Positions 1 to 34,239 of a DNA stretch of 34,239 nucleotides are shown here, one piece after another. The stretch comes from Acidimicrobiales bacterium (GTDB lineage Bacteria; Actinomycetota; Acidimicrobiia; Acidimicrobiales; AC-14): the NCBI GenBank assembly GCA_050744985.1, contig JBOGIC010000268.1, forward strand, positions 1-34,239. The letters run 5' to 3'. Numbering within the stretch: the first letter of the stretch is position 1; each line of letters begins with the position of its first letter. Made by a program: the position numbers and the translations under genes. The notes beneath the pieces were generated by a model. That model had not been told where the DNA came from and made no database searches. It was given only the letters and a program-made list of their open reading frames with translations.

Positions 1-252
1 GCCGTTGATTGGCGCCTCCACGAGGACAACGTACGGCGGCTGCGGCAGCGGATCTTCAAGGCGGCGCAGGAAGGGGACCTGGCCAGGGTCAGGAACCTGC
101 AGAAGTTGATGCTGCGGAGCTGGAGCAACACGCTGCTCAGCGTGCGGCAGGTGACGCAGCGAAACGCTGGCCGCAAGACCGCTGGGGTCGACGGTGAGGT
201 CGTCATGACCTCATCGGGACGGGTGGAGCTGGCGGGGCGCTTGCACCGCCAC
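1..252 (+). pseudogene. Group II intron reverse transcriptase/maturase, N-terminal fragment (RT finger/palm region missing)
   Basis: Frame 1 reads AVDWRLHEDNVRRLRQRIFKAAQEGDLARVRNLQKLMLRSWSNTLLSVRQVTQRNAGRKTAGVDGEVVMTSSGRVELAGRLH, the typical N-terminus of bacterial intron-encoded proteins. The resemblance is lost after about 250 and the frame stops at 337..339 without RT motifs. Confidence 0.75.
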
Positions 253-337
253 GCCCCGCCCGGCACGCCAGACCGGCCGGGCAGAAGCCCAGCAATCAGC
301 TTCGGCATAAACCGACGTCGCCCTCCGAGGCTTGCTT

Positions 338-371
338 GAGCCGAGTGCGGCGAGAGTCGCACGCTCGGTTC
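338..371 (+). ncRNA. Group II intron domain V-like hairpin, copy 1
   Basis: GAGCCGAGTGCGGCGAGAGTCGCACGCTCGGTTC is 34 nt with an AGC triad at positions 2-4. It has a 9-bp lower helix, a 2-nt AC bulge, a 5-bp upper helix and a GAGA (GNRA) tetraloop. It differs from copy 2 by compensatory changes. Confidence 0.7.
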
Positions 372-408
372 TGAGGGGGCCCCGGTGCAGCAATGCGCCG
401 GGGCTACC

Positions 409-859
409 CGGCGCATCCGCATCCAGCGGCAGACCAAGAGGGGGTCGCACAAGCGCTTCGTCTACACCTGGCCGTCGGAAGAAGGCGCTCGCCTCCATCA
501 AGGCCAAGGCCAAGGCGATCACCCGCCCGGGAACGAACAACTCGCTCTCCCACCTCCTGCGCCAGCTCAACGGGGTGCTGCGAGGCTGGACCAACTACTT
601 CCGTCACGGCGTGTCCAAAGCGACCTTCGCCTACGTGCACCAGTTCAGCTGGCTGCGCGTGGTCGGCTGGCTCCGCCGCAAGCATCGCCGTGCCAACTGG
701 AGGTTCCTGCGACGGCGCTACCTGGCCAACGGGTGGTGGCCCGAGCATGACGGCATGGCGCTGTTCGATTGCCGAGCGGTTCCGGTGACCCGCTACCGCT
801 ACCGCGGGGCGGCGATCCCCACGCCATGGAGCGGGATGACGACCGAGGAGATTGCGTAG
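409..859 (+). pseudogene. Group II intron reverse transcriptase/maturase, C-terminal (thumb/X maturase) fragment with a 1-nt frameshift near 477
   Basis: Frame 3 reads RRIRIQRQTKRGSHKRFVYTWPS. Frame 2 then reads KKALASIKAKAKAITRPGTNNSLSHLLRQLNGVLRGWTNYFRHGVSKATFAYVHQFSWLRVVGWLRRKH..., with the RGWxNYF maturase signature. The stop is at 857..859, 18 nt before domain V copy 2. Confidence 0.8.
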
Positions 860-877
860 CCGAGAGGGACTCGTGGA

Positions 878-911
878 GAGCCGGATGCGGTGGAAGTCGC
901 ACGTCCGGTTC
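878..911 (+). ncRNA. Group II intron domain V, copy 2
   Basis: GAGCCGGATGCGGTGGAAGTCGCACGTCCGGTTC has the same 34-nt architecture as copy 1: AGC triad, AC bulge and a GGAA GNRA loop. It sits just downstream of the maturase stop, as expected for an intact intron 3' end. Confidence 0.8.
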
Positions 912-954
912 GGGGGACGGGCCAGGGAGACGTACCAGCCGAGAGGTTGGCACC

Positions 955-1546
955 GCGCCCTGGTCCGATCCCACCTCGCCAACCGGGCCATCGACGACGC
1001 TCGCCGGCGCACCCAGCTGGAGCTCACCGGCCACCGCGGCCGACGTGGTGACCCGCTCTACGACATCCGCAAGGTCCTGCTCACCGGGGCCGAGCGCCTC
1101 ACCGACCACTCCCGCGCTCGGCTCGACGCCGCGCTGGCGGCCGGGGATCCGAGAGACGACGTCGTCGGGACCTGGATCGACAGGAGCATGTCCGCGAGGT
1201 GTATGCCGTCGAGGATCACGCGGAGGCGACCAAGCTGCTCGACGCCGTCATCGACGAGTGCACGAGCTCGGAGCTCAAGGAGCTGCGCCGCCTCGGCGGC
1301 ACGCTCACGAAGTGGCGCTCCGAGATCCTCGCCCACCACAGCACCGGCGACAGCAACGGACCTACCGAGGCGATGGACCTGCTCATCAAGAACATCAAGC
1401 GGGTCGGCCGGGGATTCACCAACTTCGAGCACTACCGGCTGCGTCTGCTGGCCCACTGCGGTCTCGAATGGCAGACTCACCGAACCGCATCAATGCGAGG
1501 CCGCTCTCCCCACTTGGGTCGAGAACCGAGCCTCCGGTGGCCCTAG
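955..1546 (+). pseudogene. ISL3-family transposase, C-terminal remnant with a frameshift near 1170..1180
   Basis: The first frame reads HLANRAIDDARRRTQLELTGHRGRRGDPLYDIRKVLLTGAERLTDHSRARLDAALAAGDPRDDVVGTW. The second frame reads LDRQEHVREVYAVEDHAEATKLLDAVIDECTSSELKELRRLGGTLTKWRSEILAHHSTGDSNGPTEAMDLLIKNIKRVGRGFTNFEHYRLRLLAHCGLEWQTHR. The SNGPTEAxNxxIKxxKRxGxGFxNFxxYRxR block is characteristic of ISL3 transposases. Confidence 0.8.
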
Positions 1547-1636
1547 AAAGAACATGTGCCGTGGCATCTAAGGTGGCAGCGTGGCGCCACGACCGGCGGC
1601 GGTCGCATTCTGGCCATGCGTGACGGCCTTGATGGG

Positions 1637-1663
1637 TGAGAGGAGTGAGAGGAGCGAGAGCAG
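1637..1663 (+). repeat. Tandem 9-nt purine-rich repeat (TGAGAGGAG x2 plus degenerate CGAGAGCAG) in the leader of the ribosomal protection gene
   Basis: Read directly from the sequence. Each unit carries an SD-like GAGG/GGAG. The repeat ends about 52 nt upstream of the ATG at 1715. Confidence 0.6.
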
Positions 1664-1714
1664 CCGGTCGGCGAAGCCCGACTGAGCCTGCCACCTGTCA
1701 AGGAATGACGGTCG

Positions 1715-3718
1715 ATGGGAACGTTGAACCTAGGGATCTTGGCCCATGTGGACGCCGGGAAGACCAGCCTGACCGAGCGGTTGCTCTACCGCGCCGGAGT
1801 CATCGACGCCATCGGCAGCGTTGACCAGGGCAGTACCCAGACCGACTCCCTAGCGCTGGAACGACAGCGTGGCATCACAATCAAGTCGGCCGTCGTGTCG
1901 TTCTTCCTCGATGACGTCAAGGTGAATCTGATCGACACTCCCGGCCACCCCGATTTCATCGCCGAGGTGGAGCGCGTGCTCGACATCCTCGACGGTGCGG
2001 TCCTCGTGATTTCGGCGGTCGAGGGCGTGCAGTCGCAGACGCGTATCTTGATGCGTGTTCTGCAGCGCCTGCACATACCGACCCTTCTGTTCGTGAACAA
2101 GATTGATCGGCTTGGAGCGAGCTCGGATCGGGTTCTCCAGGACATCTCCGACAAGCTCACGCCGGCGATCATCGCGATGGGCACGACGACCGACTTGGGA
2201 ACGAGAGGCGCCCAGTTCGTCCTGTACGACGAAGGCAACCCTGCCTTCAGGGCGCGCATGGCCGGTGTGCTGGCCACTCGAGACGACGCGCTCCTCGCTG
2301 CGTACGTAGCCGACGAGGCGAGCATTTCGCCTACACAGCTTCGCGAGGCGCTCGCGGCACAGACCAAGCACGCCCTCGTGCACCCGGTGTTCTTCGGCTC
2401 GGCGATCCTGGGTGCGGGTGTCGACGACCTGACGACAGGCATCCGTCAGTGGCTACCTGCAGCCGAGCGCGACGCTGACGGACACGTGGCGGGCACCGTG
2501 TTCAAGGTCGAGCGTGGCCCCTCTCGGGAGAGAATCGCCTTCGTACGCATGTTCTCCGGCACTCTGCGCGTTCGCGACCGCATTCCCGTTCGGGACGGTG
2601 ACAAAGAGAAAATCACGGCCATCAGTGTCTTTGACAACGGCTCGGTCGTCGCAGCCGCGTCGGTCTCTGCCGGCCACATCGCGAAACTGTGGGGGTTGAG
2701 CGAGATCCAGGTTGGCGATGCCATCGGAGAGTTTCAAACGAGCGCGGAGCGACGCCACTTCGCTTCGCCAACGCTCGAGACGGTGATCGTGCCGCGGGAG
2801 GCCGCTCAGAAGAACGCTCTTCGCGCGGCGCTCGATCAGCTTTCCGAGCAAGATCCGCTCATCAACGTGCGGCAAGACGACGTCCGCCAGGAGATGTACC
2901 TGTCGCTGTACGGCGAGGTCCAACGAGAAGTCATTCAGGAGACTCTTGCGGGCGAGTTCGGCATCGAGGTCGAGTTCCGGGGGACGACGACGATCTGCAT
3001 CGAACGTCCGATCGGCACCGGGGCGGCGATCGAGACCCTCCCGGGCGGGCGTTCCTCAGCGCATCCTTTCCTCGCTGGGGTCGGCCTGCGCGTCGACCCC
3101 GCTCCGATCGGCTCCGGTGTCGAGCTCCGACTGGAGATCGAGCGGGGGTCACTACCGCATGCGTTCCTCAAAGCCGTCGAGGAGACCGTGCACGCGACGC
3201 TGCGGCAAGGTCTCTACGGGTGGGAGGTCACCGACTGCACGGTGACGATGACGCACTCAGGCTACTCGCCACGACAGAGCGCGTCCCATGGCACCTTCGA
3301 CAAGAACATGTCGAGCACGGCGGGGGACTTCCGCAATCTCACGCCGGTCGTCCTGATGGACGCGTTGAAGCAGAGTGGGACCTCGGTGCATGAGCCGGTC
3401 CTCTGTTACCGGCTCGAGATTCCGACGGAAACGCTCAGGGCGATGCTCCCCGTGCTCGCACGCTTGCAAGCCGTACCAGGGTCCACCTCTGTCGACGGAC
3501 CCTCGAGCACGCTCGAAGGAACCATCCCTGTCGCTCGCCTCCATGAGCTGCAGCAGCAGCTCCCCGAGCTCACGAGCGGTGAGGGTTTTCTTGAGTCTCG
3601 CTTCGACTCGTATCTGCCCGTCCAAGGGCCAGCCCCGAGTCGCCCCAGGACTAAGCCCGACCCGCTCAAGCGCAAGGAATATCTCCTCTACGTCGTCCGC
3701 CGAGAGTGGATGGACTGA
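1715..3718 (+). CDS. Tet(M)/Tet(O)/OtrA-family ribosomal protection protein (EF-G-like GTPase), 667 aa
   Basis: The N-terminus is MGTLNLGILAHVDAGKTSLTERLL. GTPase motifs G1 AHVDAGKT, G3 DTPGH and G4 NKID are present. A domain IV YSP...DFR loop region is present and the length matches the family. AAGGAA lies 9 nt upstream of the ATG. Confidence 0.85.
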   Translation: MGTLNLGILAHVDAGKTSLTERLLYRAGVIDAIGSVDQGSTQTDSLALERQRGITIKSAVVSFFLDDVKVNLIDTPGHPDFIAEVERVLDILDGAVLVISAVEGVQSQTRILMRVLQRLHIPTLLFVNKIDRLGASSDRVLQDISDKLTPAIIAMGTTTDLGTRGAQFVLYDEGNPAFRARMAGVLATRDDALLAAYVADEASISPTQLREALAAQTKHALVHPVFFGSAILGAGVDDLTTGIRQWLPAAERDADGHVAGTVFKVERGPSRERIAFVRMFSGTLRVRDRIPVRDGDKEKITAISVFDNGSVVAAASVSAGHIAKLWGLSEIQVGDAIGEFQTSAERRHFASPTLETVIVPREAAQKNALRAALDQLSEQDPLINVRQDDVRQEMYLSLYGEVQREVIQETLAGEFGIEVEFRGTTTICIERPIGTGAAIETLPGGRSSAHPFLAGVGLRVDPAPIGSGVELRLEIERGSLPHAFLKAVEETVHATLRQGLYGWEVTDCTVTMTHSGYSPRQSASHGTFDKNMSSTAGDFRNLTPVVLMDALKQSGTSVHEPVLCYRLEIPTETLRAMLPVLARLQAVPGSTSVDGPSSTLEGTIPVARLHELQQQLPELTSGEGFLESRFDSYLPVQGPAPSRPRTKPDPLKRKEYLLYVVRREWMD

Positions 3719-3748
3719 GGTCCAGCCACACCCGTCGGTTGTCGGGCC

Positions 3749-5542
3749 TTACGCAGTGCCCGCGGCATAGTCGGCGAGGGCGGGCGCAAAGTGGGCGACG
3801 CTGTCGTCGAGGCCACCCGGCCGGCTCCGACGCGCCCAGTCGGCCCGGTAGCGTTCCACAAGCCAGGCGAGGTCGGCATGAAGCTCAGCCGCGCTGACCG
3901 AAGCCGCTCCCACCTGAACGAGCAATCGAAGCGCACCGTGGCGCGCCAGCCTGGCGGCAGTGCGCAGCTCCTCGATCATCGTGCTCCCGTCCGACGACCG
4001 TGGGGACGCACCAGACAGATCGATCTCGACGGTTTCGAGCCGATCGAGCACGTCGCCCATCCGCGACGCGTCTAGCGCACCCACTGCGACGTTCGTCTGC
4101 TGAGGGAAAAGGGCGGAGTGAAGCGGGCTGCCATTCATCACGTACTGGCCAGTCTGCCGGCACAAACTGCCGAGTTCCACAAGTGCACGTCCGGCGGTTC
4201 CGGTGGGATCGTTCGTGACGAATCGGCTCACGACGTGGGCGAGGTCGAGCCGCTCATTCGCATCCGCGCACCATGACACGGCGCCGGCATAAGCGATAGG
4301 GGGGTAGCTCACCGAGAGCGGCTGATGATGGCCGCCGTCGCCCCAGTCGGTGAGGAGCAGCCCCCGTGCACCGAGCGTCCGCGCATTCTGTGCTGCGTCG
4401 AGGATGTTCTCCCGGGCGTTGTCGAGCCGGCCAACCAATGAGTTCCACGAAGACGTCCCAGGAGCCACCCAGAATGGGAAGTCGACCGCGGCGAATGGCG
4501 CCGCATTGATGGCGAAGCCTCGGTGAGCGTCCAGGTCGAACCCGAGACTGGCGAGCGTCGCTGCGACCGTCGCCGGGAGGGAGATGTCGCTTTCGCACGG
4601 CGACTCGTAGGTCCAGGCCACGGCGGTGATATCCCCGTTCGGCAGGTGGTCGACCAGGTGAGGGTGTGAACGGAGCATGTCACCCCAGAAGAGGATGCTG
4701 TAGCCCTCGTCCACGAGCGGCGCCATGATCCGGGCAACGTGCTCGACGTACACGAGCTCGGTGCCGACCCGAGCGGCGCGCGCCGCACTCACGCCGCGTC
4801 CAAGATCAAAGGTCTCGTCGCAACCGATGTTGATACGCCCGCTGCGGACGTGGCCGAGCTGTGCGCGGCACAGCTCGACGGCGAACGCGGCGTTCTCCGG
4901 TGTCGGAGCCAGCACGGACGGCGGCCGTTTCTTGCCAGCACCAACGTCGATGCCGTCGCGGCATTCGGCGCGACTGCGATAGGCGTCGTGCCGTAGCCAG
5001 CGTTCCATGTGCCCGAAGGTGTTCTGGTTGACGGCGAGCTCGATGCCCACGGCTGCGCAGCGGCGGTCGAGCCACTCGAGGTCACCACCGGACAGGCCCG
5101 ACGCGTCGCGCCACACTGCCTCGTGGCCCGGGTAGGCGAACGTATGCTCCACGTAGAGCTGAAGATGGTTGAACCGGGCGAGAGCGAGCACCTCCACCAG
5201 GCGGCCGAGCGTCTCCTGGGTCGGAACCCGGTCGCGGCTCACGTCGAGCATGTAGCCGCGAACGGCGATGTCGGGCCAGTCACGCAGGTGCAACGACGGC
5301 AGGGAACCGTCGCCGTCGCGCAGCTGCGCGACGGCCTGCTCACCGTACCGTCGCCCCGCCTCGTCGCCGGCGGCGAGCGTGGCGCGATCGGGGCTGACCT
5401 CGAGTTCGTAGCCCTGCTGCGGCAGTCCCCGGTCGTGTTTGTACACAAGCCGTACGCTCGAGCGAGCAGACCGATCGATGTGGACGAGGTGGCGGGGCTG
5501 AGGAAACAGCTCCGGAACGAGCCGGCTCACGCGGGGTGGCAT
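3749..5542 (-). CDS. Glycoside hydrolase family 20-like protein (putative beta-N-acetylhexosaminidase), 597 aa
   Basis: Motifs are RGYMLDVSRDRVPTQETLGRLVEVLALARFNHLQLYVEHTFAY and INIGCDETFDLG (catalytic D-E pair context). The start lies only 6 nt downstream of the PKS stop on the same strand. Confidence 0.7.
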   Translation of the reverse strand: MPPRVSRLVPELFPQPRHLVHIDRSARSSVRLVYKHDRGLPQQGYELEVSPDRATLAAGDEAGRRYGEQAVAQLRDGDGSLPSLHLRDWPDIAVRGYMLDVSRDRVPTQETLGRLVEVLALARFNHLQLYVEHTFAYPGHEAVWRDASGLSGGDLEWLDRRCAAVGIELAVNQNTFGHMERWLRHDAYRSRAECRDGIDVGAGKKRPPSVLAPTPENAAFAVELCRAQLGHVRSGRINIGCDETFDLGRGVSAARAARVGTELVYVEHVARIMAPLVDEGYSILFWGDMLRSHPHLVDHLPNGDITAVAWTYESPCESDISLPATVAATLASLGFDLDAHRGFAINAAPFAAVDFPFWVAPGTSSWNSLVGRLDNARENILDAAQNARTLGARGLLLTDWGDGGHHQPLSVSYPPIAYAGAVSWCADANERLDLAHVVSRFVTNDPTGTAGRALVELGSLCRQTGQYVMNGSPLHSALFPQQTNVAVGALDASRMGDVLDRLETVEIDLSGASPRSSDGSTMIEELRTAARLARHGALRLLVQVGAASVSAAELHADLAWLVERYRADWARRSRPGGLDDSVAHFAPALADYAAGTA

Positions 5543-5548
5543 TCCACG

Positions 5549-8545
5549 CTATCCCGGTCCGGTGGGATCGCCTGTGGGCTGCGCCAACTCGTCGAGGACG
5601 ACCTGGCTCTGACCTCCAAGCGTCTTCGCCGCGAGCATCGCCCGGAGCGGGACCCTGACTCCGACCTCCCGGTTCAGACGACGGGCGAGCTGTGTTATCA
5701 GGAGCGAGTCTCCCCCCAACTCGAAGAAGTCGGAATCGGCCGTGAGGTCGCCGTGACCGAGCAGCTCCGCCCACAACCTGGTGAGCAGTACCTCCGCGTC
5801 CGGTTTGGACCACTCCTGGGCAAGGTTCTCGTTGCCGGCATTCTGGGTGGGCTCCCATGTCGGCTCGGGGGAGCGGGCGTCCGGGCCGGCCGTCGTATCA
5901 TGAGCCGGACCGGTCGCCCGCAGGCGCGGGAGTGCCTCGGCGGCGATCCAACTGGGCCCGCCGAACGGATAGGACGGCAGATGTATCGGCCTGCCGTCGG
6001 AACACAAGGCGGTCACCGCAACGGGTTGCCCGAGCGTCCACAGCCGACCCAGCGTCGACAGCGCCTCGGCGGTGTCGGGATCCCGGCCGCCTGCGAGCGG
6101 GAACGCGCTCAGATTCATGCCCTCGGCCAGTGCTGAGAGCGTCCGGCCCGGTCCAACCTCGACGGCGACGGCGCCCGGGAAGCGGGCGGCGACGGCGGTC
6201 AGCGCGTCGGCAAACCGCACTGGGCGGCGAGCCTGCTCGAGAAAGTAGTCGGGCCGGGTACGGGTGGTGCCTGGCCCGACGATTTGCCCCGTCGTGTTCA
6301 TGGCGAGAGGAACTGTCGCGTTGTGGAGCTCGACGCCGGCGAGCGAACTGGCCATCTCCGGCACGGCCGCTTCGATCAGGGGCGAGTGGAAGGCGCGGCT
6401 TGTCCTCAGGACCTTGGTGAAGAAGTGGTCACCGAACAAGGACTGGAAGTCTTCGATGTCGCTGGGGCTCCCGGCGACCACGCAGAGCTCAGGGCCGTTG
6501 ACCGCCGCCAGGGTGAGCGCGAGGCCGGATTCGGCCACCAGCTCGCACGTACGCTTTTCGTCGCGGGCGAGTGCGAGCATGGCACCAGGTGGGCACGAGT
6601 GCATGGCACGTCCACGGGCGGCCACGAACCTCGCTGCGTCAGAGAGGTCCAAGATTCCCGCGATGCAAGCCGCGGTGATCTCGCCAAGGCTGTGGCCGAC
6701 CACTGCGTCGGGTCTCAGGCCAAGGGCGGAGAGGACGACGGCCGTTGCGTACTCCACCGCGAACAACGCAGGCTGGGCCAGGTCGGTCCTGTCCAGCTCC
6801 GCAGCGGGGAACGCGACGTCGAGCACGGCGCCCCGTACGCGCGACGCCAGCGTCGGCCCGAAACTGTCGATGCAGGCCTCCAGGGCCACGGCGAACCCGG
6901 GGAGGGACGCGATGAAGGAACATGCCATCCCGGGGTGTTGCGCGCCTTGGCCCGGGAACAAGAACACCACGTGTGCCGGTCCGCCCTTCGGGCTGCAACC
7001 TCGGGCGACGCCGAGCCCGGTCGCAAGACGGTCGCTGATCTCTCGGGAGGTACGTCCGATCACGGCGAGGCGGTGCGGCAGCGCCGGCCGGCCGGCGGCG
7101 AGCGTAAAGGAAACATCCGCGAGGTCAGGGGCGGCGGCGTCGACGTGATCGCGGAGGCGAGCTTCCGAGCGAGCGAGGCTTTCCGGGTCGGCCGTGGAGA
7201 GCAGGACCAGTCTCCGTACGCGCTTCGGGCTCGCCGTGTTCGCGGGCCGCACCGGGGCCTGTTCGATGATCACGTGCGCGTTGGTCCCGCCGATCCCAAA
7301 GGCGCTGACCCCTGCACGGCGCGGCAGCGGTCCGATCCACGGCCCCGCTTCGGACGGGACGAACAACGGCGAGTCGTCCGTCTCCAACAGTGGATTCAGC
7401 CGGGTGAACCCCGCCAGCGGCGGGATCACGCCGTCCTTGAGCACGACCAGGGCCTTGATCAGGGACGCGACACCGGCTGCTGCGTCAAGGTGGCCCACAT
7501 TGGCCTTTAACGCCCCTACCGCGACCTGCCCCGGCCCAGCACGCGCCGCCTTGAAGGCGGCCGATGCGGCCGACCATTCGATGGGGTCGCCCACCGGTGT
7601 GGCGGTGCCATGGGCCTCGAGATAGCCAATCGAAGGACCGTCGACGTCCGCGGAGCGGAGGGCAGCCCGGATCACGGCCTCCTGACCGCCGACGGACGGG
7701 GCGAAGTAGCCCGCCTTGGCCGCTCCGTCGTTGTTGATCGCGGTGCCGAGGATGACGCCATACGGTTCGGAACCAATGTCCAGCGCGTCAGCTAGTCGGC
7801 GCAGGACGACGCACGCGACTCCTGACCCCGCGACGACCCCGTCAGCGCGTTCGTCGAACGGCCGGCACTCGCCTGAGGCGGAGTGAATGCTCCCGGGAAG
7901 ATGGAGGTGTCCCGCCTGAGGAAACGCGATTCCGGCGGCGACGACGACGGCGCGGTCGCAGTCCCCGCTCAGCAACGCCTGCACCGCCAAGTGGACACCC
8001 ACCAGAGATGAGGAACAAGCCGTCTGAACGGCAACCGCCGGCCCCGTCAGCCCGACCTTGTAGGCGATCAGACTGGCGATGAAGTCAGGTTCGGTACCGT
8101 GCAACGCCTGATCCAGCATGGGAGCGTCGAGGGTGCCGCTGGCCACCATGCTACGGAGGTAGCCGCTCCCGCTGCCGGAGGCGTAGACGCCGGTCGTCGT
8201 CGTCTGATCCCCGAGACCGCTCCCTTCATCTTCCAGTGCCGCCCAGGCCGTCTCGAGCATCAGGCGGTGCTGGGGGTCCATCATCTCGGCGTCTCGAGGA
8301 CTTACTCGGAAGAGCGTGTTGTCGAAGCGGAGCGCTCCCGACATGTGACCTCGGGCCGGCACGTAATGCGGATCGTCGACGATGGTTTCCGGTACTCCCG
8401 CCTCGAGGAGCTCATCACGCTTATATCGAATAATTCGCACCTCTCCGCCTTTGACGGCTGACCACAACTCGTCGACGTTCGACGAGCCGGGAAACCGTCC
8501 GGCCATGCCTGTGACGGCGATGTCGAGGGAACGATCGCGGGCCAT
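5549..8545 (-). CDS. Type I polyketide synthase, single module KS-AT-carrier (998 aa)
   Basis: Start chosen at ATG 8545 (MARDRSLDIAVTGMAGRFPG), preceded by GAAGGTGG. The upstream part of the ORF-track entry (to 9259) is Arg-rich and antisense to the NRPS gene. KS motifs are TACSSS (Cys codon 8015..8017), EAHGTAT and NVGH. AT motifs are FPGQGAQ, GHSLGE (Ser codon 6689..6691) and RAFHS. Carrier motif is DFFELGGDSL (Ser codon 5705..5707). No KR, DH, ER or TE domain is present. Confidence 0.9.
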   Translation of the reverse strand: MARDRSLDIAVTGMAGRFPGSSNVDELWSAVKGGEVRIIRYKRDELLEAGVPETIVDDPHYVPARGHMSGALRFDNTLFRVSPRDAEMMDPQHRLMLETAWAALEDEGSGLGDQTTTTGVYASGSGSGYLRSMVASGTLDAPMLDQALHGTEPDFIASLIAYKVGLTGPAVAVQTACSSSLVGVHLAVQALLSGDCDRAVVVAAGIAFPQAGHLHLPGSIHSASGECRPFDERADGVVAGSGVACVVLRRLADALDIGSEPYGVILGTAINNDGAAKAGYFAPSVGGQEAVIRAALRSADVDGPSIGYLEAHGTATPVGDPIEWSAASAAFKAARAGPGQVAVGALKANVGHLDAAAGVASLIKALVVLKDGVIPPLAGFTRLNPLLETDDSPLFVPSEAGPWIGPLPRRAGVSAFGIGGTNAHVIIEQAPVRPANTASPKRVRRLVLLSTADPESLARSEARLRDHVDAAAPDLADVSFTLAAGRPALPHRLAVIGRTSREISDRLATGLGVARGCSPKGGPAHVVFLFPGQGAQHPGMACSFIASLPGFAVALEACIDSFGPTLASRVRGAVLDVAFPAAELDRTDLAQPALFAVEYATAVVLSALGLRPDAVVGHSLGEITAACIAGILDLSDAARFVAARGRAMHSCPPGAMLALARDEKRTCELVAESGLALTLAAVNGPELCVVAGSPSDIEDFQSLFGDHFFTKVLRTSRAFHSPLIEAAVPEMASSLAGVELHNATVPLAMNTTGQIVGPGTTRTRPDYFLEQARRPVRFADALTAVAARFPGAVAVEVGPGRTLSALAEGMNLSAFPLAGGRDPDTAEALSTLGRLWTLGQPVAVTALCSDGRPIHLPSYPFGGPSWIAAEALPRLRATGPAHDTTAGPDARSPEPTWEPTQNAGNENLAQEWSKPDAEVLLTRLWAELLGHGDLTADSDFFELGGDSLLITQLARRLNREVGVRVPLRAMLAAKTLGGQSQVVLDELAQPTGDPTGPG

Positions 8546-8677
8546 CTCACCACCTTCGAGCGCTTGTGCCGTGCCCCGCCTCTGGGACGGTCTGCTGAGC
8601 GGCAGGTGTTCACCTATTCTGGTCGATCGGCGGCACCATCGTCCGCTCCGCGCCGGCGACGAGGGGGGACGTAGCGC
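8546..8677. promoter_or_regulatory. Divergent intergenic/promoter region between the PKS and NRPS genes
   Basis: Gene organisation requires promoters here. A TANNNT-type hexamer TATTCT lies at 8615..8620 (+). GAGGGGGG at 8661..8668 precedes the TTG at 8678. No experimentally defined site was recognised. Confidence 0.4.
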
Positions 8678-11600
8678 TTGCAGCCAGACCCCAGCTGGAC
8701 GAGTGGGCGGCGGTGCACCATGCCGAGCGAGGGCTTGCACGAGACCCTCGCCCGCACGGCCATGGCTCAGCACGACGCAGTGGCCCTGATGAGCCGAGGT
8801 CGGCCTACGACCTACGGAGAGCTCGACAGCACGGCGGACGCCTGGGCGTCCGAGCTGGTGCGGGCGGGCGTGACCCCTGCCGCCTGTGTCCCAATACTGC
8901 TCCCCCGCAGTGCCGAGCTGGTCATTGCGCTGGTTGCCGTCCTGAAAGCGGGCGCCGCGTACGCGCTGCTCGACCCGACGTGGCCCACACGCCGGCTGCT
9001 GGAGGTGATTGCGGATCTCGAGGCACCCCTGCTGCTCACGAGGCAAGGCAGCCTCAGTCTTCCCTGTCTGCCTGTCTGGTCGCCGCCGACACGAGCGATC
9101 GCAGCTCCGCCCGATTTCCGACCGGCGGCGGTCGGGGGCGTTGATCCGTGCTGCGTCTTCTTCACTTCGGGAACCACCGGCCGGGCCAAAGCGGTCGTCA
9201 CTCCGCATCGCGCCACGGCCCGATTGTTCCAGCTCGATACCTTCGCTCGATTCGCCCACGACACGGTGATGCCGTTGGCGGCACCGGTGCCCTGGGATGC
9301 GTTCTCGCTCGAGCTCTGGTCCGTTCTCCTGAACGGCGGAACGTCGCTCATCGTGGATGAGCCGTATTTGTCGGCTCAGGGCTTACGCAGCGCGGTCTCC
9401 GGTTACGCGACCGACACGGTCTGGCTCACGAGCAGTCTCTTCAACATGATTGTGGACGAAGATCTGGATGCCTTCCGCGGGCTTCGCCAGGTGATGACGG
9501 GTGGCGAGCGGCTGTCTGCGAGTCATGTCGGTCGCTTCCTTCGTCAGCACTCCGACATCGTGCTCATCAATGGCTACGGGCCGGTAGAAAGCACGATCTT
9601 CGCCGCCACGCACCGCGTAACTGAGGGCGACACCCGACGGCCCGAGGGGATCCCGCTCGGTCGGCCGGTTGCGGGCACCCAGGTCTATGTCTTGGACGGC
9701 TCCAGGATCTGTGCCGTGGATGAGACGGGAGAGATTTGCATTGCTGGTGACGGCCTCGGCCTGCGCTACCTGGGCGACACCGTCCTCACCGACGCCAAGT
9801 TCGTCTCCGTGCCGATCGACGGCGACGTAGTACGGATCTACCGGACGGGAGATCTCGGTGCATGGGGATCCGACGGCTTGCTCTTCTTCCGGGGTCGGGC
9901 GGACCGGCAACTGAAGATCCGGGGCCATCGGATCGAGGCGGCGGATGTCGAACGACAAATCGAGCGGGTCCTGCCCGTGCGGTCGTGTCGCGTGCTTGCC
10001 CGCCCGGACGACGCCGGCGTGCCTCGCGAACTCGCGGCTTTCTGTGTGCCCACAAACGCAGACGACAGCCTGGAGGACGCAGGGCGGACGCTGCGGCATG
10101 AGCTGGTCGACTCCCAGCGACCCAACGTGATCGTACGAGTCGACGCCTTCCCGTTGACGGAACGGGGCAAGCTCGATGAGCAGGCCCTCCTCGCGATGCT
10201 TCCGCCGATCGAGACGAGTTTGCCCCGCGGGACCGATGGTCTCGCCGAGATCGGGCGGCGTGCCGGGACCGGGGAGGGACCGCAAGAGACGACCGACGCG
10301 GTGGCGCAGGCGTTCTGCGACGTCCTCGGCCGGTCCGCCGTCCCGCTCGAGGCTGCCTTCTTCGACTTGGGGGGCAACTCGCTGGATGCGGGACGGGTTT
10401 GCACCCGTCTCTCCTCCGTCCTCGGCCGCCCGGTGCCACTGGCGCGTTTCTACCAGCACCCGACCGTGAAAGCCCTGACGTCTTGGCTGGAGGTCCCGTT
10501 CACGTCGTCTAGGCAGGGGGTGACGCGCGCCGCGGGCGCGGTCCCGCTGACAGCGATGCAGCTGGTGTTTCTCATGCGCCATCTCGTCGACCCGGCGGAT
10601 CGGACTGGACACTGCCTCCTCATATGGGCCGTCGAAGGAGAGCTCGACCGCGACGCCCTCCAGGCCGCGATCACCGCGGTCCACGAACGGCACGCGCCGC
10701 TACGCGCCGCCTACGAACCCGATCCGAGGCCGGTCGCACGCCTCGTCGACGTGGCAGCGCCTCGCCTAGCGGTGCTGCCCTCCGAATCGTCGGTCGGTGC
10801 CGCGGTCCGGGCGCTACGGAACGAGCTGGCACGCCACCTCGATCCGACGGCAGGTGAGGTGTGGCGCACAGCGTTGGTCCCAGCGGCGGGCGGAGGCGTC
10901 ACGGCGTTCGGATGCGTGGTCCACCACATCGCGTTCGATGGCTGGTCGGAGGCTGTGCTCGCCTCCGATCTGACGGGCGCGTACAACGCGGCCCGCGGCG
11001 GAGAGCAAGTCTCGCCGCCACCGCCATCACTGGCGCGTGCCTACGAGGCGTACTCCGACCGTACGAACAATGAAGAGCTCGCGTTTCACCGCGCGCGCCT
11101 TTGTGCCGAGCTCACGGGGCTTCCCTCCCTACGATGGCCCGCCGGACCGACGGGAGCACCGCGGGGGGTCGGCGTCGCGACGGTGAAGGTTTCCCCGAGC
11201 GTCCTCGAAGGAGTCGACGTTATGGCCGCGGCGGTCGGCGTCACCCGGTTCGTCGTGCTCATGTCCGAATGGGCGAGGACCCTGGCCGAGATCAGCGGTC
11301 AGCGCGACTTTGCGCTGGGAGTGCCCGTCCGCCAGCGCGACAGCACAGGGCTCGAAGGCGCCCTCGGATGCCACATGAACGTGCTATGCATCCGCCTGCG
11401 AGATGGCTCGCTGGACGGTGGGGTGGCCGCGGCGAGGAGCGTCGGGCGCCTCGTTGCTCGGGCGCTCGCCGCGCAGGACGTGCCCCTCGCGGATGTGCTG
11501 CAGTTCGTAAATCCGCCGCGCACCGACCGCCCCCCGCTCTACCAAACGCTCTTTGCGCTCCAGGACAACCCAATCCCCCATCTCGCCCTCGCTGGACTGC

Positions 11601-11779
11601 AGGCGACATTCCTGCGGCAGCCTTACCTCGAGTTGCCGGTCGAGCTTCATGCGGAGCTCTGGCCCGAGGACGATTGTGGGCTGCGTCTAGACATCTCGTT
11701 TCGCCGCGAGGTCGTGCGGACGACGACGGCCGAGACGCTCGCCGAGCGGTTCCTCGAGCACCTCCATGCAAGACCGTAG
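8678..11779 (+). CDS. Non-ribosomal peptide synthetase, A-T-C (adenylation, PCP, C-terminal condensation), about 1033 aa
   Basis: A-domain motifs are LKAGAAYALLDP, FFTSGTTGRAKAV, NGYGPVEST, YRTGDLG, GRADRQLKIRGHRIE and PLTERGKLD. PCP motif is FFDLGGNSL (Ser codon 10379..10381). C-domain motif is HHIAFDG (10922..10942). The start is either TTG 8678 (good SD) or ATG 8720. Confidence 0.9.
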   Translation: MQPDPSWTSGRRCTMPSEGLHETLARTAMAQHDAVALMSRGRPTTYGELDSTADAWASELVRAGVTPAACVPILLPRSAELVIALVAVLKAGAAYALLDPTWPTRRLLEVIADLEAPLLLTRQGSLSLPCLPVWSPPTRAIAAPPDFRPAAVGGVDPCCVFFTSGTTGRAKAVVTPHRATARLFQLDTFARFAHDTVMPLAAPVPWDAFSLELWSVLLNGGTSLIVDEPYLSAQGLRSAVSGYATDTVWLTSSLFNMIVDEDLDAFRGLRQVMTGGERLSASHVGRFLRQHSDIVLINGYGPVESTIFAATHRVTEGDTRRPEGIPLGRPVAGTQVYVLDGSRICAVDETGEICIAGDGLGLRYLGDTVLTDAKFVSVPIDGDVVRIYRTGDLGAWGSDGLLFFRGRADRQLKIRGHRIEAADVERQIERVLPVRSCRVLARPDDAGVPRELAAFCVPTNADDSLEDAGRTLRHELVDSQRPNVIVRVDAFPLTERGKLDEQALLAMLPPIETSLPRGTDGLAEIGRRAGTGEGPQETTDAVAQAFCDVLGRSAVPLEAAFFDLGGNSLDAGRVCTRLSSVLGRPVPLARFYQHPTVKALTSWLEVPFTSSRQGVTRAAGAVPLTAMQLVFLMRHLVDPADRTGHCLLIWAVEGELDRDALQAAITAVHERHAPLRAAYEPDPRPVARLVDVAAPRLAVLPSESSVGAAVRALRNELARHLDPTAGEVWRTALVPAAGGGVTAFGCVVHHIAFDGWSEAVLASDLTGAYNAARGGEQVSPPPPSLARAYEAYSDRTNNEELAFHRARLCAELTGLPSLRWPAGPTGAPRGVGVATVKVSPSVLEGVDVMAAAVGVTRFVVLMSEWARTLAEISGQRDFALGVPVRQRDSTGLEGALGCHMNVLCIRLRDGSLDGGVAAARSVGRLVARALAAQDVPLADVLQFVNPPRTDRPPLYQTLFALQDNPIPHLALAGLQATFLRQPYLELPVELHAELWPEDDCGLRLDISFRREVVRTTTAETLAERFLEHLHARP

Positions 11780-12967
11780 ATGCGCGTGACGACACCTGCC
11801 GGAACACCGACTCGTCTTGGCGATCCGGCGCTACACGCCACTGGCGACCGGTACGCGCTTTGGGGCTGGATGCGCGAGCACGCCCCGGTGTACTTCCATC
11901 CACCAGCCGCGTTGCCGGCCTTCTGGTCATTGACGCGGTACGAGGACATCCGGGACGTCTACCGTGACCCCCACCGGTTCAGCTCCGCGCGGGGTGTCCT
12001 GCTGCGGCCGCTCATGAGCGGAGACGACCCTGGCGGCGGCCTGACACTCGCGCTCACCAATCCCCCGCGCCATAGATTGCTTCGCTCCCTGATCGCCGGG
12101 TGGTTCACCGAGCGTTCCGCTCGCTCCTTGGAGCACGCCATACGAGACGCTGCCCGCGCCGCCCTCGAACGCGCCATGGACCTGGAGGAGTGCGACTTCG
12201 CCCATGATGTCGCCGCCCGCTTGTCGCTGTTCGTAATCTGCCGCCTGATGGGAGTCCCGGAAGACGATCACGAGGCCGTCTTCGAGTGGACCACAGAAGC
12301 CTTTGAGGCCGGTCGGCCGCTTGCCACCCATCAAGAGTTCATGCGGTACTTCATCGACCTGATGGACCAGCGGCTGGCGAAGCCGACGGAGGATCTCGTC
12401 AGCGCGCTGGTGCATGCGACGGTGAACGGTGAGGCGCTCACGGACGAGGAGATCCTCCTCAACTGCGAGAACCTCGTAGGTGCCACGGAGAATGCCGGTC
12501 TCTCGATGGCGAGCGGCATGCTCGCCTTTCTCGAGCACCCGGCTGAGTGGAGGCGGCTTCGCATGAACCGGGCACTTCTCTCGACGGCGGTGGACGAGGT
12601 CCTTCGCTGGACGTCAAGTGCGACTCACAGCATGCGGACGGCCACGGCGCCATGTGTTCTGCATGGGCAGAAGATCGAACCAGGCGACCGAGTCGTCCTT
12701 TGGATCCCCTCGGGCAACCGCGACCCCGACGCTTTTCCTTGGGCGGAGCGGTTCGATATCACGCGCCGACCGAACCGTCACCTCGCCCTCGGCGTCGGGG
12801 AGCACGTATGCATCGGCAGCACCATGGCGCGGACGCAGATGAGAGTCCTATTCTCCGAGCTGCTCGACAACGTGGGCCGGATCGAGCAGTGCGGACCAGT
12901 CGTGCCGTTGAAGTCGATCGTCGTCAATGGCCCAGCGCGTCTTCCCGTTCGCATCTTTGGGAGTTGA
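11780..12967 (+). CDS. Cytochrome P450 monooxygenase, 395 aa
   Basis: Heme loop is HLALGVGEHVCIGSTMAR. EXXR is VDEVLRW and the I-helix region is NLVGATENAG. The ATG directly abuts the NRPS stop (TAGATG at 11777..11782). Confidence 0.9.
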   Translation: MRVTTPAGTPTRLGDPALHATGDRYALWGWMREHAPVYFHPPAALPAFWSLTRYEDIRDVYRDPHRFSSARGVLLRPLMSGDDPGGGLTLALTNPPRHRLLRSLIAGWFTERSARSLEHAIRDAARAALERAMDLEECDFAHDVAARLSLFVICRLMGVPEDDHEAVFEWTTEAFEAGRPLATHQEFMRYFIDLMDQRLAKPTEDLVSALVHATVNGEALTDEEILLNCENLVGATENAGLSMASGMLAFLEHPAEWRRLRMNRALLSTAVDEVLRWTSSATHSMRTATAPCVLHGQKIEPGDRVVLWIPSGNRDPDAFPWAERFDITRRPNRHLALGVGEHVCIGSTMARTQMRVLFSELLDNVGRIEQCGPVVPLKSIVVNGPARLPVRIFGS

Positions 12968-13020
12968 CGCCGCGTTTACGCCGATCCCGCCAAATCTTCT
13001 GTCTGTGATCGCCACGGTCA

Positions 13021-14040
13021 TCACGACAACAGCATCTCGAACACCTCGACGTGATCGCGCACCATACGTCCCGTCGAGAAGTAGCCCTCGACGGCAGCGC
13101 GGCACGTAGTCCGGTCGATGGAACGGATCCGGCCGAGGGCCGCGGCCATCTCGGCTTCGTCGTCGCATAGAAACCCGGTGTTCCCGTCGTCGATCACCTC
13201 GGGCGCGGCACCTTCGCGGAAGGCAATCACCGGCGTCCCGCACGCAAGTGCCTCGATCATCACGAGCCCGAACGGCTCGTTCCAACGAATGGGGAAAAGG
13301 AGAGCCGTAGCGCCCGCAAGTAGAGCCCGCTTCTGGTCATGGGCAACCTCCCCGATGTACCTCGCCTCATCGCCCAGCATCGGCGCGACCATCGATTCGA
13401 AGTACTCGACCTCGCTGGGGAGCTGCTGCCGACCGGCCACGATGATCGGGATCCGGGCCAGGCGCGCGGCAACAACGGCCCGATGGGCACCCTTGAAGTC
13501 GGTCATGCGACCGAGAAACACACAGTATCCCCCGTCACCGGCCCCAAGGAGGTACTCGTCGGGATCAACGCCGTGATGAACGACGCGGGCAAACGGAACC
13601 GTGGGCGCAGAACGTTGTTGAGCATGCGACACCGCGATGATTGGGACACTCTCTGCGACACGGCAGTAGAGGTCGCAGAGCTCCTGACTGAAGGTCCAGT
13701 GGACCGTCGTAGCAACCTTCAGATCGCCGAACCGCTGGGCGTAGAAAGGCCCCATCGTCGTGTGGTCGTGCACGACATCGGCGTTCCGCACAGCGGGATC
13801 GTCGTAGGCGGCGAGGACATGGCGAAGCTCGGTCAGGATTCGGCCCATTCGCATCGTGTCGGCAACTGGCAGCAGGAAATGCCGCTCGACCGGGCACGTC
13901 GAGTCCCCGGTCGTGAACAGCACCACGTCGTGGCCCGCCTTCTGAAAGCCGCGCGCCAACTGGTCGACGACGCGCTCCGTGCCGCCGTAGAGCTCGGGCG
14001 GCACCGTGGTCCAAGGCGTCGCTATCACGGCAATTCGCAT
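13021..14040 (-). CDS. GT4-family (GT-B fold) glycosyltransferase, 339 aa
   Basis: Start chosen at ATG 14040 (MRIAVIATPWTTVPPELYGGTERVV). The C-terminal motif is EPFGLVMIEALACGTPVIA (E-x7-E type). It is a paralogue of the divergent gene at 14263. Confidence 0.85.
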   Translation of the reverse strand: MRIAVIATPWTTVPPELYGGTERVVDQLARGFQKAGHDVVLFTTGDSTCPVERHFLLPVADTMRMGRILTELRHVLAAYDDPAVRNADVVHDHTTMGPFYAQRFGDLKVATTVHWTFSQELCDLYCRVAESVPIIAVSHAQQRSAPTVPFARVVHHGVDPDEYLLGAGDGGYCVFLGRMTDFKGAHRAVVAARLARIPIIVAGRQQLPSEVEYFESMVAPMLGDEARYIGEVAHDQKRALLAGATALLFPIRWNEPFGLVMIEALACGTPVIAFREGAAPEVIDDGNTGFLCDDEAEMAAALGRIRSIDRTTCRAAVEGYFSTGRMVRDHVEVFEMLLS

Positions 14041-14262
14041 GGTGTGCAGTTCAGTCGGGCCGCACCGATCCCCGCCAATCAGCGCGGCCGGCACGGTCGG
14101 CAATCCTTGAGGCCCGCGTGGACATCCCGACGTTCTTCCGCCGGTACGGGAGACGAGCCACCCAGGCGACACGGCCCGCGGTGGTTGTCGTGAGCGCCGA
14201 GATCGGCGGTCGTCGGCTTCCGCGCTCGCCTCGCCGACGGGCGGTGTGTACGCTGTCCTCCC
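14041..14262. promoter_or_regulatory. Divergent promoter region between the two GT4 paralogues
   Basis: 222-nt gap. TACGCT (TANNNT) at 14249..14254 lies 8 nt before the GTG start at 14263, and no SD is present. This is compatible with a leaderless transcript. Confidence 0.35.
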
Positions 14263-15297
14263 GTGCGGATTGCCGAAATTGCTCCCTGCTGGTATTCCCT
14301 ACCTCCAGACAAGTACGGCGGAATCGAGCTGGTCGTATCGCTTCTTGCCGACGGGTTGGTCGCCCGTGGTCACGACGTCACCCTTTTCGCGGTCGGTACG
14401 TCAACGACGCAGGCGCAACTCTGTTCCTTCCACGACACAGCTCCGTCCGAAGGAGCAATTGATAATCCGCTAATCGAGTTGCCACACGTCCTATCGGCGT
14501 ACTCCAGGGCGAGTGAGTATGACATAGTCCACGATCATACGACCTTTGGGATCGGACCGGCCCTCGGGTCGCTCGTCAGCGGTGCTCACGTTGTCCACAC
14601 GCTGCATACCCTCGCGTCGGCGTCCTTTCTCCGCCAGACATACGAGATGCTGGACGCGCGAGTCCATATCGTGGCCCTGAGCGAGGCGCAGCGCCGAAAC
14701 TGTCCCACGGTGCGGTTTGCCGCCACGATCCACAATGGGATCCCGATTGAGTCATTTCCGTTCTCAGCCGTGAAGGATGACTACCTCCTATACGTCGGAA
14801 GAATGACGCGGACGAAGGGTCCGCACTTGGCGGTCCAGGCTGCGCGAATGGCAGGACGGCCCTTAATGCTGGCCGCGAAAATGCACGAAAGGAGCGAGCG
14901 TCGCTTCTTCGAGTCGGAAGTACAGGCCCTTCTCACACCAGAGATCCAGTTCCTGGGTGAGATCTCGTTCGCCCGGAAGGTCGAACTGTACGCGCGGGCG
15001 GCATGCACACTCATGCCGGTCGAGTGGGCTGAGCCGTTTGGACTCGTCGCGATCGAGTCGCTGGCGTGCGGGACGCCGGTCGTCGCCCTGCGTAATGGCG
15101 CCGTCGAGGAGACAATTGAAAGCGGCGTCACGGGGATCCTTGCGGATACAATGGATGAGTTTGTGGCGGGCATCGAGTTGGCGAGGCATCTCGATCCTCA
15201 TGCGTGCCGGGCATCGGTCGAGAACCGGTTCAGTGTCGACACAATGATCGATGGCTACGAGAGGCTGTTTGGTAAAATCGCCGTGCCGCGCGTTTAA
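14263..15297 (+). CDS. GT4-family (GT-B fold) glycosyltransferase, 344 aa
   Basis: GTG start with MRIAEIAPCWYSLPPDKYGGIELVV. The C-terminal motif is EPFGLVAIESLACGTPVVA. Third-codon-position GC is visibly lower than in neighbouring genes. Confidence 0.85.
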   Translation: MRIAEIAPCWYSLPPDKYGGIELVVSLLADGLVARGHDVTLFAVGTSTTQAQLCSFHDTAPSEGAIDNPLIELPHVLSAYSRASEYDIVHDHTTFGIGPALGSLVSGAHVVHTLHTLASASFLRQTYEMLDARVHIVALSEAQRRNCPTVRFAATIHNGIPIESFPFSAVKDDYLLYVGRMTRTKGPHLAVQAARMAGRPLMLAAKMHERSERRFFESEVQALLTPEIQFLGEISFARKVELYARAACTLMPVEWAEPFGLVAIESLACGTPVVALRNGAVEETIESGVTGILADTMDEFVAGIELARHLDPHACRASVENRFSVDTMIDGYERLFGKIAVPRV

Positions 15298-15419
15298 GTC
15301 TGGTACTGTCGGCCGTGAAACCGGTTTGCGCCTAACGGCTCGGGCAACCCCGTAGCGGATCAGCACGGCTCGACGGAAATGCGAAGGGTCCGTTAGAATC
15401 CGCGCAGCGGAGGAGAGGT

Positions 15420-15485
15420 ATGGCGGCGGCAGTTCGCGGTGCTCGGCATAGAGCGACTCATGCGCGGTCGACGGCACGACGGTGA
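15420..15485 (+). promoter_or_regulatory. Candidate 21-codon upstream ORF/leader peptide (MAAAVRGARHRATHARSTARR)
   Basis: A strong SD, GGAGGAGAGG, lies at 15409..15418 with 6-nt spacing from its GGAGG core to the ATG at 15420. Its TGA (15483..15485) overlaps the GTG (15482..15484) of the long downstream ORF as GTGA. Confidence 0.3.
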
Positions 15486-17431
15486 ACGAGCGCTTATCGG
15501 GTGTGCGGATCGGTCCGGCACCACGGCAGGTCAAGACGGGATTCGCCCGGGGAGCATCCGTATGTGTGGCCATGGACGACGACGACACGAAGTTCGTCGC
15601 CGGAAATCTCCTTGTTGGCGTCCACCAGTCCCGCGCCGGAACAATCTCGCTCCCGGCCGGATGGGCCGAGGCGGGCGTCGAAATTCAAGGCAGTGCGACC
15701 ACCCGGATCATCTTTAAGCAGATTGCCGCCGGCGATCCGGGATCGGTGCCTGTCACGTCGACGGCAGATGGCTTCGAGCAGACCCTGACCGTCATGGAGT
15801 TCGAGGCCGGTCCCGACGGGACAGCGTGGGCGCTCGATCAGGTCTCTTCCCGACAGACGGGCCTGGTGGCGGAGTCCACCGCTTTGTCGACGGGCACCAC
15901 CGAGGTCACGATCTCGCACCCACAGCTCGCAGTCGCCGCCGTAGCCATCCTCGGCGATCCGGGCGGCTGGGACGCCAACTTCACGAATGGCTTCCTGCTT
16001 CGTTCGGCGGTGGCCTCGACCGGGACGGCGGCGGACCGCTCGGCTCACGCCGCGGCCACCCGGATCCTGGACGACCACGCCTGCGTGGAGACAACCATGG
16101 CCTGGACGGTTCGTCGACCGGCCGCCGCCCTGCTGGCGACGTTCCGCCCCACGTCCGCTCCGACCGACCCGATCGTGTTCGCCCGGGCTGGCATCCCGAC
16201 GACCGACACCTTGACGGTGGTTGCGAAGGCGATGGACTCGAACGCGCTCGCCCTCGTCGTTTCGAAGGACGAGCATCTCCTCGACGCCGTCGTTTCGACC
16301 CTGGTCGACGTGGATCCCGAACGGGATCGCTTGGTCACCCTGGCAGTCTCAGGGCTCACCGCGGACACCGAGTACCACTGGGGTATCCGAAGCGGAGGCC
16401 ACACCAGCCCGAGGAAAGGCCGGGTCGTCACCGCCCCGATCGGCGCGAAGACCTTCACGTTCGCGACGTCCGGCTGCGGGGGATACCGCAACAACACCTC
16501 GGGGGACCAGCAGTACCCGATGTCGTCGCACCCGGTATGGGAGGCGATCCTCGGCCACAAGCCGGATTTCTTCGTTCATCTCGGTGACCTGCACTATCAG
16601 GACGTGAAGTCGTCCGTCGAGGACGACCACATCCAGGCCTATATCGATGTCATGTCCTCCTCCAAACAGGGCCGGCTGTGGCGGGTGATCCCCATGGCAC
16701 ACATGTGGGGCGACCACGACTTCTGTGGCGACAACTCCTACGCTGGCTCTGCTGGACGTCTTGCCGCACGCGCGGCTTACCGAAAGGCGACTCCACAGGC
16801 GCTGGCCTGGGCATCCGGAGATAACCCGATCTCGTTTGCTTTCAATTGGGGGTCGCGTGTCCGATTTATCATCCCGGATTGCCGATCGGCTCGCTCTGAC
16901 CCCTTCGCGAAAGACGACGCGTCAAAGACGATGCTCGGGAATCCTGGCAAGGCATGGCTGTTTGGCCAACTTGATGCGGCCGAAGCGGACTCCGAGATCG
17001 CCCTGATCGTTCTGTATTTGGAGGTTCCCTGGATCTCCTCGGCCGGTGACGGCGACGACTGGTCCGTGTGCGATAATGAACGCGTTGAGATCGCAGCCTA
17101 CCTCGATGCCCACGTGACAACACCGATTCTCGGCCTGGGTAGCGACGCCCACATGAACGCTTTCGACGATGGAACGCACAACGTCTGGGGTGCCTTCCCG
17201 GTCCTTCAGGCCGGGGCCCTCGCCCGTGGCGGCTCGATCAAGGGAGGACCGTACAGCGGCGGAGCTTTCCCCAATCTGGGAGGAGAGGGCGACGTGGGCC
17301 AGTTTGCACTTGTGCGGGTCACCGATGACAGCGCGGGAATGAACGTCGAAGTTTCCGGTCGAGCGGTCACTCGGGCTGGCGTCGAGTCGATTCAGTTCAC
17401 GGAGTGGATACTGGTCGCGCCGCATCGATGA
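15482..17431 (+). CDS. PhoD-like/calcineurin-like metallophosphoesterase with an N-terminal extension of about 200 aa of unknown function
   Basis: The C-terminal half reads FTFATSGCGGY...PDFFVHLGDLHYQD...HMWGDHDFCGDNS. A PhoD_N-like beta domain (LTADTEYHWGI) precedes it. No Tat or Sec signal is visible. The start is uncertain (GTG 15482 versus ATG 15572). Confidence 0.6.
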   Translation: MNERLSGVRIGPAPRQVKTGFARGASVCVAMDDDDTKFVAGNLLVGVHQSRAGTISLPAGWAEAGVEIQGSATTRIIFKQIAAGDPGSVPVTSTADGFEQTLTVMEFEAGPDGTAWALDQVSSRQTGLVAESTALSTGTTEVTISHPQLAVAAVAILGDPGGWDANFTNGFLLRSAVASTGTAADRSAHAAATRILDDHACVETTMAWTVRRPAAALLATFRPTSAPTDPIVFARAGIPTTDTLTVVAKAMDSNALALVVSKDEHLLDAVVSTLVDVDPERDRLVTLAVSGLTADTEYHWGIRSGGHTSPRKGRVVTAPIGAKTFTFATSGCGGYRNNTSGDQQYPMSSHPVWEAILGHKPDFFVHLGDLHYQDVKSSVEDDHIQAYIDVMSSSKQGRLWRVIPMAHMWGDHDFCGDNSYAGSAGRLAARAAYRKATPQALAWASGDNPISFAFNWGSRVRFIIPDCRSARSDPFAKDDASKTMLGNPGKAWLFGQLDAAEADSEIALIVLYLEVPWISSAGDGDDWSVCDNERVEIAAYLDAHVTTPILGLGSDAHMNAFDDGTHNVWGAFPVLQAGALARGGSIKGGPYSGGAFPNLGGEGDVGQFALVRVTDDSAGMNVEVSGRAVTRAGVESIQFTEWILVAPHR

Positions 17432-18366
17432 CGCCGTCCTTCAACAAAATCGATATCACGGCGGAACTCGTGTCTCGACTTGTCGCGAAACAGTTCCCGG
17501 CGCTGGCGGGGATGCCGATCGTGCCGGTCGAGCAAGACGGGTGGGACAACTCCACGTTCCGCCTCGGGCCGGACATGTCGGTGCGACTACCGACCGCCGA
17601 CGTTTACGCGATGCAGGTCGACAAGGAGCGCAGGTGGTTGCCGATACTCGCGCGCTTCCTCCCGCGCCTGATTCCCGAACCAATCGCGAAAGGCGCGCCG
17701 AGCGCCGATTTTCCTCGGCCGTGGTCGATCTACCGGTGGCGGGAGGGAGAGCCGTCGACGGTCGAGGGTGTTCGGGATCTTCGGTCCTTTGCCGCTGAGC
17801 TCAGCGAATTTCTTGCCGCTCTCCAGCAGATCGATCCAAGCGGCGGTCCGCCACCGGGTGAGCACAACTTCTTCCGCGGCGCGGCGCTGTACGTCTATGA
17901 CGCCGACGCCAGAGCGAGCATCGCGGCTCTCGACGATGAGATCGATGGCCGGGCCGCGACCGCAGTCTGGGAAGCCGGCCTCGATACAACGTGGCGCGGC
18001 GCTCCGGTCTGGCTTCATGGAGACGTTGCTCCGACCAACCTCCTCGTCGTTGATGGTCACCTGAATGCCGTGATCGATTTCGGATGTTGTGGGGTCGGAG
18101 ACCCCGCGTGCGATCTCATGATCGCGTGGACATTCCTCACGGAAGAGAGCCGAAACGCTTTCCGTTCCGGCCTGCCGTTGGACGAACCGACATGGGCACG
18201 GGGCCGCGCGTGGACGCTCTGGAAGGCCTTGATCACGCTGGCTGACGCGCGCCGGGCGGGCCCGGCCGCGGCGTCGGTTGCCGGGTTGCGCTCCGGGTGG
18301 CGTGTAAGTGCGCGCCAAGTCATCTCGGATGTGATCGCCGAGCACGGCCGATGTCATCGCGATTGA
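17428..18366 (+). CDS. Aminoglycoside/antibiotic phosphotransferase (APH) family kinase, 312 aa
   Basis: Motifs are GWDNSTFRLGPDMSVRLP, WLHGDVAPTNLLV (HGDxxxxN catalytic loop) and IDFGCCGVGDPACD. The ATG at 17428 overlaps the upstream TGA (ATGA at 17428..17431). Confidence 0.85.
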   Translation: MTPSFNKIDITAELVSRLVAKQFPALAGMPIVPVEQDGWDNSTFRLGPDMSVRLPTADVYAMQVDKERRWLPILARFLPRLIPEPIAKGAPSADFPRPWSIYRWREGEPSTVEGVRDLRSFAAELSEFLAALQQIDPSGGPPPGEHNFFRGAALYVYDADARASIAALDDEIDGRAATAVWEAGLDTTWRGAPVWLHGDVAPTNLLVVDGHLNAVIDFGCCGVGDPACDLMIAWTFLTEESRNAFRSGLPLDEPTWARGRAWTLWKALITLADARRAGPAAASVAGLRSGWRVSARQVISDVIAEHGRCHRD

Positions 18367-18436
18367 ATGAGAAGACCCGGCCTCGACCTGGGGGGCCGAG
18401 CGGGATCGGCGACGGCGCCTACCGGGTTCTTGGGCT

Positions 18437-19285
18437 TCAATCTAAGCCGAGCTGCAGCCGGAGCCGTTCTCGCCGCCGTTCTGCCGTCTGCTCGCGTGCT
18501 TGGCGGTGCTGTCCTGCCCAGCTCCCGCCGAACGCGTGCCGAACGCTTACGGGAGCAACCTCGTATCGGTATCCGGCTACTTCCATCACGCGGGTCGCGA
18601 GCCCAAAGTTGTCGTAGAAGCCGCCGATGTCGCCGTCGCCGCTCATGATCACCGCCGCGCTCAGGCCGATCCGCGTTGCGAGGTTCAGGAACGTTTCCGT
18701 GCGACCGATGAGGGTGCATGCATGGGGACAACGAGGCTGGAGTCGGCCGCTGAATTCCTTTCGACTCGGCCCGTGCCGTCCGCCAACAGACCGCTCGATT
18801 GCGAGATCGTGGACCTGACCATCCACGAGCAGCTGTGGCAATGGCAGGGCGTCCGATCGTTCGAGTTGGGCGGTGACAGCCCAGACGTTCTTCGATTCCG
18901 AGTAGAAATCGAGCATGGCATCGAGGGTGCGGTAACCATAGAACTCAATGTCCGAGTCGATGAAGAAGTAGTAGTCCGCCTCTTGGTGGGATACGACGAA
19001 GTCTCGGAGGGCGTCGCCAGCAGAATCCAGTCGCCTTGTGGCATCCGCACCCGGATGAGGCCACCGGGTTTTTGCATGCTGAGCGCCCACGAGTGCGGCC
19101 GTCTTTGCGAGTCGCGCCGAGGCTCCGTCGGTCGACCAGTTGTCGGCGACCGTAATCCTGATGTTTGCTCGGTCGGAAGTGCCTGAGTCCAACAGGAACG
19201 ACAGCAACGCAACTTCGGCCAGAGCGGACGTGTTGTGGTTCGTGATGACGGCATCGACAAGTGGTGCTCTCGCGCTACCAAACAT
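18437..19285 (-). CDS. GT2-like (GT-A fold) glycosyltransferase-like protein, 282 aa
   Basis: Motifs are VDAVITNHNTS, ITVADNWSTDG and FFIDSDIEF (DxD). Start chosen at ATG 19285, with GAAGG 9 nt upstream; GTG 19291 is an alternative. Confidence 0.55.
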   Translation of the reverse strand: MFGSARAPLVDAVITNHNTSALAEVALLSFLLDSGTSDRANIRITVADNWSTDGASARLAKTAALVGAQHAKTRWPHPGADATRRLDSAGDALRDFVVSHQEADYYFFIDSDIEFYGYRTLDAMLDFYSESKNVWAVTAQLERSDALPLPQLLVDGQVHDLAIERSVGGRHGPSRKEFSGRLQPRCPHACTLIGRTETFLNLATRIGLSAAVIMSGDGDIGGFYDNFGLATRVMEVAGYRYEVAPVSVRHAFGGSWAGQHRQAREQTAERRRERLRLQLGLD

Positions 19286-19618
19286 TCCCACTCACCTTCG
19301 TGCAAGCGGTGCCGATCCGTCGCCAACGTGCAACTCGGCAGGCCCCAACACCGACGATCTCCATCCAGTGCCCACCGGGAACGACGACCGTCCCTAACGT
19401 TAGCATTCTCAACCTAGACGGGGCTTCGCCCCGGCGACGCCAAGCGGTGTGGTGCGTAGGTTCCGGCTGCGGAAACTCGGTGGAGTTCGCTTGTGTGAGT
19501 GTGTCAAGCGGGACTGGCCCCGGTTAGGGTCCCCGACGGCCGGAGCCTGCGATAACCGGAGCCCGCAGCGTTGCCGAGGTTCTCCCCTGACCATTGACCC
19601 TCGAGGTCGAATGCCGGC

Positions 19619-19882
19619 TCAGCTACGACGTGCGGCGGCCTGCGACTCCCCGGACTGATCGATCGCATCCCAGGCATGCATCACCACCGTCCGGCTCCGA
19701 GTGGGTGGCGCGTCGCGCTCTCCTTCCTCGCCGACGCCTACAGCCGTTCCGTTCGCACCGGGGCTCGCTGGGATCGTTGACGCGTCGGCGCGCGAAGACC
19801 CTTGCGTCGAGAGGTCGTCGACTCGGTGCCCGCTCATGCCGCGGTGGCCCTGAGCGTAGAGGCCTTGGTCCGGCGCGCCCAT
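19619..19882 (-). CDS. Hypothetical small protein (87 aa), very uncertain
   Basis: This is the only frame in the 724-nt gap with fairly high third-position GC. It reads MGAPDQGLYAQGHRGMSGHRVDDL...VVMHAWDAIDQSGESQAAARRS. No SD and no recognisable motif are present. Confidence 0.2.
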   Translation of the reverse strand: MGAPDQGLYAQGHRGMSGHRVDDLSTQGSSRADASTIPASPGANGTAVGVGEEGERDAPPTRSRTVVMHAWDAIDQSGESQAAARRS

Positions 19883-20015
19883 GACGCACCGTGAAACGTG
19901 ACTCATTCCGACCGGCTTCGTCGGTCCGAGGCGTCGCGCCCGGAGGTGCGGCCTGTTTTCAGCAGGCTCCCGACGACGATGGTCTGAGCCCATCCGGCCC
20001 GAATTCGCAGCCTCT

Positions 20016-21218
20016 TCAGCCTGTGGTCGGGAGGATGACCCGCTTCGCGATCCGGGCCACCTCCGTGCGGACGGCGTTCCAGTACGGCGCCGAAAAGCCG
20101 GCCACCCCGGGGAGGACTCGGCACTCGGCGACGCTCCCGTCGTCGTAGGGGAGGGCAAGCCCGGCGAGGGGCAGGATCTCGATGCAGGACCGGTCGTCGA
20201 AGAGCGAGACGATGTCTGGGTCGACGATGCAATGTTCGGCGTCGAGAACCACACCTACGACCGCGACGTCGGTCCCGCCGATCGGTCCTCGCACCGTGCC
20301 GACCACACGCCCAGGCCCACCACTGCACCGCCGCAGCTCCCGCTGGAAGTCGAGGAAACGACTGTTCGCCGCGACGTCCCCAACCGCGTGGGCAAGCTCG
20401 ACATCGGGTGCCGGCCACTTCCTCAAGAAGCGCCGGTAGTTGGCCCTCTCGGTCTCCTGGTTGGCCGCCATGTTCCGGGTATGCGGCAGGTGGAGCGCGT
20501 ACACGTCTTCACGAAGCACGATGGGAATGCCGCTGGCCGAGATCCGGTACCCCCACTCGAGGTCGTCCACTCCCCAACCGTGAAAGTCCTCGTCGAAGAA
20601 CAGCTCGCACCGCCGGATAGTCTCCATGGGCAGGGCGATAAGGCCGGTCCACGCGAAGGCCCACGGAATGACGTGGCTTACCGTGAACCGTGGATCGAGC
20701 GGTTCGTCCCCAACGCGCCACAGTTCGTCGAGGAATTTCTGGTAGTGGGCGTAGGGCAGCACCTCGACGGATTCGACATTGCCGTCGTTATTGTTGCCGT
20801 AGCCGAACACTTGGCCGACGACGCACACGTTCTGCCCGAACGAGAAATGGCGGTCGTAGAGGTTCTCCAGCGCCGTGGGCGGCAGGAGCGTATCGGCGTC
20901 CATCTGAACGAGGATCTGGCCAGACGCCTGCCTCATCGCGAGGTTTCTCGCTCGTGGGATCGCGAACTCCTGTGATGACACGACGGACACGAGGTTGATC
21001 AGGTGCGTGAACTCACGGCATGTGGAGATGTACGTGTCCGAATACTCCATGGCGCCGACGACGACTTCGAACTCGGAGCTGTCGAGGGTCTGGTTCGCCA
21101 GTCCCTCGAGAGCGATCCTGAGATTGTCCAAGCGCCGCTTGTATGGAATCGCTACAGTCAGCTTGATGTCGGTGCGCAATGGGGCTCGAGCTTTCGACTC
21201 ACGAAGCTTCCGAGCCAT
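20016..21218 (-). CDS. GT2-family glycosyltransferase with a C-terminal extension of about 120 aa, 400 aa
   Basis: Motifs are LTVAIPYKRRLDNLRIALEGLANQT, VQMDADT (DxD) and FHGWGVDDLEWGYR (galactosyltransferase-C-like motif). Confidence 0.8.
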   Translation of the reverse strand: MARKLRESKARAPLRTDIKLTVAIPYKRRLDNLRIALEGLANQTLDSSEFEVVVGAMEYSDTYISTCREFTHLINLVSVVSSQEFAIPRARNLAMRQASGQILVQMDADTLLPPTALENLYDRHFSFGQNVCVVGQVFGYGNNNDGNVESVEVLPYAHYQKFLDELWRVGDEPLDPRFTVSHVIPWAFAWTGLIALPMETIRRCELFFDEDFHGWGVDDLEWGYRISASGIPIVLREDVYALHLPHTRNMAANQETERANYRRFLRKWPAPDVELAHAVGDVAANSRFLDFQRELRRCSGGPGRVVGTVRGPIGGTDVAVVGVVLDAEHCIVDPDIVSLFDDRSCIEILPLAGLALPYDDGSVAECRVLPGVAGFSAPYWNAVRTEVARIAKRVILPTTG

Positions 21219-21319
21219 CTTGTCGCATGCTGGCGTCCGTGAACAATCTGGCCTCCACGCCGAACGTTGGTTGTCCGACCGTCTGCGGAACGCCCCGGTC
21301 AGGGCATCTCGATCCCAAA

Positions 21320-22129
21320 ATGCAACCCCAATCAGCCGTGACTGAATCCGCCGACTCGTCCAGCCGTCTCGAGGGATTGTGGACGTTCGAGGAAGGTGGG
21401 GGCGACACCGCCCGCGACTCCTCCGGCAACGGCCAGACCCTGAGCGCCCACGGTGACCCCGTATGGGTCGGTGGAGGCACCTTCGGGGGGGCGATCGCCC
21501 TCGACGGGGCGAGCCAATGGCTCACCACTGCCGGCCCCATACTCCGTACCACTGAGAGCTATAGCGTCGCGGCGTGGGTCCGATTCGACACTGGGACCAT
21601 GGACCCTGGCCTGCGTCTCCCGCGTGGGACGTACGCCGTCACGGCAGTCAGCCAGATCGGCCCCTCGAGCGAGGAGCCTACGCACAGTCCTTTCTACCTG
21701 GGCGCCCGAGCGATCAAGCAGACCATGCCTGACGGGACGAGCCCAGCCGCACTGCGATGGTGCCTGACGGTCGCGCCCGTGGACGGGAGCATGACCGGCG
21801 TCCTGGAATGGCAACATGCGACCTCGGCCAAACCGATCGAGGTGTCGGTGTTCGACGAGTGGGTGCTTTTGGTCGGCGTCTGCGACACGGCGACGCGCAC
21901 GACCCAGCTCTACGTGCCTGGGACCGATGACGGGGGGACCGCGACGTTGCCTGAGGAGTGGCCCTTCTGGCAGGCCGAGGGGGGGCTCCAGGTCGGACAG
22001 GCCTTCTGGCTGGGGAATCCGGTCGACCGATGGCCCGGCTCGGTCGGTCCGGTGCGCGCCTACTCGGGCGTCCTGACGGCGGACGACGCCGTGAGCCTGT
22101 ACGAGCAAGGCGCGACGGCGGAGCGCTGA
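21320..22129 (+). CDS. LamG/concanavalin-A-like lectin fold protein, 269 aa
   Basis: Reads LEGLWTFEEGGGDTARDSSGNGQTLSAHGDPVWVGGGTFGGAIALDGASQWL...SYSVAAWVRF...WPGSVGPVRAYSGVLTADD, the typical Laminin_G_3 pattern. Start chosen at ATG 21320 to leave a 101-nt divergent gap. No signal peptide is seen. Confidence 0.7.
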   Translation: MQPQSAVTESADSSSRLEGLWTFEEGGGDTARDSSGNGQTLSAHGDPVWVGGGTFGGAIALDGASQWLTTAGPILRTTESYSVAAWVRFDTGTMDPGLRLPRGTYAVTAVSQIGPSSEEPTHSPFYLGARAIKQTMPDGTSPAALRWCLTVAPVDGSMTGVLEWQHATSAKPIEVSVFDEWVLLVGVCDTATRTTQLYVPGTDDGGTATLPEEWPFWQAEGGLQVGQAFWLGNPVDRWPGSVGPVRAYSGVLTADDAVSLYEQGATAER

Positions 22130-22174
22130 GCGCGGCCGCGGCCTCGCATGCGGTCCGAGTGACGGCACCCTGCG

Positions 22175-22400
22175 ATGACCGAGGAGATCCTGCCACCGGA
22201 GGTCGCCGTCGCCGAAGCGTTCGACGACGGTGCTGATGCAACGCTTTTCGTGCCGAAGAGGCGACGGTGATCGCCAACGCGGTCGCGCCCCGGCGAATGG
22301 GGCTCACGACCGCTCGCTCGTGCGCTCGCGCCGCGCTGGCCAAGCTGGCCAACCCACCGGTGCCGATCGTGCCAAGCCCCGGTCGGTCGGGTACCCCAGC
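22175..22400 (+). pseudogene. Sfp/EntD (PptT)-type 4'-phosphopantetheinyl transferase, N-terminal remnant, frameshifted and truncated
   Basis: Reads MTEEILPPEVAVAEAFDDGADATLFVP. After a 1-nt shift near 22252 it reads EEATVIANAVAPRRMGLTTARSCARAALAKLANPPVPIVPSPG. This matches the conserved LPxxVAxAEAxxD...LFPEEExxIAxAVxKRRxEFxTxRxCARxALxxLGxPPxPI N-terminus. The WPxGxxGSxTHC and catalytic parts are absent. Confidence 0.65.
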
Positions 22401-22442
22401 TTCCTCACGTCGAAGTAGGTAGGCGAGCTGACGGCATCCGCG

Positions 22443-23210
22443 TCACCCGCGGGTACCGCCGCTCGAGCGCGTGGCATGAAAGGTCCAATCCAGACTGTCG
22501 GGCCCGGGTTCGTTGTCATCCTGATAGTCAGCCGTCACCGCGGTCACTGCAAACCCGGCCTCGGCGAGGAGCGCTTCGAACGCGTCTCGGCCCCAATACT
22601 GGAGGCAAAACGAGTGCAGCTCCGTGGTCAGCAACTCACCGTCGGCCCACTTTTCGTAGCGGATGAGCATCGTCGTGCGGTTGGCGAGCGGATCGAAACG
22701 GACGTGCACTGGCTGTTGGGTCCAGAGATAGGCGTCACGCCGCCAGTACCGCAGCGGTCCCGGCTCGGTTACGGGACGGGGTGCTGCGACGTCCACAATC
22801 AGGCGCCCTCCCGGAACGAGAGACTCGTGGAAGCACGACAATGCACGCAGGACGGCGTTCCGCCCGTCGAGGTTTCTGATCGACCCGGCAGGAATGATCA
22901 CGGCCTCGTAGGCCTCGGGCTGGACGAACGACTCCATGTCGCCGATGCGCAAGACCGGCTCGAGACCACGCTCGAGACAGTGCTGGCGACAGATCGCGAG
23001 CATTTCAGGCGAATGGTCGAGGCCCTCGACACGGAAGCCCGCCTCGAGCAGTGGGATGAGTACACGCCCCGTACCCGTTGCCGGCTCCAGGATGGTCCGC
23101 CGGACACCCGCTAGGTGGCGTGCGTAGTACTCGACGTCTCCGTTGGAGAATCCGATCGGCAGGTGGAAGTCGTAAACCTCGGCAACGAGCGTGGAGTACG
23201 CCCAGCTCAC
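22443..23210 (-). CDS. Class I SAM-dependent methyltransferase, about 255 aa
   Basis: Motif I is ILEPATGTGRVLIPLLEAGFRVEGLDHSPEML. Start chosen at GTG 23210, preceded by GGAAGGGA. The longer ORF (to 23345) would overlap the SDR gene by 98 nt. Confidence 0.8.
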   Translation of the reverse strand: MSWAYSTLVAEVYDFHLPIGFSNGDVEYYARHLAGVRRTILEPATGTGRVLIPLLEAGFRVEGLDHSPEMLAICRQHCLERGLEPVLRIGDMESFVQPEAYEAVIIPAGSIRNLDGRNAVLRALSCFHESLVPGGRLIVDVAAPRPVTEPGPLRYWRRDAYLWTQQPVHVRFDPLANRTTMLIRYEKWADGELLTTELHSFCLQYWGRDAFEALLAEAGFAVTAVTADYQDDNEPGPDSLDWTFHATRSSGGTRG

Positions 23211-23247
23211 ATGGTCCCTTCCACTGTTTGTCGCGTTCCAGACGCCG

Positions 23248-23985
23248 TCACCACGGTAATGGCCCCTCGTCGCTGAAGAAGCCGCCGGTCGGTCCGTTCT
23301 CAGCCAACGTGGCGAGGTCGACGACGATGCGTGCACCGTCGGCAACCTGGCGGGTGCCGCAGTGCTGGTTCATCGCGGTCGCGGTGTACCCGGGCGACGC
23401 TGAGTTGATCTTGATGTGCCGCATGTCGGGGTCGCCGCGAAATGCAAGCGCGTATTGAACGGTGAGCATGTTCAGGGCAGCCTTGGAGGCCGTGTAAGCG
23501 AGACGACGGGTGGCGTCGCCTGGTATGTCGACTCCTTCGCTGGTCAGCGTCAGTGAGCCCGTTGTGCTGGATACGTTGACGATACGCGGAGCGGGCGACC
23601 GCCGGAGGAGTGGCAGGAGCGCGTGGATCGTCGTCACGACGCCGAAGACGTTCACCTCGAAGATCTGACGCATTTCGGTCGCCGTCGTCGCGGTGGCGGC
23701 GGCGGCGACGAACGTCCCGGCGTTGTTGATGAGGATGTCGAGTCGACCATGGTCGCGTTCCACGTCCTGTGCGAGTCGGGCCACGCTGACGGGGTCAGTG
23801 ACGTCGACCTGTACCGGGCTTACGAGAACGCCGTCGGTGGCCAGGTCATGGACGGCTGCCGCCGCCCGGTCGAGATCGCGGCTTCCCAGGAGAACGGCGA
23901 TACCCAGACGCGCCAATTGGCGAGCCGTTTCATGCCCCAGTCCCTTGTTCGCACCGGTCACGAGCGCCAGCCGGCTCGGAATCAC
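23248..23985 (-). CDS. Short-chain dehydrogenase/reductase (SDR), 245 aa
   Basis: Motifs are ALVTGANKGLG (TGxxxGxG), ILINNAG and YTASKAALN (YxxxK). GTG start. Confidence 0.85.
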   Translation of the reverse strand: MIPSRLALVTGANKGLGHETARQLARLGIAVLLGSRDLDRAAAAVHDLATDGVLVSPVQVDVTDPVSVARLAQDVERDHGRLDILINNAGTFVAAAATATTATEMRQIFEVNVFGVVTTIHALLPLLRRSPAPRIVNVSSTTGSLTLTSEGVDIPGDATRRLAYTASKAALNMLTVQYALAFRGDPDMRHIKINSASPGYTATAMNQHCGTRQVADGARIVVDLATLAENGPTGGFFSDEGPLPW

Positions 23986-23995
23986 GGGGTCGGCC

Positions 23996-25027
23996 TCACT
24001 GCCTCACCGGCGCTGTGGTGTGCGCGAGGATTCGGCGCAGCCACGCGATCCGAGTGCGGTCGGCCGCTCTCGAGATGACGGCGTCGGGTGCCCACTGGTC
24101 GAAGCTGTGGAAACCGCCCGACCACACGTGCAGCTCGGCTTGGCCGCCGTCGTGCCAGATGCTCGTGGCATAGATCACGGCCTCGTCCCGCAACGCCTCG
24201 ACGGAGCCGACGTCGATGAACGCGGGCGGAAGACCGGACAGGTCGGTTGCTCGCGCCGGAGCGGCGTAGCACGAGACATCGCGGGTGCCGCGCCGTGCGC
24301 CCAGCAAGGCCGTCCAACCGGCGCGGTTCGACAAGCCGTCCCAGAGTCCCACCCTCGCCATCTGGAACCCAGACGGTGTCTCACACCTGTCGTCGAGCAT
24401 CGGACACTGAAGCATCTGGCCGATCAGTCCGGGCCCGCCGCGGTCGCGGGCCAACAGCGAGATACCGGCTGCGAGCGCTCCACCGGCACTGTTGCCGCTG
24501 ACGATGATTCGTTCAGCATCGAGGCCGAGCTCGGCGGCGTGCTCGGCCAGCCAGACCAGGCCGGCATAGCAGTCCTCCACCGGAGCAGGGTCCCGATGCT
24601 CCGGCGCGAGGCGGTAGTTCACCGCTACCACGGCGAGCTGTAACTCCTCGGCCCGACCAAGTTCCCCGGCCAGCTCGGTGCTGCGGTTGTTCCCTGCGAC
24701 CATACCGCCGCCGTGCGTGCTGTAGACGACCGGGTGCGGCCCAGCCGTCGCGGTGGGGCGGCAAATGATCATGGGAAGGTCGGGCGCGCCAAGGGGACCT
24801 GGAACGTCCCGCTCCTCGAGATCGAACGCACCTCCGCGTCGGATCTCGTCATCGGACATGCTGAGCTCGGCCGTGCGCCTTCGCCGATCTGGAATGAGCT
24901 CGGCCGTGAGCGGGGTCGGCAGGTCCGCGAGAATGGCGCCGAGCGGCGCTGCCAATTCGGGGTCTAACGGCGGCGGCGGGCCGACCCTGCCGCCGTCGAC
25001 GGGGGAGTGGCGCGTGCGGTCGGTCAC
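23996..25027 (-). CDS. Alpha/beta hydrolase, hormone-sensitive-lipase-like (Abhydrolase_3) esterase, 343 aa
   Basis: Motifs are the HGGG oxyanion motif (YSTHGGGMVAG) and the GNSAGG nucleophile elbow. The GTG start overlaps the upstream stop (GTGA at 25024..25027). Confidence 0.8.
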   Translation of the reverse strand: MTDRTRHSPVDGGRVGPPPPLDPELAAPLGAILADLPTPLTAELIPDRRRRTAELSMSDDEIRRGGAFDLEERDVPGPLGAPDLPMIICRPTATAGPHPVVYSTHGGGMVAGNNRSTELAGELGRAEELQLAVVAVNYRLAPEHRDPAPVEDCYAGLVWLAEHAAELGLDAERIIVSGNSAGGALAAGISLLARDRGGPGLIGQMLQCPMLDDRCETPSGFQMARVGLWDGLSNRAGWTALLGARRGTRDVSCYAAPARATDLSGLPPAFIDVGSVEALRDEAVIYATSIWHDGGQAELHVWSGGFHSFDQWAPDAVISRAADRTRIAWLRRILAHTTAPVRQ

Positions 25028-25977
25028 GGCGTGGCGGGCGCGGGATGAGAGCCCTCGACCGCAACCCGGGCCGCCACGGTGATCGTGTGTAGTTGACGGA
25101 CGCTCGGGTGGCGCAGGTGCAGGCTGCGGTACAGACAGCGCGGGCGGCTCGGATTGTCACAGTAGGACGTACGGCCGTGCGAAATGCGCGTGTTGTCGAA
25201 CACGATCGCCTGTCCGGCTTCGAGGGCGAGCTCCGCGAAATGGGGGCTACCGGGAAGGCTGGCGTGCAAAAGGAACCCTACGCCGCGATACAGGTCCGCC
25301 TCGGCAACGCTAACGGGCACCGACCATCGGTCAGTGGCCGTCACCGAGTACCCGCAGACCAACTGGTGCTCCTGGACGGTGAACGCCGGCCCAGCGTTCA
25401 CATCCCTGCAACCGTTGATGTTCGCCTGGCGAATGAGGGCGCCGGGTGTGGCGAGCGCCGCCGCCGCCGGTGCGTCCACAGCCGCGAGTTGGGCGTAGGC
25501 GGCCGACGCGTTGAACAGTATGGTCTCGCCGCCCTGTGCCGCGGGCGCCTCGCACAGCAACACCGACACCTTTACGAACCCGATCTCCTGCAGCGTGCCG
25601 TCGCAATGGAGCGCCAAGCCCACGGTCCGCTCGAACGACGGATGTCGCGCCGTGGCGACATCGGCTGCTGCCGCGGAGATCCGGGCGACGGTTGCCACGG
25701 GCTTGCCGTTCGTGGCGTACAGCGGAGGGACGAAGGGAGCGCCCAGGTCGAATGATTCGGCGAGCGCCAGCAACGTCTCGGCGGTGACGCGGTGCGGGTC
25801 CAGTTGGATGACGGCAAAGCCATGTCGCTCGTACCGATCGACGACCTCAGCGCGGGCACTTGCGCTGATTGTTCCCGCGTTCGTCGCCGACACCGGATCA
25901 GCGGGGAAGTTCTCGAAGGTGGTGCTCACCGCCGCGGCCGCAGCCATTACCTGATCGAAGCTTACGGCGTTGTGCAT
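25024..25977 (-). CDS. TauD/TfdA-family Fe(II)/2-oxoglutarate-dependent dioxygenase, 317 aa
   Basis: Motifs are LALHCDGT (HxD) and FDNTRISHGRTSY (distal His/Arg). Start chosen at ATG 25977, with GAGGAGG 9 nt upstream. Confidence 0.75.
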   Translation of the reverse strand: MHNAVSFDQVMAAAAAVSTTFENFPADPVSATNAGTISASARAEVVDRYERHGFAVIQLDPHRVTAETLLALAESFDLGAPFVPPLYATNGKPVATVARISAAAADVATARHPSFERTVGLALHCDGTLQEIGFVKVSVLLCEAPAAQGGETILFNASAAYAQLAAVDAPAAAALATPGALIRQANINGCRDVNAGPAFTVQEHQLVCGYSVTATDRWSVPVSVAEADLYRGVGFLLHASLPGSPHFAELALEAGQAIVFDNTRISHGRTSYCDNPSRPRCLYRSLHLRHPSVRQLHTITVAARVAVEGSHPAPATP

Positions 25978-26024
25978 CGTGGGTGACCTCCTCGCGCGAT
26001 CGGCTTTCCTGGGATCTTCATGGC

Positions 26025-27353
26025 TCAGAGCACGTGCTGGACCGCGCGAGGAGCGGAGCACGGATCCGGGCCGACGACGAAGGCATCGTCCGTAAGGGCG
26101 ATCGCCGGCGAGGGATCGCAGCTCGTGAAGTGCAGTTCGGCGAGGGGGTCTCCCCTCGTGACGCGCTCACCAACCCGACGACGAAGGATCAGTCCGGCGG
26201 CGTGGTCGAGTTTGGCGCCCTCGACCATCCTGCCCGCACCGAGGCGCAGAGCGGCCGTCCCGATCGCGCGGGGATCGACGGCTTGGACCCACCCAGACGA
26301 CGTCGCCGTGATCACGTGCCGGTTCGGTGCCGACGGGAGCCGGCCCAGTTCCGTGAGCTGACGTGCGTCGCCCCCTTGGGCCCGCGCCCATCGGAGGAGT
26401 TGATCCCGTGCGGCTCCGCTGTCTATCGCGCGGGCGACGCGCTCGTACGCCGCTCCGGGTGTCAGGTCGGGATCAGCGCTCTGCAGCATGAGGCCGGCAA
26501 CGGCGTCACACACCTCCGACAGCCCCGGAACGTGACCGCCCTCCAAGACGTGGAGCGCCTCTTTGATCTCGAGGGCATTTCCGACGGCGTAGCCGAGGGG
26601 TTGGCTCATGTCGGTGAGCACCGCTCGGCAGGAAAGCCCGAATAGTCCAGCAAGCTTCACCATCGTCTCTGCAAGCTCGGTTGCCGCGGCGGGATCGGGA
26701 ATCAGCGCTCCGGGTCCGGTTTTCACGTCCAGAACAAGACGAGTGGCACCGATCGCAACCTTCTTGCTGATGATGCTGGCGGCGATCAACGGGATGCTCG
26801 CCGCGGTGCCCGTCAGGTCCCGCAGCTCGTACGTCGCCCAGTCACCCGGTACGAACTGGGGTGTGTGGCCGGTGATGACCATTCCGGCCTCACGCGCCAC
26901 GCGGCGAACGTCGGCGACGCCGAGGTCCAGCCGGAGGCCTCGGACACACTCGAGCTTGTCAACGGTTCCGCCGGCATACCCCAGGCCCCGTCCGCTCATC
27001 TTCACGACGGTGAACCCACAGGCTGCCACAACGGGAACGACGACGAGCGTGACCTTGTCGCCGACGCCTCCCGTGCTGTGCTTGTCGACGACCGGGCCGA
27101 TGCCGCTGAGATCCAGCCGTACCCCGCCGGTCACATACGCACCGGTGAGGGCGGCCGTCTCCTCGATGGTCATCCCTTCGCAGGCCACTGTTGCCAGCCA
27201 TGCGGCCATCTGGTAGGCGGGGATGCGGCCGGCCACGAAGTCGAGGACCACACTCCGGATCTCGGCAGGCTCCAACGAGATGCCGGACCGCTTCCGGGTG
27301 ATCGAATCGACGACGCCTACGGACGCAGAATCGGACAGCACCTGCGGGAGCAC
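26025..27353 (-). CDS. Thymidine/pyrimidine-nucleoside phosphorylase family protein, about 442 aa
   Basis: Motifs are DKHSTGGVGDK and MSGRGLGYAGGTVDKLE (family signature). Start chosen at GTG 27353, 7 nt after the aminotransferase stop. The longer ORF to 27431 would overlap that gene. Confidence 0.85.
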   Translation of the reverse strand: MLPQVLSDSASVGVVDSITRKRSGISLEPAEIRSVVLDFVAGRIPAYQMAAWLATVACEGMTIEETAALTGAYVTGGVRLDLSGIGPVVDKHSTGGVGDKVTLVVVPVVAACGFTVVKMSGRGLGYAGGTVDKLECVRGLRLDLGVADVRRVAREAGMVITGHTPQFVPGDWATYELRDLTGTAASIPLIAASIISKKVAIGATRLVLDVKTGPGALIPDPAAATELAETMVKLAGLFGLSCRAVLTDMSQPLGYAVGNALEIKEALHVLEGGHVPGLSEVCDAVAGLMLQSADPDLTPGAAYERVARAIDSGAARDQLLRWARAQGGDARQLTELGRLPSAPNRHVITATSSGWVQAVDPRAIGTAALRLGAGRMVEGAKLDHAAGLILRRRVGERVTRGDPLAELHFTSCDPSPAIALTDDAFVVGPDPCSAPRAVQHVL

Positions 27354-27360
27354 GTCGGCT

Positions 27361-28653
27361 TCAGCCAGCTCGCGCCGCCGCGACGGCGTACTCGATCCGA
27401 TCGGCGATGGCCGTGATGCCCTCGTCGCCAATCGTGAGCGCGGGCACGGCCATCATGGTGTCGCCCAGTTGTCGCAGCAGCAGTCCTTTGTCCTCGGCCC
27501 GGGCAACGGCTCGGCTCGCTGCGTCCGCCGAGCACATCTCGACGACGAGTACCAGCCCGAACCGTCTGACGTCGACAACGTCGCCAATCCCTGCCAGCCC
27601 GCCGAGCCGATCGACCAACAGCCCTCCGAAGTGTTCGGCCCGTTCCGGAAGGCTCTCCTTCTCGAGAACGTCGAGCGTCGCCAGCGCGGCAGCGCAGCCG
27701 ACCGCGTGGCCCGAAGTCGTGTGACCGTATCGGAGGCCACCGATGAGCGGTTCGTTCTCGAAGGTGTCGTGAATGTGCCGCTGCACGGTGACTGCCGCGA
27801 TGGGCACATAGCCCCCGCTCAGGCCCTTGCTCGACACGAGGATGTCCGGTTCGACCGCCTCCCGATGGCAGGCGAACATCCGGCCCGCACGCCCGTACGC
27901 TGTAAAGACCTCGTCGAGGATCAGCAACGCCCCGTATGTATCGCACAGCTCGCGTAGTCCTCGGAGGAAGCCGTACGGCAACACCACACCGCCGCCGACA
28001 TTGAGGAATGGTTCGACGACAACTGCCGAAGGCTGCGCGCTCGCGTCCTCCTCCAACGCATTGCGGAAGGCCTCGAGGAGTAGCGGAAGCGACTCAGGAC
28101 GGCGCAGGTCCCGCGGGCTCACTGGGAGGTCGACGAAGGTCACGGGCAGTGGGCTCTGGAACGGGTGCCCGACCCGAGGCAGTCCCGACAGGCTCCTGCT
28201 GATCACCGTCGAACCGTGGTAGCCGCGCGTGAAGGTCACGACCCTCGACCGCGGCTCGCCGACGTGCGACCAGTACTCGGCAGCGATCAGGACGGCTGCC
28301 TCGATTCCTTCGGATCCACTGTTGACGAACAGTGTCTTCGAAAGCGTCTCCGGCAGGTAGGAGGAGAGCCGTTCGGCGAGGAGTCCGGCCAGTTCGTGGC
28401 TCGCAACGGACAGGTCGACGCCGTGCAGCTGCGATATCTGCTCGCTCACGGCGCGTGCCACGTCCGGATGCGAATACCCGCACGTCGCACCGAGCGACAG
28501 GCCGTCGATGAACTCCCTTCCGTCGACGTCCCAGATCCGGTAGCCGTCCCCGTGCGAGAACATCAGCCGTGCACGATCCGCGCTCAGCGGTGACCACGTG
28601 TGCCACACGTGACGCCGGTCCCGACTCCGGACTGACTCGGGGCTAGCGGTCAT
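27361..28653 (-). CDS. Class III PLP-dependent aminotransferase, 430 aa
   Basis: Motifs are FVNSGSEGIEAA, LILDEVFTAYGRAG and VSSKGLSGGYVPI (Schiff-base Lys context). Confidence 0.85.
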   Translation of the reverse strand: MTASPESVRSRDRRHVWHTWSPLSADRARLMFSHGDGYRIWDVDGREFIDGLSLGATCGYSHPDVARAVSEQISQLHGVDLSVASHELAGLLAERLSSYLPETLSKTLFVNSGSEGIEAAVLIAAEYWSHVGEPRSRVVTFTRGYHGSTVISRSLSGLPRVGHPFQSPLPVTFVDLPVSPRDLRRPESLPLLLEAFRNALEEDASAQPSAVVVEPFLNVGGGVVLPYGFLRGLRELCDTYGALLILDEVFTAYGRAGRMFACHREAVEPDILVSSKGLSGGYVPIAAVTVQRHIHDTFENEPLIGGLRYGHTTSGHAVGCAAALATLDVLEKESLPERAEHFGGLLVDRLGGLAGIGDVVDVRRFGLVLVVEMCSADAASRAVARAEDKGLLLRQLGDTMMAVPALTIGDEGITAIADRIEYAVAAARAG

Positions 28654-29392
28654 CGGGGACGCTTTGACGTTCGAGGGTTTCTCGGAGCAGGGCGTATGGC
28701 GGGTCGGACACGAGGTAGAAGTGATCGCCGGACAGGGTCTGCTGGCAGAACTCGCCGAGGGTCAAGTCGCTCCATCCGCGCTGGTCGGCGTCGGCGTCGG
28801 CATCGCCGACGATCGTCGTCACCGAGCAATGCAAGCGCGGTTCCGGCTCCATCACGTAGGCGTGGAACATGCGCCCGTCGCTGAGAATGTAGGGCAGGAC
28901 AAGTTCCTGGAAGATGGGGTCCGCGGCCAGCTTGGGATCCGTGCCACCGAGGCGGACGAGCTGCTCGATTGTCGTATTGTCGTCATCGGCTACGTCGGGC
29001 GCAGCCGTGCGGACCGGGGACACGCCATCGCGGGAGCCAGAAGCGAAAAGGTGGAACGGTTGAACGCCCCGCGCCTCGAGCGTCCTGGCCGTCTCGAGGG
29101 CGACCACGGCGCCCATGCTGTGCCCGAACAGCGCGATTGGGCGGTCGGCCATCGGCTCGAGGGCACAGGCGATCTCGCCGGCGAGCGCGCGCAGATCCGT
29201 AGGTGGTCGTTCGTCGATGCGCTCAGCGCGGCCGGGGTACCGAACGGCATGTACTTCGACTTCGGGCAAGTGGCGCGCCCATTGGCGAAAGAACGAGGCA
29301 GACCCACCGGCGTGGGGAAAGCAGATGAGGCGCCGCGGCGGCTCCGTACGCGAAACGGTGCACTGCAGCCACGTTGAGTGAGTCGTCGTCAT
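28643..29392 (-). CDS. Type II thioesterase, 249 aa
   Basis: Motifs are LICFPHAGGSASFF and GHSMGAVVA. The ATG overlaps the A-T stop (ATGA at 29389..29392). Its 3' end overlaps the aminotransferase start by 11 nt. Confidence 0.9.
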   Translation of the reverse strand: MTTTHSTWLQCTVSRTEPPRRLICFPHAGGSASFFRQWARHLPEVEVHAVRYPGRAERIDERPPTDLRALAGEIACALEPMADRPIALFGHSMGAVVALETARTLEARGVQPFHLFASGSRDGVSPVRTAAPDVADDDNTTIEQLVRLGGTDPKLAADPIFQELVLPYILSDGRMFHAYVMEPEPRLHCSVTTIVGDADADADQRGWSDLTLGEFCQQTLSGDHFYLVSDPPYALLRETLERQSVPDDR

Positions 29393-31371
29393 GTAGCTGG
29401 CTCTGGTTCGGCCCGCTGGCGCCGTGCCAGGACCGCGCTGGCCCGGGCGTCACTATCCTGCCGCCTCGGCTCAAGGGAATCGACCGGCGCCGATCTGTCA
29501 ATGCGAAGCAGTTCCGCCTGGGTAGACACGGTCGTGTGCCGAAAAAGGGCGACGATGGATGGCCGCGTCCCGGTGTGGCATTCGAGTGCATCCTGGAGCC
29601 GGAACATGGCAAGCGAGTGGCCGCCGAGATCAAAGAAGTTGACGTCGACGGGCACTTCGGACAGGTTGAGCACCTCGGCCCAGGCGGCAGCCACCAGCGC
29701 CGCGGCATCCCGGTCGAAGTCGATGGCGGCCGCGGGCGTGGGATCGGGGCGAGCCACCGAGTCGTCGACGCTGATGCGCAGGAGGTTTCGGTCGACCTTG
29801 CCGCTGACGGTGATCGGAAAACCATCGAGTATGCGAATCAGCGCGGGGACCATGACGTTCGGCAGTCGGTCGCTCAGGTGTCGCCGCAGCGTCTCCGCTG
29901 AGATGACGCACGACGCGACGACGAAGCCGACCAGATCGGTGCCCGCGCTGTTCGCCACGACGACTGCGTCACGAACGCCTCGTACGGCGCGCAACGCCGC
30001 TTCGACCGCATCGAGCTCGACTCGGTGCCCCCGGATTTTGACCTGATGGTCCAAGCGGCCGAGAAAGTCGAGTGTGCCCTCGCGGTTCCAGCGGGCGCGG
30101 TCACCGGTTCGGTACATCCGAGCTCCTGGTTCGCTGGCGAAGGGGTCGTCGACGAAAGCCTGAGCGGTGGCGTCCGGACGACGGAAGTAGCCCCGCGCCA
30201 CCCCCGCGCCGCCGATGAACAGCTCACCCTCGGTACCCCGCGGGACCAGCTGCCCCTCGTCGTCTAGGACGTAGAGCCAGGCCCCCGGCACGGGCGTCCC
30301 GATCGACACCGGCGCCGGAGCGTCGAGGCGCAGGAAGCTGGCCCACACCGTCGCCTCGGTCGGACCGTATTCGTTGACGAGGGTCACTGGCCCCGTGTGA
30401 AGGGCGAAGTGCCGCTCCACCAGCTCCTGGTGCAGCAGCTCTCCGGCGACCGTGACGGTCTCGAGCGACCGCAGGCGCCAGAGACCGAGGCGCTCGGCGG
30501 CGTCGAGCACGAGGCTGTAGAGGGCGGGGACGCAAAGCAGACGGGTGACGCGGTATCGCTCGACGAGCTCAACCAGTCGCGTGGGGTCACGGACCTCATC
30601 GGACGTGGCGACGACGAGGCAGCCCCCCGCAGTCAGGGTGCCCCAGAGGCCAGCGACCGAAGAATCAGACGCCAGAGGGGAGACGAGGAGGAAGACCGGC
30701 GTCCCGCCGTAGACCGAACGGCGTGCCAGCGTCGACGCCGAGAGGTGACGATGTTCGACGACGACACCCTTTGGTTCGCCTGTGCTTCCCGACGTGTAGA
30801 TGATGTATGCCACGTCGTCGGACCGGACGGGAACGGCAGGGAAGTCGGCCGGCGAATGCTCCGTTGTGCTCCCCCGCTCGAACCCGTCGATCACCGCGAC
30901 GATTGGCAGCCCGAGCACACCGAGGCTGTCCTGAACGTGGCGGCTGACAACGACGCCAGCAACGTGCGCGTTGTCGAGCACCTCGGCGATGCGCGCCTGG
31001 GGTTGTCTCTGATCGACCGGTACGTACGCCGCGCCCGCGCGAAGAATGCCAAGGACGGCAGCCACCATCGGCGTTGACGGCTCGGCCAGGATGCCGACGC
31101 GGTCTCCCCGACGCACGCCGTTGACGGCGAGCTGCGCGGCGATGCGAGCGGCCCACGCGTCCAGCGCGCCATAGCTGATCGCGCCGGCAGCGGTCTGGAC
31201 CGCGGTGCGTGTCGGGTTGGAGCGCGCGAACTCGGCTACCAGCTCGTGAACCGGGGCGTGGCCAGTCGGCGGTAGCAGCCTGCCGCGCCCGATGGCGAGC
31301 GGCCCGTCGCAGTCCTCGCTGCCGAGGACCGCCTGGTCGCGCGGAGCGTCAACCGGTTTGCGCGATGCCAA
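29389..31371 (-). CDS. Stand-alone NRPS adenylation-PCP didomain protein, about 660 aa
   Basis: Motifs are LRAGAAYVPVD, YIIYTSGSTGEPKGV, NEYGPTEAT, YRTGDRARW, GRLDHQVKIRGHRVE and PITVSGKVDR. PCP motif is FFDLGGHSL (Ser codon 29614..29616). There is no C or TE domain. The start is a TTG and uncertain. Confidence 0.9.
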   Translation of the reverse strand: MASRKPVDAPRDQAVLGSEDCDGPLAIGRGRLLPPTGHAPVHELVAEFARSNPTRTAVQTAAGAISYGALDAWAARIAAQLAVNGVRRGDRVGILAEPSTPMVAAVLGILRAGAAYVPVDQRQPQARIAEVLDNAHVAGVVVSRHVQDSLGVLGLPIVAVIDGFERGSTTEHSPADFPAVPVRSDDVAYIIYTSGSTGEPKGVVVEHRHLSASTLARRSVYGGTPVFLLVSPLASDSSVAGLWGTLTAGGCLVVATSDEVRDPTRLVELVERYRVTRLLCVPALYSLVLDAAERLGLWRLRSLETVTVAGELLHQELVERHFALHTGPVTLVNEYGPTEATVWASFLRLDAPAPVSIGTPVPGAWLYVLDDEGQLVPRGTEGELFIGGAGVARGYFRRPDATAQAFVDDPFASEPGARMYRTGDRARWNREGTLDFLGRLDHQVKIRGHRVELDAVEAALRAVRGVRDAVVVANSAGTDLVGFVVASCVISAETLRRHLSDRLPNVMVPALIRILDGFPITVSGKVDRNLLRISVDDSVARPDPTPAAAIDFDRDAAALVAAAWAEVLNLSEVPVDVNFFDLGGHSLAMFRLQDALECHTGTRPSIVALFRHTTVSTQAELLRIDRSAPVDSLEPRRQDSDARASAVLARRQRAEPEPAT

Positions 31372-31586
31372 TTGCTTCGATTGTCGCGAAAGAGTGCCCG
31401 AGCAAGGTCGCGGACGTCCGATACCGCGATTGTGGAGACCGTCGATTCACAGGGATGCCGCCGAAGCTCCGCCGCACAAGCAAGGGATCCTAGGGCTCGA
31501 ATCATCCTTTGGCAATGAAGAAATTCGACGCAATGACAAACCTTCAGTCTTGACCACGAGCAACATTGGAGTGGCTGGAAATGCGT

Positions 31587-31600
31587 CGCGATCGATCGCG
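31587..31600. promoter_or_regulatory. Perfect 14-nt palindrome CGCGATCGATCGCG in the 475-nt divergent intergenic region (candidate operator)
   Basis: Read directly from the sequence. It lies in a visibly lower-GC spacer between the NRPS operon start (31371, minus) and the GT8 start (31847, plus). Confidence 0.3.
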
Positions 31601-31846
31601 TGCAGATGAAGAAACATCGCTGCGAGGGACGAGGACGACGCTCACAGTGACCGGGCTGTCCGTTTAGATGACGGGAAACAGGCAACGAAACCGGGCCGCA
31701 TCCGAGGTGGACGACGGCCACCGCCTCGTAACTTCGACGAGTACGCTCCTGCGCAACGCCCTCCCGACTCCGAGGAACGATGCACCGAAGCTGGGTGTTG
31801 TTCCCGCCACGACACAACGACCACGCGCGGGCACAAAGGAGCGATC

Positions 31847-32692
31847 GTGCAACGAGAGGCCCTGAACGTCGTGTTCGCAGTGGACGACAACTACGCCGTC
31901 GGGGCTGCCGTCGCGGGACGGTCCATCCGAATGAACCTCCTTGACGACACGGCTTGCCTCAGATTCCACGTCATCGACGGAGGTCTGAGCGTTGATGTGC
32001 GCTCGTCCCTGATCGATGCACTCAGCCGCCTCGGAGAGACGCAAACATACATTGTGCAGGACGGGCTGGTTCTTGGCGATTGCTGGCGGGCCGCGTCGCG
32101 AAGTGGCGGTCACTACACGTCAGCGATACTCGCACGGCTTCATCTCAGCGAGGTCCTGCCCGATGACGTCGAGCGCGTCGTGTACCTCGACGCGGACACG
32201 TTGGTATTGGACGACCTCGCGCAACTCTATGCGCTTGACCTGGGCAGCGCAGGAATGGGTGCTGTCATAAATCAAGGATCTGAGACTCGATGCTTGGTCA
32301 TCGATGAATCCGCCCGAGAATACCCGTACGGCGCCCAACCGCCAGGGTACTTCAACTCTGGCGTCCTTATCATCGACATGAACAAGTGGCGGGCGGACGA
32401 AGTAACTCAGCAGGCGCTGTGGTTATATCGTCGTTTCGGTCTGAAACTCCACAGCCCGGACCAAGATATTCTGAACATCATCTTTGCCGGCAGATGGAGA
32501 AGTCTGCCCGCGAAATGGAACAAGATGATCGAGGTCCACAAGAAGTACGACGAGCACCGTACTAGTTACCTCACTCGTCGTGAAGGAATTGTGCATTACG
32601 TCGGGCGAGTGAAGCCATGGCACCGTGAGTTCCCCCACCGCTCGCTCTTGGATCTGTACTTGGAGTATTGGCCGGCCGGCGGACCACTCTGA
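31847..32692 (+). CDS. GT8-family glycosyltransferase (RfaJ/GspA-like), 281 aa
   Basis: Motifs are NVVFAVDDNYAVGAAV, VVYLDADTLVLDDL (DxD), GYFNSGVLIIDMNKWR and DQDILNIIF...LPAKWN. GTG start with AAAGGAG 5 nt upstream. GC and codon usage are clearly lower (tta, aaa, ata, aat, tct codons). Confidence 0.85.
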   Translation: MQREALNVVFAVDDNYAVGAAVAGRSIRMNLLDDTACLRFHVIDGGLSVDVRSSLIDALSRLGETQTYIVQDGLVLGDCWRAASRSGGHYTSAILARLHLSEVLPDDVERVVYLDADTLVLDDLAQLYALDLGSAGMGAVINQGSETRCLVIDESAREYPYGAQPPGYFNSGVLIIDMNKWRADEVTQQALWLYRRFGLKLHSPDQDILNIIFAGRWRSLPAKWNKMIEVHKKYDEHRTSYLTRREGIVHYVGRVKPWHREFPHRSLLDLYLEYWPAGGPL

Positions 32693-32824
32693 GACCCGCA
32701 CTGGAGCCTGATGTCGCGGCGCTGTGGGTCTTCCTTCGGCGCCTACGTCGTGTTTCGCCGGCATGACGTGATTCTTCTGCCTGTGTCGGCACGCGCCACG
32801 CAGGCGGGCGGACGCGCGCGGCGC

Positions 32825-32854
32825 GGCCCGGCCGGTGATAGCACCGGCCGGGCC
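32825..32854. terminator. Strong GC-rich hairpin (13-bp stem, ATAG loop) between convergent genes
   Basis: GGCCCGGCCGGTG-ATAG-CACCGGCCGGGCC, perfectly paired. No U-tract on either strand. Confidence 0.5.
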
Positions 32855-32862
32855 AGGGCCCT

Positions 32863-32913
32863 TGACAGGTCCATTCGGCCCGGGGGACGAGGGGGGGCCG
32901 GCCGGACCTGTCA
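32863..32913. terminator. Second inverted repeat (10-bp arms TGACAGGTCC/GGACCTGTCA, 31-nt G-rich loop), 13 nt past the hydrogenase stop
   Basis: Read directly from the sequence. The position suits a terminator for the minus-strand hydrogenase gene. Confidence 0.35.
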
Positions 32914-32925
32914 GGTCGTGGGGGT

Positions 32926-34239
32926 CTACTCGAGCGTGCAGCCGCAGGAGTTGACCTCCCGCACCATGACGCCGCGACCCGTGTCCATGTGGGTCGTGCA
33001 CGGCATGCAGGGGTCGAGGCTGCGCACGGCCCGCAGCACGTCGAGGCCCTTGATCTGGTCCTCGGGCACGGTCTCGAGCAGCGGCGTGCCGACGACGACC
33101 TCCTCGTAGGGGCCGAGCTGCCCGAACGGGTCGGTGGGTGACGCGTTGAGCGTGGACGGTGTCGTGATCTGGTAGTTCACGAGCTTGCCGTTGTCGATCT
33201 CGTTGTGGTGGACGAGCCAGCCGCGGCCCGCCTCCCAGAAGCCCACGCCGATGCGGTGGTCCTTGGGGACCTTGAACGGCGTGTGCACCCGGGTCTCGCC
33301 CTGACGCCAGTACTCGAACGCCTGCAGCAGGCAGTTCATACCGATGACGGCGTGGAAGGCGAGCGCGTAGGCACGGGCCCGGTTCCGCTCGAGGGCGTTC
33401 AGCGTGCGCGGCACCGGCCAGAACAGCTCGGTCTCGGGCAGGGCGTGCCGGGGCAGCACCATGCGCAGGCCGTCGCCGGTCGCCTCGTAGAACGGGTTCT
33501 CGGGGATCTTCTGGGCCAGTGCGGTCGTCCACATGCGGCCGTAGACGCCGGTCTCGACCACCTTGCGGTCCCAACGCGGCGCCGTGTCCCACGTGTAGCG
33601 ATCACGGAAGTTCGTCGCCGTGGGCTTCGGGATGGTGGTCTTGTTCCACGGGTGGTACGGCGAGATGGGGTTGCCGAGCGGGTCGGTGGCGTACTTCTGG
33701 GGGCCGGCCTTCGTCCAGTCCTCGTAGAAGGAGTGGTCGACGAACTCCTCGAACCCCATGTTGATGTCGGTCAGGTTGGTGGTCACGAGCTTGCCGTCGA
33801 TGATGATGCCGGGCGTCGACCACCGGGCGTTGCCCCACTGGTTGCAGTTGGCGTAGGTGGCGTCGTACACCTGCGAGTTGTCGAAGATGCCGGTCTGCGC
33901 CAGGTTCACCGAGCGGGCCCCCACCTCCTCGTACCGCGGGTCCGACTCCAGGAGGAAGTCGACGAGATCGTCCCAGATCCTCGGGATGACCTTGGAGAAG
34001 TCGATGAACTTGCCCATCTGGGCGTAGTACTCGTTGAACGACGACGTGGTGATCGTCGTCGACACGCCGCCGGGCACCAAGGTCGACGGGTGCGGGTACT
34101 TGCCGTACATCAGCTGGCACATGATGCGCCCGACCCGGGTCCACTCGAGGGCCTCGAGGTAGATCTTGCCCGTGAGGGGGTTGAAGGCGTCCATGATGTC
34201 TTTGATCGTGGCGTAGCCGTGGATGTCGGCGTTGGGGGC
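32926..34239 (-). CDS. hhyL: [NiFe]-hydrogenase large subunit, 5'-partial (C-terminal 437 aa); probably the actinobacterial high-affinity group 1h/5 type
   Basis: The C-terminal Ni-Fe ligand motif is DPCMPCTTH, followed by a short extension ending CGCTLE. The frame stays open to the window edge (...HGYATIKDIMDAFNPLTGKIYLEALEW...). The subgroup assignment is from memory of the CMPCTTH variant. Confidence 0.8.
   Translation of the reverse strand, partial: APNADIHGYATIKDIMDAFNPLTGKIYLEALEWTRVGRIMCQLMYGKYPHPSTLVPGGVSTTITTSSFNEYYAQMGKFIDFSKVIPRIWDDLVDFLLESDPRYEEVGARSVNLAQTGIFDNSQVYDATYANCNQWGNARWSTPGIIIDGKLVTTNLTDINMGFEEFVDHSFYEDWTKAGPQKYATDPLGNPISPYHPWNKTTIPKPTATNFRDRYTWDTAPRWDRKVVETGVYGRMWTTALAQKIPENPFYEATGDGLRMVLPRHALPETELFWPVPRTLNALERNRARAYALAFHAVIGMNCLLQAFEYWRQGETRVHTPFKVPKDHRIGVGFWEAGRGWLVHHNEIDNGKLVNYQITTPSTLNASPTDPFGQLGPYEEVVVGTPLLETVPEDQIKGLDVLRAVRSLDPCMPCTTHMDTGRGVMVREVNSCGCTLE

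Follow-up and report, generated by a model that had tools for sequence, protein, structure and literature searches.

The window analysed here comprises the whole of contig JBOGIC010000268.1 (34,239 nt), in which 21 genes (g1 to g21) lie between two boundary regions (Table 1). Domain calls were re-run with Pfam and NCBIfam, and Rfam was used for RNA elements. At the left boundary, the group II intron debris includes an RVT_N fragment (1-339) and a maturase GIIM fragment (311-859) found by Pfam, together with two domain V/VI RNA matches (336-412 and 876-974; Rfam RF00029, 57 bits each), and the neighboring ISL3 fragment covers only profile positions 280-370 of 370. On the right, the hydrogenase gene is present as its C-terminal 437 codons, with a DPCMPC motif, and runs off the contig; GC3 steps at this gene from ~0.78 to 0.97, the cluster genes having values of 0.68-0.82. 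The edges proposed in the preliminary description, mobile-element debris and a hydrogenase gene, were thus recovered by Pfam, NCBIfam and both RF00029 matches. Its suggestion that the cluster may extend beyond the window was not borne out, as the debris and the compositional break bound the cluster and an extension is not required. The cluster spans 1.7-31.4 kb, possibly reaching 32.7 kb, and probably came by horizontal transfer.

Table 1. Genes and boundary elements of the window.
Feature	Position	Strand	Basis and remarks
Group II intron debris, left boundary	1..974	+	Pfam; Rfam RF00029; NCBIfam TIGR04416 partial
ISL3 transposase, C-terminal fragment, left boundary	1052..1546	+	PF01610, NF033550
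g1, Otr(A)/Tet(M)-like ribosomal-protection GTPase	1715..3718	+	NF012153; Otr(A) model
g2, divergent GH20/GH84-like hexosaminidase-like protein, accessory	3749..5542	-	Pfam Glyco_hydro_20b 30.8 bits
g3, minimal type I PKS module, KS-AT-carrier	5549..8545	-	Pfam
g4, A-T-C NRPS initiation module	8720..11779	+	Pfam; HHIAFDG, GGNSL
g5, cytochrome P450	11780..12967	+	PF00067
g6, GT4 glycosyltransferase, accessory	13021..14172	-	Pfam; likely start 14040
g7, GT4 glycosyltransferase, accessory	14263..15297	+	Pfam; GC3 0.71
g8, PhoD-like phosphatase, accessory	15482..17431	+	PF09423; likely start 15572
g9, APH-family kinase	17404..18366	+	PF01636 137 bits; HGDxxxxN, DFG
g10, weak GT-A/GT2-like protein, accessory	18437..19291	-	PF13704 22 bits, below cutoff; GC3 0.69
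g11, GT2 glycosyltransferase, conserved member	20016..21218	-	PF00535; DAD motif
g12, LamG_3 (concanavalin-like) protein, conserved	21179..22129	+	PF13385; likely start 21320
g13, SAM methyltransferase	22443..23345	-	Pfam
g14, SDR	23248..23985	-	adh_short + KR domains
g15, Abhydrolase_3 (hormone-sensitive-lipase type) esterase/amidase	23996..25027	-	Pfam; HGGG, GNSAG
g16, TauD-family Fe(II)/2-oxoglutarate dioxygenase	25024..26061	-	PF02668; likely start 25980
g17, pyrimidine nucleoside phosphorylase	26025..27431	-	TIGR02644 424.8 bits (cutoff 409)
g18, class-III aminotransferase	27361..28653	-	PDB 7qzj (SapH)
g19, thioesterase	28643..29392	-	PF00975, 152 bits; GHSMG
g20, stand-alone A-T didomain	29389..31371	-	Pfam
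g21, GT8 glycosyltransferase, right edge	31847..32692	+	PF01501
[NiFe] hydrogenase large subunit, right boundary, outside cluster	32926..34239	-	PF00374, NF033181

Every domain call made earlier was reproduced by Pfam and NCBIfam, with some refinement among the carbohydrate-active proteins. Four of the five glycosyltransferases listed in the preliminary description (both GT4, the GT2 g11 and the GT8) stand, and the second GT2 (g10) falls short of its 27.5-bit cutoff; the GH20 match of g2 is there, albeit weak and divergent, with a catalytic domain below cutoff and a best PDB GH20 match at E=4e-8. The LamG_3 gene had been overlooked. All reading frames of the cluster are intact, its 21 genes are full length with respect to their orthologues, and each catalytic motif examined is preserved (KS C-H-H triad, AT, carrier, C-domain HHxxxDG, TE GxSxG, P450 Cys loop and kinase). 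This argues against a decaying remnant, carried in by mobile elements and deprived of its transporter and regulator, a scenario that we consider very improbable although the left-edge intron and ISL3 debris, the 724-nt non-coding gap at 19292-20015 and the absence from the window of a regulator, a transporter and an Inositol_P phosphatase, all present in relatives, would agree with it. The window indeed contains no MbtH motif, transporter or regulator, as had been noted; since the relatives carry TetR regulators and transporters, the lack of both in the window is lineage-specific. That the window is free of them counts against the interpretation favored below.

Orthologues of the TauD gene g16 mark 24 genomic and 20 metagenomic loci, ~33 of which were long enough for comparison, carried out by tblastn of all window proteins and by Pfam annotation of the contexts. 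The recurring genes can be arranged in three tiers. Aminotransferase, pyrimidine nucleoside phosphorylase and TauD dioxygenase are rarely found apart; they are accompanied by the His-type A-T and thioesterase in ~15 loci, where the five genes form one tight operon; and the esterase, GT2, A-T-C NRPS, P450, KS-AT-carrier PKS, SDR, methyltransferase, APH kinase, LamG protein and Otr(A)-like GTPase recur in several differing arrangements. In L036 the order from g20 to g13 is exactly that of the window. The recurrence of the same set in ~33 loci of other genomes far exceeds what chance would give. The preliminary description had rightly joined two groups of genes in a single pathway: those for PKS and NRPS (5.5-13 kb) and those of nucleoside type (17.4-31.4 kb) co-occur in many genomes in varied order, and the conserved set represents one pathway family, not juxtaposed loci. 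The independent envelope-glycan locus envisaged at 13-22 kb does not hold for 17.4-22 kb, where the APH, GT2 and LamG genes all belong to the conserved set.

On the other hand, membership of the GH20-like, both GT4, PhoD-like, weak GT2 and GT8 genes rests only on operon structure. Homologues of g2, g6, g7, g8 and g21 were not found in the ~33 related loci, and g10 has a sole homologue there (L008, 48% identity), a pattern that counts against our overall interpretation. The locus may in this sense be composite, the core alone being the pathway and these six genes being unrelated glycan/envelope genes or hitch-hiking insertions with no role in the metabolite. We judge this unlikely, though by no means negligible. 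Besides the missing homologues, such a composite would account for the lower GC3 of g7, g10 and g21 (0.68-0.71, with the window minimum of 0.68 in g21) compared with the core genes (0.77-0.82), and for the position of g21, separated by 475 nt from g20 and adjoining the flanking hydrogenase gene; the membership of g21 is doubtful. Several accessory genes are nonetheless operonic with core genes: a gap of 6 bp separates g2 from the co-directional PKS gene upstream, g7, g8 and g9 form one co-directional unit in which g8 overlaps the conserved APH gene, and the accessory block lies between the conserved P450 and APH. Moreover, the equivalent positions across loci hold phosphatases of three unrelated families (Inositol_P in 12 loci and PhoX in L010 and L020, in place of the PhoD-like protein), so that g8 looks like a functional replacement and is a candidate for this role. 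Nor does g8 belong to a separately conserved locus, its close homologues in 5.8 billion proteins being three only, all on 2-4 kb contigs.

With regard to the assembly line, the ORFs called mechanically for PKS and NRPS share ~580 nt; once the starts were corrected by frame analysis and from the translations, the PKS has 998 aa (N-terminus MARDRSLDIAV) and a divergent promoter region of 174 nt separates both genes. The PKS g3 (KS TACSSS, HGTAT and NVGH; malonyl-like AT GHSLG and RAFHS; carrier GGDSL) lacks KR, DH and ER, and its orthologues in seven loci share 50-64% identity. The SDR g14 (orthologues in seven loci, 56-67% identity) is a candidate trans-acting ketoreductase. The specificity code of g4, DALLMGGIF (DALL[MVI]GG[IV]F in orthologues), matched none of the assigned codes, which also weighs against the preferred reading. 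The P450 g5 follows g4 with a 0-nt gap, implying translational coupling, has the Cys-ligand loop LGVGEHVCIG, and is kept with the NRPS in L028, L043, L044, L049, L023 and L025. The g20 code, DSACTAEVW (DSAC[ITV]AEV[WF] in orthologues, including DSACIAEVW), resembles the published histidine code DSALIAEVWK (PMC12283262), and g20 is predicted to activate L-histidine. The reported lack of an assembly-line thioesterase was a misreading: in L002 and L004 the A-T and the thioesterase are joined in one A-T-TE protein, and g19 is the natural candidate for chain release or, alternatively, for a NikP2-like function.

The g4 A-T-C module together with g20 A-T(His) and the thioesterase is best read as a dimodular NRPS split over separate proteins and extended by one malonyl unit, in which the C-terminal C domain of g4 is proposed to pair in trans with the A-T of g20. 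In this scheme, g4 would load an aliphatic residue, which g5 probably hydroxylates while it is bound to the carrier, and the g4 C domain would join this amino acid to the histidine held on g20; g3 would add a single malonyl unit, the ketone would be reduced by g14, and g19 would free the chain by hydrolysis or by transfer to the 5-amino group of a sugar or nucleoside.

The most constant part of the family is the trio g18-g17-g16, which resembles LipO/LipP/LipL of the caprazamycin, A-90289 and muraymycin pathways. The aminotransferase g18 matches SapH (7qzj) at E=1e-122, with ~52% identity over 420 aa (next-best match, 1e-54), and conserves the catalytic Lys and the N-terminal WHxW region; its sequence places it in the nucleoside-5'-aldehyde type (SapH/PumG/LipO). 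SapH converts uridine-5'-aldehyde into 5'-aminouridine, which is the LipO reaction (PMC10127198). The phosphorylase g17 matches PDB 1brw at E=6e-97, and a LipP-like role is proposed for it. In g16 the H152-x-D154...H295 residues are invariant among 27 homologues; where the trio is present its gene is always downstream of the other two, and in L013 and L017 it is directly followed by a gene for a GalU-like sugar-1-phosphate uridylyltransferase, reminiscent of the LipM step. By analogy, g16 is proposed to act like LipL, turning UMP into uridine-5'-aldehyde, which g18 would convert into 5'-amino-5'-deoxyuridine, and g17 would cleave the latter into uracil and 5-amino-5-deoxyribose-1-phosphate. 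No LipM-type nucleotidyltransferase or proven LipN-type ribosyltransferase was found in the window, and the scheme therefore does not explain what becomes of the amino-sugar phosphate, a point against it. As for context, L041 and L049 keep the aminotransferase and TauD with the phosphorylase missing. In L028/L044, L023 and L025 the TauD orthologue occurs with PKS, NRPS and P450, the aminotransferase, phosphorylase and His cassette being absent within 10 kb; these last loci are hard to reconcile with either a LipL or a His-hydroxylase role in its strict form, and count against the overall interpretation.

A histidine-hydroxylating role of g16 belongs to another reading of the g20-g16 operon, by which a nucleoside with a His-derived base would arise as in nikkomycin X. 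The A-T would load histidine, the TauD enzyme would hydroxylate it on the carrier in place of the P450 NikQ, the thioesterase would free β-hydroxy-His like NikP2, the PLP enzyme would help to form an imidazole/imidazolone base, and g17 would join this base to ribose-1-phosphate, the part played by the uracil-salvage enzyme NikR. The His-type code of g20 is consistent with this, DSALIAEVWK having been noted as accepting β-hydroxylation (PMC12283262), as are the tight five-gene operon, the A-T-TE fusions and the parallel of NikP1 (A-T) and the type II thioesterase NikP2, which provide β-hydroxy-His for the imidazolone base (PMC4147253). We nevertheless find it improbable. At least six loci (L009, L010, L013, L017, L018 and L020) have the trio without the His-type A-T or thioesterase, and the GalU-like enzyme in two of them indicates a sugar-1-phosphate product; g18 is closest to a nucleoside-5'-aldehyde aminotransferase; and the solved relatives of g16 are not amino-acid β-hydroxylases, with CAS, VioC and AsnO reaching only E ~0.3-1. 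The nearest PDB relatives (DfmD, TmpA, BBOX and FrbJ) are phosphonate or betaine hydroxylases, which does not favor the LipL-like assignment either.

Self-protection is suggested by g1 and g9, two of the three resistance or pro-drug candidates put forward in the preliminary description; both recur in relatives, and the third, the PhoD-like g8, does so in none. With intact G motifs, g1 scores 732.7 bits against NF012153 (cutoff 775) and 731 bits against the Otr(A) model (cutoff 900), and is a candidate self-resistance gene. At least seven differently arranged relatives carry a ribosomal-protection homologue no further than 10 kb from the TauD gene; such a pair is seen in the window and in L007, L012/L014, L015, L022, L028 and L039, in differing positions and orientations. 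At 1-2 copies per 8-Mb genome, ~0.2 cases per 33 loci would be expected by chance. The APH kinase g9 (orthologues in at least seven loci, 45-53% identity) is proposed to serve cryptic phosphorylation or self-resistance, and could form a phosphorylation/dephosphorylation cycle with the phosphatase (g8 in the window, Inositol_P or PhoX in relatives). If g1 shields the ribosome, the product may be proposed as a translation inhibitor. A less probable view, to which we grant some weight, takes g1 as a mere neighboring intrinsic gene and the target as something other than the ribosome, the product then being, e.g., an inhibitor of MraY type or some other nucleoside mimic comparable to the known aminoribosyl nucleosides. 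To our knowledge, all known aminoribosyl pathways yield MraY inhibitors (PMC4902027, PMC9814697). It would also suit this view that g1 is the outermost gene, adjoining the mobile-element debris, and that it has >8000 homologues, the best 120 at 66-71% identity, with the two nearest examined (nearest range, 67-71%) in ordinary chromosomal contexts outside clusters. The recurrence near TauD speaks against it, as does the lack of a GlyU-forming transaldolase, the enzyme by which the core of the MraY-inhibitor pathways is defined. The commonness of the closest g1 homologues among soil actinobacteria and the edge position of g1 likewise count against the interpretation that we prefer.

The cluster is an intact member of a rare, recurring and apparently unstudied actinobacterial family of antibiotic-type clusters, which joins a short peptide-polyketide assembly line to enzymes proposed to lead from uridine to an amino sugar and often carries ribosome-protection and kinase genes. 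The balance leans slightly toward the region being a complete, intact and horizontally acquired member of this uncharacterised family, with the mechanism proposed here. In the literature searched, no characterised counterpart of the gene set was found, in agreement with the preliminary description, which did not recognise it as any known cluster. Tailoring of the product would fall to the GT2 g11, the LamG protein g12, the methyltransferase g13 and the esterase g15, with g6, g7, g10, g21 and g2 as lineage-specific additions. Orthologues of g11 occur in ~15 loci (44-66% identity), usually with an Inositol_P phosphatase gene following, and those of g12 in six. The methyltransferase g13, of uncertain start (orthologues of ~250 aa, in L006/L029, L010, L020, L036, L043 and L049), has the daptide N-methyltransferase as its best NCBIfam match (80 bits, below cutoff) and is possibly an amine N-methyltransferase. 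The orthologues of g15, found in ~18 loci (53-75% identity), nearly always adjoin the TauD gene.

The TauD-type dioxygenase gene g16 (best homologue only 66% identical) served as the most specific anchor for comparison with related loci, numbered here L001, L002 and so on. A profile of 27 g16 homologues retrieved 24 loci in 185,579 species genomes and 20 in JGI metagenomes, which were compared by tblastn of all window proteins (±10 kb) and by their Pfam-annotated neighbourhoods. The genomic loci are found in Streptomyces, Micromonospora, Actinoplanes/Paractinoplanes, Dactylosporangium and Amycolatopsis, as well as in Pseudonocardiaceae, Streptosporangiaceae and Micromonosporaceae MAGs and in two low-G+C Rickettsiales MAGs; a Mycobacterium MAG locus (L002) was added from the protein search. 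The S. hoynatensis locus is placed at ~292-313 kb of RBAL01000003 and that of Streptomyces sp. NPDC003247 at ~48-69 kb of JBIAPF010000014; Micromonospora KC213/KC606 also carry loci. The genes for a class-III aminotransferase (g18), a pyrimidine nucleoside phosphorylase (g17) and the dioxygenase almost always lie adjacent in that order. A His-type A-T didomain (g20) and a thioesterase (g19) are encoded upstream of this trio in about 15 loci, and the esterase g15 nearly always downstream. Other window genes recur in several gene orders (see the table), including those for the GT2 glycosyltransferase g11, the NRPS g4 with the P450 g5, the PKS g3, the SDR g14, the methyltransferase g13, the APH kinase g9, the LamG_3 protein g12 and the Otr(A)-like ribosomal-protection GTPase (RPP) g1. 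The preliminary description had named a cell-envelope glycan locus at 13-22 kb, unrelated to the PKS/NRPS genes, as a finding that would speak against a single pathway. The APH, GT2 and LamG genes inside that stretch turned out to be conserved members, whereas the two GT4 genes (g6, g7) and the PhoD-like phosphatase gene (g8) have no homologue in any relative. Since the genes flanking this supposed glycan locus co-occur across loci in varied orders, the PKS/NRPS and the nucleoside-type genes belong to one conserved family.

Coordinates and gene orders of features in the window and in related loci
Sequence	Source	Position	Feature or gene order
Window		336-412	Complete group II intron domain V/VI match
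Window		876-974	Complete group II intron domain V/VI match
Window		8545	Start of PKS g3
Window		8720	Start of NRPS g4
Window		19292-20015	Gap between g10 and g11, 724 nt
Window		19927-20002	tRNA-Glu(TTC) called by ARAGORN
Window		22443-23345	Methyltransferase g13
Window		27361-28653	Aminotransferase g18
Window		32926-34239	[NiFe] hydrogenase large subunit, C-terminal 437 codons
L001/L007	S. hoynatensis		esterase, SDR, PKS, A-T, TE, aminotransferase, phosphorylase, TauD, EF-G-like GTPase, TetR
L029	Streptomyces sp. NPDC003247		NRPS ← → PKS, A-T, TE, aminotransferase, phosphorylase, TauD ... LamG, GT2, Inositol_P, esterase, SDR, methyltransferase, ABC transporter
L036	metagenome		window order g20 to g13, exactly
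L013	Paractinoplanes rhizophilus	10001-12505	Stretch with GalU-like gene
L017	Micromonospora sp. C95	5925-11896	Stretch with GalU-like gene
L031		6571-7518	APH-family kinase near g1 homologue
L032		8952-9845	APH-family kinase near g1 homologue, directly divergent
L035		6962-9493	Protein P0207

Homologues in the relatives are likewise absent for the GH20-like gene g2 and the GT8 gene g21, and the weak GT2 g10 has one only in L008. Only three close homologues of g8 were found among 5.8 billion proteins, on contigs too short to show their neighbourhood. These accessory genes are nonetheless interlaced with core operons: g2 begins 6 bp past the PKS gene, and g7, g8 and g9 are co-directional, with g8 overlapping the APH gene. 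Their third-position G+C (GC3) is 0.68-0.71 for g7, g10 and g21, against 0.77-0.82 for the core. In L035, a distant g8 homologue (P0207) is fused to LamG_3, the domain family of g12, so that PhoD-like and LamG_3 functions may be linked.

The window, an entire contig of 34,239 nt with 66% G+C, contains 22 genes, picked out by six-frame ORF listing and codon-position G+C. Pfam and NCBIfam scans reproduced every domain of the initial list, with two corrections: the "second GT2" (g10) and the GH20 (g2) are weak matches, and the LamG_3 protein g12 had been missed. The reported absence of a regulator, a transporter and an MbtH-like gene from the window was borne out, the last by a motif search in all six frames. 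On opposite strands, the longest ORFs of the PKS and the NRPS run into each other; the starts set from the translations and from local third-position G+C leave a divergent intergenic region of 174 nt, the PKS beginning MARDRSLDIAV... with its KS from residue ~9. The core genes are all full length relative to their orthologues, with intact motifs.

The left end carries group II intron fragments (RVT_N and maturase pieces, and domain V/VI matched twice by RF00029) and an ISL3 transposase remnant, its C-terminal quarter; the right end is occupied by part of a [NiFe] hydrogenase large-subunit gene. The latter has a GC3 of 0.97, with GC1 at 0.58 and GC2 at 0.44, against a GC3 of 0.68-0.82 for the cluster genes at the same overall G+C of ~66%. 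This sharp break in codon usage, at ~32.7 kb, suggests that the cluster is a foreign island acquired horizontally; flanking direct repeats and attachment sites were not found around it. The two complete domain V/VI matches lie 540 nt apart, interleaved with the RVT_N and maturase fragments, and positions 1-974 contain no RVT_1 domain, which looks like nested or tandem truncated intron copies, not one intron. The gap between g10 and g11 shows no convincing ORF, and the tRNA-Glu called inside the cluster is probably a false positive, as Rfam returns none for that stretch even with E values up to 1.

For g20 the Stachelhaus code reads DSACTAEVW, and 16 orthologues share DSAC[ITV]AEV[WF]. The orthologue code DSACIAEVW differs at one position, and that of g20 at two, from DSALIAEVWK, a His code from the literature for which beta-hydroxylation is noted as accepted (PMC12283262); by its code, g20 is thus predicted to be a stand-alone A-T didomain for L-His. 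The thioesterase gene g19 (PF00975) overlaps g20 by 4 nt, and both are fused as A-T-TE in L002 and L004. With its His-type code and adjoining thioesterase, this pair resembles NikP1/NikP2 of nikkomycin biosynthesis (PMC4147253). The code of g4, DALLMGGIF, is equally conserved (DALL[MVI]GG[IV]F), corresponds to no assigned code and comes closest to aliphatic ones such as DALWIGGTFK; its C-terminal C domain is intact (HHIAFDG), and the gene is translationally coupled to that of the P450 g5, which has a normal Cys-ligand loop. The PKS g3 combines a KS with a competent Cys-His-His set, an AT of malonyl type (GHSLG/RAFHS) and a carrier domain, with no reductive domain in the protein.

The KS, AT, carrier, A, T and C motifs of a hybrid NRPS-type I PKS are all present, together with g19 as stand-alone release enzyme. 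In the simplest collinear reading, from which we infer the order, a split line would run A-T-C ‖ A-T(His) → KS-AT-CP → TE, and the SDR g14 could act on it as a trans ketoreductase. This removes the problem of a missing release domain: the statement that the assembly line had none must be withdrawn in view of g19 and its fused forms.

In A-90289, caprazamycin and muraymycin, the LipL, LipO and LipP steps turn UMP into 5-amino-5-deoxyribose-1-phosphate, and by enzyme type the dioxygenase, aminotransferase and phosphorylase of the window match precisely these three steps. The aminotransferase g18 is ~52% identical to SapH (PDB 7QZJ; E=1e-122, the next PDB match being at 1e-54) and conserves both the catalytic Lys and the Trp region near the N-terminus. 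SapH converts pseudouridine- and uridine-5'-aldehyde into the 5'-amine and is 37.7% identical to LipO (PMC10127198); g18 belongs with these class-III aminotransferases of the nucleoside-5'-aldehyde type. The phosphorylase g17 is of LipP type (TIGR02644, 424.8 bits with a cutoff of 409; 1brw, E=6e-97), and we propose that it acts on 5'-aminouridine in a LipP-like role. The proposed LipL-like role of g16 is drawn from its context. It is a TauD-family Fe(II)/2OG protein whose H-x-D...H triad is intact and invariant in 27 homologues, and its operon position is conserved. Its homologue searches (a 27-sequence profile with HMMER, and 10 distant representatives) returned only generic "TauD/TfdA" names. 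The nearest PDB relatives of g16 are DfmD, TmpA, BBOX and FrbJ, hydroxylases of phosphonates or betaines and not of free amino acids; the function of Cpz15, of the caprazamycin pathway, is given in PMC9814697.

The main mechanistic rival is a nikkomycin-X-like pathway, in which the TauD enzyme would hydroxylate His on its carrier and a base derived from His would be attached by the phosphorylase. It accounts for the tight five-gene operon g20 to g16. Six loci, however, carry the trio without the His A-T and TE (L009, L010, L013, L017, L018, L020), and in L013 and L017 a GalU-like UTP:sugar-1-phosphate uridylyltransferase (PF00483; TIGR01099 219 bits, below cutoff) is encoded directly after TauD. 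Neither arrangement is explained by the nikkomycin-X-like pathway, and both led us to down-weight the idea that TauD is solely a His-S-carrier hydroxylase. In an aminoribose pathway, the GalU-like enzyme would be the LipM step. The GalU-like enzyme of these two loci is a divergent one, and in both a conserved 442-aa protein that matches nothing in Pfam, NCBIfam or PDB is encoded ahead of the trio; we regard it as a candidate for a novel aminoribosyltransferase. Two further contexts depart from the full trio: L041 and L049 keep the aminotransferase and TauD and lack the phosphorylase, following a jawsamycin-type logic; TauD orthologues accompany PKS, NRPS and P450 but no aminotransferase, phosphorylase or His cassette in L028/L044, L023 and L025, and these fit neither the aminoribose nor the nikkomycin-like model cleanly.

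For the later steps, Pfam detects no NTP_transferase domain (LipM type) in the window, and an SHMT-family protein (LipK/Mur17 type, providing the GlyU acceptor) is encoded neither in the window nor in its annotated relatives. The conserved GT2 g11 is a candidate LipN-type aminoribosyltransferase; PDB searches with g11 and g9 gave generic relatives only. Separately, the NCBIfam methyltransferase/aminotransferase pair of daptides, which installs a primary amine and N,N-dimethylates that same amine, is the best or a notable match of g13 and g18, below cutoffs, and g13 may in this light N-methylate the amine made by g18.

Of the known systems, the 5-amino-5-deoxyribose (ADR) sub-pathway LipL-LipO-LipP-LipM-LipN (A-90289; caprazamycin Cpz15/Cpz13...; muraymycin Mur16/Mur20/Mur26...) shares with the window the same three enzyme types, here in one operon, with the GalU-like enzyme of the LipM step in the relatives L013 and L017 and with an APH-type kinase, as for Cpz27/Mur28. 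The GlyU-forming transaldolase (LipK/Mur17/Cpz14), the LipM nucleotidyltransferase and a proven ribosyltransferase (LipN) are lacking, which places the window outside the GlyU/MraY-inhibitor clusters, and the trio is set within a His-containing NRPS-PKS line, linked to an RPP instead of MraY-inhibitor chemistry. Nor is this a nikkomycin, pseudouridimycin or jawsamycin cluster. NikP1/NikP2/NikQ likewise involve a stand-alone His-type A-T and a type II-like thioesterase, within a cluster of nucleoside type that includes a uracil-salvage enzyme. The only P450 of the window is, unlike NikQ, coupled to g4 and not to g20; the salvage enzyme is a nucleoside phosphorylase instead of a phosphoribosyltransferase (NikR); and g20, in contrast to NikP1, probably doubles as the second module in a split NRPS. 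Pseudouridimycin biosynthesis supplies the closest solved relative of g18 (SapH/PumG), whose 5'-amine is then acylated by amino acids. The window, however, lacks the pseudouridine synthase (PumJ), the flavin oxidase (SapB/PumI) and ATP-grasp ligases, one of which does occur in each of L003, L010 and L020; the aldehyde would come here from a TauD-type enzyme, and the base would be removed by the phosphorylase. In jawsamycin (FR-900848) biosynthesis, LipL- and LipO-type enzymes are found with a type I PKS, the product of which acylates the nucleoside 5'-amine. That PKS is iterative, works with a radical-SAM cyclopropanase and is accompanied by no NRPS, phosphorylase or RPP, in contrast with the single non-reducing KS-AT-carrier module placed after two NRPS modules in the window.

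A family-level resemblance to the aminonucleoside pathways of puromycin/A201A (Pur10, Pur4, Pur7, Pur3; Ard2 kinase) was also found in the relatives. In six loci (L011, L012, L014, L016, L021, L030) there are genes for a GFO/IDH/MocA oxidoreductase, a DegT aminotransferase and an Inositol_P monophosphatase, joined in L016 and L021 by one for a TP_methylase-domain protein. The first three resemble Pur10, Pur4 and Pur3 in the enzyme logic by which 3'-amino-nucleosides are formed, and the APH-type kinases resemble the kinase-based self-resistance of these systems. All four of these genes are absent from the window, and a Pur6-type synthetase was not identified. Two cupins and a PIG-L-like protein occur as well in most members of this six-locus sub-clade. 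Taken together, the cluster works like a hybrid in which an ADR sub-pathway is joined by a His module of NikP1/NikP2 type and by a small NRPS-PKS line; in the literature searched, to which this comparison is confined, no description of the gene set or cluster type was found.

Possible means of self-protection recur across the family. The APH kinase is present in at least seven loci, and phosphatases of three unrelated families take the equivalent place: Inositol_P in 12 loci, PhoX in L010 and L020, PhoD in the window. This points to a conserved phosphorylation/dephosphorylation step. The RPP g1 aligns over its full length, with all five EF-G-like domains and intact GTPase motifs, and scores below cutoff with both tet_protect (732.7 bits, cutoff 775) and Otr(A) (731 bits, cutoff 900). 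It differs from the Otr(A)/Tet(M) systems in being tied to a non-tetracycline, non-type-II-PKS cluster family. Its closest relatives, at 67-71% identity, are genes common among soil actinobacteria and set in ordinary contexts; the idea of an RPP clade specific to the cluster was therefore rejected, and the association is one of repeated co-location, not co-divergence. An RPP lies within 10 kb of TauD in the window, L007, L012/L014, L015, L022, L028 and L039, at varied positions, where chance would give ~0.2 cases. This recurrence suggests that the resistance gene was recruited repeatedly, and so hints at the ribosome as target of the product. An APH-family kinase is also encoded near both of the nearest non-cluster g1 homologues examined (L031, L032), a sign that RPP and APH genes may be paired more widely among soil actinobacteria.

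Our boldest reading is that these clusters direct the synthesis of small, glycosylated peptidyl-polyketide aminoribose (or aminonucleoside) antibiotics, a new class that inhibits the ribosome, and that the producers are shielded by a ribosomal-protection GTPase of Tet(M)/Otr(A) type and by a pro-drug cycle of kinase and phosphatase; we hold it to be speculative and rather improbable as a whole. To our knowledge, the aminoribosyl cassette (LipL/LipO/LipP logic) occurs only in uridine-derived MraY inhibitors. If the ribosome-inhibitor reading were true, this would be its first use outside them, and the product would be the first natural product other than a tetracycline with self-resistance of the ribosomal-protection type. 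A cassette wired to a His-containing NRPS-PKS line would in addition widen the known uses of nucleotide-derived amino-sugars, and protection by Tet-type RPPs against a non-tetracycline scaffold would be informative on where a clinically important resistance family came from and how broad its spectrum is. From the recurring APH kinase and Otr(A)-like GTPase follows a testable prediction of a ribosomal target, and both genes provide a handle for resistance-guided discovery. The family is open to experiment through its cultured carriers, among them Streptomyces hoynatensis KCTC 29097, Dactylosporangium roseum NRRL B-16295 and several Micromonospora strains.

The family spans at least six actinobacterial families, with remnants in Rickettsiales symbionts. 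In the 41.6-kb Streptosporangiaceae MAG contig of L028/L044, ERZ27313809 k141_1429364, PKS, NRPS, P450, esterase, SDR, APH and RPP genes are found with two TauD paralogues and with luciferase-like, GFO/IDH/MocA, PhyH and AP_endonuc_2 genes; no aminotransferase, phosphorylase or His A-T lies within 10 kb, ~21 kb of the contig being outside this view. The intracellular-bacterium loci L023 (Rickettsiaceae MAG, 30% G+C) and L025 (Rickettsiella sp., 36% G+C) encode homologues of the PKS, A-T-C NRPS, P450, TauD, APH, LamG/GT2 and esterase proteins at 32-53% identity, without aminotransferase or phosphorylase; several of those in L025 are short fragments. Both loci suggest cross-phylum transfer, possibly followed by decay.

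Follow-up and report, generated by a model that had tools for sequence, protein, structure and literature searches.

A putative LipL/LipO/LipP-type cassette in an uncharacterised hybrid NRPS–PKS gene cluster

Adjacent genes for an aminotransferase, a pyrimidine-nucleoside phosphorylase and a TauD-family dioxygenase lie on the minus strand at positions 25024–28653 of the window, by which we mean the whole stretch of 34,239 nucleotides that was analysed. Together they probably form a functional LipL/LipO/LipP-type cassette that has been recruited into a different, uncharacterised hybrid NRPS–PKS pathway. The first-pass annotation had noted that the trio resembles the aminoribosyl cassette of uridine antibiotics, a reading that is supported by the homology and synteny of all three proteins and with which all of the suggested checks that were feasible agreed. 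The pathway through LipL, LipO, LipP, LipM and LipN is established (PMC4902027), and Cpz15 converts UMP to uridine-5'-aldehyde (PMC9814697).

Organization of the operon

The three genes are consecutive and closely packed, as first annotated, and Pfam confirms their families. The motifs quoted at that stage are also found: DKHSTGGVGDK and SGRGLGYAGGTVDKLE in the phosphorylase and HCD...SHGR in the dioxygenase. The trio is part of a translationally coupled minus-strand operon that opens with the gene for a stand-alone NRPS A-T protein (29389–31371; AMP-binding and PP-binding). This gene overlaps by 4 nt that of a stand-alone thioesterase (28643–29392; Pfam Thioesterase, GHSMG and GDHF motifs), the stop of which overlaps the start of the aminotransferase gene (27361–28653) by 11 nt. 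The phosphorylase start is called at GTG 27353, 7 nt past the aminotransferase stop (gene 26025–27353), while the most likely dioxygenase start is ATG 25977, which is preceded at a distance of 7 nt by the Shine–Dalgarno sequence GAGGAGG (gene 25024–25977). Both starts are corrected relative to the longer open reading frames 26025–27431 and 25024–26061. The dioxygenase stop is in turn overlapped by 4 nt by the gene of a hormone-sensitive-lipase-type esterase/amidase (Pfam Abhydrolase_3; 23996–25027, minus strand), for which NCBIfam indicates similarity to LipP1-type HSL and chloramphenicol-hydrolase-like proteins.

The three enzymes

The dioxygenase (Pfam TauD, E 2e-17) is of the LipL/Mur16/Cpz15 type and is predicted to convert UMP to uridine-5'-aldehyde and phosphate. 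The facial triad and the accompanying arginine (H125, D127, H268 and R270/R281) are invariant in the family alignment. Its likeness to the proven UMP dioxygenases LipL, Cpz15 and Mur16 was gauged via orthologues defined by cluster context. One of these is the Mur16-like TauD protein of the muraymycin-like locus L008, which adjoins SHMT-like, LipM-like, LipN-like, aminotransferase and phosphorylase genes; it is 38% identical to our enzyme (E 8e-51) and is matched by the dioxygenase family profile at E 4e-64. The identity rises to 49–51% for the TauD proteins of the Lip-type loci L021 and L025, both of which carry LipM and LipN, with LipK additionally present in L025. Trees were built by bootstrapped neighbour joining only; they unite the window-type dioxygenases with those of L021, L025, L028 and L031 in one clade (80%) and separate all Lip-type and window-type enzymes from more distant TauD proteins (81%). 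The enzyme groups with the LipL/Mur16/Cpz15 type and not with the amino-acid hydroxylases VioC, AsnO and CmnC, which match the family profile at E 0.2–0.7 only. Enzymes with other substrates may be found within the LipL-like subfamily; L008 contains a second paralogue (31% identical).

The aminotransferase is a class III PLP enzyme of the LipO/SapH type (Pfam Aminotran_3, E 2e-75). Its best solved relative is SapH (PDB entry 7QZJ; E 1e-121, next match 1e-54), with a score of 410 bits compared with at most 190 bits for any other solved class III enzyme. The two proteins align end to end with 49% identity, and the SapH-type N-terminal W-x-x-W of the substrate-stacking Trp region and the catalytic lysine of the SKG motif are retained. 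Identity to LipO-type enzymes is 46–47%. The protein falls into the group of nucleoside-5'-aldehyde aminotransferases, in line with the initial comparison to LipO. In vitro, SapH forms 5'-amino-5'-deoxyuridine from uridine-5'-aldehyde (PMC10127198), and the same reaction is predicted here.

The phosphorylase contains the Pfam domains Glycos_trans_3N, Glycos_transf_3 and PYNP_C, aligns over its full length with PDB entry 1BRW with the catalytic motifs intact and scores 329 bits against Geobacillus PyNP. It shares the three-domain fold and catalytic residues of housekeeping Pdp/DeoA, but in contrast to these it sits in, and is co-inherited with, a biosynthetic operon and is not found in primary-metabolism synteny. 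It resembles the enzymes of the sphaerimicin and muraymycin producers (58 and 51% identity, respectively) and those of the Lip-type loci L006 and L008 (51–53%). The conserved loop GLGHTGGT reads GLGYAGGT, a Thr-to-Ala/Met change at this position being common to LipP-type enzymes and distinguishing the protein from housekeeping Pdp/DeoA. Pseudofrankia enzymes from a non-cluster context are equally similar (57% identity), so sequence does not prove its specialization; the predicted reaction of this LipP/Mur26-type enzyme is that of 5'-amino-5'-deoxyuridine with phosphate to give uracil and 5-amino-5-deoxyribose-1-phosphate.

Related loci and further genes of the cluster

A genome scan using the dioxygenase motifs alone returned 38 loci, about 27 of which have aminotransferase and phosphorylase homologues within 10 kb. 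The association of the trio is far above chance. About 20 window-type loci and the Lip-type loci L021 and L025 have their three genes arranged as in the window, with the aminotransferase first, then the phosphorylase and then the dioxygenase. Constant companions of the trio are A-T, thioesterase, KS-AT-T synthase, A-T-C, P450, GT2, LamG, esterase and APH genes, and a tetracycline-type ribosomal protection protein is a frequent further one. The cluster family occurs in many actinomycetes and on the plasmid of a Rickettsiales symbiont: a 12-gene core is shared between a 66% G+C actinomycete and a 29% G+C Rickettsiaceae plasmid (Candidatus Megaera). No paper on this cluster family was found in the literature.

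Homologues of LipK, LipM and LipN are absent from the 34-kb window (tblastn), from ±10 kb of flanking sequence in some 25 related window-type loci and from the 40.8-kb annotated cluster-bearing stretch of the Megaera plasmid. The observation in the first-pass annotation that LipM-type and LipK-type partners are missing is confirmed and extends to every related locus. Conversely, no PKS, P450, GT2, LamG or esterase genes are present in the Lip-type loci examined, the exception being L006, which has a remoter PKS match.

The A-T gene lies immediately upstream of the thioesterase gene in about 20 loci. The thioesterase is kept in type-A loci, and two distant lineages encode it as one protein with the aminotransferase (P0169 and P0202). 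The esterase is the most conserved protein of the cluster (52–75% identity), and its gene mostly follows directly after that of the dioxygenase. Next on the minus strand are a short-chain dehydrogenase (23248–23985; Pfam adh_short/KR), possibly a trans-acting ketoreductase, and a SAM-dependent methyltransferase (22443–23345; Pfam), the start codon of which is uncertain. Close homologues of the former (56–67% identity) are found in L009, L010, L015 and L033, and a weaker match (26%) adjoins the A-T gene in L047. The methyltransferase resembles amine N-methyltransferases (NCBIfam daptide-type and glycine/sarcosine N-methyltransferase similarity) and lies next to the trio in L016 and L031. A LamG/ConA-like domain protein (21179–22129, plus strand; Pfam Laminin_G_3) is kept in type-A loci and is fused with the dioxygenase in Rickettsiaceae (P0343 and Megaera MPCS_01607). 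The GT2-family glycosyltransferase (20016–21218, minus strand; Pfam Glycos_transf_2) is a core member; it is 54% identical to its counterpart on the Megaera plasmid and 45–67% identical to those of type-A loci.

An APH-family phosphotransferase (17404–18366, plus strand; Pfam APH), which could serve either in self-resistance or as a biosynthetic kinase, is kept in many loci of types A and C as well as on the Megaera plasmid. The plus-strand genes of a cytochrome P450 (11780–12967; Pfam p450) and an NRPS A-T-C protein (8678–11779; Pfam) follow. The P450 is kept in L002, L004, L009, L013, L034, L038 and L047, while the A-T-C protein shows 33–55% identity across type-A loci and is also present on the Megaera plasmid. 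Its C-domain motif HHIAFDG is intact, and the A-domain code, derived by hand from motif positions, appears to be Val-like. The single-module type I PKS (5549–8560, minus strand) has a KS-AT-ACP architecture by Pfam and lacks a KR domain. Its KS cysteine is active, its RAFHS motif is of the malonyl type, and the protein is conserved at 39–64% identity. The adjacent GH20-like protein (3749–5542, minus strand) has a GH20 domain-2 as its sole significant match (Pfam Glyco_hydro_20b, E 6e-7); L002 and the Megaera plasmid also have GH20 genes, and orthology of the window protein to these is undetectable. Finally, an Otr(A)/Tet-type ribosomal protection GTPase (1715–3718, plus strand; NCBIfam tet_protect, 733 bits, below the cut-off of 775) is likely to be a self-resistance gene, with homologues at most 10 kb from the dioxygenase in nine other type-A loci.

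Proposed pathway and alternatives

Modelled on A-90289 and muraymycin, the dioxygenase would oxidatively dephosphorylate UMP to uridine-5'-aldehyde, the PLP aminotransferase would convert this to 5'-amino-5'-deoxyuridine and the phosphorylase would exchange uracil for phosphate to give 5-amino-5-deoxy-α-D-ribose-1-phosphate. The trio belongs to the same three enzyme families as LipL–LipO–LipP of A-90289, Cpz15 and its partners of caprazamycin and Mur16–Mur20–Mur26 of muraymycin, with 38–58% identity to context-defined orthologues, intact catalytic residues and a gene order matched by two Lip-type loci. In contrast to those systems, the window lacks LipK (glycyluridine formation), LipM (UDP activation) and LipN (ribosyl transfer). 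As the transaldolase, nucleotidylyltransferase and ribosyltransferase are absent, no glycyluridine core would be formed and the sugar phosphate would not be activated by the known route. The partners also differ (A-T, thioesterase, KS-AT-ACP, A-T-C, P450, GT2, LamG, esterase and APH), as does the presence of a ribosomal protection gene where MraY-directed self-resistance is expected in the known clusters. It is therefore highly improbable that the homologous trio belongs to an ordinary MraY-inhibitor cluster, such as those for caprazamycin, A-90289, muraymycin or sphaerimicin, with the remaining genes outside the window: the three Lip partners are missing from all related stretches searched as well, and the co-conserved PKS, P450, GT2, LamG and esterase genes are foreign to the Lip-type loci examined, bar the distant PKS match.

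The pathway might instead end at the aminonucleoside, with 5'-amino-5'-deoxyuridine or a base-exchanged analogue being N-acylated. In pacidamycin and jawsamycin, a 5'-amino (deoxy)uridine unit is acylated in this way by carrier-protein-bound acyl or peptidyl groups, and in pacidamycin a free-standing C domain takes the aminonucleoside as nucleophile. LipL homologues have been reported from the jawsamycin cluster (PMC9814697). Both systems nevertheless retain the base without a nucleoside phosphorylase, and the organization of their assembly enzymes is unrelated to the set in the window. Pseudouridimycin (SapH/PumG, SapB) is another such N-acylated case: SapH, the nearest solved relative of our aminotransferase, acts in a nucleoside-retaining pathway and also yields 5'-amino-5'-deoxyuridine from uridine-5'-aldehyde (PMC10127198). 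There, however, the aldehyde is made from the free nucleoside by a flavin GMC oxidase instead of a TauD-type enzyme, no phosphorylase is present, and ATP-grasp-type amide ligases attach the peptide in place of an NRPS–PKS. If the pathway did end at the aminonucleoside, the phosphorylase would serve in precursor supply, or in base exchange or transglycosylation placing another heterocycle on the 5-aminoribosyl unit, and would not release the free amino-sugar phosphate. Pyrimidine-nucleoside phosphorylases are reversible, LipM and LipN are absent, and the A-T protein, KS-AT-ACP and thioesterase could build a small lactam heterocycle. Against this, the phosphorylase has the LipP-type loop substitution and shares co-conservation and the LipO–LipP–LipL order with clusters that use it for uracil removal, and no candidate pathway for an alternative base was identified. 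We regard this alternative as unlikely, although it is the strongest of those considered.

Coincidence is a good deal less probable. The TauD protein would in this case hydroxylate the amino acid loaded on the A-T protein, followed by thioesterase release, the aminotransferase would act on a polyketide β-keto or aldehyde intermediate and the phosphorylase would be a chance-placed housekeeping DeoA/Pdp. Cassettes of A-T protein, hydroxylase and thioesterase for β-hydroxy amino acids are well known, the thioesterase–aminotransferase fusions could mean that the aminotransferase works on a released chain, and the phosphorylase has its close non-cluster relatives in Pseudofrankia. The profile E-values for the amino-acid hydroxylases compared with that of the Mur16-like enzyme, and the bit scores of SapH compared with other class III enzymes, argue otherwise. 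Furthermore, the phosphorylase gene has been inherited together with its two neighbours across phyla, including on the reduced Rickettsiaceae plasmid, and the identical three-gene block adjoins LipM and LipN in L021 and L025.

For the recruited cassette, the later steps are conjecture, since without LipM and LipN no route for using 5-amino-5-deoxyribose-1-phosphate is known. The amino-pentose, or its aminonucleoside precursor with uracil still attached, might be linked via its 5-amine to a short chain made by the A-T-C (Val-like), A-T and KS-AT-ACP proteins with the trans-acting dehydrogenase. Either the thioesterase or the C domain might join them. In the first-pass annotation the amine was put forward as a possible nucleophile for the terminal C domain. 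This domain may instead be simply the next-module partner of the stand-alone A-T protein, and the thioesterase, which two distant lineages fuse with the aminotransferase, is no less plausible as the enzyme that attaches the amine. The P450, methyltransferase, GT2/LamG, esterase and APH proteins might then tailor the product.

The product may be directed at the ribosome and not at MraY, as suggested by the co-conserved gene for ribosomal protection of the Otr(A) type. With the trio embedded in an uncharacterised peptide–polyketide cluster, the product is probably a new type of compound.

Gene organization

The minus strand of the window, which has a G+C content of 63-70%, carries a tightly packed run of genes from 31371 down to about 22443, and every assignment in this run is supported by Pfam. 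It comprises an A-T NRPS protein (29389-31371), a thioesterase (28643-29392), a class III aminotransferase (27361-28653), a pyrimidine-nucleoside phosphorylase (26025-27353), a TauD-family dioxygenase (25024-25977), an Abhydrolase_3 esterase (23996-25027), a short-chain dehydrogenase (23248-23985) and a methyltransferase (22443-23345). The gene junctions argue for translational coupling. The A-T and thioesterase genes overlap by 4 nt, as do the dioxygenase and esterase genes, the thioesterase stop codon lies 11 nt inside the aminotransferase gene, and the GTG start of the phosphorylase is 7 nt past the aminotransferase stop. A GAGGAGG ribosome-binding site is present 7 nt upstream of the dioxygenase ATG at 25977, and the 345-residue open reading frame starting at 26061 is therefore an over-extension. 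The aminotransferase, phosphorylase and dioxygenase are present as described in the first-pass annotation; since all of the motifs quoted there are found, that observation is confirmed, with two start codons corrected.

The three enzymes

In the known pathway LipL, Cpz15 and Mur16 convert UMP to uridine-5'-aldehyde, LipO transaminates this aldehyde, LipP swaps uracil for phosphate, and LipM and LipN activate and transfer the aminoribose (PMC4902027, PMC9814697). The window aminotransferase has the class III PLP fold (Pfam Aminotran_3). Its top match among all solved structures is PDB entry 7QZJ (E = 1e-121, 410 bits), whereas the other solved class III enzymes (BioA, omega-transaminases and GABA transaminases) score at most about 190 bits. 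This structure is that of SapH from the pseudouridimycin pathway, which forms the 5'-amine from pseudouridine-5'-aldehyde as well as from uridine-5'-aldehyde and shares 37.7% identity with LipO; Lys289 is the catalytic lysine of SapH, and the N-terminal Trp32 stacks on the uracil ring (PMC10127198). The window enzyme aligns with 7QZJ from end to end and keeps both the RDRRH-W-H-x-W motif and the S-K-G motif containing the catalytic lysine. Given the tag numbering of 7QZJ, the uracil-stacking Trp32 would be one or the other of the two tryptophans of the retained N-terminal W-x-x-W. The window enzyme shares 49% identity with SapH and 46-47% with the LipO-type enzymes of two muraymycin-like loci. 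Both scores and identities place the protein nearer to SapH and LipO than to other class III enzymes, and at the sequence level it is a predicted member of the LipO/SapH family.

The dioxygenase has a TauD/TfdA fold according to Pfam, and residues His125, Asp127, His268 and Arg270/Arg281 are invariant in 24 family members. It lacks a close solved relative: as a single sequence it matches TmpA at E = 0.008, and with a family profile the best structure is DfmD (1e-9). An initial search returned about 100 relatives with 40-66% identity and with names no finer than 'TauD/TfdA'; the names attached to distant TauD representatives gave no further information on function. From 24 of these a profile was built and run against 1.8 billion representative sequences, which gave 153 matches below 1e-30. 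A TauD protein in an NRPS setting could also be read as an amino-acid beta-hydroxylase, but the profile scores speak against this: VioC, AsnO and CmnC, which hydroxylate arginine, asparagine and capreomycidine, respectively, are all non-significant (E = 0.2-0.7). The same profile matches P0379, a Mur16-like protein, at E = 4e-64. This protein is encoded on a metagenomic contig (locus L008) with the exact muraymycin gene order, namely TauD, SHMT-like transaldolase, LipM-like, LipN-like, class III aminotransferase, decarboxylase-like, Aminotran_1_2, C domain and phosphorylase. The window enzyme is 38% identical to P0379 over the full length (E = 8e-51), and its identity to the TauD proteins of loci that carry LipK, LipM and LipN is 38-51%, the comparators being orthologues defined by their cluster context in place of the LipL, Cpz15 and Mur16 sequences themselves. 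L008 also contains, at 1-741 on the minus strand, a second LipL-like paralogue beside the Mur16-like gene, with 31% identity to the window enzyme, so the subfamily may hold more than one substrate specificity.

The phosphorylase shows the complete three-domain PyNP architecture, with all three Pfam domains, and Geobacillus PyNP (PDB entry 1BRW) aligns over its whole length with the phosphate-binding and base-binding residues intact. Its relatives were taken as the 120 best of 7996 scored proteins, drawn from 8000 word-sharing candidates. Among these 120 are the phosphorylases of the sphaerimicin producer Sphaerisporangium sp. SANK 60911 (58% identity) and of the muraymycin producer Streptomyces sp. 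NRRL 30471 (51% identity). Phosphorylases of Pseudofrankia, which occur in an ordinary chromosomal, non-cluster context, are 57% identical to the window enzyme and nest among the cluster-borne phosphorylases in an unbootstrapped neighbour-joining tree; sequence alone is thus no proof of specialization. The canonical GLGHTGGT loop reads SGRGLGYAGGTVDKLE in the window enzyme, with the threonine replaced by alanine. The same replacement is found in most relatives of the window enzyme and in the phosphorylases of the muraymycin and sphaerimicin producers, and in other Lip-type phosphorylases this threonine has become methionine; it is retained in Pseudofrankia and in more distant phosphorylases. 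That the window and LipP-type enzymes have this change in common is suggestive only, and replacement of the loop threonine may mark enzymes that act on 5'-amino substrates. The phosphorylase is a putative LipP-family enzyme, assigned less firmly than the other two.

Related loci and phylogeny

When 185,579 species genomes were scanned with two dioxygenase motifs as the sole seed, 38 loci were recovered, onto which all window proteins together with LipK, LipM and LipN from L008 were mapped. Three kinds of locus can be distinguished. About 25 loci resemble the window (type A) and have the order A-T, thioesterase, aminotransferase, phosphorylase and dioxygenase, with the esterase and a GT2 or LamG protein usually coming next; a KS-AT-ACP synthase, an A-T-C protein, a P450 and an APH are found near the trio. 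No homologues of LipK, LipM or LipN were detected in these loci using the L008 proteins, and the same mapping did detect LipM and LipN in Lip-type loci. Nine loci, including L006 and L008, contain LipK, LipM and LipN (type B). Two of the nine, L021 from Paractinoplanes rhizophilus and L025 from Micromonospora sp. C95, have LipM and LipN, in this order, ahead of an aminotransferase, a phosphorylase and a dioxygenase; the order of the latter three genes is that of the window, and the dioxygenases share 49-51% identity with the window enzyme. Two Micromonospora loci, L016 and L031 (type C), have, in this order, a methyltransferase, an aminotransferase, a phosphorylase, a dioxygenase and two APH genes. 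The window homologues mapped to these two loci include no NRPS or PKS genes, and the loci may represent a third use of the cassette.

In a bootstrapped neighbour-joining tree, the type A dioxygenases form a clade with those of L021, L025, L028 and L031 (80%), and on their own are monophyletic in only 14% of replicates. All dioxygenases of the three types except that of L044 are split from more distant TauD proteins at 81%. By identity, profile scores and tree, the window dioxygenase groups with the Lip/Mur-type enzymes, apart from other TauD subfamilies, and is assigned by sequence to the LipL family as a predicted UMP dioxygenase. Gene order, linkage and trees across the loci indicate that the trio behaves as a unit common to the known pathway and to this one. 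Homology, intact catalytic residues and conserved linkage all support the earlier interpretation of the trio as an aminoribosyl cassette. In its new context the cassette is known from at least 25 genomes at species level and from about a hundred metagenomic protein clusters.

Comparison with known clusters

The clusters for aminoribosyl-glycyluridine antibiotics (caprazamycin, A-90289, muraymycin and sphaerimicin) have LipK, LipM and LipN, whereas the window cluster is without all three. The absence of LipK-type and LipM-type partners had been pointed out in the first-pass annotation and is borne out by tblastn, which found no LipK-type SHMT-like transaldolase in the window using the L008 orthologue (E < 0.01) and no match there to the nucleotidylyltransferase LipM or the aminoribosyltransferase LipN. 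The GT2, GT4, GT8 and other window proteins were considered as hidden equivalents of LipM or LipN; no similarity was detected for them, and GT2 gives only generic GT-A matches. Judged by gene content, the window cluster falls outside the aminoribosyl-glycyluridine group. Searches of the openly accessible literature covered this gene combination, aminoribosyl compounds other than MraY inhibitors, and nucleoside clusters with ribosomal-protection genes; none of them turned up a description of the cluster family. One paper mentioning 5-amino-5-deoxyribose was set aside as it concerns a sulfotransferase.

Remaining genes and edges of the window

The window further encodes a KS-AT-ACP synthase with an active-site cysteine and a malonyl-type motif and without a KR domain, an A-T-C protein with an intact HHxxxDG motif, and P450, APH, GT2 and LamG proteins recognized by Pfam. 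The PDB matches of both A domains provide no clear substrate call; from Stachelhaus-type codes derived by hand, that of the A-T-C protein is tentatively close to Val. At the cluster edge lies a gene for an Otr(A)/Tet-type ribosomal protection GTPase (1715-3718, plus strand), which scores 733 bits against an NCBIfam cut-off of 775; nine other type A loci have homologues no more than 10 kb from the dioxygenase. For a GH20-like protein (3749-5542, minus strand), domain 2 of GH20 is the sole significant match (E = 6e-7), the catalytic domain giving none, and comparison with the GH20 genes found in the Nocardia takedensis locus and on the Megaera plasmid detected no orthology.

Between 13021 and 17431 the cluster is interrupted by genes for a PhoD-like phosphatase and two GT4 glycosyltransferases, none of which has a counterpart in the related loci. 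One possibility is a shuttle for phosphorylation/dephosphorylation or glycosylation that includes the neighbouring APH; another is that the three genes are an unrelated insertion. At its left edge the window contains fragments of a group II intron maturase (332-859, plus strand; GIIM, E = 6e-18) and, weakly, of an ISL3-type transposase (852-1571, plus strand; E = 5e-4), and a NiFe hydrogenase gene is located at the right edge.

Occurrence outside the actinomycetes

Relatives of the cluster are present in Paracaedibacteraceae, Rickettsiaceae, Rickettsiella and other Pseudomonadota assemblies (L004, L020, L034, L038 and L047). The last of these is plasmid pPCS201 of Candidatus Megaera polyxenophila, a protist symbiont of the Rickettsiaceae (AP017965.1, 97208-138005; 29% G+C), identified in a plasmid collection. 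It encodes twelve orthologues of window proteins with 35-63% identity: GT2, esterase, synthase, a dioxygenase-LamG fusion, P450, APH, A-T, thioesterase, aminotransferase, phosphorylase and A-T-C. The presence of this 12-gene core on a Rickettsiaceae plasmid and in other Pseudomonadota assemblies implies horizontal transfer of the whole cluster across phyla. Papers on Megaera/Megaira mention nothing beyond unnamed NRPS/PKS regions. The 'aminoglycoside' and 'polyketide' clusters of Rickettsia buchneri were also considered and are unrelated to the window cluster.

Further functional links come from gene fusions. Fused thioesterase-aminotransferase proteins occur in two distant lineages (P0202, from an actinomycete, and P0169, whose contig also has a divergent dioxygenase and a phosphorylase homologue), and in Rickettsiaceae the dioxygenase is fused to LamG (P0343; 19941-21635 of L047).

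Proposed pathway and implications

By analogy with the known pathway, the dioxygenase would convert UMP to uridine-5'-aldehyde and phosphate, the aminotransferase would turn the aldehyde into 5'-amino-5'-deoxyuridine, and the phosphorylase would split the latter into uracil and 5-amino-5-deoxyribose-1-phosphate. More speculatively, the A-T-C protein with its Val-like code, the A-T protein and the KS-AT-ACP synthase with the stand-alone dehydrogenase could form a three-module line. The 5-amine might then take up the chain, with release catalysed by the thioesterase or, as the first-pass annotation proposed, by the C domain at 8678-11779. Release by a C domain onto an amine has a precedent in pacidamycin assembly; the thioesterase-aminotransferase fusions favour the thioesterase. 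GT2/LamG, P450, methyltransferase, esterase and APH may subsequently tailor the product or protect the producer. The Otr(A)-type protection gene, with its homologues near the dioxygenase in other loci, suggests the ribosome as the target.

A further-reaching reading is put forward tentatively, as possible yet somewhat doubtful in its entirety. The cluster would make a new class of natural product in which the thioesterase joins 5-amino-5-deoxyribose, or a derived iminosugar or aminonucleoside, by an amide bond at its amine to a short peptide-polyketide containing Val, without nucleotide-sugar activation. The product would be a ribosome-directed antibiotic with Tet/Otr(A)-type protection that has moved horizontally among soil actinomycetes and the plasmids of intracellular symbionts (Rickettsiales and Legionellales), in which it could underlie a defensive symbiosis.

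To our knowledge, the LipL, LipO and LipP reactions have so far been known only from uridine antibiotics that target MraY. The present analysis indicates that this cassette has a second and far wider use, with another assembly line and likely another target, the ribosome. It provides natural-product chemists with a well-defined orphan cluster and raises the enzymological question of how 5-amino-5-deoxyribose-1-phosphate is used without LipM and LipN. With the cluster carried on a plasmid of a protist endosymbiont, its product is a candidate for the small molecule behind the defensive role proposed for Candidatus Megaera/Megaira.
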